A DNA stretch of 64,000 nucleotides. It comes from Escherichia phage QL01. Location: the sequence record NC_028847.1; one strand, given 5' to 3'. The number at the start of each line of letters is the position of its first letter. Within the stretch, counting starts at the first letter, position 1. Position numbers and translations under genes: made by a program. The notes under the pieces are model-generated. The model saw only the letters and a program-made list of their open reading frames with translations. It was not told where the DNA came from and ran no database searches. Shown piece by piece: positions 1 through 64,000 of this stretch.

Positions 1-571
1 GCATCATTTTCATATTAGTTTTGTTGATAATGAATTTGAATTCAGGGCCATCATGATCTGCAACCACTAAGGAATACAATGGACGGGCCAGGTCCTTATC
101 ATCAACTTGTTTGTAGCCATTGATTACAATTTTACCATTGTCTACAGTAATAGCAAATGTATCAATACTCAGTCCAGAGGACACACGCATCAACTGCTGG
201 TAATCTTCGGCTTTAAGGTCAAAAATAACTTCAGCCACCGGGAACGGAATAGCTTTGCTTGGGAATGCAATTGTGCTTGGGTCGGCAATAGGCCACTTAA
301 TAGTTGAACGTTGGTCTTTAATAATTAAAGTGGTTTGGTCTTCACTTACCGAAACTTCAGCACTTTCAGATACCAATGACAGAATACTTAAGAAGCCGTT
401 CAGGTCGTAGATTGCGGCTTCGATATCAAAGGTGTCATTTACAGTAGCTTCACCATAACTTGCACCCGTTACTGAACGAGTTAGAATAGTGTTACCAGGT
501 TTAAGCATGATACCTGGGTTAATACCGGAGAAGTTTTTCAGAATGTTCAGAGTTTCTTTAGAGAATTTCAT
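1..571 (-). CDS. 45: DNA polymerase sliding clamp gp45, N-terminal ~190 codons (3' end lies beyond window start)
   Basis: Minus-strand ATG at 571-569 preceded by AAGGAAA; translation begins MKFSKETLNILKNF, T4 gp45-like; frame open to position 1; synteny with 46/47. Confidence 0.85.
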   Translation of the reverse strand, partial: MKFSKETLNILKNFSGINPGIMLKPGNTILTRSVTGASYGEATVNDTFDIEAAIYDLNGFLSILSLVSESAEVSVSEDQTTLIIKDQRSTIKWPIADPSTIAFPSKAIPFPVAEVIFDLKAEDYQQLMRVSSGLSIDTFAITVDNGKIVINGYKQVDDKDLARPLYSLVVADHDGPEFKFIINKTNMKMM

Positions 572-599
572 AATGTTTCCTTATCAAGTCAAAAATTAA

Positions 600-1013
600 T
601 TAAGCAATAACGATCATTTGTTTACGAATGGATTCAGGCAGAGATTCAATATACTCTGGAATCTGGGAAGCAACAATAGCACCAGCTTCAAGCAGTTGTT
701 CGTCAAAATCTACACAATAATCATCTTCGAGACGTTCAGAACCATCACGGTCGATAACCAGTTTAGCACCTGCGGCCAGTGAATCATTATAGTGGCGACG
801 CATAATTTCTACCCACTTATCGGATACGTCGTTATCAATGATACCGTAGAGCATGAACTTAGTTTCTTGTGGAAGAGACTGCAGACGACGTGCAGAGTCG
901 GTATCAATATTCAGTACCCATGATTTACGGATACGGTTTTGATTATGTGGGTTGGAATCAGTACGAATGGTTTTAACTTGGATATCTTTAACAGTAATAG
1001 CGTTAGCAAACAT
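600..1013 (-). CDS. rpbA: RpbA-like RNA polymerase-binding protein (start set at MFANAITV; ORF track extends to 1055)
   Basis: Position between 45 and 46 as in T4; purine-rich SD before ATG at 1013; identity by synteny only. Confidence 0.5.
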   Translation of the reverse strand: MFANAITVKDIQVKTIRTDSNPHNQNRIRKSWVLNIDTDSARRLQSLPQETKFMLYGIIDNDVSDKWVEIMRRHYNDSLAAGAKLVIDRDGSERLEDDYCVDFDEQLLEAGAIVASQIPEYIESLPESIRKQMIVIA

Positions 1014-1073
1014 AATATTTTCTCTCATTTGGTTGGTAGATGTATTATAAATCAATATTTTAAAGCACTTAAT

Positions 1074-1265
1074 TTAATCAAAGTATTCATAAACGAACCA
1101 GGCAGGATTCCTGTTCGACATGATTCTATCATACTCTGACTTAAAAGCATTTCGGAGATAATCTTCAGTAACAAGATGTTCGTCTCCAGAGAAGTTATTA
1201 ACTAAAACATACCGCTTTAGTTCAGGAACGGCCAACAAATGCTGGCCTGTTATAAAATCACTCAT
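1074..1265 (-). CDS. small early protein at T4 45.2 position
   Basis: 63-aa ORF directly downstream of gene 46 with 4-nt stop/start overlap. Confidence 0.45.
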   Translation of the reverse strand: MSDFITGQHLLAVPELKRYVLVNNFSGDEHLVTEDYLRNAFKSEYDRIMSNRNPAWFVYEYFD

Positions 1266-2944
1266 TCCATCACCGTGAATCGTCCAACTTTCTTCATTTG
1301 AAGATGTTGGCCATAAGCTTGTGGGTCATGGTCTCGGTGAGAGATAATGAACACGTTCGTATCCTCAAGGCTATTCAAGATGGTTGCAATGGTCTTAACG
1401 CCTTCAGCGTCAGTAGCACTGTCAAATACCTCATCAAGAATTAACGTGCTGATATTAACACCTGATACCTTAGAAGCAATATCGCGCCATGTAAAAAGTA
1501 GTGCGATATCAATACGTGCTTTCTCACCCTGTGAAAATGAAGCATAACTAAAGTCTTCACGTCCACGTGATTTAATCGTCTCATTGAACTCTTCGTCTAG
1601 TGTAAAGACGTAGTCGGCTTCCATAATCTTCAAATAAGAATTTATCTGCTTATTAAAGATAGGAATGTATTTCTTAATAATGGAACCTTTAATACCAGTA
1701 TCCTTCAACATTTCTGTCAGAATTCCACGATGGTATTTTTCCATTACCAAGGACGATTTGGTAGAGACGATTTTATCAAGCTCTGCTTGAAGCGCGGCAA
1801 TCTCTTCGGCATTACTTACGAACTCAGCAGCTGCTTGGTCGATTAATACTTTAACTTTTTTAGCTTTCTCTACGGCAGTAATGGCTTGTTGCTTATGAGT
1901 AGCTATCTGAGATTTAATAGCCAGAGCTTTATTACGTTGTTCGGTTACTTGGTCCTTAATGAGCTTGAGTTCTTGGTACTGTTCGTTAATCTTATCCAAA
2001 GATTTTTGAAGCTCAAAGTTCTTATCCTTAATTTTAGTAAGGATATTTCCATGCTCTTCCAGTCCTTGCATACATGTAGGACAACTACCACCGGTTTCGT
2101 ATAATTTCACGACCTTAGTAAAGGTTGCCATATCATTCTTGATTGCAAATCCTTTATTGCTCAGGTCACTCATAGAGTTGCTAGGGTCATCATCGACGAT
2201 GACATTGAGTAATTCATCAGTCAGTTTTTCTATATTGCCCTTCGCAGTCCTGGCTTCTTTAACGAGCTCATCGTACATTGTTTGTAGACGTGCTGCGTTC
2301 TCACCTGATAATTTACGCTGACGTTCTTCGTTGTCATTATAAATTTTAATTTGCTGGATAATAGAATCCTGTTTAACGTCGATTACTTGGATTTGGCTAT
2401 TAGTCTCACGAATCAAAGATTTGTTCAACTTGTCCATATCCGCTAATACAGAAACCTCTAAGAGGTCTTCCACAAGCTTTCGGCGCGCAGGGGTCGACAA
2501 ACCCATGAAAGGGGTATACCCTGCTGTACCAAGTACGACAATCTGTTTGAAACTGGTATATGACATTCCGATAAGCTGTTCAAATTCTGCTTGGAAGTCT
2601 TTACTGCTGGCAGATTCATCAAGACGTTCACCGCCACAAGAGATTTCAAAAACGTTCGGTTTTTGCCCGCGCTTGATATAGTATTCTTTGCCATCATATT
2701 CCATCCACAGTTCGACCAAAAGGTCTTTCTTATTACTTGAGTTAATCAACTGCCCTTTCTTAACATCACGAAAAGGCTTACCGAACAGAGCAAATGTAAC
2801 GGCTTCAAGGAACGTAGATTTACCAGCGCCGTTTTTACCGGTGACTAAGGTCTTTTGGACCTTATCAAGTTGGATTGTAATAGGTTGCTGGCCTACCGAC
2901 ATAATATTTTTATACGTTACTTTCTTTAACTTAAACGTTTTCAT
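1262..2944 (-). CDS. 46: recombination endonuclease subunit gp46 (Rad50/SbcC-like ATPase)
   Basis: 560 aa; Walker A GKNGAGKST near N-terminus, long coiled-coil middle, ABC-type C-terminal region; same length as T4 gp46. Confidence 0.92.
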   Translation of the reverse strand: MKTFKLKKVTYKNIMSVGQQPITIQLDKVQKTLVTGKNGAGKSTFLEAVTFALFGKPFRDVKKGQLINSSNKKDLLVELWMEYDGKEYYIKRGQKPNVFEISCGGERLDESASSKDFQAEFEQLIGMSYTSFKQIVVLGTAGYTPFMGLSTPARRKLVEDLLEVSVLADMDKLNKSLIRETNSQIQVIDVKQDSIIQQIKIYNDNEERQRKLSGENAARLQTMYDELVKEARTAKGNIEKLTDELLNVIVDDDPSNSMSDLSNKGFAIKNDMATFTKVVKLYETGGSCPTCMQGLEEHGNILTKIKDKNFELQKSLDKINEQYQELKLIKDQVTEQRNKALAIKSQIATHKQQAITAVEKAKKVKVLIDQAAAEFVSNAEEIAALQAELDKIVSTKSSLVMEKYHRGILTEMLKDTGIKGSIIKKYIPIFNKQINSYLKIMEADYVFTLDEEFNETIKSRGREDFSYASFSQGEKARIDIALLFTWRDIASKVSGVNISTLILDEVFDSATDAEGVKTIATILNSLEDTNVFIISHRDHDPQAYGQHLQMKKVGRFTVME

Positions 2945-3165
2945 GTATTGTTCTCACGAATTGTTTGTTCAGCATATTCTAGCATTTCTTCGGAAGAAGC
3001 AAACACGTCGTCAAGTTCCATGGCCCATGAAACACCTTCAGAATATTCAGAAGTGACATACATAGTTCCGGTATACCAAGAACCATCCACGTCCCATTCT
3101 ACATTACCGAACCAGCCATCGCCAATATGAAAATCATGTTTATACATTTTCATCATTATAAGCAT
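2941..3165 (-). CDS. hypothetical protein (between 47 and 46)
   Basis: Minus-strand ORF in tight operon packing, 4-nt overlap with gene 46 start. Confidence 0.4.
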   Translation of the reverse strand: MLIMMKMYKHDFHIGDGWFGNVEWDVDGSWYTGTMYVTSEYSEGVSWAMELDDVFASSEEMLEYAEQTIRENNT

Positions 3166-3403
3166 CCTTGATGCATGATTCAGCCATATGAATTAATGTT
3201 TCTGGAGTATCATCTACCATTACATTAAAGCTAAATTCCACAGCCCAATCAGTAGCAACATAAACTTTAATAAGCTCGTTGGTATCGCGAGTGCTCACGG
3301 CTTCAAACCAGAACTTAATGATATTCGTTTGGTTATCGTCATCAATAACGATGCAGTCGTGTTCTAGTTCAAGGCCTGATTTTTTGAATTCATCTAAAGT
3401 CAT
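3140..3403 (-). CDS. hypothetical protein (between 47 and 46)
   Basis: Minus-strand ORF, 4-nt overlap with gene 47 stop. Confidence 0.4.
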   Translation of the reverse strand: MTLDEFKKSGLELEHDCIVIDDDNQTNIIKFWFEAVSTRDTNELIKVYVATDWAVEFSFNVMVDDTPETLIHMAESCIKDAYNDENV

Positions 3404-4422
3404 CGTGTAACCTCATTATAAAGTTGTGCGGTCATAGTCTTAAGGGCTTTAACATCGTCTTCAGTGTGGCCATCAGGAAGGGCATCGATATAATCATACA
3501 TCATATCCAAGAGGGACTTAACTTCATCTTCCTCTTCAGAATCATCGATATCAACACTGTTATCTACCTTAGACACAATACGTAAAGAGTGAACAACCTT
3601 TTCAAGTTCAGATTCGAACTTGGTAAGCCCGTCATCAATTTTATCGACTATAACACGAACCGCAATATTTGTAAAATCTTTGTAATCGATAGTCGCATTC
3701 GGATAATGAATCTTACGATGCCAACAAGTTTCATTGATGATGAAATCCATTTTATGGGTTTCTGTATCGAAAATCCAGAAGCCACGAGGGTCGTTCTCAT
3801 CACCTGCAGTCAGGGTCCATGGCGTACCAATATACTTGACGTTTGCTGCATCAGAAATGGTGTGGAAGTGACCAGACCATACTTGCTTATACTTCTTAAG
3901 GAAATCAGGTTCTAAACCATGTGATTTCATTCCTTTATAGAAATAGAAACCATTTAATTCCCAGTGGCCAATACAGAAATCGGCAGTAGTATTTTTGATA
4001 TGGTCCATGATATCAGTCGTGTTTTCTTCACACATCCATGGAATCAAATCAATTTCTGTACCATCAAAGTTAACCGTAGTAGGTTTCTCAATAACCTTGA
4101 TATGGTCGTATTTACCCAGAACTTCAGAAGCAGCGTTCGGTGTCAAGGTATTTTTGTAGTGTGCATCATGGTTACCAACAACAGTATACATGGTAATGCC
4201 ATTTTCTTTAAGCAAATCTGAAATATGTCTGGCAAATTCCATGCACTTATGAGTAATTGCTTTACGAACATCAAAAATATCACCATACTGAATCCAGACA
4301 GTGATACCATTTGCTTTAGAATAATTGATGGCGTCTTTAATGCCTGCCAATTGAATATTTTGCACCCAAGGGTCGTCGTTCTTCACTCCAAGGTGCCAGT
4401 CACCCGTATTAAGAATTTTCAT
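3400..4422 (-). CDS. 47: recombination endonuclease subunit gp47 (Mre11/SbcD-like phosphoesterase)
   Basis: Begins MKILNTGDWHLG (phosphoesterase motif I), GNHD motif downstream; ~340 aa; start taken at internal Met of ORF 3400..4494. Confidence 0.9.
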   Translation of the reverse strand: MKILNTGDWHLGVKNDDPWVQNIQLAGIKDAINYSKANGITVWIQYGDIFDVRKAITHKCMEFARHISDLLKENGITMYTVVGNHDAHYKNTLTPNAASEVLGKYDHIKVIEKPTTVNFDGTEIDLIPWMCEENTTDIMDHIKNTTADFCIGHWELNGFYFYKGMKSHGLEPDFLKKYKQVWSGHFHTISDAANVKYIGTPWTLTAGDENDPRGFWIFDTETHKMDFIINETCWHRKIHYPNATIDYKDFTNIAVRVIVDKIDDGLTKFESELEKVVHSLRIVSKVDNSVDIDDSEEEDEVKSLLDMMYDYIDALPDGHTEDDVKALKTMTAQLYNEVTR

Positions 4423-5026
4423 TACGTATCCGTTCCCACATTTTGGAGGCTGCTTTAGAAGCAGAGCCAGGAAGTTTACCTTTGACCCACCCATCAGGAA
4501 TATTAGATGGGTTAATCAGTTTATGTTCTATTCCGTTATTATACCACTTCCTGCCCTTATTATGACTAGATGCTTTATAATTAGGTGAACGACCTTCTAC
4601 ATATCCTTCGGGGACTGTAGGTGCAAAGGTTTGTTCTAATGTAATAGGATTATAGGAATGAATATACCCTTTAGCATTATGAGAGCCGTAAAGAGGGTGT
4701 TGCTCTTTAGGTAGCGAAAGCCCAAAGAATCCTTTAGGAGCTGCGACAGCCCTATTAAAGAATAGAGGATTTTGGGCCGCATTGGTTCTTAACTGGTACA
4801 TTCTTTCAGCTTCTAAAGCCTCTTCTCTTGTAGGGTGTTCACTTACAATACATGAGTCAAATAATTCTGGATGCTCTAAAAGCTCATTTTTATAGATTTC
4901 TTTATATGCTTTAGAAAGGACACTCCCGTGATATCCTTTTAAATGCTTCTCTAAAGTGGTAGACCCTATATAAAACGGTGGAAGCTTAGTCCCGGAATAT
5001 ATTGTCAGGTATGTGATGTATTTCAT
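4409..5026 (-). CDS. GIY-YIG family homing endonuclease (Seg-like), free-standing
   Basis: N-terminal YLTIYSG...PPFYIGST resembles GIY-YIG catalytic motif; C-terminal basic NNGIEHKLINPSNIPDGWVKG typical of homing-endonuclease DNA-binding modules; overlaps gene 47 start by 14 nt. Confidence 0.65.
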   Translation of the reverse strand: MKYITYLTIYSGTKLPPFYIGSTTLEKHLKGYHGSVLSKAYKEIYKNELLEHPELFDSCIVSEHPTREEALEAERMYQLRTNAAQNPLFFNRAVAAPKGFFGLSLPKEQHPLYGSHNAKGYIHSYNPITLEQTFAPTVPEGYVEGRSPNYKASSHNKGRKWYNNGIEHKLINPSNIPDGWVKGKLPGSASKAASKMWERIRNENS

Positions 5027-5050
5027 AGATTTATTTTATCATCCGAATAT

Positions 5051-5076
5051 AAAGCAAAAAAGGAGCCTAAGCTCCT
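5051..5076 (-). terminator. putative intrinsic terminator (short stem GGAGC-loop-GCTCC followed by T-run on minus strand)
   Basis: Inverted repeat aggagc/gctcct on plus strand; A-run 5055-5060 gives U-run on minus transcript; sits between small ORF and GIY-YIG gene. Confidence 0.35.
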
Positions 5077-5240
5077 TTACCAACTAATACACCGTACAGA
5101 GGTTCGTGATTAGACCTGAACTTGATAGGCTTATAGGTAATAGTACCTTCATTTTCTGCTTTAATACGAGCGGCTTCAAATTGAAGTATCATCTCATTTT
5201 TGTCAGATTTAATCTTATCAAAATCCATCGAATTCGTCAT
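5067..5240 (-). CDS. possible 57-aa ORF (below ORF-track size cutoff); may instead be a degenerate promoter-cassette remnant
   Basis: ATG at 5240-5238 preceded by AAGAGG; open frame MTNSMDFDKIKSDKNEMILQ... to TAG at 5069-5067; contains core-like ttgataggcttatag. Confidence 0.3.
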   Translation of the reverse strand: MTNSMDFDKIKSDKNEMILQFEAARIKAENEGTITYKPIKFRSNHEPLYGVLVGKGA

Positions 5241-5482
5241 TCATACAACCTCTTAAACTTTTTCGTATTCGTCTTTCATTAGCCGCCTGTCCACGTTATC
5301 ATCGTTGCCACCATTTCTTAAGTTGATGAGAATCTACCCAAACCTTGGCTACGGGCTCAATCCGAAAAATTCCATCGGAATACTGGCCGACCATTTTATA
5401 TTCGGTTTCGGACTGCTTAATACAGATATTACCGTATGAGCGAAGTCTAAAGGCGGCTCCAATAAGAAGCCGTTTAAAGGGT

Positions 5483-5794
5483 TTATTTACTAGGGCCATT
5501 GACGATTTCCCAAATTTGTTTGCGGGTAGATTCCCACATCAATTGAACAAGTTCATCAGTAACAGGTTGACGGTAAATACCACGTAATTTAATTAAAGCG
5601 TACTTATATGCTTCAAAGTTGTTTTCAAGTACAGCGCCTTGGGCATGGAGATTTAAACGACGGATTTCACGAGCATTCTTCTTAAGAATCTTAGCCGCTT
5701 GAGAATTAGCTTCTTTAATATTGTGCTCTTCTAAACGTTGCTGGGCTTCTTCAATTTGCTCATCAGTCAATTGAGAAATGTCATGGCTTTGCAT
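5483..5794 (-). CDS. hypothetical protein
   Basis: 103-aa minus-strand ORF downstream of gene 55 cluster. Confidence 0.45.
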   Translation of the reverse strand: MQSHDISQLTDEQIEEAQQRLEEHNIKEANSQAAKILKKNAREIRRLNLHAQGAVLENNFEAYKYALIKLRGIYRQPVTDELVQLMWESTRKQIWEIVNGPSK

Positions 5795-5795
5795 A

Positions 5796-6062
5796 TTAAT
5801 CCTTTGGAGTCAATTCAATAGTGAAGTAGAAATTAGCGTTCTCAACATGATAACGGTAATCTACGTTATTGTCAGGAGAAGTGAATTCAATATTCCTGAC
5901 GTTAAGTGGGTCAATATCAATAGGAAGACCTTTAACATCCCGTAATATCAATTTAATAAAATAAGGGAGTGCTTCGAAGTCTTCCATTCCATCTAAAAGT
6001 GGAGTGATATTAATCTGATGTTCCATATAAAAAATCCAGTTCACCAACTTTAGGTTCGGCAC
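5796..6062 (-). CDS. hypothetical protein (true start probably internal; overlaps 3' end of gene 55)
   Basis: 88-aa minus-strand ORF; start uncertain. Confidence 0.35.
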
Positions 6063-6567
6063 TCTTATCAGACCCTGGTGCTTTAGTTAAAGAGGTTTCA
6101 TACTGAGTCATTTTGTCGTAGATATCTTGGATAAAGGTTTCATCTGCAATACCTACCATGTCGTCATCATTACTGTCATAGACATTATGGACGAAGTAGC
6201 TATATTTCTTTGCCATTTCTTTACGTTCTTTTTTGATACGCTGAACGAAGGCATTAAAACAAGCCATAGTGATATATGCATGTGGGTTGTCGTATTTTGT
6301 TTCGTCGAAGTTGTGAAGACCTTTAATCGAAGCTTCGATTCCATCAGCAATCATTTCTTGCTTCCAAGATTGGGTATATCCTGAGAAGTTGAAACGTTTA
6401 CTTAGTCCTTCAGCAATGAGCATAATAGCCAAGCCGATAACGTCGTTCTGGCGAACTATTTTATTAGGATCGGTATTTTCTCTGAGTTCTGTTTTCCATT
6501 GGGTGATAGCTTTCAGAAGCTCCTTATTATTTACATAGTTATTTTTAGTCAGTTTAATTTCGGTCAT
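6010..6567 (-). CDS. 55: late-transcription sigma factor gp55
   Basis: 185 aa, same length as T4 gp55; N-terminal NYVNNKELL and [45 protein letters not shown] block are T4 gp55-like. Confidence 0.88.
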
Positions 6568-6633
6568 TGTTACCTCAGATAACTCAAATCATAGGTCTAT
6601 TATATCATAGTATTTGAAGACCCTTTTAAAGCA
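6568..6633 (-). promoter_or_regulatory. candidate middle/early promoter upstream of gene 55 (MotA-box-like TGCTTTA, TACTAT/TATAAT -10 candidates)
   Basis: Minus-strand reading ...GATGCTTTAAAAGGG...TACTATGATATAAT...GAGGTAACAATG; spacing not ideal. Confidence 0.3.
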
Positions 6634-6897
6634 TCAACGGAGTAAGCAATAAGCCTGAAATACGGTTTCAAGGATTTGTGTGAACTCGGAATAAGAAATT
6701 GTATCAGTACATCCATGTTCAGACATATATCCACAAAATTCTTTAAAAAGACCTGGATATTCGCGATGGTTGTATTTGGAAATATGAGACTTCCATACTA
6801 AAGAAGTCTCACCACAAACAAACTCAACATCCATACAGTTATCTATTAAGAAAAATCCGAGACCTTCGTAGGCGAGGGTAGTGGATACAGGGGTCAT
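6634..6897 (-). CDS. hypothetical protein
   Basis: 87-aa minus-strand ORF, 4-nt overlap with upstream ORF. Confidence 0.4.
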   Translation of the reverse strand: MTPVSTTLAYEGLGFFLIDNCMDVEFVCGETSLVWKSHISKYNHREYPGLFKEFCGYMSEHGCTDTISYSEFTQILETVFQAYCLLR

Positions 6898-7160
6898 TGT
6901 AGGAATCGAGCTCCTTCTAGTGCGTCATCAAGATTATCAAACTCGTCGACATAATCAACACCGCCAACTTCGTCCTTCGCATAAAGCCAGTACTGTTTAA
7001 ATTCGTATTCGATGATGAAGTGGTCACCCTCAATCTGGAGAGCCCCATCACCATTAAATTGAACTGCATAACCGGTAAAGCGGACATCATTCAAGAGTTC
7101 TTCTTTCATAGCAATCATTTCCAAGTTTTTATCGTAATTAGAGAGTTTTATTTTAATCAT
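6894..7160 (-). CDS. hypothetical protein
   Basis: 88-aa minus-strand ORF, overlapping stop/start with neighbours. Confidence 0.4.
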   Translation of the reverse strand: MIKIKLSNYDKNLEMIAMKEELLNDVRFTGYAVQFNGDGALQIEGDHFIIEYEFKQYWLYAKDEVGGVDYVDEFDNLDDALEGARFLQ

Positions 7161-7486
7161 TTCGCTGCCTTAACAATTTTCAGGTCAACGAATTTTTTCT
7201 TACGTTGGTTTTTCATACGACGGATAGTTTTATCCGTGATTTCGCCAGGGCACCAAGCTTTGGATTCAACACCAAAGGCAGCGACATCGAATTCATCAAG
7301 GATATATTGAACCAGGATTTCACGAATACCGTTCTTACCAATTTTCTGGTCTTTAGAGTGCATGATTGGTAACAGTTCAGCAACCCATTGGTCAAGAACC
7401 TGAGGAGTTACAAAACCTGTTTTCATCAGTTCGTTTACTTTATCGAAAGCGAAAGAGTTCAGTACGTTTTTAATAGCTTGTGACAT
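7157..7486 (-). CDS. hypothetical protein, basic C-terminus (start MSQAIKNV)
   Basis: Internal Met of ORF 7157..7648 preceded by GAGGAAA; shares its RBS and first 5 codons with the gene at 13854..14696. Confidence 0.5.
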   Translation of the reverse strand: MSQAIKNVLNSFAFDKVNELMKTGFVTPQVLDQWVAELLPIMHSKDQKIGKNGIREILVQYILDEFDVAAFGVESKAWCPGEITDKTIRRMKNQRKKKFVDLKIVKAAK

Positions 7487-7556
7487 AATAATTTCCTCAG
7501 TTTTAAAGTTATAATCCGTAGGACCATTATACTCTGGTCCCAAGAGTTTGTAAACT
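7487..7556 (-). promoter_or_regulatory. T4-type early promoter cassette (GTTTAC -35, TATAAT -10) with inverted repeat GGACCA/TGGTCC flanking -10
   Basis: Plus-strand gtaaac at 7550-7555 and attata at 7526-7531, i.e. GTTTAC-18 nt-TATAAT on the minus strand. Confidence 0.5.
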
Positions 7557-7755
7557 ATTTTTGACTCATTGCACCTTTCCAGCCTTCGTACATAGATGCA
7601 GCTGAAATTAATAAAGCGCCTGAACAACTTGAATATTTGTGGTTCCAAAACCAGTTCAGAAAAACTTCGTCATCAATACCTTGGGCTATCATATTTTCAA
7701 AGAACTGACGACGAGCTTCAGCAATTCGCTGTGATAATTTAGATTCAGGATTCAT
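7555..7755 (-). CDS. hypothetical protein
   Basis: 66-aa minus-strand ORF ending at the -35 of the downstream cassette. Confidence 0.35.
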   Translation of the reverse strand: MNPESKLSQRIAEARRQFFENMIAQGIDDEVFLNWFWNHKYSSCSGALLISAASMYEGWKGAMSQK

Positions 7756-7894
7756 TTAAATTTTCCAATTGCCATTTTCATCAATGAATTTAACCCAGTC
7801 ATTTACCGACCACTTGGTTGTATCGCCTTTTGGAGCAACATTTAAGGTATATAACCCCTGCTTAAAAAGCATTCGTTTGATATTCATATTTTCC

Positions 7895-8188
7895 TCAGCT
7901 ATAACGATAACATTCGTTTGATTTACGTTTTGCAACTCGATGAGAAGTATTGTAATCAGGTTCATCGTCATTGTAAACATCTTTTTTCAGCTTTCTCACT
8001 TCTTTACGAAGCTGGCGGTTCATTTCGTTCTTAACTTCAGAATCAACACCGCGCATACGTTTCCACTTGTCGGAACGGAAGATATTTTCTTCAACCAGTT
8101 CCTGACTTACGCCGTCCGGTGCTTTACGACGTCCGGAATAATAAAAATCTTTTACAGACAATTCTTTACGACGAATAGTTTTACCCAT
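7895..8188 (-). CDS. hypothetical protein, highly basic
   Basis: 97-aa minus-strand ORF rich in K/R. Confidence 0.4.
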   Translation of the reverse strand: MGKTIRRKELSVKDFYYSGRRKAPDGVSQELVEENIFRSDKWKRMRGVDSEVKNEMNRQLRKEVRKLKKDVYNDDEPDYNTSHRVAKRKSNECYRYS

Positions 8189-8190
8189 AG

Positions 8191-8445
8191 TTACCTCAGC
8201 AGTTTGTATCCAATAAGATTTTTAATGTATTGGACATCTTTGACATCCAAATCTAACTTAATATCTTTCAGGCGGTCGCACAGGGTCAAAAAGGTTACAT
8301 GTTTCCAATTCTTCACTGGGCAGCAATAAGTTTTCGGGCCGTTGGCGATTTCAATATTCTTATCAGTGACGGTGAGAAAAATCAGGCGCTCATCATCCAG
8401 ATTAAGGGTAATGATATTTTTCATTGAATGTAATTTCAGACTCAT
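8191..8445 (-). CDS. hypothetical protein
   Basis: 84-aa minus-strand ORF; 4-nt overlap with downstream ORF. Confidence 0.4.
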   Translation of the reverse strand: MSLKLHSMKNIITLNLDDERLIFLTVTDKNIEIANGPKTYCCPVKNWKHVTFLTLCDRLKDIKLDLDVKDVQYIKNLIGYKLLR

Positions 8446-8624
8446 GATTTGATTTCCTTAGCTATTGAACAAAACACGCTACGGTCACATACCATCATTG
8501 GAATATTTCTATGGTCCAGTACACGATACCATACGTCTGAATCGCTAGCAGCAATTACACGAACCGCACGCCCATTCACCAAATAATACTGGTCGGCTTT
8601 AATTTCTTTATCTTGGATAGTCAT
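8442..8624 (-). CDS. hypothetical protein
   Basis: 60-aa minus-strand ORF directly downstream of a promoter cassette. Confidence 0.4.
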   Translation of the reverse strand: MTIQDKEIKADQYYLVNGRAVRVIAASDSDVWYRVLDHRNIPMMVCDRSVFCSIAKEIKS

Positions 8625-8682
8625 AATGTTCTCCTCATGTGTTGATAGGATAGACTATAACACGTGAGGAGAGGAAGTAAAT
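8625..8682 (-). promoter_or_regulatory. early promoter cassette with SD-sequestering inverted repeat (CTCCTCACGTG / CACATGAGGAG)
   Basis: Minus strand: ATTTAC-17 nt-TATAGT, then IR arm containing GGAG SD 5 nt before ATG at 8624. Confidence 0.5.
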
Positions 8683-8683
8683 A

Positions 8684-9001
8684 CTAATCTTCAATTAAAT
8701 CTTGGTCATAACCAAGTTCAATCAAAAGCGATTTGAAGGCAGGAATATTTTCTATTTTCTTATTATCGACAAATATGACAGGATAGCGTATCGCTAAGCT
8801 CTTGAAGCCTGCACGTTTGGCCAATGATACTATAAGAGGCTTGTCGTATACTGCGCCTGACGGCGTCTGGTTAATCACAGGATAGAAAGTATGTGGGATA
8901 GAAAGGGAATTTAGGAGCGATAGAACAGCAATGCACCCTGGACAGCGCATGACTGTCTCAGGGATACCGTAAATCTCAATTTTAGTTAACTTTTGGTCCA
9001 C
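8684..9001 (-). CDS. glutaredoxin/NrdH-like thioredoxin-fold protein
   Basis: CPGC active-site motif near N-terminus, downstream cis-Pro-like YPVIFVD; 105 aa; location between 55 and 49 where T4 has nrdH. Confidence 0.5.
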   Translation of the reverse strand: MDQKLTKIEIYGIPETVMRCPGCIAVLSLLNSLSIPHTFYPVINQTPSGAVYDKPLIVSLAKRAGFKSLAIRYPVIFVDNKKIENIPAFKSLLIELGYDQDLIED

Positions 9002-9278
9002 AGGAAATAACTCCTTGGTAGTCCCAGGTTTTTAGAACTTCGTCCTCATTAGTTCCATACGGGACGTAAATCTGGATAAGGAACCCGGTGTCATCAAAAG
9101 AGAAGTAGACAGTCGGTTTAATACCATGAATCTCTGACAGAGCATAGATGTCCTTGAGGTCGTCTTCCTTACCTTTAAAGAATTCAGGGTTCAGGTCACA
9201 GTCATGGAAGTACCAATCATCACCAAACTTGTCCCAAGCGGTCCAATTCAAAGCTACATATTCTTCAAAACGTTTCAT
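8982..9278 (-). CDS. hypothetical protein
   Basis: 98-aa minus-strand ORF. Confidence 0.4.
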   Translation of the reverse strand: MKRFEEYVALNWTAWDKFGDDWYFHDCDLNPEFFKGKEDDLKDIYALSEIHGIKPTVYFSFDDTGFLIQIYVPYGTNEDEVLKTWDYQGVISCGPKVN

Positions 9279-9502
9279 TCTTTCACCTTCATCATTTTTG
9301 CAATAACACTATGAACAGCCTGGATTCGTTTGTCGAACTCGGACCCTTCAAGACCTTTTTCAGTACTCAGAGCACCAATAATCATGAACAGCAATCCAAA
9401 CGGAATAGCCAGGATTAAAAGGCATACGATAAACAGAACCAATGTTATATTAGCCAGGATATCAGAAACAGCATTACGAAATTTATTCATTAAAGAACCC
9501 AC
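9275..9502 (-). CDS. hypothetical small membrane protein
   Basis: 75 aa with one long hydrophobic segment (ITLVLFIVCLLILAIPFGLLFMIIGAL). Confidence 0.4.
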   Translation of the reverse strand: MGSLMNKFRNAVSDILANITLVLFIVCLLILAIPFGLLFMIIGALSTEKGLEGSEFDKRIQAVHSVIAKMMKVKE

Positions 9503-9611
9503 ATGTTAGTTACAACAAATAACCATTGAGCAGGATACTCAACACCCATAATACGCACCGCATCATTCAGAGATTCGGCTAAAGCATAAAATGTGTAGCC
9601 ATAAAAATTAA

Positions 9612-10085
9612 TCATTTAAGCGATTTCCTCAGTTGTTTTTTAAATGAATCGACCATTTGTTTCTTAGTGTCAGATTCATTATAAGTCATTCCATGTGAAA
9701 GCATTTCAGCAATCATTTCTTCCTTACCTAACCTGCTGAACTCTTTGGTTTTATCAGGAACGAAATTAGGATGGATATTGTTTTCAGTATAATCAGCTTT
9801 CAGATAGACCAGCAAATTCTCTAACCATTCGAGGTAGTCAACGTTTTGACCTTTAAGACCAGAACGGTTGAACTTATGCTTCATTTGTCCTTCTGCAGCA
9901 TTGCACAGATTACATAGTAAACCACGAACCTTACCGGCTTTTGGCCCGTTCAATTCATGGTCGTGGTCAAGGTGGTTACTTTGAACATCAGGGTTTAATT
10001 CACGTTTACAAATCAAACACTTACCACATTGTGCATCATAAAGTTTTTGTTTTTCTTCTTTGTATAATTTGCCGGTCAACAACAT
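9612..10085 (-). CDS. 49: endonuclease VII (Holliday junction resolvase) gp49
   Basis: 157 aa, same length as T4 endo VII; N-terminal MLLTGKLYKEEKQK and zinc-binding CxxC...HDHELNGPKAGKVRGLLCNLCN block. Confidence 0.92.
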   Translation of the reverse strand: MLLTGKLYKEEKQKLYDAQCGKCLICKRELNPDVQSNHLDHDHELNGPKAGKVRGLLCNLCNAAEGQMKHKFNRSGLKGQNVDYLEWLENLLVYLKADYTENNIHPNFVPDKTKEFSRLGKEEMIAEMLSHGMTYNESDTKKQMVDSFKKQLRKSLK

Positions 10086-10120
10086 AATAAACCCTTACCA
10101 TTATTAGATAAGGGTATTTA
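10086..10120 (-). promoter_or_regulatory. hairpin (ACCCTTA/TAAGGGT) immediately upstream of gene 49 start, preceded by TAATAAATA (late-promoter-like, one mismatch)
   Basis: Plus-strand aaacccttaccattattagataagggtatttatt; parallels known hairpin control of T4 gene 49. Confidence 0.3.
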
Positions 10121-10330
10121 TTATTTTTCAAATGTACTATAAAACGAGCGATGCAACCGTTTAAATTGACGAATCATCTTTTTAGTAGGACGGGTGTATA
10201 ACCCTACACAAGTGGCCATAAACTGATCAGTAGGACTTCCTTTAATAAGAAGTTTCCAGACTTTACCGCCATTTAACTTTTCAGTATAAATCAGTTCAGT
10301 TTTCATAGTAAAACCCATATTCCATATCAA
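10121..10330 (-). CDS. hypothetical protein
   Basis: 69-aa minus-strand ORF. Confidence 0.35.
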   Translation of the reverse strand: MIWNMGFTMKTELIYTEKLNGGKVWKLLIKGSPTDQFMATCVGLYTRPTKKMIRQFKRLHRSFYSTFEK

Positions 10331-10437
10331 TTAAATCATTGTTTGAAGGTTCATTATACTCTATTTCGGAATCGTTGTAAACGGGTTCCTCTGGCTCGGT
10401 AGGTTCTATCGTATCCCACCGAGCGACATACCATGGC

Positions 10438-10815
10438 TTAACGGTCACACCACCAACTACTTACTTCAAAATCAGGTTCACCGTGTTCCCAGTACCAAGG
10501 ACCGACTGGATGCCAATCACCGTGTTCATCTTCTTCAAATTCTTCAGATTCAAGGCCAACGTATTGCCATTGGACTTCATAAGCAGTGCCGCCGATTACA
10601 ACAGTGTTCTCGCCATATGGATGGGCTACAGCAAAGTCTATACCTTCTGCTTTAGCCAACCAAACCATATATTCGTATAGTTTATATTCCAGGTCATCTT
10701 CGGTACCATCACCTAGAAAAATGGTTTGTTCGTTTAATTCAATCATTTGAAGTTCCAGAATGAAGCACCAACCAGAAATAAAGGCCAACAAATCATAGAC
10801 GTCAACCACCAACAA
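10438..10815 (-). CDS. hypothetical acidic protein (start uncertain)
   Basis: 125-aa minus-strand ORF, Trp/Glu-rich. Confidence 0.35.
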   Translation of the reverse strand: MLVVDVYDLLAFISGWCFILELQMIELNEQTIFLGDGTEDDLEYKLYEYMVWLAKAEGIDFAVAHPYGENTVVIGGTAYEVQWQYVGLESEEFEEDEHGDWHPVGPWYWEHGEPDFEVSSWWCDR

Positions 10816-10900
10816 AAGTCACCTGAATCATCTAATTTAGCTAGGGTCTTAGCATAACCAATACCGATGATAAGATACAAAACAACCAACATTAATTCAA

Positions 10901-11164
10901 TCATTTGAAATACGCTCGCAGTTGGTCAAAGCCACCAATATGACTTCCATCAGGGGCAAATACTTGCGGCATGGTCAAACCGATTTGAGATTCGCGACCA
11001 AGCGCAGCCAGGAGTTGAGCAATCTTCTCATCATCAAATACGCCTTTTTCCGGCATCACGTTAATGAATTCGTAAGGTTGTTTCTTAACATCAAGCAGAC
11101 GTTTGGCATTATCACAGAAAACACAACGGTGAATATTTGAATCATAACCATAAACTTTAAACAT
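10901..11164 (-). CDS. nrdC: glutaredoxin NrdC
   Basis: 87 aa; MFKVYGYDSNIHRCVFCDNAKRLL with CVFC active site; near-colinear with T4 NrdC. Confidence 0.9.
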   Translation of the reverse strand: MFKVYGYDSNIHRCVFCDNAKRLLDVKKQPYEFINVMPEKGVFDDEKIAQLLAALGRESQIGLTMPQVFAPDGSHIGGFDQLRAYFK

Positions 11165-11165
11165 T

Positions 11166-11402
11166 TTAAATTCCTAATATTTGTTTGAATGCTTCAGAAC
11201 GGTCAAGTTCTGTTCCATATTTTTCCATGTGCTCATATTTTAAATTATACACATCAGATAGTATATTATTATACGAGCGAGTTAAAGCAGATTTCAATAC
11301 TGAATAACTGTCCGGAAATTTACCATGCTCTTTATAATAAGCTAAAGTAAGTTCGCGGACTGCCTTATCGGCAGCCTCTACATATTCTTTACGCTTTGCC
11401 AT
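11166..11402 (-). CDS. hypothetical protein (start at MAKRKEY)
   Basis: Internal start chosen to remove 128-nt overlap with upstream ORF. Confidence 0.35.
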
Positions 11403-11700
11403 TTTCTTCTCGCTCAAATTTATGTTTACAATGGCGGCATTTGTAACGAAGATTACTAGTCTGCCAATGGACCAATTGAACCTGTTCTGTGCCGCACTTA
11501 GGACAGTTAGGAACATTCTTAGAAGCTTGTTCTCGTCGTGCGACCATAGCCATTACAGCATCCCAATTAACGGCATCATCATAATCATCACAACCATGAA
11601 TTTTACCAACCAATTCAACTTCAACATCCGCGGCTTTAATAAATTTCAATAAACCAGTATTAGATGCTGAAGCAATATCTTCAGCTAAACGTTGTTTCAT
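11389..11700 (-). CDS. hypothetical protein with C-terminal zinc-ribbon-like CPKC...CRHC
   Basis: 103-aa ORF; paired CxxC motifs 20 residues apart. Confidence 0.4.
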
Positions 11701-12707
11701 TTCAGCAGCTCCAGAGCCTGTTCAAGACGGTCTAAACGATTGGTAGACTCTTCCCAAAGTTTCTTGGCAGCAGTATATTGGCCAGTCAGTTTTTTGTTGA
11801 TAGCAAGGGCGTCTTTATACGCTTTTTCCAAGGCAACGACTTCCGGTAACTTGGATTTAGTAATTGGTGTAGGGGCCATGATAGGGCTGTTCAAGTCGTT
11901 AATCAAATCTTCTAATGTAGCAGGCTCTTTATCAGTGTTCACAATTTCCTCACATTTTTCTTTGTAAATTTCAGCATCAGTTTTTGGAACGGTACATTTG
12001 ATTTCACGGACTGTTACTAAGACCTCATATCCTTTCCAGCCTAAGTGGTGTTTAACTTCTTGGGTCTCATATTTCTCTACGGTATCCATCAGAGCTAAAG
12101 CTTGTTCGATAGTATTCAAGGTATCGTAAGCAATATCTTGATACTTTACAACTTCCGCATCATCTTTAGGTTTCCTATTAGGTGACCAAATAACAGAAAT
12201 AATAGCTTTTCCTTTATAACTATTTGTTTTAATCATGCAATTAGCCATCGGGTGAATAGTACGACAATCACCGGAAACTATAGTTTTAGAGGCCGCTTTG
12301 AGAATTAATGCAGAGTTAGCCTTGAATTCGCTAACCCAACGTTGCGGAAATAAACTATTAGGGTCCATACCTTTAATTTTGATATAACCTTTTATGGTAT
12401 CACCAAACCATTTGTAGCTAACAACACGGTTGGAACCTGGATATTTCTCTTTACCGAACTCAGAAAGGATGTCCTTATTGACCAGGCGCGAAAGCAGTCG
12501 AGAACCTTTAAATGTTTTAATGATATCATGAATGCACAAACGGCCTGCAATCTTTTCGATTTCAGCTTTGAAACAGCGCGATAATGCATCATCAATTTGG
12601 TCGACCCATTTATTGATATTAGAAACTATTACCTCGTATGGGGTTAACGGAGGGGTGTTGGTAGTGATATACGTAGTAAAGGCATTGATGTATTCAGTAC
12701 GAGTCAT
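11697..12707 (-). CDS. hypothetical protein, C-terminal coiled coil
   Basis: 336-aa ORF with own upstream promoter cassette; C-terminal heptad-like K/E/L-rich segment. Confidence 0.5.
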   Translation of the reverse strand: MTRTEYINAFTTYITTNTPPLTPYEVIVSNINKWVDQIDDALSRCFKAEIEKIAGRLCIHDIIKTFKGSRLLSRLVNKDILSEFGKEKYPGSNRVVSYKWFGDTIKGYIKIKGMDPNSLFPQRWVSEFKANSALILKAASKTIVSGDCRTIHPMANCMIKTNSYKGKAIISVIWSPNRKPKDDAEVVKYQDIAYDTLNTIEQALALMDTVEKYETQEVKHHLGWKGYEVLVTVREIKCTVPKTDAEIYKEKCEEIVNTDKEPATLEDLINDLNSPIMAPTPITKSKLPEVVALEKAYKDALAINKKLTGQYTAAKKLWEESTNRLDRLEQALELLK

Positions 12708-12763
12708 GATATTCTCCTCAGTAGATTTAAAAGATTATACTCCATCCATCCTTGGATGTAAAC
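12708..12763 (-). promoter_or_regulatory. T4-type early promoter (GTTTAC -35, TATAAT -10)
   Basis: Plus-strand gtaaac at 12758-12763; minus strand GTTTAC-17 nt-(G)TATAAT then GAGGAG SD. Confidence 0.5.
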
Positions 12764-12764
12764 A

Positions 12765-13658
12765 TTATTTTAGAGCTAATACTGCCGCGCGGAGCTTGTC
12801 ACGCTGGAGTTCCATGTTCTTGATGCGAATCAATACGTCTTGAATACTCTTTTTCTCATCTTCGATCTGGCCGTTTAAACGGTGGATTGATTCCTGGAGG
12901 TGGTCCTCATGATACTTCTCGATAGGTTTCATCGTAGGGTTAGTAACCACCAAAGAATTCTCGGGTTTAATTTTCCAATGATACGGTTCAGAATTGAATG
13001 GACTCGGTACAGCCGTGGTTTTGAATCTGTCATAGGCTGCATACTGGCCTACGCTGTCACATGATACTGCAGAGATACGACGTTCCATTTGTGGTTCCTT
13101 TTGTTGGGATTGATAAGGGGCATAAGACAAAAGATATTCACGAGTTAGTTTAATATTAAAATAAACTGCATCAGCCCGCTCAAAACAATCAGCATATTCA
13201 TCGGTTGTAACTTTATATGATTCTACTGCCTTAATACGGGTCATTGCCTCTCTGAATAAGGTTTCGAATGCTTCACGAAGAGCCTTATTGCCTTTTGAGG
13301 TGGGACGGAAACGAACTTGAATACCGTCAGGCAGAATATTAATGACTAGGTTACGAGCCGTAAAATTAATATTCTTGATATTGACAGGAACCGTAGAAAT
13401 ACGTCCTGCGGTAGCCAAGAGGTCTTTGATATTAGCTCGCAGTGTTGCACCAAATAAATGAGCAGGGCAACGGCAATAATCGTTCAAAGAACTAATATAA
13501 GTCCCTTTACGACCTACACCATAAGTATAATTACCATTACAAATATGGCCAAAGTCTGCCAGCCGATCGATAGCGATACGACGAGTCGTGTCATGGTCAT
13601 AGATGGAATATTCTTTACGTGTTTTAATGTTCATATCAGAGTCCAAATAATTTTTCAT
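12765..13658 (-). CDS. hypothetical protein, C-terminal coiled coil
   Basis: 297-aa ORF; C-terminal 50 residues heptad-like. Confidence 0.45.
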   Translation of the reverse strand: MKNYLDSDMNIKTRKEYSIYDHDTTRRIAIDRLADFGHICNGNYTYGVGRKGTYISSLNDYCRCPAHLFGATLRANIKDLLATAGRISTVPVNIKNINFTARNLVINILPDGIQVRFRPTSKGNKALREAFETLFREAMTRIKAVESYKVTTDEYADCFERADAVYFNIKLTREYLLSYAPYQSQQKEPQMERRISAVSCDSVGQYAAYDRFKTTAVPSPFNSEPYHWKIKPENSLVVTNPTMKPIEKYHEDHLQESIHRLNGQIEDEKKSIQDVLIRIKNMELQRDKLRAAVLALK

Positions 13659-13851
13659 AGAGTTTAGCGATAGGCCACAGAATTAGCATACATAACCAGG
13701 CAAAGCAAAATACTGGCCATACAAATGTAATGAATACCGCATCATAGCTTGATTCAATTTTAACCGGGTTCCACGCGCCTGTTTTATGCGCAATCAAAGC
13801 AGTAATAAATCCTATCACAAGATAAGCAAGAATAAAACCAATAATTTCCAT
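13636..13851 (-). CDS. hypothetical membrane protein (2 predicted TM segments)
   Basis: 71 aa, two long hydrophobic stretches. Confidence 0.4.
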   Translation of the reverse strand: MEIIGFILAYLVIGFITALIAHKTGAWNPVKIESSYDAVFITFVWPVFCFAWLCMLILWPIAKLYEKLFGL

Positions 13852-13853
13852 AA

Positions 13854-14696
13854 TTAATCCTTAAGAAGATTTAGGATATCGATATATTTTTGACGTTCAG
13901 CCTTGGCTTTAGCATTCAGACCAGAGAGTCGGAAAATCTCATCATCTTGTTGTTGAATTGTAACATTCAAGCAAGTAAGCAAATTGCTAAAATACTCAAT
14001 CTGGGCTTGATGCTTCTCATTGCTGCGCACTGGCACAGGTTCCGGTTTAGGAGCTTGTTCTGAATGCTCTTCAGCCAGGTCTTTAATTTTATAAAGTTTA
14101 ATACGCTGACCCACCCCAGTTTCGGCATCACCAAAACTAAGAACACCGTGCTGTTCTAATTCGGACAAGGCTAATCGGAGATGGAACTTCCAGTTGTCAT
14201 ATTGACAACCACTAAAAGTTGAAATGGTATACTCATTTTCATTTCTGGGGTGGTTAACAATACTAAAGATAATCCAATCACCTGAACCATTAGTCTTAAA
14301 GGTCATTTGTTTATCTTGACCTTTTGCAAGGCGAGCACCTAGTGCTAGTAGACGTCGTTGGTTGGCATGAAGGTCTTGAACCACTTCGTCAAATGACATC
14401 GCCGGGATTAAACGACCATAGAGGTCGTAGCCTTTGTTATAATTTTTAAGAATAATTTTGGCATTAGCACGAGACAACATACCTGTTTTACGAAGAGTTT
14501 TCATGACCCGGTCTTCTAAGGTAAACGACCTGGTCTTGTCAAAGATTTTAGTGAAGTCATCTTTAACAGTACAAACGTTGAACTTGTCCCACATCATATA
14601 TAGAACCTTTTCAACCACTTCTTTAGAACTCGGAATACGACCAAATTTAACAACTTTTTTAACTTCAGAACGAATTTGATTAATTGCCTGTGACAT
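13854..14696 (-). CDS. hypothetical protein, C-terminal coiled coil (start MSQAINQI)
   Basis: 280-aa ORF; RBS and first 5 codons identical to gene at 7157..7486. Confidence 0.5.
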   Translation of the reverse strand: MSQAINQIRSEVKKVVKFGRIPSSKEVVEKVLYMMWDKFNVCTVKDDFTKIFDKTRSFTLEDRVMKTLRKTGMLSRANAKIILKNYNKGYDLYGRLIPAMSFDEVVQDLHANQRRLLALGARLAKGQDKQMTFKTNGSGDWIIFSIVNHPRNENEYTISTFSGCQYDNWKFHLRLALSELEQHGVLSFGDAETGVGQRIKLYKIKDLAEEHSEQAPKPEPVPVRSNEKHQAQIEYFSNLLTCLNVTIQQQDDEIFRLSGLNAKAKAERQKYIDILNLLKD

Positions 14697-14760
14697 AATA
14701 ATTTCCTCAGTAAGTAATTAAGAACCTAGAACCATTATACCATCCTTGGTATAAAGCGTT
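14697..14760 (-). promoter_or_regulatory. candidate T4 middle promoter (MotA-box-like CGCTTTA, 12 nt, TATAAT)
   Basis: Plus-strand taaagcg 14752-14758 and attata 14734-14739. Confidence 0.35.
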
Positions 14761-15284
14761 TATGCGAGAACCGTCTTTAAACGCTCTTCAAATTTCTGAA
14801 GCAGAGCTTGGCGTTCAGCTCGTTGTGATTTGTACTGCTCGATACGACCTGAAGTGAGGGCGTACTGTTCGTTTACTGATTCCCGCATGAATTCAGGAAT
14901 CTCTTTACAAGCTTTGATTTCGTCAAACTTATCAATAACAGCTTGTTGTTCAGCAATCAGATTATCGAAATAAGCGATATCAGATTTAACGTTTGCCAGG
15001 TCAGATTCGGTAGGCATTAAACGTTTGTTACGTTCAGCTTGATAAGCTTGATTGGTTTCACGACTCCAGTGAAGAGTACGTTTTTTGTTAGTGTTTTTAT
15101 AGAGCTCTACAATACCAACTGAATCGATGACAACAATCCAGTTCCAACGGCTTTTGTAAATCTCTCCTCCAGATACAGTAATCTCATTACCACAAGCAAC
15201 GTCGTTAAAGAACTTGCTTTGTTTTTCGGATTTGAAATTACCATTGTTATAATTGATGAGTGAAAAAATATCTTTAGCGTTCAT
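14760..15284 (-). CDS. hypothetical protein, C-terminal coiled coil
   Basis: 174-aa ORF downstream of a core-bearing promoter cassette. Confidence 0.45.
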   Translation of the reverse strand: MNAKDIFSLINYNNGNFKSEKQSKFFNDVACGNEITVSGGEIYKSRWNWIVVIDSVGIVELYKNTNKKRTLHWSRETNQAYQAERNKRLMPTESDLANVKSDIAYFDNLIAEQQAVIDKFDEIKACKEIPEFMRESVNEQYALTSGRIEQYKSQRAERQALLQKFEERLKTVLA

Positions 15285-15339
15285 GTTAACCTCCAGTAGT
15301 TGATAGGTCTATAGTATCATTTCTACTGGAGATGTAAAC
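15285..15339 (-). promoter_or_regulatory. PeSL-like early promoter cassette (core ttgataggtctatagtatca; IR CTCCAGTAG/CTACTGGAG sequestering SD)
   Basis: Core at 15300-15319; gtaaac at 15334-15339; arms at 15291-15299 and 15323-15331. Confidence 0.6.
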
Positions 15340-15341
15340 AA

Positions 15342-15683
15342 CTAATAGAAACTTTTTTCACCGGCTTGACCACTAAACCATGCGGATTGAGTGTTCTCTT
15401 TCCGTTGGTGTTCAATACGAATGCGATATTCATTCCTGATGGCGCAGAGTTCATCTCGGAAGTCGCCTGCCAACTTTACCTGCTTGCGGTCTAGATTTAT
15501 TAAGGCCTGGGTGTTAACGGCCAAGCGCAGTCTCCTGAAGTCTCCTCCACTACACGGATTTTTATAGAATTTCTCAGAAAACTTAGTACTACATTCATTA
15601 GTATAGTCTTCAACAGACTGTTTCATAGCTTTGGAAAAAGTCTGACCTGCGTTATAAAGATTGTAAATAAATTGTTCAAACAT
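15342..15683 (-). CDS. hypothetical protein
   Basis: 113-aa minus-strand ORF. Confidence 0.4.
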   Translation of the reverse strand: MFEQFIYNLYNAGQTFSKAMKQSVEDYTNECSTKFSEKFYKNPCSGGDFRRLRLAVNTQALINLDRKQVKLAGDFRDELCAIRNEYRIRIEHQRKENTQSAWFSGQAGEKSFY

Positions 15684-15692
15684 AATTCACCC

Positions 15693-16673
15693 TTATTTCA
15701 GAAGTGTAACTTCAGCGATTTCGCTCCAGTCATTTTTATCGGTGGCAATGAAGTCCGCCAGATAAAGAGCTGTACGTAATGATACGTTACGAAGACGAGA
15801 TACATTAGCCTTCATCCATGCTAAAGCTTGGTAAGTCTCGGCATCAGTCAGACCACGGTTTTGCATCATATCAGTGGACAGGATAACGTCTTCAACACGA
15901 ACCATAATCTCTTCGTTCGAGTGAACTCCGAGGTCTAAGTAAACTGAACGCGATACTAAAGCCTGGAGGTGTGGAGCAAGTTTAGTTCCACGCTCTAATT
16001 CACGGTCAATATCAACGTTGGTGATGAACACGATGGTGCCTTCATACTCAAATTCTTTATCGATATTTTTATCATCAAGATAAGAACTTGAAGTGCTCCA
16101 GCACACCTTACGTTTTTCACCAGTATCCAATGCTGCTTTTAACAGGTTCAGGATATCCATATCAGAGAATACATCAACATCATCAATAAGAAGAACACTA
16201 TTAGGGCCGCGGTTATTCCAAAGCTGCTCGTAAAGACCGATTCCACTAATCTTTCCGTTGATTGATTTATATTCGATAGTTTCATTTTCGTGGGCATTCT
16301 GTAATGCTTTATCCAAAGAATATGTTTTACCAATACCTGCGGCACCAGAGATGATAAGGGAACGAATTTTACCATCGATGATTCCATTAGTCATCATGTT
16401 CATTACTTTAAAACGTTTGTTAATGCGATGTTTCATTTCTTCAGCGGATTCAGTAACAACTGCAGGAGCTTCAGCACCTTCCATTTCAACGTCACATTTG
16501 AACACCCATACACCACGTTCAACACCATCAATCTGTACAAATACCTTACCATCACCGAGGTGAGCTTCGGATTCATGAATTTTATTAGGGAACCAGGTTT
16601 TACCTGAACTCATGAACGTACCGGAGATTACATTACCGCGATAGATACCTTTGTTGATTTTGATAGTTAACAT
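15693..16673 (-). CDS. P-loop NTPase (Walker A GAAGIGKT, Walker B LLIDDVD), function unknown
   Basis: Start set at MLTIKINKG (internal Met of ORF 15693..16817) preceded by GGAGAA SD and promoter cassette. Confidence 0.55.
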   Translation of the reverse strand: MLTIKINKGIYRGNVISGTFMSSGKTWFPNKIHESEAHLGDGKVFVQIDGVERGVWVFKCDVEMEGAEAPAVVTESAEEMKHRINKRFKVMNMMTNGIIDGKIRSLIISGAAGIGKTYSLDKALQNAHENETIEYKSINGKISGIGLYEQLWNNRGPNSVLLIDDVDVFSDMDILNLLKAALDTGEKRKVCWSTSSSYLDDKNIDKEFEYEGTIVFITNVDIDRELERGTKLAPHLQALVSRSVYLDLGVHSNEEIMVRVEDVILSTDMMQNRGLTDAETYQALAWMKANVSRLRNVSLRTALYLADFIATDKNDWSEIAEVTLLK

Positions 16674-16739
16674 TATATTCTCCATTTCACTCAGTAGATT
16701 TGATAGGTCCATAATAACATGCTCTACGAAGGTGTAAAC
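16674..16739 (-). promoter_or_regulatory. PeSL-like early promoter cassette (core variant ttgataggtccataataaca)
   Basis: gtaaac 16734-16739; minus strand GTTTAC-17 nt-TATTAT; SD GGAGAA. Confidence 0.5.
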
Positions 16740-16754
16740 TCTTTTTTGCACTAA

Positions 16755-16780
16755 ACCCAAAAAAGGAACCCGAAGGTTCC
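16755..16780 (-). terminator. intrinsic terminator, GGAACC-UUCG-GGUUCC hairpin plus U-run
   Basis: Plus-strand aaaaaaggaacccgaaggttcc; perfect 6-bp stem, tetraloop, 6 U on minus transcript. Confidence 0.6.
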
Positions 16781-16968
16781 TAAATTGCGCTCCAAAAATT
16801 ATGGAAGCGTATATCATTTATAGCCCAGTTAACAAATTGTCTTGTCTGTTTAGGCGTAGGTTTGCACACGTACTTGATATTGACTCGACGTCCGGTTTCT
16901 TTACAGACAGCTTCAAGATACCAACGTCGGGTTTTATGGGGTCTTCCATATGATAAAAAGACCTTCAT
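16780..16968 (-). CDS. small basic protein (start MKVFLSYGRPHK; ORF track extends to 17022)
   Basis: 62 aa, K/R-rich; begins 7 nt after the stop of the upstream nucleotidyltransferase-like gene. Confidence 0.4.
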   Translation of the reverse strand: MKVFLSYGRPHKTRRWYLEAVCKETGRRVNIKYVCKPTPKQTRQFVNWAINDIRFHNFWSAI

Positions 16969-16975
16969 TTCTTCG

Positions 16976-17986
16976 TTATCGATAATAAGAGTTGTGGTTG
17001 TCAAGGTATACCTCTTCAACAAACTTGTCCCAGAACTTCATATCTACCTTAGCAGGCATACCGTTCTTAGATGCCTGGATGGCCAGGACTTCAACCAGGT
17101 CAACAGTGTCTTCAAGAAGTTCTTGGACCTCTTTAAATGGAAGTTCACCGGCCTTAATCAGCTTAATGATAGAGGCTTCGCGCAATGGGAATACCAGGTC
17201 GCCTGTTTGGTAGATTTCCAACAATTGATATCCAGCCCGATAAGCATGGCTCAGAGCTTTCCAATCGATACCTTCATTAGCTTCAGCCTTACGAGCACGT
17301 TCGCCATATTCAGCATCAAGCTTATTCAGAGATTGCTTGAGCTCGATTAAAGACAAAGTAGTTTGGTACTTACGTCCTAGAACAGTATAGAACGTTTGAG
17401 GGCCTGTTTTCTCATGGTTATGGAATACCCATTCACAGAACTCATTTTCAGGGAGTCTGTGTTTGATATCTTCTACCTTAGTACGACGAAGTCTATCAGG
17501 GATTCCTTCTTGATAGTCAACCCACTGTTCAGGAATCTGGTTAACGATTGCCAGTACACCACGCAGAGCAGCCAGACGAGAACCTTTAACACCATATTTA
17601 GAAGCTTGCTTACGGACGTACCCTAAATAGGCTTTCATGTTGGTTGTATAGAACCGTGAACGATTGTCTTGGATAAATTTCCATACATCAGGTAAATCAG
17701 ATTTAACCACCATTTCAGGTGGAGTGTGGAGCATATCCAGAGCAACGGTTTCGCCTTCAGCAGCCAGTTTAAAGAAATATTTCAGACTGTAAAGCTCGTG
17801 GTCAACATCATCTTTAGTGTTTTTGGAAGCAGTGTTATTCGTATTCAGGTTGGTATGGTTCATAGCCGTACCTAACAGAATATCACGCGGATGTGGAACA
17901 AAGATTTCTTTAAAATCAACATCAGATTCTGGAGTACTTGTTCCATAAAGGTGGCTACCGAAGTAGCCTTTCATAACTGTTCTCAT
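16976..17986 (-). CDS. nucleotidyltransferase-fold protein (Pol-beta superfamily motif GS-x11-DVD at residues 10-25)
   Basis: N-terminal GSHLYGTSTPESDVDF, further acidic DDVDHE; 336 aa; ATGA overlap with upstream membrane-protein gene. Confidence 0.5.
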   Translation of the reverse strand: MRTVMKGYFGSHLYGTSTPESDVDFKEIFVPHPRDILLGTAMNHTNLNTNNTASKNTKDDVDHELYSLKYFFKLAAEGETVALDMLHTPPEMVVKSDLPDVWKFIQDNRSRFYTTNMKAYLGYVRKQASKYGVKGSRLAALRGVLAIVNQIPEQWVDYQEGIPDRLRRTKVEDIKHRLPENEFCEWVFHNHEKTGPQTFYTVLGRKYQTTLSLIELKQSLNKLDAEYGERARKAEANEGIDWKALSHAYRAGYQLLEIYQTGDLVFPLREASIIKLIKAGELPFKEVQELLEDTVDLVEVLAIQASKNGMPAKVDMKFWDKFVEEVYLDNHNSYYR

Positions 17987-18441
17987 TCTTTGTCCTCGAA
18001 GTGGATTACCGGACAGACCTTAGATTTACGAGCTTTAATGTATTGAATAACGATATTTTCTTTAGTTTCTCGGCCTTCACGCTCAGCTTGAATACGTTGC
18101 CATTCCTTTTCTTCTCTACGGGCATCATACCATGCGTGTAAATTCATCGCACCGAATGCCAAACCAATGGATAGCGCAATAATAAGAGCTATTGCAACCA
18201 ATCCTAAAACAAACCCTAGACTCAACAGAACAGGGGTACTTAATACAAAGAAATGCTCTAATACACCAACACCTGCAACAGTTAATCCAAAAAGCGTACT
18301 ACCTGCAACAACAGCACAAGCAAAACAAGCCCAAACCATTTTCCAGAAGTAAGCACATAAAGAGTGCGGTCGAGAATGACTGTCATAAAAACGGTCATGA
18401 AGTTTAGCGTGCCAAGAGTTTGCATTGATAATCATAATCAT
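17983..18441 (-). CDS. hypothetical integral membrane protein (3-4 predicted TM segments)
   Basis: 152 aa with long hydrophobic runs; SD AAGGAAA; stop overlaps start of the nucleotidyltransferase-like gene. Confidence 0.5.
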   Translation of the reverse strand: MIMIINANSWHAKLHDRFYDSHSRPHSLCAYFWKMVWACFACAVVAGSTLFGLTVAGVGVLEHFFVLSTPVLLSLGFVLGLVAIALIIALSIGLAFGAMNLHAWYDARREEKEWQRIQAEREGRETKENIVIQYIKARKSKVCPVIHFEDKE

Positions 18442-18451
18442 AATATTTTCC

Positions 18452-19012
18452 TTAAGAGTTCATAGTTGGGATAACAGAGTTCAGATAAGAGACTAAAACT
18501 TTTAGTTCGTCTTTAGTAAATACCACTTCACTTTCACCATCGTGTCTTTGGGTCAAGGATAACAAATCACGGCCCTGATGTTGATACACGGTTAATTCAG
18601 TATCATAATTCAGTTCTTCTTCATCACCTTCAAAGGTTTCACTAGAACGAATCACGGCATCTTGGCCAGGGACTTTCCATTCAACTTCCGGCTTGCATTC
18701 TTCCTGGAACAGTTTGAAAATACAATCAAAGAATTTATCAGAATCGCTGATGCTCAGACATTCAATACCATTTTCCAGATTAAACCCGGTTTCATTTTTA
18801 TAGATATAGGCAAACATATCATCATTGATATCGATAGGAGCACTAGCCCGACCGTTAAGATAATCGTGTCTATCTAAAACCATTAAATCATAAAGCGGTT
18901 TAATATCAGCGATAGTCAGTACGATTTTATCGTCTTCTTGTGAAAGCTCAATTGCGTTATTAACTACTTCAGCGGACAGTTCGCCAAACAATTCAGTTGT
19001 TTCAATAATCAT
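18452..19012 (-). CDS. hypothetical acidic protein
   Basis: 186-aa ORF rich in D/E; stop embedded in SD of next gene. Confidence 0.45.
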   Translation of the reverse strand: MIIETTELFGELSAEVVNNAIELSQEDDKIVLTIADIKPLYDLMVLDRHDYLNGRASAPIDINDDMFAYIYKNETGFNLENGIECLSISDSDKFFDCIFKLFQEECKPEVEWKVPGQDAVIRSSETFEGDEEELNYDTELTVYQHQGRDLLSLTQRHDGESEVVFTKDELKVLVSYLNSVIPTMNS

Positions 19013-19022
19013 TTTCTATTCC

Positions 19023-19220
19023 TCAACGGTTATGTTTTAAAATACTATAAAGCTCTTCGACTTGGTCTGCATTCAGACAAATCATATCATTTTCTTGTTG
19101 GAGCGTGATTCCACCTTTTTCTTCCCAATCTTTAACAAAGACGTCATCGTCAGATTCTTCAACATCTGCTAAAAGGGCAATCACACCATCTTCAGAACAA
19201 CCATTTGGATCGTATAACAT
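19023..19220 (-). CDS. hypothetical acidic protein
   Basis: 65-aa ORF. Confidence 0.4.
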   Translation of the reverse strand: MLYDPNGCSEDGVIALLADVEESDDDVFVKDWEEKGGITLQQENDMICLNADQVEELYSILKHNR

Positions 19221-19316
19221 TTACAATTTCCTCACTAACCATGAAAAGAATAAACCGATTAAAATAGGGCCTATAATCATTGTTGACCAAGCCCAAGGTT
19301 CAAGATAGTAAATCAT
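19221..19316 (-). CDS. possible 31-aa hydrophobic peptide (MIYYLEPWAWSTMIIGPILIGLFFSWLVRKL), below ORF-track cutoff
   Basis: ATG at 19316-19314 with GGAG 9 nt upstream; TAA directly abuts ATG of next gene. Confidence 0.3.
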   Translation of the reverse strand: MIYYLEPWAWSTMIIGPILIGLFFSWLVRKL

Positions 19317-19341
19317 CTTCAGGCTCCTGTGCCATCAGCCA

Positions 19342-19524
19342 TTATGCTTTCAACTCATTAAGATACTCAACCAAGGCCGCTTTAGAATTAGCCAAATCTC
19401 GTTTACACTGCTCTATTCCGGAATATGAATAGCCTTCGCAATGTTCTACTGCACTATCATAAGAATCACGTTCAATAGCAGTAGCTAGTTTAAGGATTTG
19501 TTCAATCTGTTCAGTAGTTAACAT
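19342..19524 (-). CDS. hypothetical protein
   Basis: 60-aa ORF. Confidence 0.35.
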   Translation of the reverse strand: MLTTEQIEQILKLATAIERDSYDSAVEHCEGYSYSGIEQCKRDLANSKAALVEYLNELKA

Positions 19525-19528
19525 AATA

Positions 19529-19765
19529 TCACCAGTATTTGTTGATAGTAGAAATTAATTCTTGGGCTTGGGTAGTCTTCAGTTTACATCCACAACCCTT
19601 TAATGTGTCTTTAAGGAGCCACGGTTCCTTGAGCTCGTCCTTTTCTAGACGAATTCTGTATCCTCGATAATCAGCGAAGATACTTCGGTCGTCGAATATC
19701 TTAATCTCAAGGATACGACCGTTGATTTCATATTCTAATGAAACCGTAGTACTTGTAAGTTTCAT
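19529..19765 (-). CDS. hypothetical protein
   Basis: 78-aa ORF directly downstream of a core-bearing promoter cassette. Confidence 0.4.
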   Translation of the reverse strand: MKLTSTTVSLEYEINGRILEIKIFDDRSIFADYRGYRIRLEKDELKEPWLLKDTLKGCGCKLKTTQAQELISTINKYW

Positions 19766-19822
19766 ACTGTTCTCCTCATTAGTTGATAGGTCTATAGTAT
19801 CATGTTCCTAGAGGATGTAAAC
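19766..19822 (-). promoter_or_regulatory. PeSL-like early promoter cassette (core ttgataggtctatagtatca)
   Basis: Core 19783-19802; gtaaac 19817-19822; minus strand GTTTAC-17 nt-TACTAT. Confidence 0.6.
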
Positions 19823-19830
19823 ACCTAAAC

Positions 19831-19857
19831 GAAAAAAGGTCCCACCGAAGTGAGACC
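19831..19857 (-). terminator. intrinsic terminator, GGUCUCAC-UUCG-GUGGGACC hairpin plus U6
   Basis: Plus-strand aaaaaaggtcccaccgaagtgagacc, directly after stop of gene 19863..20246. Confidence 0.6.
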
Positions 19858-19862
19858 TTTGA

Positions 19863-20246
19863 TTATTCTAACGTCAGCAAATACTTAGTCTGGTAAAAGA
19901 CGCCAGTGATATCGTCCAAAGTCGACTGGATGGCCTTAGGAAGTGTATCATAGATTTTATCAGATGCTTTAAGAAGCTCGTCAAGGAAATCTACAGGGTC
20001 CTTAGGCAAGTCTGAAGCAGACGGTAATGATGCTTTATATTCTTTGCCACTGAATCCAAGATATTGCTCACTAAATTGGTCCAGCGGTCCTTGAACTTCT
20101 ACATAATAGAAGTCATACGCTTTGTGTCTTGCATAGCTTTTGGTTTCTAAATGGGCTGACTTAAAATAGGCTAAAGAAACCAGTAGCCAACCAATATAAG
20201 AATCCACTTCAGACCCTCGACTGGGTACGAAATCATTGAACTTCAT
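19863..20246 (-). CDS. hypothetical protein
   Basis: 127-aa ORF followed by intrinsic terminator. Confidence 0.45.
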   Translation of the reverse strand: MKFNDFVPSRGSEVDSYIGWLLVSLAYFKSAHLETKSYARHKAYDFYYVEVQGPLDQFSEQYLGFSGKEYKASLPSASDLPKDPVDFLDELLKASDKIYDTLPKAIQSTLDDITGVFYQTKYLLTLE

Positions 20247-20526
20247 CTTCCACCTTCATTAGTTTTACATAACGCTCTCCGATGGCCCGACCTTCAATTG
20301 AGCACGCTTCTATAGTCCGACAACTTGAAATCTTCCAGGAAGCCGTAACATAGGCCCAATAGTCTTCGGAGGCCTTTACGCTGGGTCTACTCATTTGCGC
20401 ATAAACAGGCATCGCACTACTAGCAAATGCATCCATCAATTTATCATTGGCACCATTTGCTAGTGAAACTGTAGGGCTTAAACATCCCGCCATAAGGATA
20501 CAAGCCGCTGTACGGAAAATATCCAT
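20233..20526 (-). CDS. hypothetical lipoprotein (signal peptide with lipobox-like LMAGC)
   Basis: 97 aa; N-terminal hydrophobic segment ending AGC. Confidence 0.4.
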   Translation of the reverse strand: MDIFRTAACILMAGCLSPTVSLANGANDKLMDAFASSAMPVYAQMSRPSVKASEDYWAYVTASWKISSCRTIEACSIEGRAIGERYVKLMKVEDEVQ

Positions 20527-20615
20527 ACAAAAGTCCTTTGTTGTTTTATACTATTTGCCTTTCGGCCTTAACCGATAGCGATTACCAAAAGCTAAAGCTC
20601 TACGGTTAGTATTAT

Positions 20616-20623
20616 TATTTATA
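20616..20623 (-). promoter_or_regulatory. candidate late promoter TATAAATA overlapping stop of the rI-like ORF
   Basis: Plus-strand tatttata at 20616-20623; exact match to T4 late -10 consensus. Confidence 0.3.
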
Positions 20624-20897
20624 GCTTTTTAAGCTTACGACAATAAGAATAGAACACGTCGTTAAAATTATATTCAACCCAATTCCTCTGTATAGGCGAG
20701 GTAATGGAAAGCATATAATGCGCTTTAATTAAATCCATCCCGTTTTTATTAGGACACTCTTTATTATTAGCATTATACGTCGCTGCTACAACCTCTATCT
20801 CTCTTTTGTAAGCCACATCATCCATGATAGGCGAAAGAACAATATAAGAAATAGCCACAGCGAACGCTAGAATTAAAATCTTTGAATTTAGGTCCAT
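20619..20897 (-). CDS. RI-like small periplasmic/membrane-anchored protein (lysis-inhibition regulator candidate)
   Basis: 92 aa, N-terminal signal-anchor ending VLSP, Cys-containing C-terminal domain; lies directly downstream of tk where T4 encodes rI. Confidence 0.35.
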   Translation of the reverse strand: MDLNSKILILAFAVAISYIVLSPIMDDVAYKREIEVVAATYNANNKECPNKNGMDLIKAHYMLSITSPIQRNWVEYNFNDVFYSYCRKLKKL

Positions 20898-20904
20898 AAT
20901 ACCC

Positions 20905-21477
20905 TCAACTCGTTATTTCTATCCAGTGCTTCCTGCACAATGACACGTAAGAATCGTTGCCACCTATAGAAACTTGGGCGCCGTCCTTAATTGCGATACC
21001 ATCCTGGACCCTAGCAGTCATAGTAGCTTTACGGCCACAATGGCACACACCTTTGTACTCAACGAGTTTATCTGCCGTAGCGAGTAATTCAGCAGAGCCA
21101 GGAAACAGTTTACCCTGAAAATCAGTTCTTAGCCCATAGCACATAACCGGAACATTATAATTGTCTACTATCTTTGCCAGTTGTTTTATCTGTGCAGGTT
21201 CTAAGAACTGTGCTTCATCCACAAATACACAGTGGATATCTTTTTGAGATTCAGCCCAACGATAGAACTCGTATAGGTCCATATCCGGAGTCACGGCATT
21301 AGCCTCTTGACTAATCCCTATACGAGACGAAATGCTATGGCTTGATTCTCTATTGTCTATCGCAGGCTTTAAAAGGAGTACACCCATACCGCGTTCTTTG
21401 TAGTTATGAGCGGCCGTTAGCAATGAAGCAGTCTTCCCGGAATTCATCGCCGCATAATGAAAATAAAGTTGAGCCAT
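20905..21477 (-). CDS. tk: thymidine kinase
   Basis: 190 aa; P-loop AAMNSGKTASLL, conserved VDEAQF and zinc-ribbon CHCG...C; colinear with T4 Tk. Confidence 0.9.
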   Translation of the reverse strand: MAQLYFHYAAMNSGKTASLLTAAHNYKERGMGVLLLKPAIDNRESSHSISSRIGISQEANAVTPDMDLYEFYRWAESQKDIHCVFVDEAQFLEPAQIKQLAKIVDNYNVPVMCYGLRTDFQGKLFPGSAELLATADKLVEYKGVCHCGRKATMTARVQDGIAIKDGAQVSIGGNDSYVSLCRKHWIEITS

Positions 21478-21486
21478 ATTACCTTC

Positions 21487-21681
21487 TTAAAGACTATTTA
21501 CATAAGCAATTAATTCATTTTCCTTTTTAGAAAACTCATCCTCTTCACCACCTCTCCAATCCCAATCCAGAGAGTTATCAAATTCACATTCTATGTTGAG
21601 TTCCATAAGCTCATGGATAAGCTCAAACAATTTATCTTTCTGTTCTTTACTCAGACTCATAACCATTGCACCTTTAAGCAA
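21487..21681 (-). CDS. hypothetical acidic protein
   Basis: 64-aa ORF. Confidence 0.35.
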   Translation of the reverse strand: MLKGAMVMSLSKEQKDKLFELIHELMELNIECEFDNSLDWDWRGGEEDEFSKKENELIAYVNSL

Positions 21682-21869
21682 TATTCTTCTACATGCTGTT
21701 TACGTTTATTTTTATCTATAAAAGTATATTCAACATATTCACCAATATACCATTTATCGGTGTTGTGTTGACTTTTTATAGGGCATTTAGTTACTCGTGT
21801 TTCGGTCCAGCGTCGAATAATTTCCGCTTTGTTTTTAGGGTCAAACGGATGCGGGTAATGGGCTTTCAT
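21657..21869 (-). CDS. hypothetical protein
   Basis: 70-aa ORF. Confidence 0.35.
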   Translation of the reverse strand: MKAHYPHPFDPKNKAEIIRRWTETRVTKCPIKSQHNTDKWYIGEYVEYTFIDKNKRKQHVEEYCLKVQWL

Positions 21870-22308
21870 AATCTACCACCACTAAATTAATATCAGGAGT
21901 AAACAAATTAATCAATTGGTAAACCTTGTCCCAATCACCACCAGCAATACCACAACCAATGCGAGGGATATAAATTCTTGGTTTAAACAAAAGACCTTTT
22001 GCTTGTTGATTTAATTCTATCATACAGTTTACTAAAGCACCATAATCAAGATTAGGGCCTGGTTCGTATTGGGTATATAAATTATAGCAAATTTGGCCAT
22101 TATTACCTGTGGCTTGAGTAAACGTGCCAAGTTTTGCCAAATTACCTAAATAAGTAGTTTTATCGATAGCGAGAATAGGCGGATAAGCCTTAGCTAATTG
22201 TCCAGCTACACCTGAACCCATTGTGTGGAAACAGTTGCACCCGTGTGCAACATTATTACCTTGAAGAAACAGGGCGACGATATCGCCCTTAATATAATCA
22301 ATAATCAT
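21841..22308 (-). CDS. macro-domain (ADP-ribose binding/processing) protein
   Basis: N-terminal GDIVALFLQGNNVAHGCNCFHTMGSGVAGQLAKAY matches macro-domain GD-I-x...N-x...G-G-G-V pattern; 155 aa. Confidence 0.5.
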   Translation of the reverse strand: MIIDYIKGDIVALFLQGNNVAHGCNCFHTMGSGVAGQLAKAYPPILAIDKTTYLGNLAKLGTFTQATGNNGQICYNLYTQYEPGPNLDYGALVNCMIELNQQAKGLLFKPRIYIPRIGCGIAGGDWDKVYQLINLFTPDINLVVVDYESPLPASV

Positions 22309-22661
22309 TTAGAGTTTAATCCTCGATTGTATGAGTCAACGAGTCTGTCTACCATAGACGCGCACATTTCTTTGTACTTTTTATCAGATGGAATACATTC
22401 AGTAACGTTTAGACGTTGCTCGTATCTTTTAGAAAGAGTTTTCTCTTTCATTCGGCGATGCTCTACGTCATTCTGGCCATCTTTAAAAGCAGCTGTGATT
22501 TTTGAACTGAATTCGATAATGCATTCAGTATTGCTCGGATGACAATAATCTTTTGCTGTACGGGTAGCATACTCGACAATTGAATTATTACTATCATCAA
22601 CTTGTGACGCTAATACTCCCGGAGCAATCAACATAAGCGCTATAGTCATCTGCTTAATCAT
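22305..22661 (-). CDS. hypothetical secreted protein (signal peptide)
   Basis: 118 aa; N-terminal MIKQMTIALMLIAPGVLASQ. Confidence 0.4.
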   Translation of the reverse strand: MIKQMTIALMLIAPGVLASQVDDSNNSIVEYATRTAKDYCHPSNTECIIEFSSKITAAFKDGQNDVEHRRMKEKTLSKRYEQRLNVTECIPSDKKYKEMCASMVDRLVDSYNRGLNSK

Positions 22662-23201
22662 TTAATACACCGCCTCAAACATCTTTTTAGATTTTAGGTA
22701 ATTGGCCTTTTCTAGAACTTCAGAAGCATATTTACTGCCTGCTTTGGCGTTCCAGCCCGCATTATAAGAAGCAATCGCTTTTCTCAGGTCACCTTTGTGA
22801 ACATCAATCCAATAAGACAGTTCAATGTAGGCCCAAGAGGCACTGTTCTGTCGTTTTTGGACCATACGAATTATTTCTTTGTCAGACATCTTCCAACCTA
22901 CCTGTTGAACACGACTTCTTAACGTAGGCAAGTAATTTTGGAACATGCCATAAGCATGGTGCTTATCTTTATTTAAACCCTGATTAATTCCGGCAGATGA
23001 TTCCTGCCATAGTAATCCGGCCATAATATATCCTAATCCTTTTTGATTAGGGTTTTCTTTGAACTTTCCCGACTTTTGGTATTGTTCACCGAAAGCATAC
23101 GCATAATGTAAATTATCGAGTTGTTCATTACTGAAAGTAGGCTCTACGCTATGGGCAGACATACTAACTGTCAATAGTAAAGTGGCTAATACTTTTTTCA
23201 T
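22662..23201 (-). CDS. secreted lysozyme-like/lytic transglycosylase-like protein (T4 vs.1 position)
   Basis: Signal peptide MKKVLATLLLTVSMSAHS; catalytic-like LWQESS and YGMFQ motifs; 179 aa. Confidence 0.45.
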   Translation of the reverse strand: MKKVLATLLLTVSMSAHSVEPTFSNEQLDNLHYAYAFGEQYQKSGKFKENPNQKGLGYIMAGLLWQESSAGINQGLNKDKHHAYGMFQNYLPTLRSRVQQVGWKMSDKEIIRMVQKRQNSASWAYIELSYWIDVHKGDLRKAIASYNAGWNAKAGSKYASEVLEKANYLKSKKMFEAVY

Positions 23202-23213
23202 GAGACCTCATTA

Positions 23214-23672
23214 TTAAAGATAGATTACTTTCGTGCTGGTTTTACCTTCTAAACGTTTAGAGTTAACAAATGCCATACGACATTTAAGGGAATATCCTTT
23301 ATCAGGATGTTTACGGTCTACTGTCATACCTAGCCATAAGGTTTTATCGGTAATTTCGAGACGCAATGGACGATACACTTTACCAGGGACAATTTCGGAT
23401 TCTACATCAGGTAGAGGTTCCTGGATTAAAAATTCATGAATTTCTTTAACATGGTTATGGAGTTGCTTGAATAAAGCAAAAACGTATTTTTCGTCGATTT
23501 CACGTTGGATAGCACGGTCCAACAAGTGATTAGAGTACTTAATAAAGAAGGCTGGGACTCCGCTCTTGATGGCGGCTTTTTTGATGGACGTATTCAGTTC
23601 ACGGAATTCGGTTTCGAACTGACGACGTAATTTATTGCGGCGGATGAATACTTCTGAATTAATTTCTGACAT
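23214..23672 (-). CDS. regB: RegB endoribonuclease
   Basis: 152 aa; FIRRNKLRR...HLLDRAIQREIDE...RLEITD...LWLG resembles T4 RegB; location between tk and denV as in T4. Confidence 0.75.
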   Translation of the reverse strand: MSEINSEVFIRRNKLRRQFETEFRELNTSIKKAAIKSGVPAFFIKYSNHLLDRAIQREIDEKYVFALFKQLHNHVKEIHEFLIQEPLPDVESEIVPGKVYRPLRLEITDKTLWLGMTVDRKHPDKGYSLKCRMAFVNSKRLEGKTSTKVIYL

Positions 23673-23729
23673 TTTGTAATCTCCTGTAGTTGATAGGTCT
23701 ATAGTACCACGTCTACAGGAGATGTAAAC
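23673..23729 (-). promoter_or_regulatory. PeSL-like early promoter cassette upstream of regB (IR CTCCTGTAG/CTACAGGAG)
   Basis: Core variant 23690-23709; gtaaac 23724-23729; arms 23681-23689 and 23713-23721. Confidence 0.6.
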
Positions 23730-23733
23730 TGCT

Positions 23734-23985
23734 TTATTCTTGGAATGGGGTAAGTTTTCCAGCAGCTGAACAAATTTCTACCAGTACAGGGTAAAACTCT
23801 TTCACTTGTTCAAGGCGTTGGGCTGCATACTGTACTTCACCTTCTTCGAGACAAGCCATTTGGTCGTCAAGCAAGTATTTGTGGTAGCCAGTACAGGCTT
23901 CACCGATGATACGCTGGAAATCTTGTAAACTTTCAATTTTCATCAGTATTTTTCCTCGGGTTGGAAAACGGAACGACACGCCCAC
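23734..23985 (-). CDS. hypothetical protein
   Basis: 83-aa ORF. Confidence 0.35.
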   Translation of the reverse strand: MGVSFRFPTRGKILMKIESLQDFQRIIGEACTGYHKYLLDDQMACLEEGEVQYAAQRLEQVKEFYPVLVEICSAAGKLTPFQE

Positions 23986-24221
23986 ATGCTTGCTTCTTTC
24001 AGACGGTCAATTGCATTACGAATCTGGGTGATGCGTTCATGAGCCTGGTCTAGTTCTTGTTCAGAAACCTCTTCGGTATCTAAGTTCATATAATGAGTAA
24101 CATGTTCTTCTTCCAGAGCTTTAAACATTAACCCAAGACGAACTTCAGCATCTTTGATAGCGTTTACTTTACCGATTTTATCGTCGGTATGCGGCTTATA
24201 ACCCTTGATATCTTCAATCAT
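23943..24221 (-). CDS. hypothetical small helical protein (in T4 vs.1-vs.8 position)
   Basis: 92-aa ORF, predicted largely helical from E/K/L-rich composition. Confidence 0.4.
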   Translation of the reverse strand: MIEDIKGYKPHTDDKIGKVNAIKDAEVRLGLMFKALEEEHVTHYMNLDTEEVSEQELDQAHERITQIRNAIDRLKEASMWACRSVFQPEEKY

Positions 24222-24436
24222 TTCACTTCCTCGCCAGTTGCGATATCATATTCTACCAAACGAAGGCCTTCAGTCCAACCTTGCACGGAGATATAGGTAG
24301 TCGGGTAAATCATTTCTTTACCATTCCACCGACCGCCATCCCAGACTTCCAGAAAGTCTTGTTCACCTGGTCCATTAAGCCATTCAACAAATCTTTTCAG
24401 AGCTTCTTCAGAACCTTCAATTGTCAATTTAGACAT
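24218..24436 (-). CDS. hypothetical protein
   Basis: 72-aa ORF, 4-nt overlaps with neighbours. Confidence 0.4.
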   Translation of the reverse strand: MSKLTIEGSEEALKRFVEWLNGPGEQDFLEVWDGGRWNGKEMIYPTTYISVQGWTEGLRLVEYDIATGEEVK

Positions 24437-24773
24437 ATTTTTTCCAATCAGAAATCATATGAATCTCTTGGTCATAAGTCAAGAGACTACGAGCAATAAT
24501 ACCCTTACAAGGCCCTGAGATGAACTCGAGAGTGAAGTAAGGAACCTGTTTCATTAATCGGATACTAGGAGCATGACATCTAAAACGAGAGCCCTTAAAG
24601 GGCCCTGTCATGAATACATATTCCAATGGGTAGAAATAAGCATATTCGAAATTTGCAGTAAGGTCCTCTCTTCGAACCTTACGTGAGAAATAACAGAACT
24701 CAAAAAGTTCTTCATCAGTCATCATTGCATTCCTATCACAAAGAACAGAGGCAAAGGCTTGTCGCCTTGGCAC
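24429..24773 (-). CDS. hypothetical protein (start probably internal)
   Basis: 114-aa ORF overlapping upstream gene end. Confidence 0.35.
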   Translation of the reverse strand: MPRRQAFASVLCDRNAMMTDEELFEFCYFSRKVRREDLTANFEYAYFYPLEYVFMTGPFKGSRFRCHAPSIRLMKQVPYFTLEFISGPCKGIIARSLLTYDQEIHMISDWKKYV

Positions 24774-25249
24774 ATAAATTTATTAATCATTACCTGGTAA
24801 GCTTCATAGAACTTATCCATCGCTGGAAGGCGCATTGGCTCTTCGATAATAATCAATAATCGAGTAACAGATAGTCCACGATACTTATGGAAATTGTCTT
24901 CATCAAGGAAACTGCGCACAGTATCATAGACAACAAAACCAGGACCTTCGACTTGGAGATGTGGGTGTGCCTTAGAAACCTGTTTTATTACATTACAAAT
25001 TTCTCGCGAGCGATGCGAAGAACTCGACATAACAATCACATCATTACCCTTGGAAACCCAATCAGCGGCGAACTGAGCAAGGGCACTTGTTTTACCTGTT
25101 TGGCGTCCGCCATCAAGTCGAAGAGTACCAAACTCTTGCATTCTTGAAGTAGGTTCATACCATGTGTATTGGTCTGAGTCTAAACGTTCAATGGCGCGTT
25201 CAGCGAAGGCGTGCATTAAGGTTAGATAAATGGGAGTTAAAAATTTCAT
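24722..25249 (-). CDS. P-loop-containing protein (GGRQTGKTS)
   Basis: 175 aa; Walker A-like motif at residues ~47-55. Confidence 0.45.
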   Translation of the reverse strand: MKFLTPIYLTLMHAFAERAIERLDSDQYTWYEPTSRMQEFGTLRLDGGRQTGKTSALAQFAADWVSKGNDVIVMSSSSHRSREICNVIKQVSKAHPHLQVEGPGFVVYDTVRSFLDEDNFHKYRGLSVTRLLIIIEEPMRLPAMDKFYEAYQVMINKFMCQGDKPLPLFFVIGMQ

Positions 25250-25409
25250 AGTAGTCTCTTAGTGGTGGGGCCATTCCTTGGCACATAATTCGTCCATGTA
25301 TCCGTATGTAAACCCTTTACCGCACTTGGGCTCGACCTTATTACAGGTAGGGAAAGGTCCATCACTCAGAGGACGCGACGTTCATGAGGAGAGGGCCGGC
25401 TTGCCTTTA

Positions 25410-25709
25410 TTAGAAAGAACCAGAACCTCTAATTGTGTTCTGGCGACCTTTATTTTCTAATTCGGAGTGGTCGATTTCATATGCTTGTGCTACGCCAAAG
25501 GCCTTTTTAACTTTAGCTAAAGAACCTTTAGATGTAACAATATTAAAAGTATTACCTTTGGTAAAATCAACAAAATCGACTTGTACGCCCTGTTTACCGA
25601 GGCTTGCTACAATAGCATCAACATATTCTTGGTCTAAATTGCCTTGAACTCCAATTTGAAATGCTTTAGGAGCTTTGGCTTCTGTGATAAATTCTTGATA
25701 AGTTTTCAT
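25410..25709 (-). CDS. internal protein with capsid-targeting sequence (ipII-like size)
   Basis: Begins MKTYQEFITEAK, the T4 internal-protein capsid-targeting sequence; 99 aa. Confidence 0.7.
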   Translation of the reverse strand: MKTYQEFITEAKAPKAFQIGVQGNLDQEYVDAIVASLGKQGVQVDFVDFTKGNTFNIVTSKGSLAKVKKAFGVAQAYEIDHSELENKGRQNTIRGSGSF

Positions 25710-25752
25710 TGTTATTCCTTAAGTTGATAGAAGTATTCTATCACGGATTTAA
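25710..25752 (-). promoter_or_regulatory. perfect 8-bp inverted repeat TGATAGAA-gta-TTCTATCA between denV and internal-protein gene
   Basis: Plus-strand ttgatagaagtattctatca; resembles the promoter-cassette core; followed on minus strand by AAGGAA SD. Confidence 0.35.
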
Positions 25753-26169
25753 TTAAGCGTAAATAGCCTTGCCATAATGTTTGTACCAGGTAGGACGCTG
25801 TGCAATTTTTTCATCCAAACGGGTCTGAGATATAGCAATAGAAGCTTCGTGTGGAGTATAGTCACCACGGAATTCCTGAGGAATGTCACTAATGTCCTGG
25901 ACAGTAGTATCCTTGATATTAAAACCACGTTTTAAACATTCGGCTATAAGCTCAATTTGTCGCTTACGTAAAAATTCAAGCTTATCGTAAAAGAATGTAA
26001 CATGGCCTGTGCCAAGGATAAAAGTAGGACTGATTTTGAAATCACGGACACGTTTACCATTAGCAACATGCTTACGAACTGCACCGAAAACACGTGGTAA
26101 TTCACGATATTCAGCCATTAAGTGTTGGTCAGCCAATTCAGATACTAAGGTAAGGTTGATACGAGTCAT
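25753..26169 (-). CDS. denV: endonuclease V (pyrimidine-dimer DNA glycosylase) DenV
   Basis: 138 aa; [34 protein letters not shown], colinear with T4 endo V. Confidence 0.92.
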
Positions 26170-26225
26170 TTTTAATCTCCTGTAGTTGATAGGTCTATAG
26201 TATCATGACTACAGGAGATGTAAAC
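26170..26225 (-). promoter_or_regulatory. PeSL-like early promoter cassette upstream of denV (IR CTCCTGTAG/CTACAGGAG sequestering SD)
   Basis: Core 26186-26205; gtaaac 26220-26225; arms 26177-26185 and 26209-26217. Confidence 0.6.
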
Positions 26226-26249
26226 AACTTTTATCAAGTATAGGCTTTA

Positions 26250-26846
26250 TTAATTACCACGGGCTGCATTAGCAACGGCGTAAGCGTACTGAATATTAGC
26301 GTCTTTAAACGTACCTTTAGAGGTATCTATCTCTGCCTTAAAGCCGCCTTTAACCATAACATCAGCAAATTCTTTACGGAAAGTCATTGCATCAAGACCT
26401 TTCCATGCGGATTTATGCTTGGCAAATTCAAGACCGGCGAAGTTAACTGCTTTAGCCAATTTATTATCAATAGTCCATTTACCTGCTTTAGGTACAAACA
26501 CCGGGCCTTTCTGTTTAGAGAACAGTTTTAAATTCCAGCGACGAAGGTCACCGTCAGCTTTAACAAAAGCTGCGTCCAAGTTACTAGCAACAACATCTTG
26601 GATATGGGCAAATTTAAGTCCATCAGCTTCAATATTTAGGTCGTTACGCCAGCGAAGTCCTTCCCAGGCGAAAGCTTTAAAATCAGAAGCTTTTGTAGCC
26701 AAGTACCGTTCAATAGGAGCTGTTTTAGCGTCAAAACCGTTTCCTGGGTTGTCAACGCCGTTTCCTTTGTAAGTCCACTCATCTTTATTAATGCCTTGGA
26801 CCTTTCCTACAGAAGCTTCGGCGATAAATTCTTTATACGTTTTCAT
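26250..26846 (-). CDS. internal protein with capsid-targeting sequence (ipIII-like size)
   Basis: Begins MKTYKEFIAEAS; 198 aa, Lys/Ala-rich. Confidence 0.7.
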   Translation of the reverse strand: MKTYKEFIAEASVGKVQGINKDEWTYKGNGVDNPGNGFDAKTAPIERYLATKASDFKAFAWEGLRWRNDLNIEADGLKFAHIQDVVASNLDAAFVKADGDLRRWNLKLFSKQKGPVFVPKAGKWTIDNKLAKAVNFAGLEFAKHKSAWKGLDAMTFRKEFADVMVKGGFKAEIDTSKGTFKDANIQYAYAVANAARGN

Positions 26847-26928
26847 ACGGGTTCCTTAAAGGAAAATATTTTAATTGGTCTGTTCAAGTAACTGTAGATA
26901 TACTATCACAATTCTAGGAGATGTAAAC
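26847..26928 (-). promoter_or_regulatory. T4-type early promoter cassette (GTTTAC-17 nt-TAGTAT) upstream of internal-protein gene
   Basis: gtaaac 26923-26928; partial core ctgtagatatactatcaca. Confidence 0.5.
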
Positions 26929-27327
26929 TTATTTATAGGTCTTCATCCAATTCTTGAACAAAGCCGCGACGTCTTTCTCTTTAACGTTCAGTTTAATGTC
27001 CAACATTTTACCACCCGCTGCTCTGGTTTGGCGAATCTTAGCAGTACCGGTTTCGCCATTCCACTCAACATAATACTGTCCAGTGTTCATTGCAATACCA
27101 TCACCGTAGTCTTCATTTTTAGAAGTGGTGAATGCTAGCTTCATAGTCTTAGATACACGAGCCTGCATGCCTGTCTGAAGGGCATTACGAACGCGAATAA
27201 CCTGAGGAGTGGCCTGGGTCAAGTTCTCATTCAGTTCTTCAGTGAACTCTTCAGATTCAAACATCGCCAAAAGTTCTTTAGATGCAGGAATTACATTCTC
27301 TGCGATAAATTCATTATAAGTTTTCAT
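26929..27327 (-). CDS. internal protein with capsid-targeting sequence
   Basis: Begins [12 protein letters not shown]; 132 aa; start overlaps end of gene e. Confidence 0.65.
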
Positions 27328-27808
27328 ATGCTTTCCAAGTACCTGTTTTAAATGTTGAAATCACGCGCTTAGCACGATTAGGAGTTTGTTTATACCAACG
27401 GGATTGAGCCAGGTTAACTGCCGCATCGTTCCAACGTTTCTGTTGGAGCATACGTAAAGAGTTAGTGAACCCTGCTACGCCTGCTTCACCCATTTGGAAG
27501 ACCATGTTAATTAAAGCACAACGACGAACTTCGTCCAGTACATCATAAACAGGTTTCAATTTAGGATTACGCAGAATAGCTCTACGAGCATTTTCAACCG
27601 ATTGGTTAAAGAGTTGTTCAGCTTCAGCCATAGTAATACGACCATTACAAACTCGACCCATAAGCTTATCAAGTTCAGCACGAGCAACATCTTTAGAAGG
27701 GTTCTTAGTAATCAATTGGCCAATACCAATAGTCCAATAACCTTCAGTGTCTTTATAAAGATTTAAATCAAGACCTTCGTCTTGACGTAACATATCAAAA
27801 ATATCCAT
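27314..27808 (-). CDS. e: endolysin (T4 lysozyme e family)
   Basis: 164 aa, colinear with T4 lysozyme; catalytic E11/D20/T26 equivalents in [30 protein letters not shown]. Confidence 0.95.
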
Positions 27809-27810
27809 AA

Positions 27811-27832
27811 TACCTCCTGAGTATAGGAGGTA
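27811..27832 (-). promoter_or_regulatory. SD-sequestering hairpin in endolysin leader (CCUCCU-loop-AGGAGG)
   Basis: Plus-strand tacctcct gagtat aggaggta: perfect 8-bp IR; the minus-strand AGGAGG arm is the SD 3 nt before ATG 27808. Confidence 0.6.
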
Positions 27833-27838
27833 TTTATA
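27831..27838 (-). promoter_or_regulatory. late promoter TATAAATA positioned to start transcription inside the endolysin hairpin
   Basis: Plus-strand tatttata at 27831-27838; same arrangement as described for T4 gene e. Confidence 0.55.
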
Positions 27839-28288
27839 TCAAAAGAGCGAATCTAAAACCTTAAACATCGACGGGCCCATGACATATTCCCATTGCGGAC
27901 GTTTAATCAAAGCGAACGCATCGAATTCAGGAATAGTACGACCATCAGGGAACGTATGGTAAGCCGTACATTTGCAATCCTTGAACTGCTCGTGTTCCAC
28001 AGGCACTGTATATAAGAACAGATGTAGATTCTTATTGCTTGAATATTTGAACTCACCTAGGTCTTTCAGGAACGCAGGATCGTATGCTGTGAATCCAATC
28101 TCTTCTTCGGTTTCGCGCATTGCCGCTTGAATGGGCTCTTCGCCTGGTTCGACATGACCCTTAGGAATGTCCCATTTATGACGCATATTCTCTGGATTAC
28201 GAGAGCCTGTTACACGGCCCATGACCAGTTCTTTATCAACGGTCATGAATAAAATACCGGCAGATAGTTCTTTCACTTTCTTACTCAT
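27839..28288 (-). CDS. nudE: Nudix hydrolase NudE
   Basis: Nudix box GHVEPGEEPIQAAMRETEEEIGF; start set at MSKKVKEL (internal Met of ORF 27839..28393); ~150 aa as in T4. Confidence 0.85.
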   Translation of the reverse strand: MSKKVKELSAGILFMTVDKELVMGRVTGSRNPENMRHKWDIPKGHVEPGEEPIQAAMRETEEEIGFTAYDPAFLKDLGEFKYSSNKNLHLFLYTVPVEHEQFKDCKCTAYHTFPDGRTIPEFDAFALIKRPQWEYVMGPSMFKVLDSLF

Positions 28289-28517
28289 CGTCTCGTTCCC
28301 ATGATTGTTTAAAAATATCTTGCATAATAATTTGAAGTCTATTTTCTGATGATGGACTTTCACTATCAGACACTTGAAGCATATAGTCACCAATAGGACA
28401 GAACATATCCATATCGCTTTCTAAGTCTTCTTTAATTTTCTCTTCTGATGTTCCGGTATCATAGGAATACAGGTAAGAATCACATGACTCAGATTTAATA
28501 TAAATTGCAATACTCAT
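28281..28517 (-). CDS. hypothetical acidic protein
   Basis: 78-aa ORF. Confidence 0.35.
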   Translation of the reverse strand: MSIAIYIKSESCDSYLYSYDTGTSEEKIKEDLESDMDMFCPIGDYMLQVSDSESPSSENRLQIIMQDIFKQSWERDDE

Positions 28518-29107
28518 TTACGGCATTCCTCAATAAACTCATTTAAATTCTGTTTGATTTTACCTTCGTCGTAAAGACGTTGTTGACGACGTAAACGCCA
28601 TGGCATTTCAATAGCCAAGCACCAAATACTTAAAGCAGCGCCAGCGGCGGCAAGGTTCATTAATCCAGCGCCAATAATAGTTCGTTCTAGCGCATCATTC
28701 CAGTTGGCATCGATTAAAAATGAACTCAGCACTAACATTGGAAGTAAAGTAATAAAATACGCTACAACATATCGTCCGAACGTAAGCCATTCAGTATCAA
28801 TGAGCCTGGCCTTTCCATCTTGGAGACAAATATACTTATCGTCAGTGCGAGTGATTTTCTTTACTGGTTGCCAGCCGTTTACAATATAGCCCATTTTATA
28901 TTCCTCAATTAAAAGCTGTTTCATTTCGGCAGTACAACCTGACCAATCTATTGTACTGGCTGAAATTCCTTCATCACCATCATCAATATTTCGCCAGGAC
29001 TTTTTAATAATCATAGTCTCACCACTTGGGATAATAATTCCAGCATTTTCCGACCGACGGATGAAGTTTGTATCAATACCCATACAACCAGGTTCATAAA
29101 GGGCCAT
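28514..29107 (-). CDS. hypothetical membrane protein (C-terminal TM segments)
   Basis: 197 aa; hydrophobic segments in C-terminal half. Confidence 0.4.
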   Translation of the reverse strand: MALYEPGCMGIDTNFIRRSENAGIIIPSGETMIIKKSWRNIDDGDEGISASTIDWSGCTAEMKQLLIEEYKMGYIVNGWQPVKKITRTDDKYICLQDGKARLIDTEWLTFGRYVVAYFITLLPMLVLSSFLIDANWNDALERTIIGAGLMNLAAAGAALSIWCLAIEMPWRLRRQQRLYDEGKIKQNLNEFIEECRK

Positions 29108-29793
29108 TACCAGCCCTCCATAGGGAATTCCAGATATACTTGAGCATTAACGCGGATTTCATTTGTAATCTTTTTAACACGGTCTGTATTACGAGACACA
29201 CGACCAAACCAGCGCCACCCGTTACTTACTGCACGAGAACCTGTATGCCATGTTTGCCAATCAAACTGGAGTAACGTGCGGTCAGGAGCATCCCACTTGG
29301 TTAATTCATTGGACTCAATTTTTTCCAGAACTTCTTTATGCCACTGGCGATAGATAAGTTCGCCTTCAGGAATCTGACTGAACTGTGCAGTTCCGGTTGC
29401 AAAATGAGTAGGACACACATCAGCGTTAACAAGACCAAGAATATGTTCAGAATGGTATCGAGGATTATCATAATCAGGTTGCCCTGCGGTAATAAAGTGT
29501 TGACCCACCGGAATATCCGGACGTGGTACATCATCATGGTGATAACCTGGGATAGCAGGATACCAGCCAGGCATTAACATGTGTACACGGGAATCAAATA
29601 CTACATCCGAGTCTTTCCAATCGTCAGGAAGATTTTGGATAAAGCTACGAGTAATTGGGCCGCCATTATCAAAAGCAAAATTCAAATCACAGTTAAAGAA
29701 CATAGGCTCGTTTTTAATCTGGTCGTTTTTAATTGCATGAGCAAAACCGCCTACTGCACGAGCTTGACTATTAAACACTTTAGAACTATTCAT
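29107..29793 (-). CDS. hypothetical protein (His/Asp-rich, possible metal-dependent enzyme)
   Basis: 228-aa ORF with SD GAGGAAA; no confident motif. Confidence 0.4.
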   Translation of the reverse strand: MNSSKVFNSQARAVGGFAHAIKNDQIKNEPMFFNCDLNFAFDNGGPITRSFIQNLPDDWKDSDVVFDSRVHMLMPGWYPAIPGYHHDDVPRPDIPVGQHFITAGQPDYDNPRYHSEHILGLVNADVCPTHFATGTAQFSQIPEGELIYRQWHKEVLEKIESNELTKWDAPDRTLLQFDWQTWHTGSRAVSNGWRWFGRVSRNTDRVKKITNEIRVNAQVYLEFPMEGW

Positions 29794-29807
29794 AATATTT
29801 TCCTCAC

Positions 29808-30020
29808 TTACTTTTTGTTGAAAAAGTACATTTTACCTTTAGGGGATAAGGATACACGAAGTGCGTTACCAATACCAACTGAACATTTAACCAGGTCAGC
29901 AGATTTCAATTCACCAAATGCTTGACGAAGGTCACCGTCACGAGTGTTAACCATCAGGCATTTAGCACCAGCTGCACGAACTTCGTTTAACATGTTGATT
30001 GCTTGGTTAGAAAGTTTCAT
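29808..30020 (-). CDS. hypothetical small protein (start MKLSNQ)
   Basis: Internal start preceded by GGAGAA SD and promoter cassette. Confidence 0.4.
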   Translation of the reverse strand: MKLSNQAINMLNEVRAAGAKCLMVNTRDGDLRQAFGELKSADLVKCSVGIGNALRVSLSPKGKMYFFNKK

Positions 30021-30086
30021 TTTATTCTCCATTTCACTCTGTTGTTTTGATAGGTCTATAGTATCACACCTATAGACCTTGTACAC
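30021..30086 (-). promoter_or_regulatory. PeSL-like early promoter cassette (core; IR AGGTCTATAG/CTATAGACCT flanking -10)
   Basis: Core 30046-30065; -35 variant GTGTAC (plus gtacac 30081-30086). Confidence 0.55.
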
Positions 30087-30098
30087 TGTTTTGTGCAA

Positions 30099-31058
30099 TT
30101 ATTTTTCGAAAGGACGAATTAAATGTTGGTTACGCTTAAACCGTTCAATGTAGTCGTTTTCACCTAAAGTCTTATACATATTCACTACAGCTTGGTAGTT
30201 TTCCCATGCATAAGTGCGGAACCAACCTGAAGTGATTGAGGTGCACACTTTCTCAAGGGCCATATAGAAACTTAATGATGGTGAAATATTGAAGTCATTA
30301 GGAACCTGTGAACGTTCTAGTGCCAGGACACAAGTTTCTTCATACACACCAGCCAGTTTAATAGCTTCAGGCAAAGCCTCGAACTTCTCACGAGAGGTCA
30401 TGACTTCAGAACCTTCCTTCATATAAAAGGTATATGCAGGGCGCCCTGCCAATGCCACTGCTTCATGAATAGAGTCATGGTCCAGCGTATAAATGGTATC
30501 ATTAAAGAACGATGATTTGTTTACGTCCAATTTAGGGTGAGAATAGCTCAACGTTTCTTTTTGACGTTGCAGCATAATTTCCTGGAGTTCTTCGTTAAGG
30601 GTGATACCTTTATTACGAAGGTATTTGATGTGTGACATAGTTTTCAAGAAGAACGGATTATTCTTAAGGAAACGATGAGAGGTTTTGATAGCCAGACAGA
30701 TATCAGGGGTGGCCCAATAGAAACCAGTAAGACGGTCCTTTTTAATATGATTTTCAGCATATTTCAGGAGACGATAGCTTGAAGTGAAATCTTCGTCTTG
30801 AAGCTCACCGGTAATTTCTCGTACGTTAGTCAGAGCACGAACGATATAAGCTTCAAAATAGGTTTCTTTACCATTATGCATACATTTGAAAGCCTGGACA
30901 TCAGGATTGTCAACGTGTACATGGGCGCCGAACATACGTGCTTTAAAGTGATTCCATGAGCCTTGGTCGGCAATGAAATCCCAATCAGAATTTTCGATAT
31001 GCTTACTTTCAATCAGACCAGCGTGGTGCAGTGCACGAGAACCAATAACTAACATCAT
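30099..31058 (-). CDS. hypothetical protein (start MMLVIGSRALHHAG)
   Basis: ~319 aa; SD GAGGAAA; no recognised motif. Confidence 0.45.
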   Translation of the reverse strand: MMLVIGSRALHHAGLIESKHIENSDWDFIADQGSWNHFKARMFGAHVHVDNPDVQAFKCMHNGKETYFEAYIVRALTNVREITGELQDEDFTSSYRLLKYAENHIKKDRLTGFYWATPDICLAIKTSHRFLKNNPFFLKTMSHIKYLRNKGITLNEELQEIMLQRQKETLSYSHPKLDVNKSSFFNDTIYTLDHDSIHEAVALAGRPAYTFYMKEGSEVMTSREKFEALPEAIKLAGVYEETCVLALERSQVPNDFNISPSLSFYMALEKVCTSITSGWFRTYAWENYQAVVNMYKTLGENDYIERFKRNQHLIRPFEK

Positions 31059-31077
31059 AATATTTTCCTCAGTAAAC

Positions 31078-31317
31078 TTAAATTTCAGCGACGTAATCGT
31101 TATGCAATTCCCACATATCATCAGAATTATTCTTAATGATAGGAATTATCTCATTAGAGATTTCTTCAGCATAAGGGTCATTGATACAGTGGGCATCTTC
31201 AAAACGAACACCGTAATCAGACTTCTTATAAGAGAAGCCATAAATCTTTTTAAACTTGGCGCGAGTAATGCGTACCGGTTCATTAGACTTATCGGACATC
31301 GGAGCGTAATACCACAT
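31078..31317 (-). CDS. hypothetical protein
   Basis: 79-aa ORF with upstream early promoter. Confidence 0.4.
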   Translation of the reverse strand: MWYYAPMSDKSNEPVRITRAKFKKIYGFSYKKSDYGVRFEDAHCINDPYAEEISNEIIPIIKNNSDDMWELHNDYVAEI

Positions 31318-31370
31318 ATGTTCTCCTCATGTTTGTGTAGGGTAATAGTAACATGATTTTCTAGAGTTGT
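31318..31370 (-). promoter_or_regulatory. T4-type early promoter (TGTACA -35-like, TGtTACTAT extended -10)
   Basis: Minus strand ...ATGTACAACTCTAGAAAATCATGTTACTAT...GAGGAGAACATATG. Confidence 0.4.
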
Positions 31371-31690
31371 ACATCACTTCTGCAATATTCTAAAAATAAT
31401 TTATCATTGTCTACTGTATCCCAACGACGCCAAGACGGGTTCCAGACCAAAGCGTTGTCACCACAATCATTGAGCTTAAAATGGTCGTAGTACATAGCTA
31501 TGTGTCTAGTCTCGTCACCAGAGAACCCCAGTATAGGCTCACCGCGGGTGTGATACATATGATGGTGCATTGAGAGGTCGCATTTGTAAAACATCTCACG
31601 TTTACCACGAACGAACAAGAAGGCCTGTCCATTCATATAGAATTCTTTATTTGTTTTCAAAAGATATTTGAATACTGAATCTTTATGCAT
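31361..31690 (-). CDS. hypothetical His-rich protein (start MHKDSVF)
   Basis: Internal start with AGGAGG SD; HHHMYH cluster. Confidence 0.4.
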   Translation of the reverse strand: MHKDSVFKYLLKTNKEFYMNGQAFLFVRGKREMFYKCDLSMHHHMYHTRGEPILGFSGDETRHIAMYYDHFKLNDCGDNALVWNPSWRRWDTVDNDKLFLEYCRSDVQL

Positions 31691-31720
31691 AAGTCCTCCT
31701 ACCACATCCATGTGGTTAAA

Positions 31721-31948
31721 TTATTTTCCTAACGAAATACGAGTAGGTTTTTTACCGAAATAGTCTTCATAAGAACCATCTAAACGACCTGCTTTAGACC
31801 GACAATATGAATCGTACTTTTTGTAATAAGTCATCTCAGTATTATAACGCGGGTGTCTATCAGCCATAATAATACTTAACGGCCAACCTTTGGCATAATC
31901 GCGAAGACCATTTATTTTACGAATGTATCTTTTCTTTAATTTTAGCAT
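31721..31948 (-). CDS. hypothetical basic protein
   Basis: 75-aa ORF; start overlaps stop of upstream paralog. Confidence 0.4.
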   Translation of the reverse strand: MLKLKKRYIRKINGLRDYAKGWPLSIIMADRHPRYNTEMTYYKKYDSYCRSKAGRLDGSYEDYFGKKPTRISLGK

Positions 31949-32166
31949 GAGCTCGGATACCAGATTTTACCATCGGCCTGAGCAACGAAGGTGCGACCAG
32001 CTTCTTCGCCATAACACGAGCTATTCAGCCAATCTTCGAGACGAACTTCACCGTCATAATCGTCGAGCTCAACACCAAAACTTTGAGCAGAAGCCATATC
32101 TTTTACTTTCTTATACAGTGCAGCCAGTTCAAGTGCAGCTTTTTCTAATTCATTAATATCAGACAT
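31942..32166 (-). CDS. small acidic protein, paralog family member 1 (C-terminal W-Y-P-S-S-C)
   Basis: 74 aa; ends GKIWYPSSC. Confidence 0.5.
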   Translation of the reverse strand: MSDINELEKAALELAALYKKVKDMASAQSFGVELDDYDGEVRLEDWLNSSCYGEEAGRTFVAQADGKIWYPSSC

Positions 32167-32177
32167 TTTTTATCACC

Positions 32178-32390
32178 TTAGCAAGACATAGAGGATGTAA
32201 ACCAGAAACCTTCACCTTCCGGAATACCGTAGTCATCACGGACCCATTCGTAATCATCATATTCCGGGTTCTTTGGAGAAATGTATTCTCCACGACCAGA
32301 AACACGGAACTCTTCACCCGTTTCGTCAGCCACAGACTGGCCTTTACGTACTAATTCACGGATTTGGTTTTCAATTTCATCAATAGTCAT
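32178..32390 (-). CDS. small acidic protein, paralog family member 2 (C-terminal W-F-T-S-S-M-S-C)
   Basis: 70 aa; ends GFWFTSSMSC; stop embedded in TAAGG SD of next gene. Confidence 0.5.
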   Translation of the reverse strand: MTIDEIENQIRELVRKGQSVADETGEEFRVSGRGEYISPKNPEYDDYEWVRDDYGIPEGEGFWFTSSMSC

Positions 32391-32399
32391 TTTATTTCC

Positions 32400-32681
32400 T
32401 TAACATTCAGAAGAAGAGGACACCCAACCACCATTTTCTAGGCTGGTAGTGTAATCATGTTGGTTTACAATAGCGTACTGAGCTTCACCGTATTCTTCCC
32501 AGTGGGCAAGGTCGGCTTTCAAGGCGCCAGGAGAATAATAGTCACCGCCCATACCGCGAGCAGGGTATATATTAAAATGAGTCTCATATTTGTTTGCAAT
32601 TTCCTCGGCACGACGAATAGCTTTATGGATATCATTTACTGCTTCAGCCAATTCTTTATTTTTATGGTAATCATTCATCAT
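32400..32681 (-). CDS. small acidic protein, paralog family member 3 (C-terminal W-V-S-S-S-S-E-C)
   Basis: 93 aa; ends GGWVSSSSEC. Confidence 0.5.
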   Translation of the reverse strand: MMNDYHKNKELAEAVNDIHKAIRRAEEIANKYETHFNIYPARGMGGDYYSPGALKADLAHWEEYGEAQYAIVNQHDYTTSLENGGWVSSSSEC

Positions 32682-32690
32682 AGCGTTTCC

Positions 32691-32981
32691 TTAGCACATT
32701 GCCGAAGAGGAGATCCAAGCACCAACTGTAACGACGCCATTTTCAACTTCACCACCGTTGTTTTCAATTTCATCTTTAAACCACTGGGAGCATTCATAAC
32801 CGACAGGATAATATGTACGGCCTGAACCATAATCACCAGTACCGAATTGGATACCATACTTATCGGCAATAGCTTCACATTCATGTTCGATGGTATTCAC
32901 TTTATTCAGAAGAGCATAGATAGCCTTTTCTGCAGATTTCTCGTCATTGTGTTCCGGGATTTCAATTTCAATTTTATTCAT
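32691..32981 (-). CDS. small acidic protein, paralog family member 4 (C-terminal W-I-S-S-S-A-M-C)
   Basis: 96 aa; ends GAWISSSAMC. Confidence 0.5.
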   Translation of the reverse strand: MNKIEIEIPEHNDEKSAEKAIYALLNKVNTIEHECEAIADKYGIQFGTGDYGSGRTYYPVGYECSQWFKDEIENNGGEVENGVVTVGAWISSSAMC

Positions 32982-33331
32982 GATTTACATTCCTTAATAA
33001 AGGTTTCAAGGTCATTACGTTTAGTTTGTTTTACATACTCATTATAATTAGCCATAGCTAAAGCATATCTCTTTTTACGTGGCTTGTTTATTTTATTAGT
33101 TTGGGCAATATCAAAGACCCATGGGATAAAAAATCCTATTAAAGCCGGAACCCAAATCCATGCAAGGCTCATATCTTCAAACGGATGGCGAGGCATACCA
33201 TTAATAATCCCACCGACAAGAAATCCAATTATCCCTGCAGTCATACTAGTAGCAATGCCGAGGAATAAGGAAATAGCTATATCATAATCTGCTAATGCGT
33301 AACCAGGGTCGGTTTTACTAGGCTTATGCAT
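32978..33331 (-). CDS. hypothetical membrane protein (2 TM; start MHKPSK)
   Basis: Internal start with AAGAGG SD; two long hydrophobic segments. Confidence 0.45.
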   Translation of the reverse strand: MHKPSKTDPGYALADYDIAISLFLGIATSMTAGIIGFLVGGIINGMPRHPFEDMSLAWIWVPALIGFFIPWVFDIAQTNKINKPRKKRYALAMANYNEYVKQTKRNDLETFIKECKS

Positions 33332-33788
33332 TTTGAACCTCTTTAGCGTATTCGCGACATTCAGTAATAAAACGATTAAGTTTACGTTGTTGTTTACGAA
33401 TCTCTGATGTATACTCATTGGCTAAAATAATAAGCTCATCTTTATCGTAATTTTTAATATCCGAATAACTCGGGCGGCGGTCGACCATACCAAAGTGGTC
33501 ACCATTTTCTAACATCAAATAGCATACTAAATGGTAATCATCGTCGGCATCAACAAGCTGTTTATAATCGCTTGGTTCATTTAAAGAGTATACTGAATAG
33601 CGTAGCTCAGCTAAAGCAAAGATAAAGGGTAATTTGGTAGTATGCTCACGGCTAGATGTTCTGCTTAAGAAATCGTTTGAATAGCCTAGGTCTTGGCGAA
33701 TTCTATAAAGAACTGAATTGGTTTCATGGGAAAGACCACTATTTTTAAACCAATCAATATTTGATATCAGGTCGTCGTATAAACTCAT
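33324..33788 (-). CDS. hypothetical protein
   Basis: 154-aa ORF. Confidence 0.45.
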   Translation of the reverse strand: MSLYDDLISNIDWFKNSGLSHETNSVLYRIRQDLGYSNDFLSRTSSREHTTKLPFIFALAELRYSVYSLNEPSDYKQLVDADDDYHLVCYLMLENGDHFGMVDRRPSYSDIKNYDKDELIILANEYTSEIRKQQRKLNRFITECREYAKEVQNA

Positions 33789-33804
33789 AATATTCTCCTC
33801 TCCT

Positions 33805-33829
33805 CCAAATAGGGAGACCGAAGTCTCCC
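33805..33829 (-). terminator. UUCG-loop hairpin (GGGAGAC-UUCG-GUCUCCC) after gene 33837..34430; weak U-tract
   Basis: Plus-strand gggagaccgaagtctccc; may be partial terminator or RNA-stability element. Confidence 0.4.
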
Positions 33830-33836
33830 GGTAACA

Positions 33837-34430
33837 TTACTTAAGTGAATTAATGTAGTCTTCGATATCAGCAGAAGTCGTATCCATTCCAACTTGCGGG
33901 CCTTTAAACGTTTCTACGCGCAGTAGGGTGTCTTCAATATCAATCTTGGTCAGTGCAGCGATTTCAACAACATCGTCGGCAGTAGCAATACCAAGGGCAG
34001 CCATATTACGAGTTTCACGGATGTACTCGAGCTTAACAGCCAGTTCCTGACGAGAGTCATCAAGTTCCTTAACCTTCAGTTTAATTTCATTACGCATTTC
34101 GATATAATCATCGGCTTTCTTCCGAAGCTGAGTAGCTGTACGACGATAAAGGAGACCGAGTTTAGCATGTACCTGGACATCAGAGCCTTCGGCAATCAGT
34201 TTACGAATTTCACGTTCTTTAGAAGCAGCGAGCTGGTCCTTTTCATTAGCCAAAGCACGAATACGTTTTTCTTCATTCACAGACTTAACATGAGCAGTCT
34301 GGAGTTCAGTGATTTTATCAATCAGAGTAGAAGCAGCTTTGGTGTATTGGTCTTCGATTGACAGGTTCTGAGTCATTGCGGTGCCCAGTTTAGAACGAAT
34401 GAATTCAACGATTTTCTTTAAAGTGTTCAT
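33837..34430 (-). CDS. hypothetical coiled-coil protein
   Basis: 197 aa, almost entirely heptad-like. Confidence 0.45.
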
Positions 34431-34503
34431 AGTATTTCCTTCAGTTGGTTAACGTTTTGTAATCCATGAGGACATTATACCCTGTCCTCTGAGGTTTGTA
34501 AAC
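34431..34503 (-). promoter_or_regulatory. T4-type early promoter (GTTTAC-17 nt-TATAAT) with IR GAGGACA/TGTCCTC flanking -10
   Basis: gtaaac 34498-34503; arms 34468-34474 and 34483-34489. Confidence 0.5.
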
Positions 34504-34506
34504 ATT

Positions 34507-34905
34507 TTATTTCATTTTTGCGAGGCAGATTTCATTGGCTTCCCATTGAGCTTGCTTAATAATAGCTTTGGATACAGGAACCCTTTGGCCATAAGTTTTT
34601 GATGTTGAGAGAACAATATGTTTGTTTGCTTCATTATGCCAGCCCCATGATTTTTCGCCATGAGTACCTTTAACTACAGCTGACACCTCAACAGAGCAAC
34701 CACCATCAGAAATCTTGGTTTCGACAACCCATTCATTTCTCTCGACAGCTTCAATTTCCAATCTAGTTTTTTCTTCATACATCGCGGCCCAATCAGTTTT
34801 TGCCAAGTTGAAAGCAAGAGCTTTCTCTAATTCTTTGGCATATTTTTGTTGTTCGGGTGTTAATGAATTATACAACTCTTGCATTTCTTTATCTTCGATA
34901 TTCAT
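34507..34905 (-). CDS. hypothetical protein
   Basis: 132-aa ORF. Confidence 0.45.
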   Translation of the reverse strand: MNIEDKEMQELYNSLTPEQQKYAKELEKALAFNLAKTDWAAMYEEKTRLEIEAVERNEWVVETKISDGGCSVEVSAVVKGTHGEKSWGWHNEANKHIVLSTSKTYGQRVPVSKAIIKQAQWEANEICLAKMK

Positions 34906-34961
34906 TATGTTCTCCTCAAATTATGGGGCTCATAATATCTTAATAATGAGCCCATGTAAAC
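34906..34961 (-). promoter_or_regulatory. T4-type early promoter (GTTTAC, TATTAT) with IR flanking -10
   Basis: gtaaac 34956-34961; near-palindrome atggggctcat / atgagcccat. Confidence 0.45.
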
Positions 34962-34964
34962 GTT

Positions 34965-35228
34965 TTATTTCATATTATTGAAATAATTTTCTGCATCAAA
35001 ATCACTACCATGGTAAACTTTGGTAGACGATTTGGCGTAACCTTCAGCTGAGAACATATTAATCACAACTTTAATTGTATACCACTGTCCATCTTCATTA
35101 CCCATTACTGCATAGGTTTCATACACCGGGTGTTCAGGACCGATAACCTTAATATCGTTAACTGTGGCACCAAATTCTTCCGGAACACATTTCATAAAGA
35201 AATTAAACACTTCACCATAATTATCCAT
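34965..35228 (-). CDS. hypothetical protein (start MDNYGEV)
   Basis: ATG start with AAGGAG SD; ORF-track start is a GTG 5 codons upstream. Confidence 0.4.
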   Translation of the reverse strand: MDNYGEVFNFFMKCVPEEFGATVNDIKVIGPEHPVYETYAVMGNEDGQWYTIKVVINMFSAEGYAKSSTKVYHGSDFDAENYFNNMK

Positions 35229-35292
35229 TTTACTCTCCTTCACTCTGTTGTTTTGATAGGTCTATAGTATCATGTTCTACGAAAGAGTAAAC
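35229..35292 (-). promoter_or_regulatory. PeSL-like early promoter cassette (core ttgataggtctatagtatca)
   Basis: Core 35253-35272; gtaaac 35287-35292. Confidence 0.6.
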
Positions 35293-35315
35293 ATCTTTTT
35301 TAAACCTTTTAGAAA

Positions 35316-35345
35316 CAAAAAAGGCCCAACCTTTCGGAAGGGCCT
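35316..35345 (-). terminator. intrinsic terminator (GGCCC...GNRA-loop...GGGCC plus U6)
   Basis: Plus-strand aaaaaaggcccaacctttcggaagggcct after gene end 35350. Confidence 0.55.
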
Positions 35346-35349
35346 AGAA

Positions 35350-35904
35350 TCAGTTCTTGTAGAACCGGAATGGGTTTATGTGGAAGGCTAACATAGCCTT
35401 AGGGATTTTACGAGACAAAAGGCTCTTAAGCTTCCAACCACAGTACACGCGAAGGTAAAAGGTAATCCCACCAACCTTAAGATATGGAACTGAAGCAAAT
35501 ACACCCCAGGCGTCGTCATTCCACATCCATAACCACCCGTGATGAGCTTTATCAGGAGAACCGGATTCCACGTCGGGATTACCTCGATAATGGAATTCCG
35601 AGCTACAATCACGACCGAGTTTATGGTAAGCAAAGTTATAAGCTTTATTTCGCCATAGCCAAGCTACTCTCTGAAGATAAACACCACCCGGCATTTTCCT
35701 GATGTTAGCCCAACGTTTAATATGACCTTTATCACCGTCAATTGGATTATCGTATGTCATCATCCAATCAAAGCCGTACGGTAATTTACCTGTCTTTTTA
35801 TTGTGGAAAGGAACCACAAATGGTGCAAGGATAACAGCCAGAACCATAGAGATAAAATCCAGTGGAACCAACAGAACCCAACTCAAATATTTTAAAAGTT
35901 TCAT
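35350..35904 (-). CDS. hypothetical membrane protein (N-terminal TM; start MKLLKYL)
   Basis: Internal Met directly after upstream terminator; ORF track extends to 36009 through the hairpin. Confidence 0.4.
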   Translation of the reverse strand: MKLLKYLSWVLLVPLDFISMVLAVILAPFVVPFHNKKTGKLPYGFDWMMTYDNPIDGDKGHIKRWANIRKMPGGVYLQRVAWLWRNKAYNFAYHKLGRDCSSEFHYRGNPDVESGSPDKAHHGWLWMWNDDAWGVFASVPYLKVGGITFYLRVYCGWKLKSLLSRKIPKAMLAFHINPFRFYKN

Positions 35905-35917
35905 ATATTTCTCTAAG

Positions 35918-35945
35918 TTAACCAAAAAGCCCCAGACGGGGCTTT
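35918..35945 (-). terminator. intrinsic terminator (AAAGCCCC-GUCU-GGGGCUUU plus U-tract)
   Basis: Perfect 8-bp stem directly after internal-protein gene stop at 35948. Confidence 0.55.
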
Positions 35946-35947
35946 CG

Positions 35948-36412
35948 TTATTTGATTTGTTTAGCAGACCAGATACGGTCTTTGATGATTTTCTGAATAT
36001 CTTCAACATACTCTAAGTCGTGAGCATGTGGATTATCTTTGAAGCTATGTGCTCGTGCCAGTTTCTGGCCTTCTGTTTTGATTACTAAAAGCTCTTTAAG
36101 AATTGCTTCATACTTAGAAATAATTCCTTTGGCGATATTTTTTTCTTGAGCGGCTTTAGGGTCCGCTTTTGACGCAGGTGCTTTACCTGTAGCTTTCTGG
36201 AACAATTCACCTGAGGCAGCTAGGCTTTTAAAAACTCGGCTAACAGTATTGGCATTAGTAAAACCTTCGGCTTTAAAATCTTTAATAAAACGGAAACGTT
36301 CTTCATCAGAGGCGTCTTTGTAAGAATATTTACCTGCTTGAATTGCTGCAATCGCAGCGGCTTTTACATCTGAACTAGATTGTTCAGTCAAAAATTCATT
36401 GTAAGTTTTCAT
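35948..36412 (-). CDS. internal protein with capsid-targeting sequence
   Basis: Begins MKTYNEFLTEQS; 154 aa, Lys/Ala-rich. Confidence 0.65.
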   Translation of the reverse strand: MKTYNEFLTEQSSSDVKAAAIAAIQAGKYSYKDASDEERFRFIKDFKAEGFTNANTVSRVFKSLAASGELFQKATGKAPASKADPKAAQEKNIAKGIISKYEAILKELLVIKTEGQKLARAHSFKDNPHAHDLEYVEDIQKIIKDRIWSAKQIK

Positions 36413-36438
36413 ATTATTTCCTAAGTTAGTTTACTACA

Positions 36439-36446
36439 TATTTATA
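36439..36446 (-). promoter_or_regulatory. late promoter TATAAATA upstream of internal-protein gene
   Basis: Plus-strand tatttata 36439-36446, ~27 nt upstream of ATG 36412. Confidence 0.5.
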
Positions 36447-36447
36447 C

Positions 36448-36478
36448 AAAAAAAGCCCAACCTTTCGGAAGGGCCTTT
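36448..36478 (-). terminator. intrinsic terminator closing the tRNA/ncRNA transcription unit
   Basis: Plus-strand aaaaaaagcccaacctttcggaagggcct; near-duplicate of hairpin at 35316-35345; U7 on minus transcript. Confidence 0.55.
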
Positions 36479-36857
36479 AACCTAGGGTAACCTTGTCGGG
36501 GTTCCACCTGCTAGGCAAGTGTTTGTACGAAACGCCGGGATTCGAACCCGGTTATTAAGTAGTTGACGCCACTCAATATTTTTAAAAGGCCATATCTCGA
36601 CCATATCCGAACGTTCCGTCAAAAACGCTACTCGGCTTACGGCAAAGATATTTCCTCGAATCGATAATTCGGTGCGCCGTTTCTGCTGTGATGTAAGGGG
36701 ACGTTAACAGATCGTAAAGATTTGTTAATGCCAGTCCTTACTCAGGGAACATCAGTCCGACGACTTACCGGTAGCGACCCGGTTTCTTGTTTGTTGCGCC
36801 GGTGAATGCTGGTAATCAGTCTTCATACGACGGCTTGACTATATAATAGTCTTCATT
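36479..36857 (-). ncRNA. structured non-coding region downstream of tRNA-Arg; contains tRNA-like T-arm CCGGG-TTCGAAT-CCCGG (36535-36551); possible counterpart of T4 small stable RNAs
   Basis: No ORF on minus strand; multiple stem-loops (e.g. GACTAT-TAT-ATAGTC); T-arm consensus without a complete cloverleaf. Confidence 0.35.
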
Positions 36858-36932
36858 TGGTATCCCGCCCTGGGATCGAACCAGGACCGCAAACTTAGAA
36901 GGATCGTATGCTATCCATTACACCAGCGGGAC
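36858..36932 (-). tRNA. tRNA-Arg (anticodon TCT), CCA encoded
   Basis: Minus strand GTCCCGC...anticodon loop CTTCTAA...T-arm CCTGG-TTCGATC-CCAGG...GCGGGAT-A-CCA; 7-bp acceptor stem with one G-U. Confidence 0.8.
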
Positions 36933-36937
36933 GTAGT

Positions 36938-37014
36938 TGGTGACCCAGACCAGATTTGAACTGGTAACCTTTCCCTTATGAGGGGACTGCTGCTAACCAT
37001 TGAGCTACAGGGCC
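36938..37014 (-). tRNA. tRNA with CAT anticodon (Met or lysidine-type Ile), CCA encoded
   Basis: Minus strand GGCCCTG TAGCTCAATGG...anticodon loop CTCATAA...T-arm ACCAG-TTCAAAT-CTGGT...CTGGGTC-A-CCA; one U-U mismatch in acceptor stem. Confidence 0.7.
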
Positions 37015-37019
37015 TTAAA

Positions 37020-37292
37020 TCAAACTACAAATCCAGCAGGAGCATTATCATCTTTAGCCATGTGCTGAATTGTATGATAAGTCATTTCTTCAGGAGCAAC
37101 CAGATAAGCCGCAGCGTTAACTAGTGGAATTATTTTTGGTTTGGCGAATGTGCTATCGGCAATTGCCATAAAGGGCTCGCCATCAGTCTCAACTTCGCCA
37201 AATTGACATTCATATGAAATAGAACAACGTTTGGTAGTTGTTGTCTTGGTTTCTGGGTCGTAAAAAGCTAATTTTAATACTAACATAAACAC
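37020..37292 (-). CDS. hypothetical protein
   Basis: 90-aa ORF ending 5 nt before the tRNA cluster. Confidence 0.4.
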   Translation of the reverse strand: MFMLVLKLAFYDPETKTTTTKRCSISYECQFGEVETDGEPFMAIADSTFAKPKIIPLVNAAAYLVAPEEMTYHTIQHMAKDDNAPAGFVV

Positions 37293-37460
37293 CTCAAATA
37301 AAATTAAGTAAAGTAAGTTTGATTAATAGACCTTGTCTATTATGAAAGGTTCTTTGAGGGAAGAACCTTTGGTAATAGAGGGTATTAATGATAGAGTAAT
37401 AATAACACATTACTCTTAAAGCATATTACTATTTTTAGGAATAGTCTGGTCAAATTTGAT
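37293..37460 (-). promoter_or_regulatory. 168-nt non-coding spacer with three inverted repeats (10-bp AAAGGTTCTT/AAGAACCTTT; 8-bp AGAGTAAT/ATTACTCT; TAGAC/GTCTA)
   Basis: No ORF; perfect IRs at ~37355-37380 and ~37395-37420. Confidence 0.3.
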
Positions 37461-37751
37461 TCATTGTGGCCACATATTAATGTAATCAAGTTTAATAGAA
37501 GCAATCTTCAAAGGATTTTTAAAGATGTCGTATTCGACCAACCCGTTTTCAGTTGCGGTGTAGAAAGTAAAGTTAACAGAATTATAACGGCGACCATTAA
37601 CTTTTAGTTTAACGTCGCTTGAACTACGACCAATATTAACCTGTTGGACATCAAGCACAGCACCTTTGCCAAAGTTGCGAATCAGTAGCTCTGCTGCAAC
37701 CTGGTCTGAATTATAGCCATTCTCTGGATTAGTAACCTTAACGTATAGCAT
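37461..37751 (-). CDS. hypothetical protein
   Basis: 96-aa ORF. Confidence 0.4.
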   Translation of the reverse strand: MLYVKVTNPENGYNSDQVAAELLIRNFGKGAVLDVQQVNIGRSSSDVKLKVNGRRYNSVNFTFYTATENGLVEYDIFKNPLKIASIKLDYINMWPQ

Positions 37752-38159
37752 TTAACCCTCGTCTACAATAGTATGGGTATTAGCATTAACAATCTGCCAC
37801 CAGTCACAGTCAAAACGATTAGAACCGTAACGAGGCTTTTTCTCATTTTCGTTAATAATATCACGTAGTTCGTCTTCAGAAAATGCTTTAGCGATTAAAT
37901 CGGTATAGCCGCCACGTGGATAATAGTTATCACCTGCGAACAGAAGGAAATTTACTTTACCAGAAGGAACATATGCTTCCTTAGGATACTTGTTTCCTGC
38001 TTGGTCTACCACTTCAATATAACGGTAAGGAATATCGGTACTTTCAACCCATTGCCAAGCTGCAGCAGGGGATTCAAAAGCATCTACACCTAAACGGTTA
38101 TCTTCATCTTTAGACGGATTATTTTCATAATCCGCATATACATAATATTCAATGTTCAT
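37752..38159 (-). CDS. hypothetical protein
   Basis: 135-aa ORF, abuts upstream ORF. Confidence 0.4.
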   Translation of the reverse strand: MNIEYYVYADYENNPSKDEDNRLGVDAFESPAAAWQWVESTDIPYRYIEVVDQAGNKYPKEAYVPSGKVNFLLFAGDNYYPRGGYTDLIAKAFSEDELRDIINENEKKPRYGSNRFDCDWWQIVNANTHTIVDEG

Positions 38160-38356
38160 TATTCACCTTTAGAGATTTTATCCATAACGAAAGAAATTGA
38201 ACCAATTAAGAATGCCACTACTAAAGAGATTATATTCTCGGAAGTTGAAAGCATATCGAGCATGAATCCTGCAAACATACTAAAGCCAAAAGCAGTAACA
38301 GCGGCCAGTGCAGTAACATTTCTAATTAATTCACAACGTTTCATTTTATTCTCCAA
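38159..38356 (-). CDS. hypothetical small membrane protein
   Basis: 65 aa with two hydrophobic segments; preceded by promoter cassette. Confidence 0.4.
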   Translation of the reverse strand: MENKMKRCELIRNVTALAAVTAFGFSMFAGFMLDMLSTSENIISLVVAFLIGSISFVMDKISKGE

Positions 38357-38410
38357 TCACTCATTTGTTTTGATAGGGCTATAGTACCATCACTAAAGCC
38401 CGTTGTAAAC
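38357..38410 (-). promoter_or_regulatory. PeSL-like early promoter cassette (core variant ttgatagggctatagtacca with compensating partner arm)
   Basis: Core 38370-38389; gtaaac 38405-38410. Confidence 0.55.
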
Positions 38411-38412
38411 AA

Positions 38413-38685
38413 TTATTTTAAATAAATTGCATATTTTTTATAACCAGCCGTCTCGTGGCGCAGCCCTTTTTCATTAGCAAAACGTTCAATATTGTTAATT
38501 TGATTCTGGTCGAGTTCTGAAGTATCAAATACAAAAAAGTTTCGCTTATTGCCTAAAGTTACGTGATTAGTCAAATCGATGTTATAGAGATGATTTATAT
38601 TATCAATCATGGTCTTAACAGATTTGTTAATTTTTACTTCTTCATTAAGAATAGATTCAGCGATAAATTCTTGGTATGATTTCAT
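38413..38685 (-). CDS. internal protein with capsid-targeting sequence
   Basis: Begins MKSYQEFIAESI; 90 aa. Confidence 0.6.
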   Translation of the reverse strand: MKSYQEFIAESILNEEVKINKSVKTMIDNINHLYNIDLTNHVTLGNKRNFFVFDTSELDQNQINNIERFANEKGLRHETAGYKKYAIYLK

Positions 38686-38686
38686 T

Positions 38687-38911
38687 TTATTCAGCGCCAG
38701 CGGCTTTCAAAAGTTTTTTAAGATTGGCTATGCCGCCAGCAGAAAACGTGACCTTGCCACCTTTTTCATTGATAGAGCCAGTCAATTTAGCAAGCTTATC
38801 ACTAGGGACTTTTTTAAAATCAGCCAGTGTGCCATCAAAGGTTTTTGTAACAATTGGCAGTTCATCTTCATGTCTTTTAGCTTCGGTGATAAATTCTTGA
38901 TAAGTTTTCAT
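38687..38911 (-). CDS. internal protein with capsid-targeting sequence
   Basis: Begins MKTYQEFITEAK; 74 aa. Confidence 0.6.
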   Translation of the reverse strand: MKTYQEFITEAKRHEDELPIVTKTFDGTLADFKKVPSDKLAKLTGSINEKGGKVTFSAGGIANLKKLLKAAGAE

Positions 38912-38977
38912 TTTGATTTCCGTTTGGTTAGTTTGTTTTGATAGGTCTATAGTATCATGCCTATAGACCTTGTAAAC
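38912..38977 (-). promoter_or_regulatory. PeSL-like early promoter cassette (core; IR AGGTCTATAG/CTATAGACCT)
   Basis: Core 38938-38957; gtaaac 38972-38977. Confidence 0.6.
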
Positions 38978-38988
38978 AACTTTTTAAA

Positions 38989-39681
<693 letters not shown>

Positions 39682-39689
<8 letters not shown>

Positions 39690-40443
39690 TTTTATTTCCT
39701 AATAATTTATCAATAGTGGTGTATAGTTCAGAAAGAGTGCCGTTATTTTCAACAACAACGTCACCAGGTAAAATTGGTAGACCCGCTTCAGTGATGTGCG
39801 AGTCTTGTACTTGACCGGTTTCAGCGCGAACTACATGAATAATCGTAGCACCCATCGCTCTGAGCGAATCAATTTCGTGTGTTTGACGAACATCAGGTAC
39901 GACATAGTATTTCGCATCAGAGTATATTTTATCAAAATAGTCTAAAGCGAACAACTTAACCCAATACATCTTATCAAATTGGTTAACAATAATATCAGTC
40001 CCAAGGGTCTGCATGAGACGACGTACTGACCAATTGTTATTTTTATTTATTACTTCAAACAGTTGGTCTTTTGTTTCTTCAGACAGATACTGGACTGGGG
40101 TAAGACCATAATGATATGCGGTACGAACATCCATTCCTGGAATAGGAAGGATATTATTCAGTTTGACAATAGCATTTTCAAAGATATCAATCACATCATA
40201 TGGTTTTAAAGGAATGATTTCTTCACGGTCGTAACCGATACCTTCAAAACAGTTAAAATCTAGTTTAGGCATGTAACTACGGTCGAATACAGGGTCATCA
40301 GAGATGTATTCATAGGCTTCAGCCAGATACTTTTTAATAGGACCTGCGAGCTGAAATTTTACCGAATCCATATTTTCGATTACATAGTTAGCAACGGTAT
40401 CCTTACCGCTACGTTTGATTCCTACAATTGATATTAGTTTCAT
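39682..40443 (-). CDS. 1: deoxynucleoside monophosphate kinase gp1
   Basis: N-terminal P-loop GIKRSGKDT; ...WSVRRLMQTLGTDIIVNQFDKMYWVKLFALDY... colinear with T4 gp1. Confidence 0.92.
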
Positions 40444-41033
40444 TATTTTCTCATAGATGGATGCATAGACATACGAGCCACTCGTTGTTCGGCATACGAA
40501 TCAATTTGTGGACGACCTGTAACTATTGTACCATCTATTTCTACAGCAAACGATTTGAAGTTGAATGTTGCTGTGGCGATAATCGCCGGGTCAGAATCCT
40601 CTTTATAAGAGTACTGGATTTCCGAGAGGTCGGATGGCCAACCATCGTAGTAATGAATGCTCATTACGATTTTCTGTTTGTTATTATCAAGGATGTGGAG
40701 GGTGATAGCTTCCGGTTGACCTTTAGGATGCCAGGCTTCTGAATCATGGGTTACATAGTTGTTTAATGACAACATCCACTTATAAACGTCAAGCCACGAT
40801 TTCAATTCACGGTCCACAAGAAAGTTCACAATCAATGGGTCGAATTCTACAGTAGAACCTGGCAGCTTAGCACGATGTATGCCCTGGGTCGATCCTGGGA
40901 CGTCTGAGACCGGAATATGGATACCCGGTAGTGTTACATCTTGTACGTTCAATTTGAATGCCTGTGTCATTCCTGCGTCACTAACCTCTAAGATAAAGTT
41001 AGTAGTGTTAGTTTGGTTAAATAAACCGTTCAT
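40443..41033 (-). CDS. 3: tail tube terminator / sheath stabiliser gp3
   Basis: 196 aa; position between 1 and 2 as in T4. Confidence 0.75.
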   Translation of the reverse strand: MNGLFNQTNTTNFILEVSDAGMTQAFKLNVQDVTLPGIHIPVSDVPGSTQGIHRAKLPGSTVEFDPLIVNFLVDRELKSWLDVYKWMLSLNNYVTHDSEAWHPKGQPEAITLHILDNNKQKIVMSIHYYDGWPSDLSEIQYSYKEDSDPAIIATATFNFKSFAVEIDGTIVTGRPQIDSYAEQRVARMSMHPSMRK

Positions 41034-41115
41034 AGGGTTCCTATATTGCTTAAGTCCCAGACAGTGTATAATGGTCCTAGGTCTGTTCCATTCAATAACT
41101 GGCTGGGATAATAGA

Positions 41116-41766
41116 TTATTTTATAAATTCACGTAGTCTTACTGGTGTCATAAAAGGCCATTTGGCTATAGTTGGTTTTATCCAGTATCTTTCGTGGCAT
41201 GTAGCTTTAAATGCCCGAACCATATCCTTGGCCTCTTCTATAGTATCCACACCAAATTGTTCACAAGTTTCCTTTCTGGCTTTATCCCATCTCCGTTTAG
41301 AAAGCTCCGCTTGGAGTTCTTTATTGGCAAAACGGCCATTATTCCTATCATGAGTGGTTCCTTTTGTAGGACTCCATCCTCGTCCCTTTACAAATCCTTC
41401 AGGAATCGGTTCACCCGGAAACAGCTTAATACACTTCTTGCCATTATTATAATAAACCTTTCCTGTTTGGGTTGCTGTGATATTCTCAGAGTGCTTACGT
41501 TTAAGCCAGCCGTAAAGCTTATTAGAACGACGAGGGCCTTGAGTCATTGTCATAGCTGCAAAAGTTAGACCAGGATGTCCTGGATGCATTTTAACTAATA
41601 GTTGATGTGCTAAATAATGTTCTTCAGGAGTTAAATCAACTAAGTTTGTAGATTCATCACCTCCACCCATACATCTAGGTAAAATATGATGAGATTCGGT
41701 ATAACAGGATAGTGCTCGTCCTTGAGCACGTGTAATTAATGAAGAATATATTTTCTGGTAATTCAT
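41116..41766 (-). CDS. HNH family homing endonuclease, free-standing between genes 2 and 3
   Basis: HNH motif ESHHILPRCMGGGDESTNLVDLTPEEHYLAH; C-terminal basic NNGKKCIKLFPGEPIPEGFVKGRG module; ATG overlaps gene 2 stop (TAATG). Confidence 0.75.
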   Translation of the reverse strand: MNYQKIYSSLITRAQGRALSCYTESHHILPRCMGGGDESTNLVDLTPEEHYLAHQLLVKMHPGHPGLTFAAMTMTQGPRRSNKLYGWLKRKHSENITATQTGKVYYNNGKKCIKLFPGEPIPEGFVKGRGWSPTKGTTHDRNNGRFANKELQAELSKRRWDKARKETCEQFGVDTIEEAKDMVRAFKATCHERYWIKPTIAKWPFMTPVRLREFIK

Positions 41767-42602
41767 TATGCCTTCTTCCAAACTTTCTGAGCTGAATAAC
41801 GCTTACCTTTCGATACAAATTGCTGAAGTGGTAATCCTATTACATTAGCCCAATCAGATGGTTTTATCTCTACTAAAGGTCCCTTAATATTTCCAGGGAT
41901 ATAAGCCTTAATCATCACGTCGGCGCCAGCGAATCCTTTTACCTTACTCCAATCGATTTTTAATTTAGTCGAGTTCGTAATGGTAGGCGTACTCGCGTAT
42001 TGCTTCAGCAATTCTTCCAGAAATTGCTGACGTGCTTTAGGTGGAATATAGTGTAAGTTCAGTCCGTACATTAAATTATGCTTACCTAACCCAAGATAAA
42101 TTATTAAAGGATATTTGTCCCAGTATGGTAGGGTATCCTTATGTTTGGCATCATAGATATAAGCATAAAGCTTACCAGGAGACGGTTTAGATACCTGGTG
42201 TCCACGAATTCCTTTCTTTAATGTTTCTGTAAACCATTTAGCTGATTTATTGTTTACGGCAGCGCCTTCGTTAGCAATCTTATCGCGAATACTCTTTCTA
42301 AAACTATTCACCAAAATTAATTGACGTTCGGCTTTGGTTAATTTATTGCCAGGTTTCTTCTGAAGTTTTTCAACCTGTACAGCAGTTTTAATTCGACTCG
42401 AGTATCGAGACATCGCAGATGTAAAGCTAGAATACTTGATGCCTTTATCTTCAGCGAATTTCTTAGCCGAAACACCTTTAGCCTTAGCGTTGGCATATTC
42501 AACGCCTAAAGTTATCCATTGTTGTTCTGAACGAGTAGGCTTGGAACCTTTTGTAGTTTCAGTAGCCTCGTTGATGTAAGAAAATATACTCATCCTTTCC
42601 AT
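41766..42602 (-). CDS. 2: DNA end protector gp2
   Basis: 278 aa, T4 gp2-like length and position. Confidence 0.8.
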
Positions 42603-43039
42603 CCTAATTTTTTCAGTGAGTTTTCGGTAATCAATCTGAAATTAATTCCCATTTTATCTGCTGTAGCTTTAGCAGCTTTCCATTTATCTTTATTTACACT
42701 CCATGTATAATGTTCGTTGATATATCTCTTTTTAGCAGCTGTAGTCATTTTAGCAGGCGCCGCTGGAGGATGGGTCTCTTTAAAAGGTTTGACTTCGAAA
42801 AAGAATTGTTGACCATTGTCGAACTTCACCCAGAAGTCCATAAAATACCGACGTTTCTTTCCATCAGCGTTACTAAAATATGGAATCACAACCTCTTCCG
42901 AGTTCCACTGGACGACATTAGGATGGTTGTCAAGCCAACGCATAAGCCATGCTTCCCAAGAGGAACGATATTGGATTTTCTTCCAATCACCTTTATATTT
43001 TTGTAAGTTTGTAGGTTTAAATTTCCCTGAGTAGGCCAT
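42590..43039 (-). CDS. 4: head completion protein gp4
   Basis: 149 aa; divergent from gene 53 across a shared late-promoter region as in T4. Confidence 0.8.
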
Positions 43040-43049
43040 AGTGCCTCCT

Positions 43050-43057
43050 TATAAATA
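43050..43057 (+). promoter_or_regulatory. late promoter TATAAATA for gene 53
   Basis: Exact T4 late consensus; 27 nt upstream of ATG 43085. Confidence 0.6.
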
Positions 43058-43064
43058 TTAATAT

Positions 43065-43072
43065 TATTTATA
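43065..43072 (-). promoter_or_regulatory. late promoter TATAAATA for gene 4
   Basis: Plus-strand tatttata; exact consensus on minus strand. Confidence 0.6.
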
Positions 43073-43084
43073 CTCGGAGGCACT

Positions 43085-43687
43085 ATGCTCTTCTCATTTT
43101 TCGATCCTATAAATTACGAATCAAAAACAGTCAAGCCAGATTCCGGCTCATTAACTGATGCCGATGTACTGAGCGTACCGATGACTGATATATTTAGAAA
43201 CTATAAAGAATATTTTGATAAAGTGGCTAAAAATTATACACTTAAAACATATTATATCAGTGGGGCCCCTCGTCCAGAAGAATTAGCCCATCAACTTTAT
43301 GGTAACGTGCAATTATATTGGGTTTTATTGATGTGTAATAACGTATATGACCCTTATTACGGCTGGATTACAGGCCAAGAATCTGCGTATCAAGCAGCTA
43401 TTCAACGTTATGCTACTGCAGGCGGAAACCAAGTCCTTTATCATGTCAATGAAAAGGGTGAGAAATTCTGGAATCTAGTAAATACTCCGGAAAATCCTTA
43501 TACTTGGTACGATAAAGGTGATACAGAAAAACGTTATCCTCAATATGAAGGTCCTTTGGCTGCAGTAGATATTTACGAGGACGCCATTCGTAAAAATGAA
43601 TATAAGCGCGAAATAAAGATTATAGACCCTAATGACATCGAGTCCTTTGTTTCCGCTTTAATTAGAGAAATGGAGAAAGCCCTCTAA
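43085..43687 (+). CDS. 53: baseplate wedge protein gp53
   Basis: 200 aa; first gene of plus-strand late module. Confidence 0.85.
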   Translation: MLFSFFDPINYESKTVKPDSGSLTDADVLSVPMTDIFRNYKEYFDKVAKNYTLKTYYISGAPRPEELAHQLYGNVQLYWVLLMCNNVYDPYYGWITGQESAYQAAIQRYATAGGNQVLYHVNEKGEKFWNLVNTPENPYTWYDKGDTEKRYPQYEGPLAAVDIYEDAIRKNEYKREIKIIDPNDIESFVSALIREMEKAL

Positions 43688-45429
43688 TGATTAACATGTC
43701 TGATAATGTAAGTTGGTTCGTCGGTGTAGTTGAAGACCGAATGGACCCACTCCAACAAGGCCGAGTACGCGTGCGCGTATGGGGTATGCATCCATATGAA
43801 AAAGTACAAGGCCCTGTAAAAGGCCTTCGTACAGAAGATTTACCATGGATGTCGGTATTAATGCCTACATCTTCTGCCTCTGTTTCAGGTATCCAAACCG
43901 CTATGACTGGTATGGTCCCCGGTACACAAGTTTATGGTCACTTTCTTGATAAGTGGAAATTAAACGGACTTGTCCTTGGTACATACGGTTCCGCTTCAAG
44001 ACAGAAGGCTAATCCTAATGAAGGGTTTAGTGACCCTACAGGCCAATATCCGCTTTATTTAGGTAACGATGCTGCTGCTTTAAACCGAGGTGGTGAAGTT
44101 GGATACGATGCCACTTCTAACGTAATACAAGATGCAAACACTGATGTAGGTATTAATCCTGACGGGTTGGATTTAAGTCAAGTCAAACCAGACGATAATC
44201 CTAATTTCACAATAGAAAACATGCTTCATCGTGATGAAGGGCTTAGACTGAAGGTATATTGGGATACCGAAGGTTATCCTACTATAGGTATAGGCCACCT
44301 TATCACACCACAACCTATTAGAGATATGAATCGAATAAACAAAATATTATCTAATCAGGTAGGACGAGAAGTTAAAGGTAACCCTGGTGCAATATCAATG
44401 GATGAGGCTTCTAAATTATTCCAAGAAGACCTTAAAAAAGTCCAAAACGATATAGGTCGGCATAGTGTTGTAGGTCCTGTTTACAATAAAGAAAACCGTT
44501 CAAGACAAATGGCTCTTGAAAACATGGCTTTCCAAATGGGATTAGGTGGATTGGCTAAATTCCGTGGAATGCTTAGTGCAATGCTAATAGGCGATTATAA
44601 AAAGGCATTTGAGGAAGCTCGTAATTCAGTATGGTTTAACCAAACTAAAGGTCGCGCATCAAGGGTGTCAATGATTATCCTCACAGGTAACATGGAATCA
44701 TATGGTATTATGGCCCCTAAAGAAAGGTCATTTAATGGCCGTTCGTATAGAATGATTCAAACCTTTGTGGCCCCTACAAATTCAGACCCTGCCGACCCGT
44801 GGACTCCAGAAGACACAAGGATTCTTTTTAAAGAACCTGATTCTAGTTATAAAGGCGAATATCCATATGTCCAAACCATGCAAACTGAAGGCGGGCATAT
44901 CCAAGAATTCGATAATACCCCAGGGCAAGAACGATACCGTTTAATCCATCCTACCGGTAGTTATGAAGAAGTTGCTCCTGATGGACGTAAAACTTCTAAG
45001 ACGGTAGCCGATGGTTATTATATGACCCAAGGCGATTCAAATACTTATGTTGGTGGTAATAATAAAGTCAACGTTGGTGGCGATGAAACCTATTATAATA
45101 TGGCAAACGTGCGTCGTCAGACTGATGGAAACGAAACCATCCATATTCGCGGTAATGAAGAGAAAACTGTAGAAGGTAATGGCACCCTTCGTGTTAAAGG
45201 TAATGTTACTGTTATTGTTGAAGGAAATGCTGATGTTACTGTTAAGGGTGATGCAACTACCTTAGTTGAAGGTAATGAAACTCGTACGACCAATGGTAAT
45301 TTAAATTGGACAGTAAACGGTACCGTTTCTTGGACTTGTGCAGGTGCGTGGTCCGAGACTATGGCTTCAATGAGTTCTATTGCATCTGGTCAATATACTA
45401 TTGATGGTTCGAGGATTGACATTGGCTAA
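43687..45429 (+). CDS. 5: baseplate central spike with lysozyme domain gp5
   Basis: 580 aa; internal T4-lysozyme-like domain (HRDEGLRLKVYWDTEGYPTIGIGHL); C-terminal VxGNxxV beta-helix repeats. Confidence 0.93.
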   Translation: MINMSDNVSWFVGVVEDRMDPLQQGRVRVRVWGMHPYEKVQGPVKGLRTEDLPWMSVLMPTSSASVSGIQTAMTGMVPGTQVYGHFLDKWKLNGLVLGTYGSASRQKANPNEGFSDPTGQYPLYLGNDAAALNRGGEVGYDATSNVIQDANTDVGINPDGLDLSQVKPDDNPNFTIENMLHRDEGLRLKVYWDTEGYPTIGIGHLITPQPIRDMNRINKILSNQVGREVKGNPGAISMDEASKLFQEDLKKVQNDIGRHSVVGPVYNKENRSRQMALENMAFQMGLGGLAKFRGMLSAMLIGDYKKAFEEARNSVWFNQTKGRASRVSMIILTGNMESYGIMAPKERSFNGRSYRMIQTFVAPTNSDPADPWTPEDTRILFKEPDSSYKGEYPYVQTMQTEGGHIQEFDNTPGQERYRLIHPTGSYEEVAPDGRKTSKTVADGYYMTQGDSNTYVGGNNKVNVGGDETYYNMANVRRQTDGNETIHIRGNEEKTVEGNGTLRVKGNVTVIVEGNADVTVKGDATTLVEGNETRTTNGNLNWTVNGTVSWTCAGAWSETMASMSSIASGQYTIDGSRIDIG

Positions 45430-45439
45430 TATTTTACCT

Positions 45440-45961
45440 ATGAGCACAGATTTAGGAGACTCCATGGAAGGAGCCTCAATCGATGTTACGTTTACTGCTC
45501 AATTAGAAACAAACGAAACATTAGTTGAAATAAATATAACAGAATATGAGCCTACAGAAGGCATTATTGTCGATGGAGCTCATTTATATGGAACCTACGA
45601 ATCGGTATTTGGATTCTCTGAAGATGCCTTGAAATATCGATTAAACGATGAATTTAAAACAGCCGGTTCATGGAAAGACTTACCAGGCGATAGTAACACT
45701 CAATTATACCTCTGGAAAGCCCCTAGTAATCTCCAGAAGACGTTTTCTTACACAGTCACATTAATCTATGACTTTCAAGAAGAGTCATCAGGAGGTGATA
45801 CAGGGAACTCAGGCGGTAGTAATTCTAGGGCCGGTAGCGAAATAGACCCTCCTCCGGCTCCTGTAAGAAAAACCCTTACTAAGGTTTATACCAAGGTTAT
45901 TGTCGGTAATTGGTCCAAATGGGCAAATCAATTAAGAGAATACGTATATGCGAGGCCATAA
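45440..45961 (+). CDS. 5.1: gp5.1-like baseplate-associated protein (start MSTDL; alternative ATG at 45464)
   Basis: Position between 5 and 5.4; ~173 aa. Confidence 0.6.
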   Translation: MSTDLGDSMEGASIDVTFTAQLETNETLVEINITEYEPTEGIIVDGAHLYGTYESVFGFSEDALKYRLNDEFKTAGSWKDLPGDSNTQLYLWKAPSNLQKTFSYTVTLIYDFQEESSGGDTGNSGGSNSRAGSEIDPPPAPVRKTLTKVYTKVIVGNWSKWANQLREYVYARP

Positions 45962-46255
45962 ATGTCAGGCTTAAGTTATAACCAATGCGTAACAGCAGGT
46001 CATGAAGCGTGGCCTCCTACAGTAATAAATGCCACTCAAGGTAAAGTATTTACAGGTGGTATTCCTGTATTAGTTGCAGGAGACCCTATTACAGAACACA
46101 CAGAAATTAAAAAACCATATGAAACCCATGGTGGGGTAACCCAACCTAGAACATCAAAGGTGTATGTTACAGGCAAAAAGGCTGTCCAGATGGCAGACCC
46201 TATTTCGTGCGGAGATACAGTCGCACAAGCCTCATCTAAAGTATTCATAAAATAG
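45962..46255 (+). CDS. 5.4: PAAR-repeat spike tip protein gp5.4
   Basis: 97 aa, same length as T4 gp5.4; begins [10 protein letters not shown]. Confidence 0.8.
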
Positions 46256-46263
46256 GAATTAAA

Positions 46264-48222
46264 ATGGCTACTCCTACGAATTACCAATTAACAAGAACCG
46301 TTAACGCTATCCCAAAAGTATTTGTGGGAGCTACGTTTGAAGAGATTAAAAAGAATATTATCGATTGGCTTTCTAGCCAGGACGAATTTAAGGATTACGA
46401 TTTCGTTGGTTCGCGAATGAATATCCTGATTGACATGCTAGCTTACAACACCCTGTATATGCAGCAGTTTGCTAATACTGCAGTATATGAATCTTTCATC
46501 GGTACTGCTAACTTGCGTTCCTCCGTCGTCCAGGCTGCACAGGATAACGGCTATTTGCCAAGTTCTAAATCAGCAGCCAAAACAAGTATCATGTTGACCT
46601 GTACTCAAGCCCTGAATGAAAAGAATATTCGTATCCCACGTGGTACTAAATTCCTGGCCTATGCTCGTGATACTTCAGCGGACCCATACGCTTTTGTTAC
46701 CACGGAAAACGTTATTGCCGTACGTGATGTTAATAACCAATATCTTCCTATCGTATCTTTAGCACAAGGCCGTATTATTCGTACCGAACTTAAGTATGAC
46801 CCTAAAACTCCTATTCTTATTCGTGACCCGGATATTGATAGACAGGAAGTTAAACTTTATGTCGATGGCGCAGAATGGACTAACTGGACTAATAAATCCA
46901 TGGTTCATGCTGGTAGTACATCAACAATTTACTATATGCGTGAAACCGTAGATGGTAATACTGAATTCTTCTTTGGTGAAGGTGTTGCTGAAAAATCAGT
47001 TGCAGGTGGGGTATTAGAAGCTAATTATATTGGTGGTTTAAAACCTGTTAAAGATGCTACTATTGTTATAGAATATCTTCGTACTGATGGCGAAGTTGCT
47101 AACGGGGCGGTGGACTTTAGTTATGCGGATTCTTTGGCATATATTACGGTTGAAAAAATTACAGAAAACTACGATGAAAATCCGGATTATGTAGGTGCTG
47201 ATGGTGGTGGTGACCCTGAAGATATTGAACGTATTCGCGAATTGGCTGTAGTTAAACGTGAAGCCCAGATGCGTGCTGTAACTGGTACAGATTATGATAC
47301 ATTCGTTTCGGAGCGATTTGGGTCTATTGTACAAGCAGTACAAACCTTTACGGACCCAAATAAACCAGGTTACGCCTTTGTTACCATTAAACCTAAATCA
47401 GGATTGTATTTGACGGCAGTACAACGTGAAGATATCCAAAATTATCTTTCAGAATTTAACTTGGCACCTATTACCCCTTCGGTTATTTCTCCTGACTACT
47501 TGTTCTTGAAGCATAAAATTAAGGTTTCATATGCACTGAACAAATTACAGGAATCCGAACAATGGTTAACGGCTCAAATCCTTTCTCAAATAGACCGTTA
47601 TTATATTAACGAAGTTGAAATATTCAACCATGGATTTGCCAAGTCTAAAATGTTGACTTATATTGATAATGCAGACCACAGTATCCTTGGCTCTTCGGCT
47701 ACGGTAACAATGGTTCGCGAGGTATTAAACTTCTTCAAAACACCTGAAGCGGGTATTAAATACTATAATCAATACACCAACCGTTCTGTAACTTCTAGTG
47801 AATTTGAGTTCGTCCCAACAAACGTATCCGATGTTGTTAAATCTTACAACGTACGTATTGTTGCCACAGATAAAGACGAACGAGGCGATGGTAAAATGGT
47901 TATAGGTCCTTTCCGACCTGGCGATGTAATTGAAAACCAATACATCCAACCTTACACCGGAGATGACTTCGATAAAATGGCAGCGCCTGCAGACCAATCG
48001 GTCTACTATGTTATTGGCGAAATTGATTATTACTCGGACTTTATTTTCTGGGATATCGCCGCAATAGGCCTTACTTCCGACCGTTTTGAAGTCCAGTCTA
48101 TTGAACTTTATGCAGGGCCAGACCAAGACAACATCTTTACCAAAGACGGTTCTTTAATCGTATTTGAAGATGACCTTCGTCCTCAGTACACAACTATAGA
48201 GTTGGAACCAATTACAATATAA
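46264..48222 (+). CDS. 6: baseplate wedge protein gp6
   Basis: 652 aa; synteny 5-6-7. Confidence 0.9.
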   Translation: MATPTNYQLTRTVNAIPKVFVGATFEEIKKNIIDWLSSQDEFKDYDFVGSRMNILIDMLAYNTLYMQQFANTAVYESFIGTANLRSSVVQAAQDNGYLPSSKSAAKTSIMLTCTQALNEKNIRIPRGTKFLAYARDTSADPYAFVTTENVIAVRDVNNQYLPIVSLAQGRIIRTELKYDPKTPILIRDPDIDRQEVKLYVDGAEWTNWTNKSMVHAGSTSTIYYMRETVDGNTEFFFGEGVAEKSVAGGVLEANYIGGLKPVKDATIVIEYLRTDGEVANGAVDFSYADSLAYITVEKITENYDENPDYVGADGGGDPEDIERIRELAVVKREAQMRAVTGTDYDTFVSERFGSIVQAVQTFTDPNKPGYAFVTIKPKSGLYLTAVQREDIQNYLSEFNLAPITPSVISPDYLFLKHKIKVSYALNKLQESEQWLTAQILSQIDRYYINEVEIFNHGFAKSKMLTYIDNADHSILGSSATVTMVREVLNFFKTPEAGIKYYNQYTNRSVTSSEFEFVPTNVSDVVKSYNVRIVATDKDERGDGKMVIGPFRPGDVIENQYIQPYTGDDFDKMAAPADQSVYYVIGEIDYYSDFIFWDIAAIGLTSDRFEVQSIELYAGPDQDNIFTKDGSLIVFEDDLRPQYTTIELEPITI

Positions 48223-48249
48223 ACCTCTTCGGAGGTTTAAGGAGATTTA
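48223..48249 (+). promoter_or_regulatory. UUCG-tetraloop hairpin (AACCUC-UUCG-GAGGUU) between genes 6 and 7, followed by AAGGAG SD
   Basis: Plus-strand acctcttcggaggtt right after gene 6 stop; no U-tract, so probably not a terminator. Confidence 0.35.
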
Positions 48250-51200
48250 ATGTCTGTACAAGCGCCTTATGTTACTAGTCTGAGAATTGATAAACTCTCG
48301 GCTAACCATGTGAGCATTCTTTGGGATGACGTAGGCGCCAACTTCTATTATTTCGTAGAACTGGCCCAAACGAAGGATGCGGGTGTAGAAATTCCCGACG
48401 ATAGATTATTTTGGAGAAATTTAGGTTACACCCCTAATAACGAATGGTTTGAAGAGGCATTCATTTCTCCTAATTCATTTTATAAAATGCGAGTTGCGGT
48501 GGCCGCCCAGGGGTTTGAGCAGTCTGAATGGGTTTACACTGAAGAATTTGAAACTTTCTCTACCAACGCATATACATTTGAGCATATGCGTGAATTCACT
48601 TTGTCTAATAAATTTATTGAAGAAAAATTCACAAAAAATAATCAGAATTATGTGAACTTTAATACCGATGCCATTATGGCTTCCTTAATGACGGAAGATT
48701 TTAACTTTACGCCGGCGTATTCGCATTTGTCATCTATATCAAATTATGTTTTAAAAGCAGACCGATTCCATGAAATCCAAGGAAGCATCCAAGCGGTTTG
48801 TAAAGACCCTAAACGTTCTATTTTAATGGAACTTGGTGGTGTACTTTACCTTTTAGAAAGATTCCAAAGTACTGCTAAGGTTTCTAATGATAAAGGGCAG
48901 AACTGGCATTATATCCGTTTGTTTAATGACCGAGTAGGTAACCCTGTTTCGCGTACAGCACATTACCAAACTGAAACTACTACGTATGTTCTAGGTTATG
49001 ACCAAATATTTTACGGACGTAAATCAAGTGATATTCGTTGGTCTGCTGATGATGTCCGTTTTAGCTCCCAAGATATAACATTTGCTAAAATAGGTAGTGA
49101 TATCGACCTTCCATTTGAAATCGAGATATTTGGGTCATATGCAAAACTTCCTTTGCCTATTTCCACTATTGCTGAAGCTATATGCGCTTCTGATGATTTC
49201 ATTTATGTTGCAGGTAGAGACAGAGTTTATAAAGCAAAAACATCTGAGGCCCCTATAGACACCGACCCTAGTTCTCCGACTTATGGAGAGAAGATATTTG
49301 AAAGCAGATATTCGACTATCACAGGGAACCCTAAAGCTGTTTGTTATAAATTAGATTCTATCCAAGGCCATACATTTGCTTTAATTACAGGTGAAGTTAA
49401 AGAAGAAAAAATGGACCCTACGGTCGAATCCAATGTGGTTGATTCTGAATCCAAAGGTGTTTATTGGTTAGACACTTCAACTGATACATGGACCCGTGTA
49501 TTTGGAAACACTGAAGAAGAACGTCGTCGTATAGAGCATGGATATACCAGCATGTCTACTGATGGAGAGGAATTATTTTTCAGTTCAAGCAACTTTAGAT
49601 ATGAAGTAGAGGTTGATTCTGAGCTTCCTTTGGAATACCCTGAAATTGTCACCTCCGCCGTTAAATATGTTAAAGATGAACAATGGATTCACGATAAACA
49701 TTATTTGATGATGAGTTTTAGGTCTAACTCTAAATCCGATTTCAAAGAATTTAAACCTGGGCGTATGGCTTATTATGCCGAACCATTCTTTAGTTGGTCT
49801 CGACGCGATGGAACCCGTTCATGGATTACCACTGGTGACCATGCGATGGTTGTTTATAACGATGCTTTATACCAGAAAATTATCGACCTGAACAGTGGTT
49901 CTTCACCTGAACGTATTGTTCATGAGATTTGGAATAAAGGTTTTTGTAAAGTCACATCTCCTAATATAGAGTTCAACGGCTTTAAGAAATATTCTTCTGG
50001 AATGATGATTCACAAATCTACAGGTGAATTGGTTGGATATTTTGAATTCGACTATCGTGTACGCGATGAAGTCCGTGTTATTTGGAAGCCTAAAGAAATT
50101 ATGTTTACGGCTGAATTGCAAAACCAAGAACATGAAATCCCGTGGAAACCTAAAGAGGAAGTTGGTGAGCAAGACCCGGACCTCCAGCCTTTACTGGTTA
50201 AAATGATTCCAGATAGTTATTTGCTTCAAGATAGCAACTTTGAAAAATTCTGTGAATACTATCTCCAATTTATTAGTGATGGCTCAGGTACACACTATAA
50301 TAATTTGTTGAATCTTATTCGTAACCAATACCCACGTGAAGAAGATTCATGGGAATATTTGTGGTCGGAAATCTATAAGCGTAACATCTATTTGTCGAAA
50401 GAAAAACGCGACGAAGTAGTTCGTTTTTTCCAGGCGCGCCAAACCGATTTTTGGTCTACAAAAGGTACCGAGGCTTCATATAAATTCCTGTTTAAATTGC
50501 TTTACAATGAAGATGTAGAAATTGATATCGAGTCCAAGAACTCTATCGAATATGATATCATCGTAGAATCTGATAATATCAGTGAAGATATCGTAGGCCA
50601 AACGATTTATACTCCTACAGGTCGTAGTAATGTTACTTATATAGAACGAAATTACAAAGATGGTAAACTGCAATGGCGTTTAACCATTCATAATCTTTTA
50701 GGTCGTTTTATAGTCGGACAGGAAATTAAATCTGAACGTACTTCGTTCAAGGGTATGATTGTTCAGGGCGTACGTGGTAAAGAGCTTTTGAGTAACAATA
50801 TCGACTATATCAACCGTAACCGTTCTTATTATGTGATGACCATTAAGTCTAATCTCCCTACTTCTCGTTATCGCAACGATGTTTTGAGATTTGTTCATCC
50901 AGTAGGTTTCGGCTTTGTAGGTATAACTTTGCTTTCTATGTTCGTTAACGTAGGTTTAACGCTAAAACATACAGAAACTATTATTAATATCCTTAAGAAC
51001 TACAAATGGGACTCAGGTTTGCCATCTGAATGGTATGATAGAGTTGCTGTAATAGGTTTTGATGGTAATATAGAACGAGACCCTAGAACAGGACTTCCGG
51101 TTTATAACGTTGGACCTAAAGCAGGAGAACCGTTTGATATCCCTGCAGATTATGATGCGGAAAATGATTTCTCTGTATTCCAAGGTCAATTACCACACAA

Positions 51201-51345
51201 ACGTATTAAAAAGCATAGTCCATTGTTTGACCAAAGTGCTGTGACCTTTGCCAATTGGCGTGCACTGGTTGATAAGCGTCTTAAAGACGATATTGGAAAT
51301 CCTAGAGACCCTAAAGTTCCAACTCAGGTAAAAATTAATGATTAA
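48250..51345 (+). CDS. 7: baseplate wedge protein gp7
   Basis: 1031 aa (T4 gp7 is ~1032 aa). Confidence 0.9.
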   Translation: MSVQAPYVTSLRIDKLSANHVSILWDDVGANFYYFVELAQTKDAGVEIPDDRLFWRNLGYTPNNEWFEEAFISPNSFYKMRVAVAAQGFEQSEWVYTEEFETFSTNAYTFEHMREFTLSNKFIEEKFTKNNQNYVNFNTDAIMASLMTEDFNFTPAYSHLSSISNYVLKADRFHEIQGSIQAVCKDPKRSILMELGGVLYLLERFQSTAKVSNDKGQNWHYIRLFNDRVGNPVSRTAHYQTETTTYVLGYDQIFYGRKSSDIRWSADDVRFSSQDITFAKIGSDIDLPFEIEIFGSYAKLPLPISTIAEAICASDDFIYVAGRDRVYKAKTSEAPIDTDPSSPTYGEKIFESRYSTITGNPKAVCYKLDSIQGHTFALITGEVKEEKMDPTVESNVVDSESKGVYWLDTSTDTWTRVFGNTEEERRRIEHGYTSMSTDGEELFFSSSNFRYEVEVDSELPLEYPEIVTSAVKYVKDEQWIHDKHYLMMSFRSNSKSDFKEFKPGRMAYYAEPFFSWSRRDGTRSWITTGDHAMVVYNDALYQKIIDLNSGSSPERIVHEIWNKGFCKVTSPNIEFNGFKKYSSGMMIHKSTGELVGYFEFDYRVRDEVRVIWKPKEIMFTAELQNQEHEIPWKPKEEVGEQDPDLQPLLVKMIPDSYLLQDSNFEKFCEYYLQFISDGSGTHYNNLLNLIRNQYPREEDSWEYLWSEIYKRNIYLSKEKRDEVVRFFQARQTDFWSTKGTEASYKFLFKLLYNEDVEIDIESKNSIEYDIIVESDNISEDIVGQTIYTPTGRSNVTYIERNYKDGKLQWRLTIHNLLGRFIVGQEIKSERTSFKGMIVQGVRGKELLSNNIDYINRNRSYYVMTIKSNLPTSRYRNDVLRFVHPVGFGFVGITLLSMFVNVGLTLKHTETIINILKNYKWDSGLPSEWYDRVAVIGFDGNIERDPRTGLPVYNVGPKAGEPFDIPADYDAENDFSVFQGQLPHKRIKKHSPLFDQSAVTFANWRALVDKRLKDDIGNPRDPKVPTQVKIND

Positions 51346-52342
51346 TTCTACAGTAGTTTATCGTTCTATTGTTACTTCAAAATTTAGAACGGAAAAAATG
51401 TACAACTTTTACAGAACAATAGGTGATGGTGAAGACCAGAACACCATGTATGTATCTTTCGGAAGGGCCCGACCATGGGCCGATAACGAAAACGACCCTG
51501 GTTTTGCCCCGCCTTATCCTGTAGATGATTCTGAGGGCGTAGAAGACGTCTGGACAAACATGATGGGTTGTGTTAAGGTTTATAAGAGCATGTTGGATTG
51601 TGTTGTCCCGCGCAAAGACTGGGGCGATACCTCTTATCCTAATCCGTTTACTTTCCAGATTGGTGAAATTGTAGTGGCGAACAGCCAGCCGCAAAACCGT
51701 ACTGATGTCGGTGCCGGGTGGATGGTTTATCGTTGTGTAGATATCCCAGAATCAGGTACATGTTCTATTTTGTCCCTTGATAATAAAACCGAGTGTATTA
51801 AACTTGGTGGTAAATGGACCTCAAATGTACAGTCGGTTAAAGCCCCTGCAGGACAAGGCGATACGGAAGGTATGGTTGATACGGGTGATGGGTATCTCTG
51901 GGAATATTTGTATGAGATTCCACCTGATGTAAGTATTAACCGTTGCACTAATGAATATATTGTAGTACCATGGCCAGAAGAAATTGCCGAAGACCCTGAA
52001 CGTTGGGGATACGAGAATAATCTTACTTGGCAGCAAGACGATTATGGATTGATTTATCGTATTAAAGGCAATACCATTCGTTTTAAAGCATTCTTAGATT
52101 CAGTTTACTTCCCTGAATTTAGTCTTCCTGGTAACAAAGGATTTAGACAGCTTTCGATAATTTCTAATCCATTAGAAGCTAAAGCTCACCCATCCGATCC
52201 GATCATTAAAGCCGAAAAAGAGTACTATGATGTTATAGACCTCTCCCGCCATTCAGGTGAAATGATTTATATGGAAAACCGTCCTCCGGTTATTCGTTCC
52301 ATGGACCAAACAGAAGAAATTAACATTATCTTCGAATTCTAA
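51338..52342 (+). CDS. 8: baseplate wedge protein gp8
   Basis: 334 aa; ...IVTSKFRTEKM... and NEYIVVPWPEE blocks T4 gp8-like. Confidence 0.92.
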   Translation: MINSTVVYRSIVTSKFRTEKMYNFYRTIGDGEDQNTMYVSFGRARPWADNENDPGFAPPYPVDDSEGVEDVWTNMMGCVKVYKSMLDCVVPRKDWGDTSYPNPFTFQIGEIVVANSQPQNRTDVGAGWMVYRCVDIPESGTCSILSLDNKTECIKLGGKWTSNVQSVKAPAGQGDTEGMVDTGDGYLWEYLYEIPPDVSINRCTNEYIVVPWPEEIAEDPERWGYENNLTWQQDDYGLIYRIKGNTIRFKAFLDSVYFPEFSLPGNKGFRQLSIISNPLEAKAHPSDPIIKAEKEYYDVIDLSRHSGEMIYMENRPPVIRSMDQTEEINIIFEF

Positions 52343-52345
52343 TAA

Positions 52346-52369
52346 GGGCCGCAAGGCCCTTTCGGGTTT
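52346..52369 (+). terminator. hairpin GGGCC-GCAA-GGCCC with interrupted U-tract after gene 8
   Basis: Plus-strand gggccgcaaggccctttcgggttt. Confidence 0.45.
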
Positions 52370-52403
52370 AATAAATACAGTATATCAATAATGAGGCATA
52401 CCT

Positions 52404-53264
52404 ATGATTAAGCAAACTGGTAAAGAACTAATTGACGTCGGTGAAATTGGTAATGCCAGCACCGGCGACATTCTTTATGATGGCGGTGTTAAACTGAACA
52501 CTGACTTAAACAACATATATAATACTTTCGGCGACCAACGCAAAACTGCTTTAACTGGTGAATTAACCGGTCAGAAATTACACGCTACAGGTTATTATCA
52601 AAAATTTGGTGATATGGACCAAGCAAGCTCAGTAGATTTAGGCTCTTTGGTGGATATCGATGCTTCTACCGGTTCTATCGTATTAACCACTGTAAAAGGT
52701 GCAGTCGGTGAAGGAATCGAGATTATCAACTCTAACGGGAGTATTTCTTCCACTAATTATCTTGAAATCCGTATATTGGATACTTTTGCAAGCCATTCAA
52801 CTTCGACTTTGCGTATCGTAACACCCTATACACGGGTTCTTTTATGGTGTGTATCGGATACAAACGGCGTTGCAGTATGGGATTATTCAATTGAAAGTAT
52901 GTTTGGTGATAAACGAGTTCCATTAAATAAGACATATAATATATCTTCTGTCGCTCGTGATATTCCGGTGGTTTATTCCGGCCAGTATTCATTGGTCAAA
53001 CTTTTAGTTACGGCAGTGAATGCCAACGAAACCATTTACAAAGCTTCAGAATATCTTGTGTTTATCGACAACCAAGCTAAAAAGATTTATTCCACCGAAT
53101 ACGCTGTTATTAAACGTGGTCAAACTTCAGATGATGACGAAATTTATTCCCTAGATTTTAAATTCGATACATCAAACTATATTATCGCGACCGCTTCTTC
53201 TGTCAATCCTATGAGGCTTGCAATTAAGGTCGTAGAAACCCAAACTATTGGAGTTCCAGTATAA
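52404..53264 (+). CDS. 9: baseplate wedge / long-tail-fiber socket protein gp9
   Basis: 286 aa; ...DVGEIGNASTGDILYDGG... T4 gp9-like. Confidence 0.92.
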   Translation: MIKQTGKELIDVGEIGNASTGDILYDGGVKLNTDLNNIYNTFGDQRKTALTGELTGQKLHATGYYQKFGDMDQASSVDLGSLVDIDASTGSIVLTTVKGAVGEGIEIINSNGSISSTNYLEIRILDTFASHSTSTLRIVTPYTRVLLWCVSDTNGVAVWDYSIESMFGDKRVPLNKTYNISSVARDIPVVYSGQYSLVKLLVTAVNANETIYKASEYLVFIDNQAKKIYSTEYAVIKRGQTSDDDEIYSLDFKFDTSNYIIATASSVNPMRLAIKVVETQTIGVPV

Positions 53265-55075
53265 TGAAACAAGACTTAAAAGTAGGTTCCGCTGTTGATG
53301 ACGGGTCCGGTGATTACCTGCGTGCAGGTGGTCTTAAAATTAATAACAACTTCAATGAGCTTTATTACCAATTAGGTGATGGCAACAACCCTCATGCAGC
53401 AGGCGCTTGGAAACAGCATTCTACTGCAGATGGTGCTTTGTTGAACGCTGTAATGGGTCATAGCTATACCCTTAATACTCAAGGTGGGCGTATTAACGTT
53501 CAGCTTCCTAAAGGCTCTCCTGAAGAATATAACTTTGTTATCCGTGTACGTGATGTGTATTCCTCATGGCAAGCTAACCCTGTAACCCTAATCCCTGCCA
53601 CGGGTGATACCATTAAGGGTTCAGCTACTCAAGTAGAAATTGCTCGCAACTTCTCGGACCTTGAATTAGTTTATTGTGCCCCAGGACGATGGGAATACGT
53701 TGAAAATAAGCAAGTAAACCGTATTCCAAATAACGACCTCGCTACTGTAGCAACTAAGCAGTTTATTGCCACTGAAGGCCAAACAGATTTTCTAGACATT
53801 TTCCCAGGGCTTTCTTATAACGTAGCAAGTTTAAGCGTTTCGCAACGTGGTAACAATTTGTTCTACGGTGTTGATGATATTTTTGATGCGGCTACTGCAG
53901 AGTTCGGTTCTCCGGGTGCTCAACCAGGCGAATTGGTTGCCTTGAATGGTAAAGACATCCGTTTAAAATATCCTTGTGAAGCAGGTGATACTGTTATTAT
54001 CAAATCATATAATGACGGGCTTGCTCAATGGCGCAGTTCTTATAACCGCCGTGATATAACAATCCAAAGTTCAGAATTGACTAAAAACGTTTCTGTTCCT
54101 GGTTCTTCTTTCGTGGCTGATTTGAATACTTCGCATGTTATATCGGCCGCAGATTTGAATATTTCTGTTAACAGCCCTATCAACCCAAATGCTTGTCAAG
54201 TCATGCTTAATAGCACATTACTTCATCAAGCGGGTACAGCAGGACTTCCTTCGTTTTATTGTGAAGGTGCTGATGGTCGTACTGCTACCGAGTGTTTTAA
54301 TGCTGGTGGTCAATGGACCCAATCTAAATCAGATTATATTTTTAATTTGACTCCTGAAGACAAGATTGAATCTATTGAATTTGGACGTAACTTTGAACAC
54401 GGCGATATTCTTACAGTAATTTGGTACAATAATGATATCGGTACCACCATGGAAATTGATGAGATTTTGGATTATACCAACAACATCTATATTTCTAAAG
54501 GGCCTTCTATCGATATAACAGGTCAAGTTCGTATCACTGATGTAGACAATCCTTTTGCACCTAACGTTGAACCGGTCGCCGCGTCCAATATTACAATAGA
54601 TACAGCAGCAACGTTTTTTGATTTGGTTTATCCAATAGGAACCATCTATGAGAATACGGTGAACCCTAATAACCCTAAAACTTATATGGGCTTTGGTTCA
54701 TGGAAGCGTTTATCTGATGTGTTCTTGGTAGGTTGGTCTCCTGACGCTAGTTCTTTGTTTAATGCAAATAACAACGATCTGGATTCTGCCGGTATTCCAC
54801 AGTCAACTGCTGGCGGTACTGGTGGCGCTCATGTGGCTAATTTGAAATATGAGAATATCCCTGAACTTAATACCGATGATAAAGTCCTTATTGCTGATAA
54901 CGATGGCCCTATTTTTGTAGGTGGGTGTTTAGTTGACCCTGATTCACAAGGACCGGCTTATACAAAATATCGTGAAGATAAAGCCAGTATTAATAAGGCT
55001 CAAGGAACCACTCCTATCCCGGTTAATACTCTACCGCCATACTTAACTGTTCATCGCTGGATGAGGATTGCATAA
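53264..55075 (+). CDS. 10: baseplate wedge tail-pin protein gp10
   Basis: 603 aa; synteny 9-10-11. Confidence 0.9.
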   Translation: MKQDLKVGSAVDDGSGDYLRAGGLKINNNFNELYYQLGDGNNPHAAGAWKQHSTADGALLNAVMGHSYTLNTQGGRINVQLPKGSPEEYNFVIRVRDVYSSWQANPVTLIPATGDTIKGSATQVEIARNFSDLELVYCAPGRWEYVENKQVNRIPNNDLATVATKQFIATEGQTDFLDIFPGLSYNVASLSVSQRGNNLFYGVDDIFDAATAEFGSPGAQPGELVALNGKDIRLKYPCEAGDTVIIKSYNDGLAQWRSSYNRRDITIQSSELTKNVSVPGSSFVADLNTSHVISAADLNISVNSPINPNACQVMLNSTLLHQAGTAGLPSFYCEGADGRTATECFNAGGQWTQSKSDYIFNLTPEDKIESIEFGRNFEHGDILTVIWYNNDIGTTMEIDEILDYTNNIYISKGPSIDITGQVRITDVDNPFAPNVEPVAASNITIDTAATFFDLVYPIGTIYENTVNPNNPKTYMGFGSWKRLSDVFLVGWSPDASSLFNANNNDLDSAGIPQSTAGGTGGAHVANLKYENIPELNTDDKVLIADNDGPIFVGGCLVDPDSQGPAYTKYREDKASINKAQGTTPIPVNTLPPYLTVHRWMRIA

Positions 55076-55740
55076 TGACTTTAACTGAAATGAAAAGCGG
55101 GCTAAAATCCCGCTTAGCCGATTATTTGGAATTATCTTACACTAGTGACAAGCCTACTGCTGTCGCTGACCAACGTCCTATCGGTGGTCCTTCTGCAAAC
55201 CAAACTCAGAAGGGTGTTTATTTTCCTACGGTCCAAAGTGCAATAGATGATATTGCATTTAGAACAGAGCTTCCTGTGAACTCTGTTATTATTACCACAG
55301 AAAACAGAGCACCTGGATTTATCCAGCAATCTGATAAAATTACATTTACCGGTTCTATTTCTTCAGGCGGTGAACTTGGCGACCCGGTTATTATTAAAGT
55401 GTTCGGACTTCCTGTAGAGGTCTTAGTTGGCGATTCATCTGTATTGGTTGCATCTAAAGTAAATGATGTGTTTTTAGACGCTATTGCTAATAGCTATATT
55501 TTAGCCGAAACTGCTATTGATGCCTTAGACCAATCTACCTTGAATATTAAATACAATGACTATCAGAATCATATTTTTTCACCATATAAACAATCGGGTT
55601 GTACAATTTCCCATACTATAGTCCAACAGCCAAGGGCTGGATACGGTAAGTGGGAATACTTAGGTAACTCTACCCAATCGTTAGCAGGTGGTACAGTTAA
55701 CGGCACGATTCCTTTATATTACTATAAGAGATTATATTAA
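55075..55740 (+). CDS. 11: baseplate wedge protein gp11 (short-tail-fiber attachment)
   Basis: 221 aa; synteny. Confidence 0.88.
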   Translation: MTLTEMKSGLKSRLADYLELSYTSDKPTAVADQRPIGGPSANQTQKGVYFPTVQSAIDDIAFRTELPVNSVIITTENRAPGFIQQSDKITFTGSISSGGELGDPVIIKVFGLPVEVLVGDSSVLVASKVNDVFLDAIANSYILAETAIDALDQSTLNIKYNDYQNHIFSPYKQSGCTISHTIVQQPRAGYGKWEYLGNSTQSLAGGTVNGTIPLYYYKRLY

Positions 55741-57266
55741 TGTCAACAAACACACTAAAACACATTAGTGATAAATCGGAATTCAAATCATTCGACCCTA
55801 CTGGGTCGAATTTCCCGCCTGATATTACTAATGTTCAAGAAGCATTGGCAACTATTTCATTAATCGGCGTCACAGGTAATGTTCCTTCAGCTACAGAAAC
55901 GTCCCAAGGCATTATTCGTCTTGCCACAACACAAGAAGTAATGGATGGTCTGGATGCTTATAGTGCAGTGACACCGGCAACTTTAAAAGCCCGTTTAGAT
56001 ATTCCTACTCAGGCAACAGAAACTTATGTAGGTATCACCCGTTATGCTACTAACGCTGAAGCTATAGCAGGCACAGAGCCCCAGGCTGCAATCGTAGCAA
56101 CTTCTTTGAAAGCGGTAATGGATTATACATTTGAGAACCGTTTATCAACAGAGAACGCCACAGGCGTTATCAAGATTTCAACTACACCTGCCGCATTAGC
56201 TGGTACCGATGATACCACAGCAATGACCCCACTTAAAGTATCTCAGGCAATTGGTGCAGCGACGGCCGCGTTACCGGTTTATTCTACAGCAACGACTACA
56301 AATGAAGGTTTAGTTCGTTTAGCGACCAATGCAGAGGTTGGTAATGGAAGTCTTTCGGTAGGTATCGCTATTTCTCCGGCAGGATTAGCCACATTAACTT
56401 CCACCGAAGAACGAAGCGGTATTATTAAACTCGCAGGTTGGGATATGGTATCTAATGGTACCGACCATACCGCCGCAGTTACACCGGCTTCTTTGTTAGC
56501 TCGTACAGGTAATACTGGACGTATTGGGTTGGTTCGTTTATCTACTACTGTAGGCCAAGGCGATGGTAATACGGCGCTGGCTTATAATGCTAACGTTATT
56601 TCTACTTCAGGCGGCGAAATATGGGGTACTTTAAACGTTAATGGAGCATTACGTCGTAATGGTGTTGATGTTGTTACCCATGACCAATTATCAGATAGCG
56701 TTCCGGTGGGTACTATTTGCATGTGGGGTGGCAATGAAGGTAATATACCTGGTAAATGGCGTGCTTGTGTAGGTGGGACTTACACTGGTGGTGCATATTT
56801 AAATGCTGTTGGTGGGCGTTGGGGATGGTGGGGTGCTATTCCAGATTTCCGTGGATTATATCCTCGTGGCGCTAACATGGTCGGTGGATATTCTGAAGGC
56901 GAAGTTAACCCGCATATTGCCGGTAACCGAGGAGAAGACGGTAAAGGTAAAGCCCGTTTAGGTAATGGTGTTGGTTCTTTCCCGCAATCTTCCGTTCAAG
57001 CCCAAGCATTACGTTATCATAAACATGCTGGTGGTTTTGGTGAACATGATAACTATGGCGCTTTTGGTAACACCGCTAACTCCGGATATGTTGGTACTCG
57101 TAAAGGCCTTGACTGGGATAACCGTAGTTATTATACCAACGAAGGTTTTGAGACCACCGATCCTTGGAACCGTGATGGACATACCACATTGAATAGTGAA
57201 GGTCTTATTGCCAACGAAACACGTCCATGGACAATGTCCGTTCTTTTTATTATTAAAGTAGAATAA
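55740..57266 (+). CDS. 12: short tail fiber protein gp12
   Basis: 508 aa; N-terminal ...FDPTGSNFPPDIT... and C-terminal ...HKHAGGFGEHDNYGAFGNT...GLDWDNRSY...NETRPW... blocks T4 gp12-like. Confidence 0.93.
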   Translation: MSTNTLKHISDKSEFKSFDPTGSNFPPDITNVQEALATISLIGVTGNVPSATETSQGIIRLATTQEVMDGLDAYSAVTPATLKARLDIPTQATETYVGITRYATNAEAIAGTEPQAAIVATSLKAVMDYTFENRLSTENATGVIKISTTPAALAGTDDTTAMTPLKVSQAIGAATAALPVYSTATTTNEGLVRLATNAEVGNGSLSVGIAISPAGLATLTSTEERSGIIKLAGWDMVSNGTDHTAAVTPASLLARTGNTGRIGLVRLSTTVGQGDGNTALAYNANVISTSGGEIWGTLNVNGALRRNGVDVVTHDQLSDSVPVGTICMWGGNEGNIPGKWRACVGGTYTGGAYLNAVGGRWGWWGAIPDFRGLYPRGANMVGGYSEGEVNPHIAGNRGEDGKGKARLGNGVGSFPQSSVQAQALRYHKHAGGFGEHDNYGAFGNTANSGYVGTRKGLDWDNRSYYTNEGFETTDPWNRDGHTTLNSEGLIANETRPWTMSVLFIIKVE

Positions 57267-57275
57267 GGGTAAAAA

Positions 57276-58865
57276 ATGATTAACAAATTGGAACTTAGTG
57301 AGTTACCATTTGTTGACGGCGTACCTGATGCTCCTCAAAAGCGTATCCAATGGATACGCGAGGGTGATTGTATGTCTGCAGCAAAAACAAAATACGGCAA
57401 TGAAGGTAATTTGAACGCTGCTGCTTTAGGAGTTCAGAAAAACGTTGAAGCTCTTGATGCGAATGATTTGAAAACCGCAGATAAAGTTAACGAACTGGTA
57501 GAAAACGTTAATAATATCAATGATGCCTTAGAAATGGCTACGGATATTTCCGTCATCCAACAAATTGAGAAAAACCGTGTTGATATCGTAGAGCTTAAGA
57601 GAGTAGAAGGCGAAACCACTACTGGGCTAAACAATTTAACCATAAATTTAGACCACCTAAAAGAAGACGTTGGTTACCATGACCCTTTACAAGATGGCCC
57701 ATATTTAACTGTACGTGAAAATATTGTTCTTCTTAAAACCGAAATAGGTCATTATGAAAACCAGGATATAAATGGTAATCCGTTGCCTCCTGGTGAAACC
57801 AGCGAAGCCACCGGTATGAAACGTCGCATCATTGATAATACCACTCAATTGGTCGACCATCGTCTTCGCATTGATACCCTTGAAAGGAATTATGAAGATT
57901 CTGACGTCGGGCAACTAGGTATTAAATTAAATGAAATTCGTGCTGAACTCGGGCCCCATTCCGATACGGTAGGTAAACAACAGGCTTATACCCGAATTTC
58001 TGTATTAGAAACGGCTGCAATTAATTTCAATACATCTATCGACGAAATTAAGACTAATATTGATTTCTCCGGTATGCCTATAAAGGACCGAGTAACTACT
58101 TTAGAAAGCAAAACTCTTACCCTAGAAAATTCAGTCAACGTTGATTTAAAACCTCGTGTAACATCAATTGAAACCCAAATAGGTTCTGAATCAACTCCTA
58201 CTTCTATTAATGGACGTTTAAGCGGTCTTCGTACTGATGTAAATGACCTTAAAACCATAGTGGGTGTTAGTTCAAGTGATGGCTTACGTTTCCAAGTTAC
58301 TGATATCAACCGCCGTTTAGGTAGTGAAGTATCTCCGGCAGCTGGGACCATTAATAAGCGTTTAAATGACGTTATTATCCAAGCAAACCAATCTACTTCA
58401 TCTATCCAGGATATTCAAGTAGAAATTGGAAATAACCAATCCGGTATTAAGGGTACTTTACTTAAACTCACCAATAAGGTTGACGGGACAAACCCTAACG
58501 GTACTACTGTAGAAGAACGTGGTCTTATTAACGCGGTTACTTCTTTAGAAACCCAGATGTTAGGTAAGTTGAATGATGCCCCTTCCGATGGTAAGCTTTA
58601 TGCTCGTCGTAATGCTACGTGGACCGAAGTTCCTAACGTTTCTACTGAAATAGGGACCGTTAAAGCTGATTTAGTTGTTACCGATGGTAATGTGGCAGCT
58701 TTAACTTCTAGAGTTACTACAGCAGAAGATAAAATCACTGCATTAGAAACTGAACTTGCTAAACGTCCACCAGTGGCTCCAGTTGCTGATGGACTTCCAT
58801 ATGTTCTTGTTGATAATGCGTGGGTGCTATTGTCAGATTTTGTGACTTTAAACCCAGCACCATAA
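57276..58865 (+). CDS. wac: fibritin (whisker) Wac
   Basis: 529 aa; N-terminal ...LPFVDG...; long segmented coiled coil; C-terminal foldon-like ...DGLPYVLVDNAWVLLSDFV. Confidence 0.9.
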   Translation: MINKLELSELPFVDGVPDAPQKRIQWIREGDCMSAAKTKYGNEGNLNAAALGVQKNVEALDANDLKTADKVNELVENVNNINDALEMATDISVIQQIEKNRVDIVELKRVEGETTTGLNNLTINLDHLKEDVGYHDPLQDGPYLTVRENIVLLKTEIGHYENQDINGNPLPPGETSEATGMKRRIIDNTTQLVDHRLRIDTLERNYEDSDVGQLGIKLNEIRAELGPHSDTVGKQQAYTRISVLETAAINFNTSIDEIKTNIDFSGMPIKDRVTTLESKTLTLENSVNVDLKPRVTSIETQIGSESTPTSINGRLSGLRTDVNDLKTIVGVSSSDGLRFQVTDINRRLGSEVSPAAGTINKRLNDVIIQANQSTSSIQDIQVEIGNNQSGIKGTLLKLTNKVDGTNPNGTTVEERGLINAVTSLETQMLGKLNDAPSDGKLYARRNATWTEVPNVSTEIGTVKADLVVTDGNVAALTSRVTTAEDKITALETELAKRPPVAPVADGLPYVLVDNAWVLLSDFVTLNPAP

Positions 58866-58866
58866 T

Positions 58867-58889
58867 AAAAGGGCTTCGGCCCTTTTTTG
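58867..58889 (+). terminator. intrinsic terminator after wac (AAAAGGGC-UUCG-GCCCUUUU plus U-run)
   Basis: Plus-strand aaaagggcttcggcccttttttg. Confidence 0.7.
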
Positions 58890-58890
58890 C

Positions 58891-58898
58891 TATAAATA
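58891..58898 (+). promoter_or_regulatory. late promoter TATAAATA for gene 13
   Basis: Exact consensus 22 nt upstream of ATG 58920. Confidence 0.6.
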
Positions 58899-58919
58899 CG
58901 GTTATTAGAGGAATAAACC

Positions 58920-59855
58920 ATGGCAAGTGAATCATATAACCCTAAGCAACTCAAGGACGCAATCCTGCGCCGCCTGGGTGCACCGATTACGAATATTGAA
59001 GTAACTACAGACCAAGTGTACGATTGCATCCAGCGCGCCCTGGAGCTCTACGGTGAGTATCATTATAACGGCTATAACAAAGGTTATCAGGCTTTTTATA
59101 TAGGCCATGATGACGAAGAAAAATTCCGTAACGGCGTATTTGACCTTAAAGGCCGTAATATATTTGCAGTAACACAAATTTTAAGAACTAATGTAGGTTC
59201 TTTAACATCTATGGATGGCCAAGCGACTTATCCATGGTTTACTGATTTTGTATTAGGCCTAGCTGGTATTAACGGCGGTCTTGGAACTTCTTGTAACAGC
59301 TTTGGGCCTAATGCCTTTGGTGCTGACCTCGGGTATTTTACACAATTAATGCAATATCGTTCTATGATGCAGGACCTTTTGGTTCCATTGCCTGATTATT
59401 GGTATAACGATGCCACTGAACAGTTGAAGGTAATGGGTAACTTTGTTAAAGGCGATTTTATTGTAATTGAAGTTTATACTCGCTCTTTTAATGGGGTCGA
59501 TTCTATGGTAGGAAATACCGCAGGATATGGATATGCCTCTGGTGGGTGCGACGAAAATGAATGGAGCCCCGGAGCTATTTGGGATAACCCGGCTCGTCGT
59601 ATTTCAGGTATGAGGGCAGGTGAAGACCTTGGTTTGCAAGATGGTTCATATAATAACCGTTGGGTCAAAGATTATGCGACGGCATTGGTTAAAGAAGTCA
59701 ATGGTAATATTTTGGCCAAACACCAAGGCATGCAACTTGCGGGTGGAACCACTGTAGATGGTATTCGATTGATTGAAGAAGCTCGTTTAGAAAAAGAACG
59801 CCTTCGCGAAGAATTAGATTTACTCGACCCACCAACACCTATTTTAATTGGATAA
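58920..59855 (+). CDS. 13: neck protein gp13
   Basis: 311 aa; synteny wac-13-14-15. Confidence 0.88.
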
Positions 59856-59857
59856 TT

Positions 59858-60631
59858 ATGGCTACTTTCGATTCGAGTTTATTTGCCAAGCTGGAAAATA
59901 ATACCGGCTATGCTAACACGAACGAAACTGAAATAATGAATCCGTTCGTCAACTTCTACAAGCATGAGAATACCCAAACATTGGCTGATGCTTTAGTTGC
60001 TGAGTCTATTCAAATGCGTGGTATTGAGCTTTATTATATACCACGTGAATACGTTAATCCAGACCAGCTATTTGGCGAAGACCTTCAGAACAAATTTACT
60101 AAAGCCTGGAAATTTGCAGGTTATTTGGATTCCTTTGAAGGTTATTCCGGTGACAATACTTATTTCAGTAAGTTCGGTATGATGGTTAATGATGAAGTAA
60201 CAATCACAATTAACCCTAACCTTTTTAAACATCAATGCAATGGCACTGAACCTGTTTCAGGTGATTTGATTTATTTCCCAATGGACAACAGCCTATTCGA
60301 AATTAACTGGGTACAACCTTACGACCCATTCTATCAAGTAGGAGCTAACGTCCAGCGGCGCATCACCGCTACCAAGTTCATTTACAATGGTGAAGAACTT
60401 CGCCCTGAATTACAGAGAAATGAAGGTATTAATATCCCTGAGTTTAGTGAGCTTGATTTAATGCCTGTTAAGAATATCGACGGATTGGCTGATATCTCTG
60501 ACATTCAATACGAAGAGGTCAATGAGATTAATGCTGAAGCGGCTGAATTCGTACATCCTTATGTTGTAATTAATGGACGAGGAGAGGATGCTCCTCCTAC
60601 AGCATTTGATGATGCTTTTTTAGATGATTAA
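59858..60631 (+). CDS. 14: neck protein gp14
   Basis: 257 aa; synteny. Confidence 0.88.
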
Positions 60632-60635
60632 ATAA

Positions 60636-60660
60636 TACATGGCGCATGGTGCGCCATTTA
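60636..60660 (+). promoter_or_regulatory. hairpin ATGGCGCA-tgg-TGCGCCAT between genes 14 and 15, immediately 5' of AGGAGG SD
   Basis: Perfect 8-bp IR. Confidence 0.3.
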
Positions 60661-60669
60661 GGAGGTTTG

Positions 60670-61532
60670 ATGTTTGGACATTGGTATAATAGTTCGCTAC
60701 GTCGCTATATTGTTTTGATGGGTGATTTATTTTCCCATGTTCAAGTAGCACGTCAAAGAGAAGATACGGGACTTAAATTTATTAAGGTCCCTATTACGTA
60801 TGCTTCTAAAGAAAGATTTATGGCAAATTTGGGTAAATGGACGGCAGTACAGAATATTCCAAATCCTAATATGACAGCTAAAGAACGGGCCGAACAAAAA
60901 GCTAAAGTGGAAACAGTTCTTCCGCGTATGAACCTCCAAATGGTTGATATGCTTTACAACTCACAATATAAAACAGCCCTTCAAAACAGAACACAAATTC
61001 AATTTGAGAATGGCGACCCACGTAAGCGTGTCAGCCAATATTCTCCTACTCCGGTTAAAATGATTTTCGAACTGGGTATTTACACTAGAACCCAAGATGA
61101 TATGTTCCAAATTGTAGAACAGATTATGCCTTATTTCCAACCTCACTTCAATACAACTATCACTGAACTCTATACAAACGAAATTAAATTTGACCGTGAT
61201 ATCCGTATTGTGTTCCAATCTATAGCAATGGATGAACAATTAGAAGGTGATACCACTTCTAGACGTCGCTTAGAGTGGTCTATGATGTTTGAGGTTAATG
61301 GTTGGTTATATCCTCCTGTGAAGGAAATGGAAGGCGAAATTAAAACCATTTATCTTGATTTCTTTGCCAACTCAAAGGAACTCGCTCCTGAAGGTAATTT
61401 CGAATCGGTTGATAGCGAAGTGGTTCCTAGAGGTGTAGAAGAAAAAGAATGGGACGGTAAGTCCATTCAAACATATTCACAAGATATTCCAGTGCCTGTC
61501 GAGCCAGCGCCTCCAGCACCAAGGAGAAACCC

Positions 61533-61536
<4 letters not shown>
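60670..61536 (+). CDS. 15: tail sheath stabiliser / tail completion protein gp15
   Basis: Start MFGHWYNSS with AGGAGG 4 nt upstream (ORF track starts 8 codons earlier); ~288 aa. Confidence 0.88.
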
Positions 61537-63843
<2,307 letters not shown>

Positions 63844-63875
63844 ATAACAATAAAGCATAACCAAGAGGATTCAAA

Positions 63876-64000
63876 ATGGCTTTATTATCACCGGGCATTG
63901 AGCTCAAAGAAACGTCCGTACAGAGTACTGTCGTTCGTAACGCAACGGGTCGTGCAGCGCTGGTTGGTAAATTCCAGTGGGGCCCTGCTTTCCAGGTAAC
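63876..64000 (+). CDS. 18: tail sheath protein gp18, first 41 codons (continues beyond window end)
   Basis: MALLSPGIELKETSVQSTVV... matches T4 gp18 N-terminus; SD AGAGGA. Confidence 0.88.
   Translation, partial: MALLSPGIELKETSVQSTVVRNATGRAALVGKFQWGPAFQV

Follow-up and report, generated by a model that had tools for sequence, protein, structure and literature searches.

In Escherichia phage QL01 (NC_028847.1), a JS98-like (Dhakavirus) T4-type coliphage, the 205-amino-acid (205-aa) open reading frame (ORF) that precedes gene 47 is probably a free-standing Seg-type GIY-YIG homing endonuclease gene. It lies on the minus strand of the 64,000-nucleotide stretch of DNA that we analyzed (the window), at positions 4409 to 5026 with the stop codon included, starting with an ATG at 5026 and ending with a TAA at 4411 to 4409. 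Because it matches PHROG 10820 with an E value of 1.4e-92 and has 250 homologues in a database search, we take it to be a real gene. It stands independently between a-gt.2 and gene 47, not inside an intron or intein, and the gp47 frame is unbroken. GC content and skew show nothing anomalous across the cassette, and our literature search found no published characterization of a nuclease beside gene 47 or of this ORF family. A preliminary description of the DNA had already proposed a free-standing GIY-YIG homing endonuclease here, and the fold, the key residues, the sporadic distribution and a co-conversion-like tract support that proposal; the layout that it reported, with the ORF overlapping the start of gene 47, a hairpin with a U-run, and a 57-aa ORF, is likewise present at or near the places indicated. 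The gene is an ordinary representative of a known class, with putative cleavage and homing activities.

The N-terminal, GIY-YIG-like catalytic domain (about residues 1 to 100) occupies positions 4727 to 5026 on the minus strand. In an AlphaFold2 model of the protein (pLDDT of 84.8 overall and above 90 over residues 1 to 90), this domain is predicted to adopt a compact alpha/beta fold of the I-TevI/UvrC N-terminal type, and a Foldseek search with the model returned three I-TevI entries at the top (probability, 0.96 to 1.00; target-normalized TM-score, 0.53 to 0.60). The two motifs are ITY (residues 4 to 6) and YIG (residues 19 to 21), separated by a 12-residue spacer that is slightly longer than the usual 10 to 11 or so. 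Y6, Y10, Y19, G21, Y32, G34, E74 and N91 are invariant among 40 diverse homologues. Altogether 13 residues, including the Tyr/Tyr/Glu/Asn set, are invariant in the family at identities down to 35%, a sign that the catalytic core is under purifying selection. In alignments, E74 and N91 match the DAERE...YN segment of SegA, and E74 matches E75 of I-TevI. The preliminary description had tied its identification to the catalytic residues, and this held in part: the Tyr, Tyr, Glu and Asn are all retained, but no conserved equivalent lines up with the canonical Arg (R27 of I-TevI). Of the 40 homologues, 36 carry K or R at position 27, and R67 is near-invariant (37 of 40).

Profile comparisons lead to the same class. 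An hhalign comparison with T4 SegA gave 92% probability (E value, 6e-7), and SegA belongs to PHROG 314, which the ORF also matches (E value, 5e-16). Against the Pfam GIY-YIG family (PF01541) the ORF scored 18.4 bits, short of the 22.6-bit gathering threshold, which is a curation criterion and not a biological one; even at an E value of 0.01, the family matches just 11 of the 40 homologues. Neither the protein nor the 40-sequence profile matched any PDB chain sequence, and NCBIfam gave nothing meaningful. RefSeq and PHROGs name homologues “HNH endonuclease” despite the GIY-YIG fold. That the ORF truly is an HNH endonuclease, as the RefSeq and PHROG 10820 labels of its homologues would have it, is extremely improbable: those database labels speak for it, but no HNH family in Pfam matches even at an E value of 0.1, structure searches give GIY-YIG nucleases with no HNH/beta-beta-alpha-metal fold, and the profile link is to SegA, a GIY-YIG enzyme. 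Moreover, a genuine HNH protein encoded in the window (positions 41116 to 41766) has the HH...N...H motif, which is missing from the 205-aa ORF.

Downstream of the GIY-YIG-type head, a putative DNA-binding region (positions 4412 to 4726, minus strand) contains two related repeats and a terminal helix. The repeats, read from the sequence as SHNxKG...P[ED]G[YW]VxG[RK], fall at about residues 115 to 146 and 154 to 184, where the model predicts beta-hairpins at 122 to 135 and 160 to 171, followed by a helix at 191 to 204. Paralogues have NUMOD3 in place of these repeats, and a WYNNG...GFVKG motif of the tail recurs in the mobB-like HNH protein at 41116 to 41766; no zinc finger or helix-turn-helix was detected in the 205-aa form. 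The nuclease exists in two forms, short and long, which share an identical catalytic head and differ in their DNA-binding tails. The last four codons and the stop codon of the QL01 gene come from gene 47 sequence.

Gene 47 (positions 3400 to 4422, minus strand) encodes a 340-aa Mre11/SbcD-like recombination nuclease subunit (Pfam Metallophos; PHROG 100) whose product is 70% identical to T4 gp47 over positions 4422 to 3403. We place its true start at the ATG at 4422, which yields 340 aa, as in JS98, WG01 and T4; the gene length of 1,023 nt is equal in JS98, WG01 and Bp7. The start at 4494, which gives the longest ORF and is the one annotated in IME08, was rejected as an artifact. In the IME08 record gp47 is accordingly over-extended, and the nuclease gene is left unannotated. 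With gene 47 starting at 4422, the nuclease gene overlaps it by 14 nt.

On the other side of the nuclease, the 57-aa ORF (positions 5067 to 5240, minus strand) is an a-gt.2 homologue, as judged from Pfam DUF5486 (2e-19) and the annotation of JS98 and IME08, and is 57% identical to T4 a-gt.2. Beyond it on the same strand come homologues of a-gt.3 (66 aa; 5299 to 5499; from PHROG and T4 comparison), a-gt.4 (103 aa, DUF2654; 5483 to 5794; from Pfam and T4 comparison) and a-gt.5 (76 aa, DUF5491; 5796 to 6026; from Pfam and T4, with the ATG at 6026 placed from the WG01 annotation), and then gene 55 for the late sigma factor (6010 to 6567; 79% identity to T4 gp55; PHROG 234). The degenerate cassette core that the preliminary description saw in the 57-aa ORF is real. 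The core, TTGATAGGNNTATAG, is found nine times in the window, where 0.01 occurrences would be expected; of these, eight belong to a repeated early-promoter/stem-loop cassette and the ninth is a partial core within a-gt.2, on the plus strand at 5122 to 5136. This copy is also present in nuclease-less JS98 and is absent from the a-gt.2 genes of T4, fPS-90, LF82-4 and EI. As read from the sequence, a matching −35 is missing and the −10 that aligns is defective; with a terminator in between and its presence in JS98 as well, we rejected it as a promoter for the nuclease.

An intrinsic-terminator-like hairpin and U-run lie downstream of a-gt.2 (positions 5051 to 5078, minus strand). The hairpin, at 5078 to 5059, has an 8-bp stem with four G-C pairs, a folding energy of −17.1 kcal/mol (z, −2.3) and a loop that contains the TAG stop of the 57-aa ORF; it is followed by UUUGCUUUAU. 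Overlapping the U-run is a putative T4 middle promoter (5033 to 5056, minus strand), called from consensus matches: a MotA box, TGCTTTA (5056 to 5050), an 11-nt spacer and a −10 TAAAAT (5038 to 5033). The window has four such patterns where 0.5 would be expected, and each of them is on the coding (minus) strand. Genomes that carry the nuclease and genomes that lack it have an identical hairpin, and the MotA-type element is kept in nuclease-less WG01, JS98, FB, dhabil and dhaeg, while MX01 has it with another −10 (TACAAT) at equal spacing. The insulated arrangement had been read as the nuclease's own; these elements instead belong to the backbone. No Shine-Dalgarno sequence precedes the nuclease ATG, which begins 6 nt past the −10, and no dedicated late promoter (TATAAATA) was found upstream of it. 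For these two reasons, the missing Shine-Dalgarno sequence and the position of the ATG, the nuclease is probably made at a low level, and it may be translated from a near-leaderless, MotA-dependent transcript.

The nuclease gene takes the place of the 47-aa gene 47.1 of JS98 and WG01. Copies 99% identical to it are found in IME08 and IME540 and none in WG01, JS98 or MX01; copies at least 84% identical occur in 11 records, compared with 50 records that match the surrounding 4 kb at 90% or higher. Within Dhakavirus the gene is therefore sporadic, a presence/absence polymorphism at a fixed site as far as these genome comparisons go. Gene 47 is also directly preceded by a homologue in Tequatrovirus fPS-90, Marfavirus EI, Mosigvirus LF82-4 and Erwinia phage FBB1, so that the site is constant across at least four genera and an Erwinia phage, always immediately before the gene 47 ATG. 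Among the 13 loci sampled, the slot held gene 47.1, the short nuclease or the long nuclease, or was empty, the last in dhabil and dhaeg. In Bp7 the long form has been precisely deleted between two TGAAATACAT repeats. Together, these comparisons provide good evidence that the nuclease gene is mobile.

The 5′ end of gene 47, which adjoins the nuclease gene, contains a divergent tract (positions 4141 to 4414) defined by mismatches with nuclease-less WG01. The tract contains 52 mismatches in 274 nt (19% divergence), and the flanks are more than 99% identical, with 6 mismatches in the other 1,641 nt of 2500 to 4140 and 2 in 5030 to 6056. The divergence sits solely on the gene 47 side of the nuclease. 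On this comparative evidence, positions 4141 to 4414 are a candidate co-conversion tract, the nuclease having putatively arrived along with about 270 bases of adjoining DNA, and likely include the region of the putative cleavage or recognition site. A gene 47 5′ haplotype exclusive to carriers was ruled out, as the nuclease-linked haplotype is found as well in MX01, dhabil and dhaeg, which have no nuclease; for that reason, the tract proves recombination and not nuclease-driven conversion. In Bp7, the 5′ haplotype of long-nuclease genomes is joined to a 3′ part identical to that of the window and WG01. Synonymous differences at gene 47 nt 9 to 18 separate carriers from noncarriers in Dhakavirus and do not in Tequatrovirus. 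We consequently rejected recurrent cross-genus “immunity” substitutions at these positions, because fPS-90 versus T4 breaks the pattern, and no target site can be named.

Some of these observations would also fit a decaying or inactive homing endonuclease relic that is passively inherited and owes its distribution to ordinary recombination and deletion. The subthreshold Pfam score and noncanonical Arg position, the missing Shine-Dalgarno sequence with a start codon inside the promoter's initiation region, the losses within the genus (the Bp7 deletion and the empty slots of dhabil and dhaeg) and the occurrence of the linked haplotype without a nuclease all lean that way. We nevertheless consider a relic unlikely. 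The ORF is intact and its protein is 96 to 99% identical in five other records (IME540, two entries of IME08, Esco_phi_B-01 and NC-G), the 13 invariant residues with their Tyr/Tyr/Glu/Asn set suggest purifying selection, and the 274-nt tract, nearly clean on a WG01-like backbone, speaks for a recent transfer.

The preliminary description had further suggested that the nuclease and small ORFs fill the slot that alpha-gt occupies in T4. Alpha-gt is indeed missing: between genes 47 and 55 no ORF exceeds 205 aa, and none is long enough for alpha-gt. The tblastn search for alpha-gt, beta-gt and gene 42 bore this out for the 64-kb window, where the T4 alpha-gt, beta-gt and gp42 queries found nothing (the best match to the 400-aa alpha-gt query was noise, at an E value of 0.2); T4 alpha-gt also found nothing in the first 40 kb of IME08. 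The slot itself was misassigned, however, since the nuclease sits in that of 47.1 and the small ORFs are a-gt.2 to a-gt.5, which T4 has too. In Tequatrovirus fPS-90, 47.1 and 47 are separated by a 61%-identical nuclease homologue, and the neighboring alpha-gt is intact. Because this homologue coexists with alpha-gt, and because the QL01 nuclease replaces 47.1, we regard the nuclease and the absence of alpha-gt as independent. The suggestion that this phage does not glucosylate its DNA is very probably right, and the lack of glucosyltransferase genes in JS98-type phages was reported in 2010 (PMC2993671). Dhakavirus has been grouped, in a 2026 paper, with phages that have an RB69-type arabosyl-5-hydroxycytosine cluster (PMC13326640), and in IME08, the nearest relative, an RB69-like cytosine-arabinosylation cluster is annotated between uvsX and gene 43. 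The missing alpha-gt is thus a known feature of the genus at large that goes with another pathway of cytosine modification; the nuclease is uninformative on DNA modification, and two traits that had been linked are now separated.

If the ORF acts as a homing endonuclease by the mechanism published for its class (PMC2988022), then in a mixed infection the enzyme would cut the nuclease-less allele of a related phage, either within or close to the first ~280 nt of gene 47 or where 47.1 meets 47. Resection would follow, and repair from the nuclease-carrying genome would copy into the recipient both the nuclease gene and the DNA that separates the cut from the insertion (“intronless homing” with marker exclusion). 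In the QL01 lineage the cassette would have replaced gene 47.1 directly behind the backbone terminator and a MotA-type middle promoter that would normally serve 47.1 and 47, with nuclease translation from read-through or near-leaderless transcripts.

Each nuclease form is linked to a distinct version of the opening ~300 nt of gene 47, as would fit cleavage specificity that co-evolves with target-site immunity. The slot before gene 47 could then be a small arms-race locus in which tails co-evolve with such immunity and the target lies in codons of the conserved metallophosphoesterase motif at the gp47 N terminus, a possibility that we think rather doubtful. The Mre11-like nuclease gp47 is implicated in double-strand break resection during homing. 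Were the arms-race reading true, a cut in gene 47 would both drive homing and cripple a competitor's recombination-dependent replication. A related idea is that the protein has been co-opted beyond self-propagation, by disabling competitors' gene 47 or modulating gene 47 expression. The nuclease gene separates gene 47 from its promoter and overlaps the gene 47 start, the same site is kept in several genera, and marker exclusion by Seg enzymes is documented (PMC2988022). Co-option is nonetheless very unlikely in our view: most Dhakavirus genomes lack the nuclease and thrive with 47.1 or an empty slot, so it is dispensable, and exclusion is a by-product of homing rather than an alternative to it. 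The importance of a homing endonuclease gene here is modest. Yet one genus displays the life cycle of such an element from sequence alone, in flanking-tract arrival, tail swapping, precise deletion and empty sites, and the analysis predicts a testable cleavage target in the 5′ end of gene 47.

The closest known systems are those of T4. Like the T4 Seg genes (SegA to SegG), the QL01 ORF is free-standing between conserved genes of a T4-type phage and encodes a GIY-YIG-type domain at the N terminus with a modular DNA-binding tail behind it. The Seg protein used for the sequence comparison was SegA, which shares a GY-x-GS motif and PHROG 314 with the QL01 ORF. The sporadic distribution and the replacement of flanking sequence also resemble the co-conversion described for SegF, SegG and SegB (PMC2988022). 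In contrast, identity to SegA is about 16%, and the QL01 ORF belongs to a separate family (PHROG 10820) that does not reach the Pfam GIY-YIG threshold, compared with a score of 37 bits for SegA. Its tail has WYNNG...GWVKG-type repeats where that of SegA has NUMOD3, and it occupies the 47.1/47 junction, a place without a seg gene in T4.

I-TevI, from the T4 td intron, is the best structural match to the modeled catalytic domain, with Y6, Y19, E74 and N91 of QL01 corresponding to I-TevI Y6, Y17, E75 and N90. The QL01 ORF shares the I-TevI-like two-domain plan of a catalytic head tethered to a DNA-binding tail. The segment that bears R27 in I-TevI is shorter in the QL01 ORF, with about 8 residues from YIGS to GYHGS compared with 16 in I-TevI. 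I-TevI is intron encoded and the QL01 ORF is not, and cleavage by the QL01 enzyme, unlike that by I-TevI, would likely fall at a distance from the insertion point. Finally, T4 has a different homing endonuclease gene, mobB, in the equivalent interval between genes 47 and 55. Its fold is HNH rather than GIY-YIG, and it is inserted between alpha-gt and a-gt.2, yet the window's own mobB-like HNH gene (41116 to 41766) encodes a tail with the same DNA-binding repeat as the 205-aa ORF.

The 4 kb around the nuclease match Dhakavirus genomes, the T4-type coliphages of the JS98, IME08, WG01 and Bp7 group, at 92 to 98% identity. Genes were assigned from Pfam and PHROG matches, tblastn with T4 proteins and the annotations of four relatives. 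Every gene from 46 to 55 lies on the minus strand, in the order gene 46 (1262-2944), 46.1 and 46.2, gene 47 (3400-4422), the 205-aa ORF of the nuclease (4409-5026), a-gt.2 (5067-5240), a-gt.3 (5299-5499), a-gt.4 (5483-5794), a-gt.5 (5796-6026) and gene 55 (6010-6567). With the nuclease stop TAA at 4411-4409 and the ATG of gene 47 at 4422, the two overlap by 14 nt. The short (205-aa) forms lack a stop codon of their own; their frame runs into gene 47 and terminates at an out-of-frame stop there. The start at 4422 yields a gp47 of 340 aa, the product size in JS98, WG01, Bp7 and T4, and a longer gene 47 ORF from 4494 was rejected. In the IME08 record (NC_014260; locus L001, 1923-2568), the nuclease gene is unannotated and a longer start was chosen, extending gp47 by 27 codons.

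The preliminary description had listed this overlap, a hairpin, a cassette core and a missing alpha-gt, all of which are borne out by the sequence. It had also placed the nuclease and small ORFs in the alpha-gt position of T4, and here the comparison of gene orders led elsewhere. T4 has the order 47, 47.1, a-gt, mobB, a-gt.2 to a-gt.5, 55, and JS98 and WG01 have 47, 47.1, a-gt.2 to a-gt.5, 55. What the nuclease replaces in the window, IME08 and IME540 is gene 47.1, of 47 aa: the stretch in common with WG01 ends just past a -10 element (5033/5032) and restarts at the gene 47 ATG. The Tequatrovirus fPS-90 has a homologue of 61% identity placed between 47.1 and 47; the ATG of the homologue overlaps the 47.1 stop, and an intact alpha-gt stands immediately upstream (the 47.1 coding sequence lacks annotation in that record). 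Gene 47 is likewise directly preceded by a homologue in Klebsiella phage EI, Mosigvirus LF82-4 and Erwinia phage FBB1. Judged by position, the home of the nuclease is the junction ahead of gene 47. Given this fixed site and the coexistence with alpha-gt in fPS-90, the nuclease is independent of whether alpha-gt is present.

None of the ORFs between 47 and 55 approaches T4 alpha-gt (400 aa), and tblastn with T4 alpha-gt, beta-gt and gp42 gave no match across the 64-kb window. Since the window begins near gene 46, the region of a T4-style beta-gt and gene 42 falls outside it. In the first 40 kb of IME08, the closest fully sequenced relative, alpha-gt and beta-gt were not found; the only hit was a 24.5%-identical gp42 homologue, inside an RB69-like gene block between uvsX and gene 43 that also holds orf047c/048c-like genes, a thymidylate kinase, a sugar isomerase and an orf052c-like gene. 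JS98-type phages are reported to have genes 42 and 56 and to lack glucosyltransferases (Petrov et al. 2010, PMC2993671). RB69 DNA carries arabinosylated 5-hydroxycytosine, made via a thymidylate-synthase homologue, and this modification has been extended to Dhakaviruses on synteny (Lee et al. 2026, PMC13326640). The earlier guess that this phage may lack T4-like glucosylation was thus very probably right but already known, and the absence of alpha-gt is unrelated to the nuclease.

The stem of the hairpin (5078-5059) is 8 bp long and its loop contains the a-gt.2 stop TAG; a U-run follows. Directly after it come TTTTGCTTTA, 11 nt and TAAAAT, in agreement with the T4 middle-promoter consensus, in which a MotA box is combined with a -10. 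The window contains four such patterns, each of them on the coding strand, versus 0.5 expected; the other three (33041-33068, 35474-35500 and 37399-37426, minus strand) are candidate middle promoters. The hairpin is identical between genomes, whether the slot contains 47.1, either form of the nuclease or nothing. In MX01 the box and its spacing are retained and the -10 is a different one, and in dhabil and dhaeg the promoter-like element leads directly into a Shine-Dalgarno sequence, then gene 47. Upstream of 47.1 in T4, a terminator and a box are arranged in a similar way. We infer that the MotA-like element would be the promoter of 47.1 and 47. The hairpin, previously read as part of an insulated arrangement typical of such nucleases, and the promoter-like element are parts of the backbone, kept in genomes without the nuclease. 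Because the nuclease ATG lies 6 nt past the -10 in the window and has no Shine-Dalgarno sequence, its translation is probably weak, via read-through or near-leaderless transcripts. Such weak translation would be in keeping with reports that other phage homing endonucleases are tightly controlled (PMC2988022).

A repeat family occupies the window between 15.3 and 39 kb. At least eight cassettes of about 45 to 90 nt, with the plus-strand core TTGATAGGTCTATAGTATCA...GTAAAC and often enclosed by an inverted repeat, were seen (15283-15347, 16649-16743, 19758-19830, 23673-23737, 26169-26233, 30022-30094, 35228-35308, 38345-38389 and 38887-38993). Read on the minus strand, the cassette is an early promoter of T4 type (GTTTAC, 17 nt, TACTAT) within a stem-loop, presumably akin to the "promoter-early stem-loop" cassettes of T4-type hyperplastic regions. 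The "degenerate cassette core" noted in the 57-aa ORF (a-gt.2) is real: it is one of nine copies of TTGATAGGNNTATAG in the window (0.01 expected), at 5122-5136. This copy has no -35 and a defective aligned -10, is present in nuclease-less JS98, and is absent from a-gt.2 of T4, fPS-90, LF82-4 and EI, though the encoded peptide is conserved. We treat it as a relic or codon-choice coincidence, unrelated to the nuclease.

Nuclease copies at least 84% identical occur in only 11 records, versus 50 in which the 4 kb around it match at 90% or more. The slot holds 47.1 in JS98, WG01, FB and MX01. The window shares the 205-aa nuclease with IME08, IME540, NC-G and others, whereas vB_EcoM_005 and KIT01 have a long form of 251 to 256 aa, which has its first 165 residues in common with the short one and ends in a longer tail of different sequence. 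In dhabil and dhaeg there is an empty 57-nt spacer, and in Bp7 the long form has been deleted exactly between two copies of TGAAATACAT. In the intact long form (vB_EcoM_005, L011, 1571-2326), one copy lies at the ORF start and one near its end; the Bp7 scar (L003, about 1923-2000) leaves a 77-nt slot.

Aligned with WG01, the window differs at 6 of 1641 nt left of 4141 and at 2 positions in the 1 kb right of the nuclease, versus 52 of the 274 nt in 4141-4414, the 5' end of gene 47. Over the whole gene, 43 codons differ, 34 of them synonymously. This pattern suggests a WG01-type backbone into which the nuclease gene came together with about 270 nt of adjoining gene 47, and the nuclease appears to be caught shortly after entry into a WG01-like genome. 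Bp7 bears a signature of this type as well: the 5' haplotype of its gene 47 is that of long-nuclease genomes, and its 3' part does not differ from the window and WG01. Intronless homing predicts a one-sided tract if the cut sits some distance inside the neighbouring gene (PMC2988022), and the tract in gene 47 would agree with that prediction. However, MX01, dhabil and dhaeg, all without the nuclease, share the haplotype that accompanies its short form, so the tract is proof of recombination and not of nuclease-driven conversion. Synonymous changes at nt 9-18 of gene 47 split every short-form carrier from every noncarrier in Dhakavirus; the split does not hold in Tequatrovirus.

A second gene of homing-endonuclease type lies at 41116-41766 (minus strand) and encodes a 216-aa mobB-like HNH protein, 48% identical to T4 MobB over 107 aa. 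Adjoining it, 41832-41848 is a 17-nt exact inverted match to 4636-4652. Phage FB (L013, vB_EcoM_FB, 3390-4085) has an extra 231-aa ORF on the coding strand just upstream of gene 55, overlapping its start; this ORF is absent from the window and other relatives and may represent a further mobile insertion. JS98 and JS10 were reported to lack homing endonuclease genes (Petrov et al. 2010, PMC2993671). Despite that report, Dhakavirus genomes do carry them, since IME08 has a mobE/mobB-like HNH gene between genes 56 and 61 (L008, 15232-15888).

Sequence evidence alone for the GIY-YIG identity of the 205-aa ORF is weak: the Pfam match scores 18.4 bits, under the 22.6 cutoff, and PDB sequence searches with the ORF or a 40-homologue profile returned no match. 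The predicted structure (mean pLDDT 84.8, above 90 at residues 1-90) retrieved three I-TevI entries as the top Foldseek ranks (probability 0.96-1.00). Profile comparison with T4 SegA gave 92% probability (E 6e-7), and the ORF matches SegA's own family, PHROG 314, at 5e-16. Structural model and profiles are thus consistent in pointing to a GIY-YIG fold. Across 40 diverse homologues, Y6, Y10, G12, P16, Y19, G21, Y32, G34, E48, F56, A70, E74 and N91 are invariant, and the YIGS and GY-x-GS motifs and counterparts of E74 and N91 align in SegA. The segment carrying R27 in I-TevI is shorter in the nuclease, and the equivalent Arg is the one defining residue without a placement; 36 of the 40 sequences have K or R at position 27, and R67 is near-invariant. 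The family is called "HNH endonuclease" in the RefSeq entries of fPS-90, LF82-4 and vB_EcoM_005 (L005, L007 and L011 among annotations) and in PHROG 10820, which contains it. No HNH motif or fold is detectable in the nuclease, so this label is wrong.

We conclude that the nuclease is a real, intact member of a widespread, uncharacterised Seg-like GIY-YIG family and that it is probably active. The useful outputs are a corrected anatomy, a predicted target region in gene 47, reconstructed gain-and-loss states and annotation errors. For T4-type phages it is an ordinary type of element. Its C-terminal half contains two related repeats, SHNAKGYIHSYNP...PEGYVEGR and SHNKGRKWYNNG...PDGWVKGK, modelled as beta-hairpins and accompanied by a terminal helix. 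The WYNNG-type repeat is shared with the mobB-like protein, whose tail carries WYNNG...GFVKG, and paralogues with the same catalytic head have NUMOD3 repeats in its place. Phage homing endonucleases are well known for such a modular build, a catalytic head with an exchangeable tail.

Follow-up and report, generated by a model that had tools for sequence, protein, structure and literature searches.

The repeated 20-bp motif that precedes minus-strand genes in Escherichia phage QL01 (NC_028847.1) forms the conserved center of the strong early promoters in this T4-like coliphage; it is real and well behaved but belongs to a known kind of promoter/stem-loop cassette. With a probability of roughly 0.85, the cassettes that carry it or its looser relatives are early promoters that depend on sigma-70, belong to a T4-like phage of the JS98 group (Dhakavirus), and are organized in the PeSL manner. 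The less-described feature of these cassettes is an anti-Shine-Dalgarno (anti-SD) arm within the promoter spacer. The window—the whole stretch of 64,000 nucleotides that was analyzed—belongs to a T4-like phage of this group; it is 99% identical to Escherichia phage LQ5, and with IME08, Bp7, and WG01 the identity is 93-97%. Its gene order is that of T4, leading from genes 46/47 through nrdC, tk, regB, denV, e, the tRNAs, and 57 to the baseplate genes.

Architecture and distribution of the predicted promoters

A search for the core TTGATAGGTCTATAGTATCA with up to three mismatches returned nine matches in the window, every one intergenic and on the plus strand, against a mean of 0.02 and a maximum of one in shuffled sequences. 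The coordinates in the initial annotation proved exact except for 30046, where the true start lies one base further on, at 30047. Read on the minus strand, the nine sites display the promoter layout claimed for them: (G)TTTAC, a 17-nt spacer, TGnTAYTAT, AGACCT, ATCAA, an SD, and an ATG, the latter located 26-37 nt downstream of the -10 element. Exceptions are an 18-nt spacer at 38370, GTGTAC in place of GTTTAC at 30047, TATTAT in place of TACTAT at 16700, and GGAA rather than GGAG as the SD of 38938. The pattern GTTTAC-N17-TANNAT was matched eight times (0.36 expected), and a stricter filter (GT[TG]TAC, 16-18 nt, TANNNT, SD, ATG) retained 14 sites on the minus strand and none on the plus strand, compared with 0.34 in shuffles. 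The complete LQ5 genome has 18 copies of the core and 33 promoters that pass the filter, exclusively on the early strand. A generic sigma-70 scan of the region detected no enrichment (67 vs 54 +/- 7; 57 vs 55 +/- 8), so only the T4-specific pattern is informative.

Seven looser sites had been proposed in addition. These are real as well, but the positions assigned to them (7487, 8625, 12708, 26847, 31318, 34431, and 34906) are essentially start codons, and the promoter layout is located 40-80 nt upstream; the -35 elements are weaker at 8682 (ATTTAC) and 31374 (ATGTAC). Together with a further predicted intergenic promoter, whose -36 base is at 25764, the total amounts to 17 cassettes between 7.5 and 39 kb (Table 1). 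All 17 are intergenic, and the 5' UTRs predicted for them measure 19-47 nt. Under the gene starts used—for nrdC.10 the 326-aa version annotated in E33 and WG01, the T4 protein having 325 aa—coding sequence holds no copy of the core. In the IME08 and Bp7 annotations, nrdC.10 is longer and extends across the 16700 promoter.

Table 1. Predicted early-promoter cassettes and associated features in the window
Feature	Coordinates	Strand	Remarks
Exact core copies	15300, 19783, 26186, 30047, 35253, 38938	plus	Motif search
Inexact core copies	23690 (1 mismatch), 38370 (2), 16700 (3)	plus	Motif search
-36 bases of the seven looser promoters	7555, 8682, 12763, 26928, 31374, 34503, 34961	minus	
Early promoter GTTTAC..TATAAT, without full core	7484..7555	minus	Drives 109-aa ORF 7157-7486; class B hairpin GGGACCAG/ATGGTCC across -10
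Early promoter ATTTAC..TATAGT, then CCTATCAAC	8622..8682	minus	Class A hairpin CTCCTCACGTGT/ACACATGAGGAG predicted to sequester SD; MFE -21.1, z -5.7
Promoter-like GTTTAC-N17-TATAAT inside small 49.1-like ORF	10353..10382	minus	T4 counterpart at 47452; possibly an internal early promoter for the pin-like gene
Early promoter GTTTAC..TATAAT before nrdC.4-like gene	12705..12763	minus	Spacer/SD pairing weak
Core cassette, exact (15300-15319), before nrdC.8 homologue	15282..15339	minus	Class A hairpin ATCTCCAGTAG/CTACTGGAGGT
Core cassette, 3 mismatches (16700-16719), before nrdC.10	16671..16739	minus	
Intrinsic terminator hairpin GGAACCTTCGGGTTCC + T-run	16764..16781	minus	Directly upstream of 16739 cassette
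Core cassette, exact (19783-19802), before 78-aa ORF 19529-19765	19763..19822	minus	Same position as T4 promoter at 58780
Intrinsic terminator, 11-bp stem + T-run	19835..19860	minus	Directly upstream of 19822 cassette
Core cassette, 1 mismatch (23690-23709), before regB	23670..23729	minus	Class A hairpin ATCTCCTGTAG/CTACAGGAGAT
Extra early promoter TATTTACG..TAGAAT, then TTCTATCAAC	25707..25764	minus	Drives internal-protein-like gene (MKTYQEF...); dyad GATAGAA-TAC-TTCTATC over -10
Core cassette, exact (26186-26205), before denV	26167..26225	minus	Class A hairpin; MFE -20.7, z -6.2
Early promoter GTTTACATCTCCTAGAATTGTGATAGTAT before ipIII-like gene 26250-26846	26844..26928	minus	
Core cassette, exact (30047-30066), before 70-aa ORF	30018..30086	minus	Class B hairpin AGGTCTATAG/CTATAGACCT across -10
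Early promoter ATGTAC..TACTAT, then TACCCTACAC	31315..31374	minus	Spacer TCATGTT pairs with AACATGA beside SD
Degraded half-cassette GTTTACATCCTCTATG	32175..32202	minus	-35 and 19822-type spacer, no usable -10; directly before ATG
Early promoter GTTTAC..TATAAT before e.6 homologue	34428..34503	minus	Class B hairpin GAGGACA/TGTCCTC
Early promoter GTTTAC..TATTAT	34903..34961	minus	Class B hairpin GGGCTCAT/ATGAGCCC
Core cassette, exact (35253-35272), before e.8 homologue	35226..35292	minus	
Terminator-like hairpin GGCCCTTCCGAAAGGTTGGGCC + T6	35317..35344	minus	Upstream of 35292 cassette; read from sequence, absent from terminator-scan list
Core cassette, 2 mismatches (38370-38389), before trna.4 homologue	38342..38410	minus	Class B hairpin GGGCT.TAG/CTATAGCCC
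Core cassette, exact (38938-38957), before internal-protein-like gene (MKTYQEFI...)	38909..38977	minus	Class B hairpin AGGTCTATAG/CTATAGACCT; MFE -16.8, z -5.7

The proposed T4-type early-promoter identity is supported by the T4-like gene context and by the same promoter architecture at orthologous positions in T4. The T4 denV promoter contains the identical 20-mer and, from -36 to the SD, differs from the denV cassette of the window at three spacer positions only. T4 early promoters are UP/-35/TGn/-10 promoters with extra conserved positions (PMC2988021), and the core corresponds to their consensus from the extended -10 to +5. At least 12 of the 17 promoters show conservation at positions -15/-14, -3 to +1, and +5, and 10-11 do so at +2 to +4; the A+T content of the 22 nt that precede -36 is 74%, compared with 61% in the window. 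By homology to T4 and its consensus, host RNA polymerase would read an A/T-rich UP region, GTTTAC (-36 to -31), the extended -10 (TGn), and TACTAT, and would initiate about 7 nt past the -10, at the A of ATCAA. A start at this A makes the 20-bp core the stretch from -15 to +5.

The genes behind the promoters only partly fit the picture of short units with uncharacterized cargo. Some units are short and individually promoted, but their range is 1 to about 13 genes. Six of the nine cargo genes are without a Pfam match, and nrdC.10 has sub-threshold AAA/STAND matches only, but RegB and DenV have functions recognized by Pfam.

Hairpins embedded in the promoters

Each cassette harbors a hairpin whose 5' arm lies within the -35/-10 spacer and whose 3' arm either is the SD sequence (class A) or abuts the -10 element (class B). 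A 5' arm in the spacer is the commonest stem-loop placement in the PeSLs of RB49 and phi1 (PMC2839356, section 14). The summed duplex energy between spacers and their own downstream regions is -200 kcal/mol, compared with -143.6 +/- 10.6 for permuted partners (0 of 5000 permutations reach the observed value) and -102 +/- 8 for shuffled spacers. The same complementarity was found in T4 (n=15, z=-6.5) and, outside the window, in further LQ5 promoters (n=19, z=-4.4), and folding z-scores of the cassettes reach -6.2. An 11-bp helix, 97% paired, displays the compensatory changes TG/CA, AG/CT, and AT/AT—a covariation matched by none of 500 shuffles—and the arms of the trna.4 promoter covary among the window, LQ5, WG01, and T4. 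Complementarity and covariation are thus evident from the sequences themselves; the role of the hairpins we infer. A transcript begun at the cassette itself would lack the 5' arm, which precedes the predicted start, so that the hairpin could arise only in readthrough RNA coming from upstream or in single-stranded DNA.

It is possible, if on balance unlikely, that class A hairpins act as translational insulators, the spacer serving as an anti-SD in readthrough RNA so that translation would proceed only from own-promoter transcripts. This arrangement is known for the T4 late promoters at e, soc, 49, and I-TevI (PMC3014915). In 9 of the 17 cassettes the 3' arm includes GGAG and stops 3-6 nt short of the ATG. 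The predicted probability of an unpaired SD is 0.14 in readthrough RNA vs 0.35 in the cassette's own transcript (n=9, P = 0.004); the readthrough value drops to about 0 for the four strongest cases and to 0.11 for one other. The MFE of class A hairpins is -18 to -21 kcal/mol, and compensatory changes come with G-U wobbles on the sense strand, which has a small folding advantage over the antisense strand (P = 0.02). However, in the 8 of 17 cassettes with a class B hairpin the SD is not involved (0.40 vs 0.44), so insulation is not the general role; the reason for silencing an early gene on early readthrough RNA is not obvious, and the evidence for insulation consists of predictions.

Gene exchange at the cassettes

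The gene shuffling raised in the initial annotation is supported by a comparison of the cassettes with seven close relatives: genes are inserted, deleted, or replaced, with junctions inside cassettes. At the nrdC.10/nrdC.11 junction there is either no extra ORF or one, of two unrelated kinds, each between two cassettes; the 16739 promoter of the window is a chimera of both promoters flanking the extra ORF in E33 and IME341. The denV-e interval occurs in five arrangements over the window and the seven relatives, with junctions at GTTTACATCTCCT, which is common to the 26928 and denV cassettes and constitutes the deletion junction in E33 and Bp7. The upstream edge of the regB cassette is an indel boundary in WG01 and Bp7, the trna.4 cassette is a recombination junction in WG01 and E33, and the Ip7 promoter of WG01 is chimeric. 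IME08 carries another spacer module on the same downstream half at the e.8 cassette. One gene with differing spacer modules and one module with differing genes both occur, and the exact core precedes 34 different N-termini. Of 57 breakpoint clusters, 13 fall within cassettes, which make up 4.4% of the sequence (P about 1e-6 vs uniform expectation). Against a gene-junction null, counted crudely, the enrichment is not significant (7 of 17 cassettes vs 22 of 80 other junctions, Fisher P = 0.20); the claim of recombination therefore rests on junction anatomy, not on rate.

That breakpoints at cassettes do not significantly exceed those at other gene junctions would also suit cassettes that are strong early promoters and nothing else, with a core near-optimal for RNA polymerase and indels located there since viable indels need intergenic positions. 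A consensus beyond the hexamers is known for T4 early promoters (PMC2988021), core identity between the window and its T4 orthologues (0.77) equals that among paralogues within the window (0.77), and selection for promoter strength alone could explain core conservation. We nevertheless consider this explanation improbable: several junctions fall inside cassettes and not merely between genes, chimeric promoters combine 5' and 3' halves from different copies, inserted ORFs in WG01 are flanked by direct promoter repeats of ~45 bp, mismatched hairpin arms are found exactly in the chimeras, and T4 and the window share lineage-specific core changes at four orthologous positions.

Less likely roles: termination and operator function

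Even less likely is the original interpretation of PeSLs, by which the embedded stem-loops are terminators or attenuators of transcription incoming from upstream. One RB49 stem-loop cut lacZ expression as strongly as rrnB T1 (PMC2839356, section 14), and incoming transcripts alone would carry the hairpin, as its 5' arm precedes the start site. In contrast to the effective termination demonstrated for that RB49 stem-loop, no T-run was found after the promoter-embedded hairpins of the cassettes: their 3' flanks are ATCAAAAC or UUAAAAAUG, with no U-run in the RNA. With stems of 7-11 bp and loops of 8-25 nt they make weak intrinsic-terminator candidates, the terminator scan listed no embedded hairpin, and separate canonical terminators stand upstream of three cassettes. 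The claim that many cassettes lie directly after a terminator or a stop codon holds for the stop codons, which are located 0-57 nt before the -36 base or, in two cassettes, overlap it by 12-14 nt, but a directly upstream intrinsic terminator is present at 3 of 17 only (16739, 19822, 35292). It is very improbable that the core, in which a 5-bp inverted repeat (TGATA-N9-TATCA) can be read, serves a phage or host DNA-binding protein as its operator, e.g., in early-promoter shut-off—reported as not fully understood (PMC2988021, PMC3014915). The common T4 variant TGGTACTATACAACTATCAA lacks the dyad, as do 8 of the 17 promoters in the window; what is conserved matches the regions that RNA polymerase is known to contact (TGn, -10, discriminator, start site), and no candidate for the binding protein was identified.

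Probable early promoters of PeSL type

Chimeric junctions, architecture, and strand bias are shown by the sequences; promoter activity and start site are predicted from homology to T4. Spacer-arm stem-loops and gene gain, loss, and replacement at cassettes in close relatives support the PeSL-like reading of the initial annotation and a match to the concept published for RB49/phi1, T4/PST, and KVP40/nt-1. Stretches of 13-45 bp are identical, and in one orientation, among many of the cassettes. This shared identity makes them sites of homologous exchange by which the small genes in between are inserted, deleted, or swapped, each arriving with its own promoter.

Genomic setting and number of cassettes

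The window belongs to the genus Dhakavirus, or JS98 group, among the T4-like phages: its identity is 99% with Escherichia phage LQ5 and 93–97% with further members such as IME08, Bp7 and WG01. Phages of this group have been used in phage therapy work. Genes follow the T4 order 46/47, 55, nrdH, 49, nrdC, tk, vs, regB, denV, e, tRNAs and 57, beyond which lie genes 1, 3, 2 and 4 and then baseplate genes on the opposite strand. All promoter cassettes are located on the minus strand among the genes of the 55–nrdC–tk–regB–denV–e–tRNA–57 region and thus, judged by the T4 gene order, sit in the classical early, hyperplastic region of T-even phages, oriented with early transcription. There are 17 of them between 7.5 and 39 kb, whereas the structural-gene part (43–64 kb) contains none. 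The cassette region is a mosaic among relatives, only seven records reaching a coverage of 80% or more.

The 20-mer core (TTGATAGGTCTATAGTATCA, up to three mismatches) has nine matches in the window, all on the plus strand, against an average of 0.02 in dinucleotide shuffles. Eight of the nine core coordinates in the initial annotation are exact, and 30046 should read 30047. The seven looser sites proposed there are all real; their coordinates are those of start codons, with the promoters 40–80 nt further upstream. One further intergenic promoter had not been listed (−36 base at 25764).

Promoter architecture

Read on the minus strand, core sites comprise an A-rich stretch, GTTTAC, a 17-nt spacer, TGnTACTAT, AGACCT, ATCAA, a Shine-Dalgarno (SD) sequence and ATG, with 26–37 nt between the −10 element and ATG; the exceptions are listed in the table. 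All 17 sites have the layout that defines a T4-type early promoter, in which GTTTAC (−36 to −31) is separated by 17 ± 1 nt from TAnnnT, usually with TGn in front of the latter. T-12, A-11 and T-7 are invariant, and T at −15 and G at −14 occur in 13 and 15 of the 17 promoters, respectively. At least 12 promoters share each of CCT at −3 to −1, A+1 and A+5 as well as the −10 hexamer and TG at −15/−14, with T+2, C+3 and A+4 less conserved (10–11 of 17). The core therefore corresponds to an extended −10 element, discriminator and predicted start site, in agreement with the literature on T4 early promoters, where UP, −35, TGn and −10 elements are accompanied by extra consensus regions (PMC2988021).

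The strict GTTTAC/−10 pattern yields eight matches in the window versus 0.36 expected. A filter additionally requiring translation signals (GT[TG]TAC, 16–18 nt, TANNNT, SD, ATG) retrieves 14 minus-strand and no plus-strand sites, compared with 0.34 in shuffles. Every cassette is intergenic and ends in the SD and start codon of the downstream gene; the upstream stop codon lies 0–57 nt before the −36 base, with slight overlap in two cassettes. The 22 nt upstream of −36 are 74% A+T (61% window-wide), and most sites carry A-runs in this UP region. All sequence-level defining features of T4-type early promoters, as which these sites had first been read, are hence present. Generic sigma-70 and terminator scans of the region show no enrichment over shuffles and are thus uninformative for promoters of this type.

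Other parts of the initial annotation need qualification. Many cassettes were said to follow an intrinsic terminator or a stop codon directly; canonical terminators precede only three. The division into short, individually promoted units holds except that not all are short, transcription units ranging from one to about 13 genes. The cargo was called largely uncharacterised: six of the nine core-cassette genes indeed lack a Pfam match, but RegB and DenV are among the products. Two other readings of the repeats were rejected: the core dyad as an operator, since the dyad is unconserved in T4 and in half of the window promoters, and a mobile MITE-like element, as terminal inverted repeats and target duplications are missing and both orientation and pre-ATG position are fixed.

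Two further sites resemble the cassettes in part. One near-consensus promoter-like site inside a small 49.1-like ORF is kept at the same position in T4 (47452) and may be an intragenic early promoter. The other is a half-cassette reminiscent of the degraded half-PeSLs (promoter-early stem-loops) described for T4/PST.

Coordinates of individual cassettes and neighbouring loci in the window (single cassette positions are −36 bases)
Feature	Position	Strand	Remarks
Cassette upstream of nrdC.10	16739	−	TATTAT as −10; canonical terminator upstream
Cassette	19822	−	canonical terminator upstream
Cassette	30086	−	GTGTAC as −35
Cassette	35292	−	canonical terminator upstream
Cassette	38410	−	18-nt spacer
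Intragenic promoter-like site	10353–10382	−	GTTTAC-N17-TATAAT; upstream of pin-like gene
Half-cassette	32175–32202	−	GTTTACATCCTCTATG: −35 plus 19822-type spacer, adjoining ATG, without usable −10
MKTYQEF/MKTYKEF gene	25410–25709	−	cassette-driven
MKTYQEF/MKTYKEF gene	26250–26846	−	cassette-driven
MKTYQEF/MKTYKEF gene	38687–38911	−	cassette-driven
nrdC.10 homologue	15693–16673	−	sub-threshold Pfam matches to AAA/STAND-type NTPase domains and an HTH domain
205-aa ORF between gene 47 and a-gt.2	4409–5026	−	GIY-YIG match, 18.4 bits, below cut-off
Stretch at the 205-aa ORF	~4422 to 5016–5049		no counterpart in E33, PSD9, WG01, IME341, Bp7; LQ5 alignment resumes at 4533; IME08 aligns throughout
Gene 49 ORF	9612–10085		
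Endonuclease VII region	9631–10100		no counterpart there in LQ5, E33, PSD9, Bp7
Region with tRNA-Arg and tRNA-Met	36444–37014	−	Arg, Asn, Met in IME08
T4 rnaC/rnaD-like segment	36444–36793		90% identity to the species 1 and 2 RNA region; no Rfam family match
Surroundings of the tRNAs	35.9–37.3 kb		highly variable among relatives

Relation to T4 early promoters and distribution of the core

Scanning T4 reveals the same architecture at orthologous positions, namely nrdC.8, nrdC.10, the rI.-1/mobD.5 junction, vs.3/regB, denV, ipII, ipIII, e.6, e.8, trna.4 and ipI. The T4 denV promoter (GTTTACATCTCCTGTAGGTATGATACTATAGACCTATCAACTACAGGAGA) contains the exact 20-mer together with essentially the same spacer as the denV cassette of the window, and close variants occur at other T4 promoters (TGGTACTATACAACTATCAA, the commonest in T4, and TGATACTATTACCCTATCAA). 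Promoter activity and start site of the window cassettes are inferred by homology to T4, from sequence identity at denV and from positions shared with T4 promoter-like sites. Neither T4 record (AF158101 in GenBank, NC_000866 in RefSeq) carries annotated promoter features, so that experimentally mapped T4 start sites are not directly transferable, and no usable genome-wide mapping of T4 start sites emerged from a search of the literature.

The whole LQ5 genome holds 18 copies of the core (up to three mismatches), always on the early strand and each time with a −35 element and SD-ATG; all 33 promoters passing the strict filter are likewise on the early strand. A single exact 20-mer is present in the 40-kb portion of T4 that was scanned, against roughly a dozen or more in LQ5. 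Almost all of its 50 matching stretches in IMG/VR belong to a few genomes of ~170 kb, by which other Dhakavirus genomes also appear to be multi-copy, and this distribution marks the exact form as characteristic of the genus. At nrdC.8, nrdC.10, mobD.5 and e.8, positions −6 to −1 read ACAAC[T/C] in T4 and [A/G]GACCT in the window; changes specific to a lineage are thus common to several copies of one genome, which hints at concerted evolution, with the caveat that paralogue identity (0.77) merely equals orthologue identity (0.77).

Hairpins embedded in the promoters

In all 17 cassettes, the spacer between −35 and −10 is complementary to sequence past the −10 element. In class A (n = 9), the 3′ arm contains the SD and ends 3–6 nt before ATG, as exemplified by regB and denV (ATCTCCTGTAG ... 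CTACAGGAGAT, with the spacer arm CTCCTGTAG). In class B (n = 8), it abuts the −10 element (AGGTCTATAG ... CTATAGACCT). When every spacer is paired with the downstream region of its own cassette, the RNAduplex energies total −200 kcal/mol, compared with −143.6 ± 10.6 for permuted partners (0 of 5000 reach the observed value) and −102 ± 8 for shuffled spacers. Single cassettes fold with minimum free energies of −13 to −21 kcal/mol and z-scores down to −6.2. The pairing is replicated in 15 T4 promoters (z = −6.5) and in 19 promoters from the part of LQ5 beyond the window (z = −4.4).

Comparison between genomes points in the same direction. In the ATCTCC..TAG family, two variable pairs covary (TG/CA, AG/CT, AT/AT) in a helix that is 97% paired; none of 500 shuffles reaches the observed covariation, which represents only about three independent lineages. 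The arms of the trna.4 promoter differ between the window, LQ5, WG01 and T4 yet are complementary in each. Another hairpin type, the third, is formed by pairing of the −35 element with the spacer end (TGTTTA ... TAAACA; spacer module (T/A)TCTGCTTTAAACA, e.g., WG01 at 20690–20740 and LQ5 at record position ~5854); it is common in Dhakavirus genomes and absent from the window. Hairpin placements in the window and its relatives are those described for the PeSLs of RB49/phi1, whose stem-loops lie between −35 and −10 or over −10 (PMC2839356). An Rfam search identified no RNA family in the cassettes, its only matches being the two tRNAs.

Gene exchange at the cassettes

Alignment of the window to seven Dhakavirus relatives (LQ5, IME08, Bp7, WG01, E33, PSD9 and IME341) yields 57 breakpoint clusters, 13 of which fall inside cassettes that make up 4.4% of the span (P ~1e-6 versus uniform expectation). 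No significant excess is seen when gene junctions with and without cassettes are compared (7/17 vs 22/80, P = 0.20), and the anatomy of individual junctions is more telling than breakpoint counts. At nrdC.10/nrdC.11, a single promoter is found in the window, IME08 and Bp7; an additional ORF of 84 aa lies between two promoters in E33 and IME341, and WG01 has a different extra ORF between two nearly identical ~45-bp promoter copies, with an ORF of the same size annotated in PSD9. The nrdC.10 promoter of the window is chimeric, its 5′ half corresponding to the upstream and its 3′ half to the downstream copy of E33. The denV–e interval exists in five arrangements among the eight genomes, with junctions at GTTTACATCTCCT, a sequence common to two cassettes: the window and WG01 carry denV, an ipIII-like gene and a 132-aa ORF; the ORF is missing from LQ5 and PSD9, the ipIII-like gene from E33, and both from Bp7; in IME08 and IME341, ipII is present and denV has another promoter. 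A second chimera, the Ip7 promoter of WG01, joins a trna.4-type spacer to an ipI-type downstream half, leaving the arms unpaired. Counted over every copy retrieved, 34 different N-termini follow the exact core, and one gene occurs with differing spacer modules just as one module occurs with differing genes. The comparison of cassette-flanked modules between genomes proposed initially thus yields indels and replacements with junctions in cassettes, as well as chimeric cassettes.

Three cassette-driven genes, each with its own promoter, encode an MKTYQEF/MKTYKEF N-terminus, which recurs in genes of relatives annotated as internal head proteins; the set varies between close relatives.

Possible roles of the hairpins

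As the 5′ arm lies upstream of the predicted start, the hairpin can form only in RNA arriving from upstream or in single-stranded DNA. A role as transcription terminator has been proposed for RB49 PeSLs, where G-run/C-run stems associated with TTGACA and TATAAT have been shown to terminate; the window differs in having GTTTAC, TACTAT and mixed-sequence stems without a U-run (PMC2839356). No U-run follows any embedded hairpin and the terminator scan lists none of them. The sequence thus does not support this role here, and termination by the window cassettes appears doubtful.

Alternatively, the hairpins of class A may act in translational insulation. Owing to its 5′ arm in the spacer, the hairpin would be confined to upstream readthrough RNA, where it would hide the SD in about half of the cassettes, and translation would proceed solely from the transcript of the cassette's own promoter. 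Restricted to the SD core, predicted accessibility in class A is 0.14 in readthrough RNA versus 0.35 in the own transcript (n = 9, P = 0.004), with a trend only when averaged over a 17-nt stretch (P = 0.066). For the four strongest hairpins the readthrough value is close to zero, and for a fifth it is 0.11. Class B shows no difference (0.40 vs 0.44). G-U wobbles lie on the sense strand, which folds slightly better than the antisense (P = 0.02), and this might faintly point to a role at the RNA level. A similar arrangement is known from the T4 late promoters of e, soc, 49 and I-TevI, in which the promoter resides in the 5′ arm and the SD under the 3′ arm, upstream transcripts being predicted untranslatable and promoter-proximal ones free (PMC3014915). 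Those promoters are gp55-dependent and separate early from late expression (PMC3014915), whereas the window promoters are early, so that both transcript types would be early and the effect is a predicted one. No description of a spacer-embedded, SD-hiding hairpin was found for early promoters in the literature searched. That the hairpins constitute a general insulation device of T-even early promoters, creating self-contained transcription-plus-translation cassettes, seems rather unlikely (a probability of about 0.3). If insulation did operate, genes could be shuffled between contexts without a change in expression, each cassette being self-contained.

Comparison with known PeSL systems

PeSLs are known from RB49/phi1, T4/PST and KVP40/nt-1, with JS98 receiving only a passing mention of “PeSL-like sequences” near gene 43 (PMC2839356; PMC4122927). 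Like those of RB49/phi1 (Arbiol et al. 2010, PMC2839356), the window cassettes are repeated and intergenic, and combine an A/T-rich region, sigma-70-type −35/−10 elements and a stem-loop with the SD/ATG of a small gene; both sets are concentrated in the early hyperplastic region and coincide with indel junctions and chimeras among close relatives (PMC2839356). In contrast to RB49/phi1, about half of the window cassettes use the SD as 3′ arm. Mini-circles and promoter activity have been demonstrated experimentally in RB49/phi1 (PMC2839356), whereas promoter activity in the window is predicted by homology. The window has the consensus TTTACW-N17-TAYWAT, TGn and UP elements in common with T4 early promoters (PMC2988021) and with the PeSLs reported for T4 and the Yersinia phage PST (Comeau et al. 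2014, PMC4122927), and T4 also has the same gene neighbourhoods and significant spacer-to-downstream hairpins. However, T4/PST stem-loops are placed just upstream of the promoter (PMC4122927) and those of the window span the −10 element or the SD. The PeSL-like reading of the initial annotation is supported, all features that define a PeSL at the sequence level being present, namely stem-loop, SD/ATG, copy number and junctions. Given the earlier descriptions elsewhere, the cassettes belong to a type already known, for which this lineage had lacked a catalogue; their less-described part is the anti-SD arm within the promoter spacer.

Other loci

The nrdC.10 start lies after, not before, the 16739 promoter, and the annotation in IME08 and Bp7, which places it upstream, is probably too long. 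The weak GIY-YIG match of the 205-aa ORF and its absence from five relatives make it look like a seg-type homing endonuclease insertion. At the position of gene 49, E33, PSD9 and LQ5 have ~1.07 kb of unrelated sequence (a 1074-nt ORF annotated in E33 and PSD9), with breakpoints away from early-promoter cassettes.

Significance

The established picture of T4 early transcription is unaltered by these findings. For annotation, the cassettes allow early promoters of JS98-group phages to be called reliably and gene starts to be corrected. For evolution, a fourth T4-like lineage independently confirms promoter cassettes as points of accessory-gene exchange, with unusually clear chimeric junctions. 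For regulation, the anti-SD spacer arm offers a testable hypothesis of how gene expression in T-even phages may be shielded from readthrough of neighbouring units.

Follow-up and report, generated by a model that had tools for sequence, protein, structure and literature searches.

The window, that is, the whole 64,000-nucleotide stretch analysed here, belongs to a JS98-like Dhakavirus related to T4, and its early genes and their promoter cassettes lie on the minus strand. The cassettes are built in the order GTTTAC (-35), a spacer of 17 or 18 nucleotides, TA...T (-10, often preceded by TG), leader, Shine-Dalgarno (SD) sequence and ATG, and a 17-nt cassette core occurs nine times where 0.23 occurrences are expected. 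Among the 18 early-promoter cassettes of the window, four carry a hairpin that masks the SD, six a hairpin that flanks the -10, and eight lack a convincing hairpin (cassettes 35292, 31374, 26928, 25764, 19822, 16739, 12763 and 7978). All the inverted repeats listed in a first-pass annotation of this DNA are present at the coordinates given there, with read-through z-scores of -3.1 to -5.8 in the four SD-masking cases, and so is the gene for RegB that it had placed in the window; the regB ORF lies directly downstream of one SD-masking cassette. The SD-masking cassettes, with the denV and regB genes, are as follows.

25753..26169, minus strand: denV, endonuclease V, pyrimidine-dimer glycosylase (PF03013, E 1.3e-14; phrog_1183)
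26167..26225, minus strand: denV cassette; -35 26225-26220, -10 26202-26197, ATG 26169
26219-26208 and 26187-26176, minus strand: denV helix, 5' arm (anti-SD, in the spacer) and 3' arm over the SD GGAG
23214..23672, minus strand: regB, endoribonuclease RegB (Pfam PF10715, E 6.1e-69; phrog_1323)
23670..23729, minus strand: regB cassette; -35 23729-23724, -10 23706-23701, ATG 23672
23723-23713 and 23689-23679, minus strand: regB helix, 5' arm and 3' arm with the SD
15282..15339, minus strand: cassette of a 174-aa ORF (phrog_2274); ATG 15284
15333-15323 and 15299-15289, minus strand: 174-aa ORF helix, 5' arm (CTCCAGTAG core) and 3' arm with the SD
8622..8682, minus strand: cassette of a 60-aa ORF (phrog_2283); -35 ATTTAC 8682-8677, -10 TATAGT, ATG 8624
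8672-8659 and 8643-8630, minus strand: 60-aa ORF helix, 5' arm and 3' arm with the SD GAGGAG

In all four, the predicted start site, placed at the usual 7-nt spacing from the -10, falls downstream of the 5' arm, and the 3' arm comprises the SD. Predicted folding differs sharply between the two kinds of transcript. Segments representing read-through RNA fold at -20.7 kcal/mol (z -4.84) for denV, -18.3 (z -3.13) for regB, -19.5 (z -5.33) for the 174-aa ORF and -21.1 (z -5.83) for the 60-aa ORF; only 0-2 of 200 shuffles are equally stable, and in every case the SD has a pairing probability of 1.0. Leaders beginning at the predicted +1 have z close to 0, with energies of -1.6 (denV, z -0.08), -1.4 (regB), -0.6 (174-aa ORF) and -2.3 kcal/mol (60-aa ORF). 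The denV and regB copies have identical arms and are thus not independent examples; the 60-aa ORF helix forms 10 of 11 pairs with a single C.A mismatch, and its MN04 orthologue is a perfect 11-bp helix. The earlier proposal that read-through RNA hides the SD and the local transcript frees it is therefore borne out, in predicted folding, for these four cassettes. It does not extend to the repeats around the -10:

38943..38977, minus strand: -10-flanking cassette; AGGTCTATAG 38970-38961, CTATAGACCT 38952-38943; z -5.4; SD outside the hairpin
38376..38410, minus strand: variant -10-flanking hairpin; GGGCTTTAG 38401-38393, CTATAGCCC 38384-38376; 8/9 pairs; z -1.85
34923..34961, minus strand: -10-flanking hairpin; ATGGGCTCAT 34955-34946, ATGAGCCCCAT 34933-34923; one bulge; z -2.2
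34468..34503, minus strand: -10-flanking hairpin; GAGGACA 34489-34483, TGTCCTC 34474-34468; upstream of an e.6-like 197-aa ORF
30052..30086, minus strand: -10-flanking cassette; AGGTCTATAG 30079-30070, CTATAGACCT 30061-30052; z -3.4
7521..7555, minus strand: -10-flanking hairpin; GGACCA 7540-7535, TGGTCC 7526-7521; z -1.4

The hairpin at 34923..34961 was absent from the first-pass list. All six leave the SD untouched, so that a translational explanation does not cover them. With SD masking in 4 of the 18 window cassettes, and in about 12-20% of the wider set, the suggestion that this logic serves many early genes was overstated.

The pairing is kept by selection and not by chance, as had been argued from its persistence despite sequence drift. 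Across a de-duplicated set of 57 cassettes, pairing between a promoter part and the SD leader of the same cassette averages -9.25 kcal/mol, compared with -6.74 for leaders of other cassettes (permutation p = 5e-5). Values of -16 kcal/mol or lower are reached by 7 of the 57 own promoter-leader pairs and by 0.6% of non-own pairs, and in seven cassettes, where one is expected, no other leader pairs better than the own one. The -10-flanking class behaves likewise (-5.36 own versus -3.60 kcal/mol other, p = 5e-5). In an alignment of 65 rows of the core family, helix columns 7-17 x 41-51 gave a covariation score of 0.249 against 0.166 +/- 0.015 after shuffling, a value attained by 0 of 500 shuffles and compared with 0.12-0.18 for slid partners, part of this covariation being linkage of co-inherited arms, because cassettes move whole, as units. 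Three arm types are separated by double changes (CTCCTGTAG/CTACAGGAG, CTCCAGTAG/CTACTGGAG and CTCCATTAG/CTAATGGAG). Among 101 annotated MN04 genes, the top three upstream-SD pairings all fall at promoter cassettes (hypergeometric p = 0.0017). Across 29 strong cases, the 3' end of the 5' arm lies no more than 8 nt beyond the -10, thus at or upstream of the predicted start, in 28, a position that discriminates only weakly, since leaders in masked cassettes are short.

As for the claim that compensatory changes maintain the repeats, it holds in part. Only two true double changes lie inside the window: T-A to A-T in cassette 15339, which separates the arms of the 174-aa ORF from those of denV and regB, and GGTC/GACC to GGGC/GCCC in cassette 38410, relative to the AGGTC/GACCT type. 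On the other side stand chimeric and uncompensated copies: a JS98 spacer CTCCATTAG with the leader CTACTGGAG, CTCCTGTAG spacers with a CTTGGAG leader, and, among uncompensated relatives of the 38376..38410 hairpin in other genomes, a mismatched AGGTC spacer with the GCCC core. Even so, arm columns are near-invariant only where they are paired: 2 of 72 are variable in the four masked gene contexts, versus 18 of 88 adjacent non-promoter columns (p = 6e-4) and 30 of 90 of the same arm columns in unmasked contexts (p = 3e-7).

Comparison with other T4-like lineages points the same way. Upstream of denV the SD is masked in all of about 15 lineages by arms that are unrelated to one another (TTCCTCCAAG/CTTGGAGGAA, TCTCCGTTTG/CAAACGGAGA, TTCTCCTGTAGATG/CATCTACAGGAGAA, ATGTCCTCCTA/TAGGAGGACAT and TAGTGTTCTC/GAGAACACTA are examples), denV and regB being over-represented in the orthologue set; T4 denV has the same cassette as denV of the window. 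The regB orthologues of four other lineages retain an SD-masking helix with different arms, such as TTTCTCCTCTTTAT/ATAAAGAGGAGAAA in one lineage, and the T4 regB arms are TTTTCCTCTTGACTG/CAGTTAAGAGGAGAA (-23.1 kcal/mol, z -4.1). In the -10-flanking class, the T4 e.7 orthologue of the 34923..34961 hairpin reads AGGCTCAT/ATGAGCCT, a G-C to A-T double change, and orthologues of the e.6-like hairpin read GGGAACA/TGTTCCC and GTGTAGGAGA/TCTCCTACAC, with ATTAGA/TCTAAT in T4.

These comparisons bear on two readings at the level of DNA. The repeats might be by-products of hairpin-templated (quasi-palindrome) mutation, which is known to occur in T4, or might serve cassette recombination, without any function in RNA. 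The cassettes do recombine, as seen in the chimeric copies and in a denV indel with its ends in two cassettes, and shuffling mediated by promoter-early stem-loop (PeSL) cassettes is documented (PMC2839356, PMC4122927). Recombination between cassettes, however, requires direct rather than inverted repeats, and neutral mutation would neither place the 3' arm so consistently on the SD or the start site, nor leave arms invariant only where paired, nor shun cassettes that bear a terminator; moreover, non-promoter intergenic DNA of MN04 does not hold inverted repeats of similar length and quality at equal frequency. We regard this origin as highly improbable. Even harder to credit is that the palindromes are operators to which a dimeric phage repressor binds, shutting off the early promoters. 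The repeats do straddle the -10, and how early promoters are shut off is described as not understood (PMC3014915, PMC2988021), but arm spacing is variable and the arms differ wholly between cassettes and lineages while complementarity is retained, which is the signature of nucleic-acid pairing and not of a shared protein site.

Two cassettes without a strong hairpin are preceded by intrinsic terminators:

19835..19860, minus strand: intrinsic terminator with an 11-bp stem, UUCG loop and T run; immediately precedes cassette 19822, itself without a strong hairpin
16764..16781, minus strand: intrinsic terminator with a UUCG loop and T run; immediately precedes cassette 16739, itself without a hairpin

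An upstream terminator and a cassette hairpin are, almost without exception, mutually exclusive: a hairpin is present in 1 of 24 cassettes with a terminator just upstream versus 69 of 131 others (p = 3e-6), or, counted per gene context, in 2 of 13 versus 29 of 53 (p = 0.014). Such exclusion is expected if the two share a job, and it could mean that all the stem-loops attenuate or terminate transcription from upstream, a role proposed for those of RB49 and phi1, with the overlap of some 3' arms and the SD being incidental. In keeping with this, the PeSL211/210 stem-loop, placed between a promoter and lacZ, lowered expression to roughly the same extent as did the rrnB T1 terminator (PMC2839356), although a translational block would also register in that assay. 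The hairpins of the window all lack a trailing U run (ATCAAAAC... or GGAGAUUAAAA follows instead) and hence are not canonical intrinsic terminators; besides, across lineages the 3' arms coincide with the SD at a frequency far above that predicted from non-cognate pairing. A purely transcriptional role for the whole set thus appears quite unlikely.

The -10-flanking class, on its own, matches the published PeSL stem-loops. The PeSLs of T4-type phages (Arbiol et al. 2010; Comeau et al. 2014) have several features in common with the window: composite cassettes, located between genes, in which a strong early promoter, stem-loop, SD and ATG precede small ORFs of plastic regions; stem-loops either over the -10 or between it and the -35; and indels and chimeras mediated by cassettes. 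The five stem-loop positions described in those papers never reach the SD, in which the SD-masking class differs, and the stem-loops are read there as terminators or attenuators and as recombination sites, Dhakaviruses receiving only a passing mention of JS98. We found no use of the terms "translation" or "compensatory" in Arbiol et al. (2010), and no mention of translation or compensatory changes in the accessible text of Comeau et al. (2014).

Altogether, we consider it moderately probable that the inverted repeats are RNA-level elements of early sigma-70-type cassettes, those of the SD type limiting translation to firing of the gene's own promoter and those flanking the -10 attenuating or insulating read-through. 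The repeats would act only on transcripts reading in from upstream: the 5' arm, located between the -35 and -10 or, in some relatives, covering the -10 and the discriminator, would precede the start site of the cassette's promoter, so that RNA made from that promoter would lack this arm. In the SD-type cassettes (denV, regB, the 174-aa and the 60-aa ORFs), whose 3' arm is the SD region, a 9-14 bp helix would shut on read-through mRNA once the SD is transcribed and block free 30S binding, while the SD would stay open on the short promoter-proximal mRNA. Translation of the gene would then be confined essentially to the period in which its own early promoter is active, which would produce an immediate-early pulse shielded from transcription that arrives from upstream or comes later. 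Hairpins of the -10-flanking class, likewise formed only in read-through RNA, would most likely attenuate or insulate read-through and not control translation.

In most spacer-type cases, 5-12 nt separate the upstream stop codon from the 5' arm, and a terminating ribosome might therefore reopen the SD. Translational coupling would build on this: the helix would bar free ribosome entry on read-through mRNA, a ribosome terminating at the stop that abuts the -35 would melt the base of the helix, where anti-SD and SD pair, and the downstream gene would be translated in step instead of being silenced. In most cassettes the distance between stop and -35 is -1 to +6 nt, and the 5' arm begins 5-12 nt past it in 19 of 26 masked cassettes, a gap within reach of the terminating ribosome's footprint. 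In the denV cassette of the window, however, the stop is 31 nt from the arm, and masking is kept in denV lineages whose 5' arm overlaps the -10 at a gap of 25-29 nt, so coupling is not the common denominator; nor does it explain why the 5' arm is always upstream of the local start site. We judge coupling unlikely.

It had also been suggested that the hairpins modulate sensitivity to RegB, which is plausible because RegB cuts GGAG in early SDs and is reported to be inhibited by secondary structure (PMC3014915, PMC1702504); regB itself has such a cassette in the window and in T4. That the helix serves mainly to hide GGAG from RegB or to stop exonucleases, tuning mRNA decay rather than ribosome access, nevertheless seems very unlikely. 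Little is gained by protecting a masked SD that is untranslatable anyway, SDs other than GGAG are masked too (AAGGA, GAGGAA), and the resistance of the T4 denV SD to RegB is put down to its 3' context and is reversible by altering that context (PMC1702504).

The proposed control of translation by own-promoter firing has precedents. In sigma-54 CT-rich insulators (Levy et al., bioRxiv 10.1101/086108), a promoter-encoded anti-SD also pairs with the downstream SD on read-through RNA and silences its translation, which insulates the gene against transcription from upstream, as we propose here; those motifs are short (3-5 nt), belong to bacterial sigma-54 promoters and were found with a synthetic oligonucleotide library, whereas the window has 9-14 bp covarying helices in phage sigma-70 promoters. 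The comparison drawn earlier with genes e and 49 of T4 is a fitting one, and two classical late-type cases of ribosome-binding-site (RBS) sequestration occur in the window, at 43086-43037 and 10115-10091. Experiments have established SD sequestration by a hairpin that contains the promoter for e, soc, 49 and I-TevI of T4 (PMC3014915, PMC2988022), and the described members of the late system comprise e, soc, 49, I-TevI/II/III and segB, as well as mobE of Aeh1. As in the window cassettes, the helix holds the SD and/or AUG, and the hairpin encloses the promoter, so that RNA made from that promoter has no 5' arm and can be translated, whereas long transcripts from upstream are silent (PMC3014915, PMC2988022). 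Every described member, however, is a late gene with a gp55-type TATAAATA promoter, whereas in the window the anti-SD occupies the -35/-10 spacer of a sigma-70 early promoter and the predicted effect would be the mirror image, restriction to immediate-early instead of late expression. The SD-masking logic was previously known for T4 late genes only; our results would add early genes to its range, among them regB and denV of T4 itself.

Over a 4-kb and a 25-kb piece the window matches coliphages of the JS98 type (genus Dhakavirus, family Straboviridae), with identities of 98.9% for phage LQ5 and 92-95% for MX01, MN04 and IME281. Compared with annotated MN04 and T4 loci, positions 7-40 kb correspond to the early region, which runs from nrdC through tk, vs, regB, the internal-protein (ip) genes and e to the tRNA genes and is transcribed on the minus strand. 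Eighteen intergenic sites on this strand show the layout of a sigma-70-like early promoter with a Shine-Dalgarno sequence (SD) and an ATG at its 3' end (GTTTAC, 17-18 nt, TG-n-TACTAT or TATAAT, short leader, SD, ATG) and are therefore predicted promoters. We refer to these units as cassettes and name them by the 5' start of their -35 hexamer. A 17-nt core, TACTATAGACCTATCAA, is present in nine copies versus 0.23 expected. The cassettes fall into four with a helix between spacer and SD (SD-type, or masked), six with a helix flanking the -10, and eight without a convincing helix.

Genes and cassettes with a helix in the window
23214-23672, minus strand: regB (PF10715, E 6e-69)
25753-26169, minus strand: denV, product DenV
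36858-36932, minus strand: tRNA-Arg(tct) gene
36938-37014, minus strand: tRNA-Met(cat) gene
26225 (denV), 23729 (regB), 15339 (174-aa ORF) and 8682 (60-aa ORF), minus strand: SD-type cassettes, helix from the spacer to the SD region
38977, 30086, 38410, 34961, 34503 and 7555, minus strand: -10-flanking cassettes, helix from the spacer to the 3' end of the -10 and the discriminator, stopping short of the SD

The two tRNAs were the sole Rfam matches on the window, with no family over the hairpins; MN04 has an extra tRNA-Asn between them.

All the inverted repeats named in the first-pass annotation are present at the positions given there. The same annotation proposed that the SD is hidden on read-through RNA, which enters from upstream and carries both arms, and free on the transcript of the local promoter. 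Predicted folds agree with this for the four SD-type cassettes. Their read-through segments fold with -18.3 to -21.1 kcal/mol (z -3.1 to -5.8), the SD being paired with probability 1.0 in cassettes 26225, 23729, 15339 and 8682 alike, whereas the same leaders begun at the predicted +1 reach only -0.6 to -2.3 kcal/mol (z about 0) and leave the SD open. The proposal does not extend to the -10-flanking class, as none of its six hairpins pairs with the SD. The interpretation is thus partly supported, being right for a subset of cassettes. With the start site placed from the spacing to the -10, the 5' arm of the SD-masking cases ends 6-16 nt before the -10 end or at most 7-9 nt past it, and arms of the latter kind, which overlap the -10, end at the predicted start site. 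Of 29 strong cases, 28 have their 5' arm at or before the predicted start, which is a weak discriminator because the leaders are short. The T4 RefSeq record contains no promoter or start-site features.

The window alone offers little evidence of compensation: denV and regB have the same arms, only two real double changes occur, and the sequence of one arm pair bears no relation to the others. Additional cassettes were collected from an exact-core scan of IMG/VR (75 unique cassettes), from T4, and from other T4-type contigs, where the sequence preceding regB, denV, the 174-aa gene and the e.6-like gene was taken. Three types of arm pair are distinguished by double changes at two neighbouring base pairs (CTCCTGTAG/CTACAGGAG, CTCCAGTAG/CTACTGGAG and CTCCATTAG/CTAATGGAG). 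In a set of 57 cassettes, de-duplicated until all arms were dissimilar, the mean pairing energy of the promoter part was -9.25 kcal/mol with its own SD leader and -6.74 with other leaders (p = 5e-5), and 12% of own pairs versus 0.6% of other pairs reach -16 kcal/mol or better. An ungapped 65-row alignment of the core family gave a covariation of 0.249 for the spacer/SD helix, above shuffles (0.166 +/- 0.015) and slid partners (0.12-0.18).

Orthologous genes tell the same story by different sequences. The denV SD is masked by about 15 different arm pairs, the 5' arm lying in the spacer in some and over the -10 and discriminator in others, and regB is masked in four of five lineages, one of them with a perfect 14-bp helix. 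T4 regB has a 15-bp helix with one G.U pair (-23.1 kcal/mol, z -4.1), and the cassette of T4 denV is the same as that of denV in the window. When orthologues were grouped by downstream gene, only 2 of 72 arm columns varied in masked contexts, compared with 18 of 88 neighbouring non-promoter columns (p = 6e-4) and with 30 of 90 of the same arm columns in unmasked contexts (p = 3e-7). Across 101 genes of MN04, the three strongest pairings between upstream sequence and SD are all found at promoter cassettes (p = 0.0017), and next in rank comes a classical hairpin whose loop holds a late promoter (TATAAATA); a rank test of promoter-bearing versus promoter-less genes was marginal (p = 0.06), since just a subset of cassettes is masked. 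Double changes, own-leader pairing, covariation, orthologues and arm conservation, five lines drawn from sequence, agree that the pairing is maintained. Reading the arms as a protein operator was dropped, because their sequences differ from cassette to cassette.

For the -10-flanking helix, own pairing also exceeds pairing with other cassettes (-5.36 vs -3.60 kcal/mol, p = 5e-5), but covariation is absent in the core-family alignment because the 3' arm is the invariant core itself, and support for this pairing comes only from cassettes with different cores. One case is the e.6-like gene, which keeps its hairpin with four to five different arm pairs across orthologues. With the added copies and genomes, the earlier claim that pairing is kept while sequence drifts stands for the spacer/SD helix; for the -10-flanking helix it holds across different cores. 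It is further qualified by chimeric and uncompensated copies.

These counter-examples include uncompensated core changes and chimeric cassettes in which CTCCTGTAG spacers are joined to a CTTGGAG leader. In JS98 (comparison loci L057/L171), the orthologue of window 15282-15339 combines spacer arm CTCCATTAG with leader arm CTACTGGAG, leaving one mismatch, and this spacer arm is identical to the spacer of another gene's cassette, an apparent gene conversion with the crossover in the conserved core. Throughout the core family, spacer and leader modules form a mosaic, and the chimeric and uncompensated copies look like products of recombination inside that core. In MN04, denV is missing between ipIII and a 99-aa ORF (window 25710-26250 vs L001:30401-30462), with the end points of the deletion inside the two flanking promoter cassettes, as would be expected from the modular shuffling of promoter-early stem-loop (PeSL) cassettes.

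The position of the cassettes relative to upstream genes bears on how the helix may act. In most of them the upstream stop codon adjoins or overlaps the -35 hexamer (e.g. TAGTTTAC; window 15342-15344 and 8684-8686), and the anti-SD (5') arm therefore usually starts 5-12 nt past the stop. A serious caveat is that a ribosome terminating there could open the base of the helix, which would result in coupled translation and not in silencing. Nevertheless, the SD is also masked in lineages where 25-29 nt separate the stop from the 5' arm, so that translational coupling is not the common denominator. We favor instead a mechanism in which the SD-type helix would shut the ribosome-binding site on read-through mRNA while the transcript of the cassette's own promoter would keep it open, making translation dependent on initiation at the local early promoter. 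What the analysis shows is the cassette anatomy, the contrast between the folds, covariation, conservation and the exclusion of terminators described below; the start site, the read-through RNA and its translational silencing are what we infer. Upstream of the four masked cassettes no intrinsic terminator was found, and the upstream genes are co-oriented and adjoin the -35.

Other cassettes do follow a terminator, defined here as an intrinsic terminator at most 70 nt upstream, mostly a UUCG-loop stem followed by a T run. The window has two of these:

19860-19835, minus strand: UUCG-loop intrinsic terminator directly upstream of a cassette without a strong hairpin
16781-16764, minus strand: UUCG-loop intrinsic terminator directly upstream of a cassette without a strong hairpin

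The second lies within the ORF at 15693-16817 (minus strand) if the mechanical start at 16817 is taken; cassette, SD and terminator indicate ATG 16673 as the true start, and the resulting 326-aa product has weak matches to AAA-type NTPases.

Among 155 unique cassettes (comparison loci L002-L185), a promoter-embedded hairpin was found in 1 of 24 with an upstream terminator versus 69 of 131 without (p = 3e-6); counted per gene context, the figures are 2 of 13 versus 29 of 53 (p = 0.014). This near mutual exclusion is a new regularity of these genomes, and it makes terminators and hairpins look like alternative answers to incoming transcription. An intrinsic-terminator pattern scan of the cassette hairpins returned none, the U run being missing in all, so that they are not canonical terminators. 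The exclusion fits an alternative handling of read-through, which need not be termination. Judged from sequence, it is the most telling pointer to a putative action on read-through RNA. A different, composite design was seen upstream of denV homologues in jumbo-phage contigs of 345-380 kb (L111-L113, L117), where a GC-rich terminator-like hairpin, GGGTTGAC...GTCAGCCC, is followed by a T run and contains in its 5' arm the TTGAC -35 of the next promoter.

That a ribosome-binding site is sequestered in a hairpin harbouring a promoter is textbook knowledge for T4 e, soc, 49 and I-TevI (PMC2988022, PMC3014915), and one review states that all genes sequestered in this way are late genes (PMC2988022). 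The four SD-type cassettes resemble this system in that the modeled helix takes in the SD. However, the described members use a late gp55 promoter (TATAAATA) and a late gene, and we file the present elements as a variant and not a member because their promoters are of the early sigma-70 type. The classical late-gene design is itself present in the window: at 43037-43086 (minus strand), upstream of an ORF starting MAYSGKF that adjoins the gp53 gene in MN04, the arrangement AGTGCCTCC-gag-TATAAATA-atattaatatttataa-GGAGGCACT-ATG forms a predicted 9-bp helix that hides the SD and has a late promoter of the T4 type in its loop. In addition, the ATG of the homologue of gene 49 (endonuclease VII) is directly preceded by a hairpin (10091-10115, minus strand; ACCCTTATC...GGTAAGGGT) that matches the regulatory hairpin known from T4 gene 49.

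PeSLs have been described for RB49/phi1, T4/PST and KVP40/nt-1 (Arbiol et al. 2010; Comeau et al. 2014). The stem-loops listed there occupy five positions (upstream of the -35, over the -35, between -35 and -10, over the -10, and just before the start site), all of them short of the SD, and are interpreted as terminators or attenuators and as recombination sites. Six window cassettes with a spacer/-10 hairpin agree with this stem-loop description, and the layout of early promoter, SD and ATG, the indels and the modular shuffling are all found in the window cassettes or their relatives. We read the -10-flanking hairpins as the published PeSL stem-loops, with another presumed action on read-through RNA (attenuation or insulation). 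In contrast, the four helices running from spacer to SD lie outside the five positions described there. Conceptually identical to the SD-type cassettes is the promoter-encoded anti-SD insulator of bacterial sigma-54 promoters (bioRxiv 10.1101/086108). Our literature searches found no SD masking at early promoters or early genes; older T4 papers in subscription journals were outside their reach and may hold an earlier description. The suggestion that hairpins might modulate RegB sensitivity is compatible with the literature, given that RegB cleaves GGAG in early SDs, including its own, and is inhibited by structure (PMC3014915); the resistance of T4 denV to RegB has been explained by its 3' context (PMC1702504).

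It is tempting to extend these results to a general T-even system in which the gene's own promoter licenses its translation, a proposal to which we give slightly less than an even chance. In some early genes, those of the nucleases RegB and DenV in T4 among them, the anti-SD would sit in the promoter spacer and only the own immediate-early transcript would be translatable; embedded hairpins and intrinsic terminators would be interchangeable read-through insulators; combined with early-promoter shut-off, the system would explain part of the sharp arrest of early protein synthesis attributed to RegB and unknown factors; and cassettes would evolve as recombining modules whose matching arms are restored by selection. 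The SD-masking finding is directly testable in T4, because the element is present there at regB and denV.

Part of the PeSL stem-loops, so far read as terminators, gains a new reading, and lacZ reporter assays with such stem-loops upstream may have recorded a translational block. For phage engineers and annotators the rule would be that a moved cassette or an inserted gene needs matching spacer and SD arms, as otherwise read-through expression changes. If correct, our interpretation gives the early-to-middle switch of T4-type phages a further layer that acts in cis and independently of proteins: certain early proteins could come only from their own promoter's transcript, and their synthesis would therefore stop with that promoter, whatever read-through follows later.
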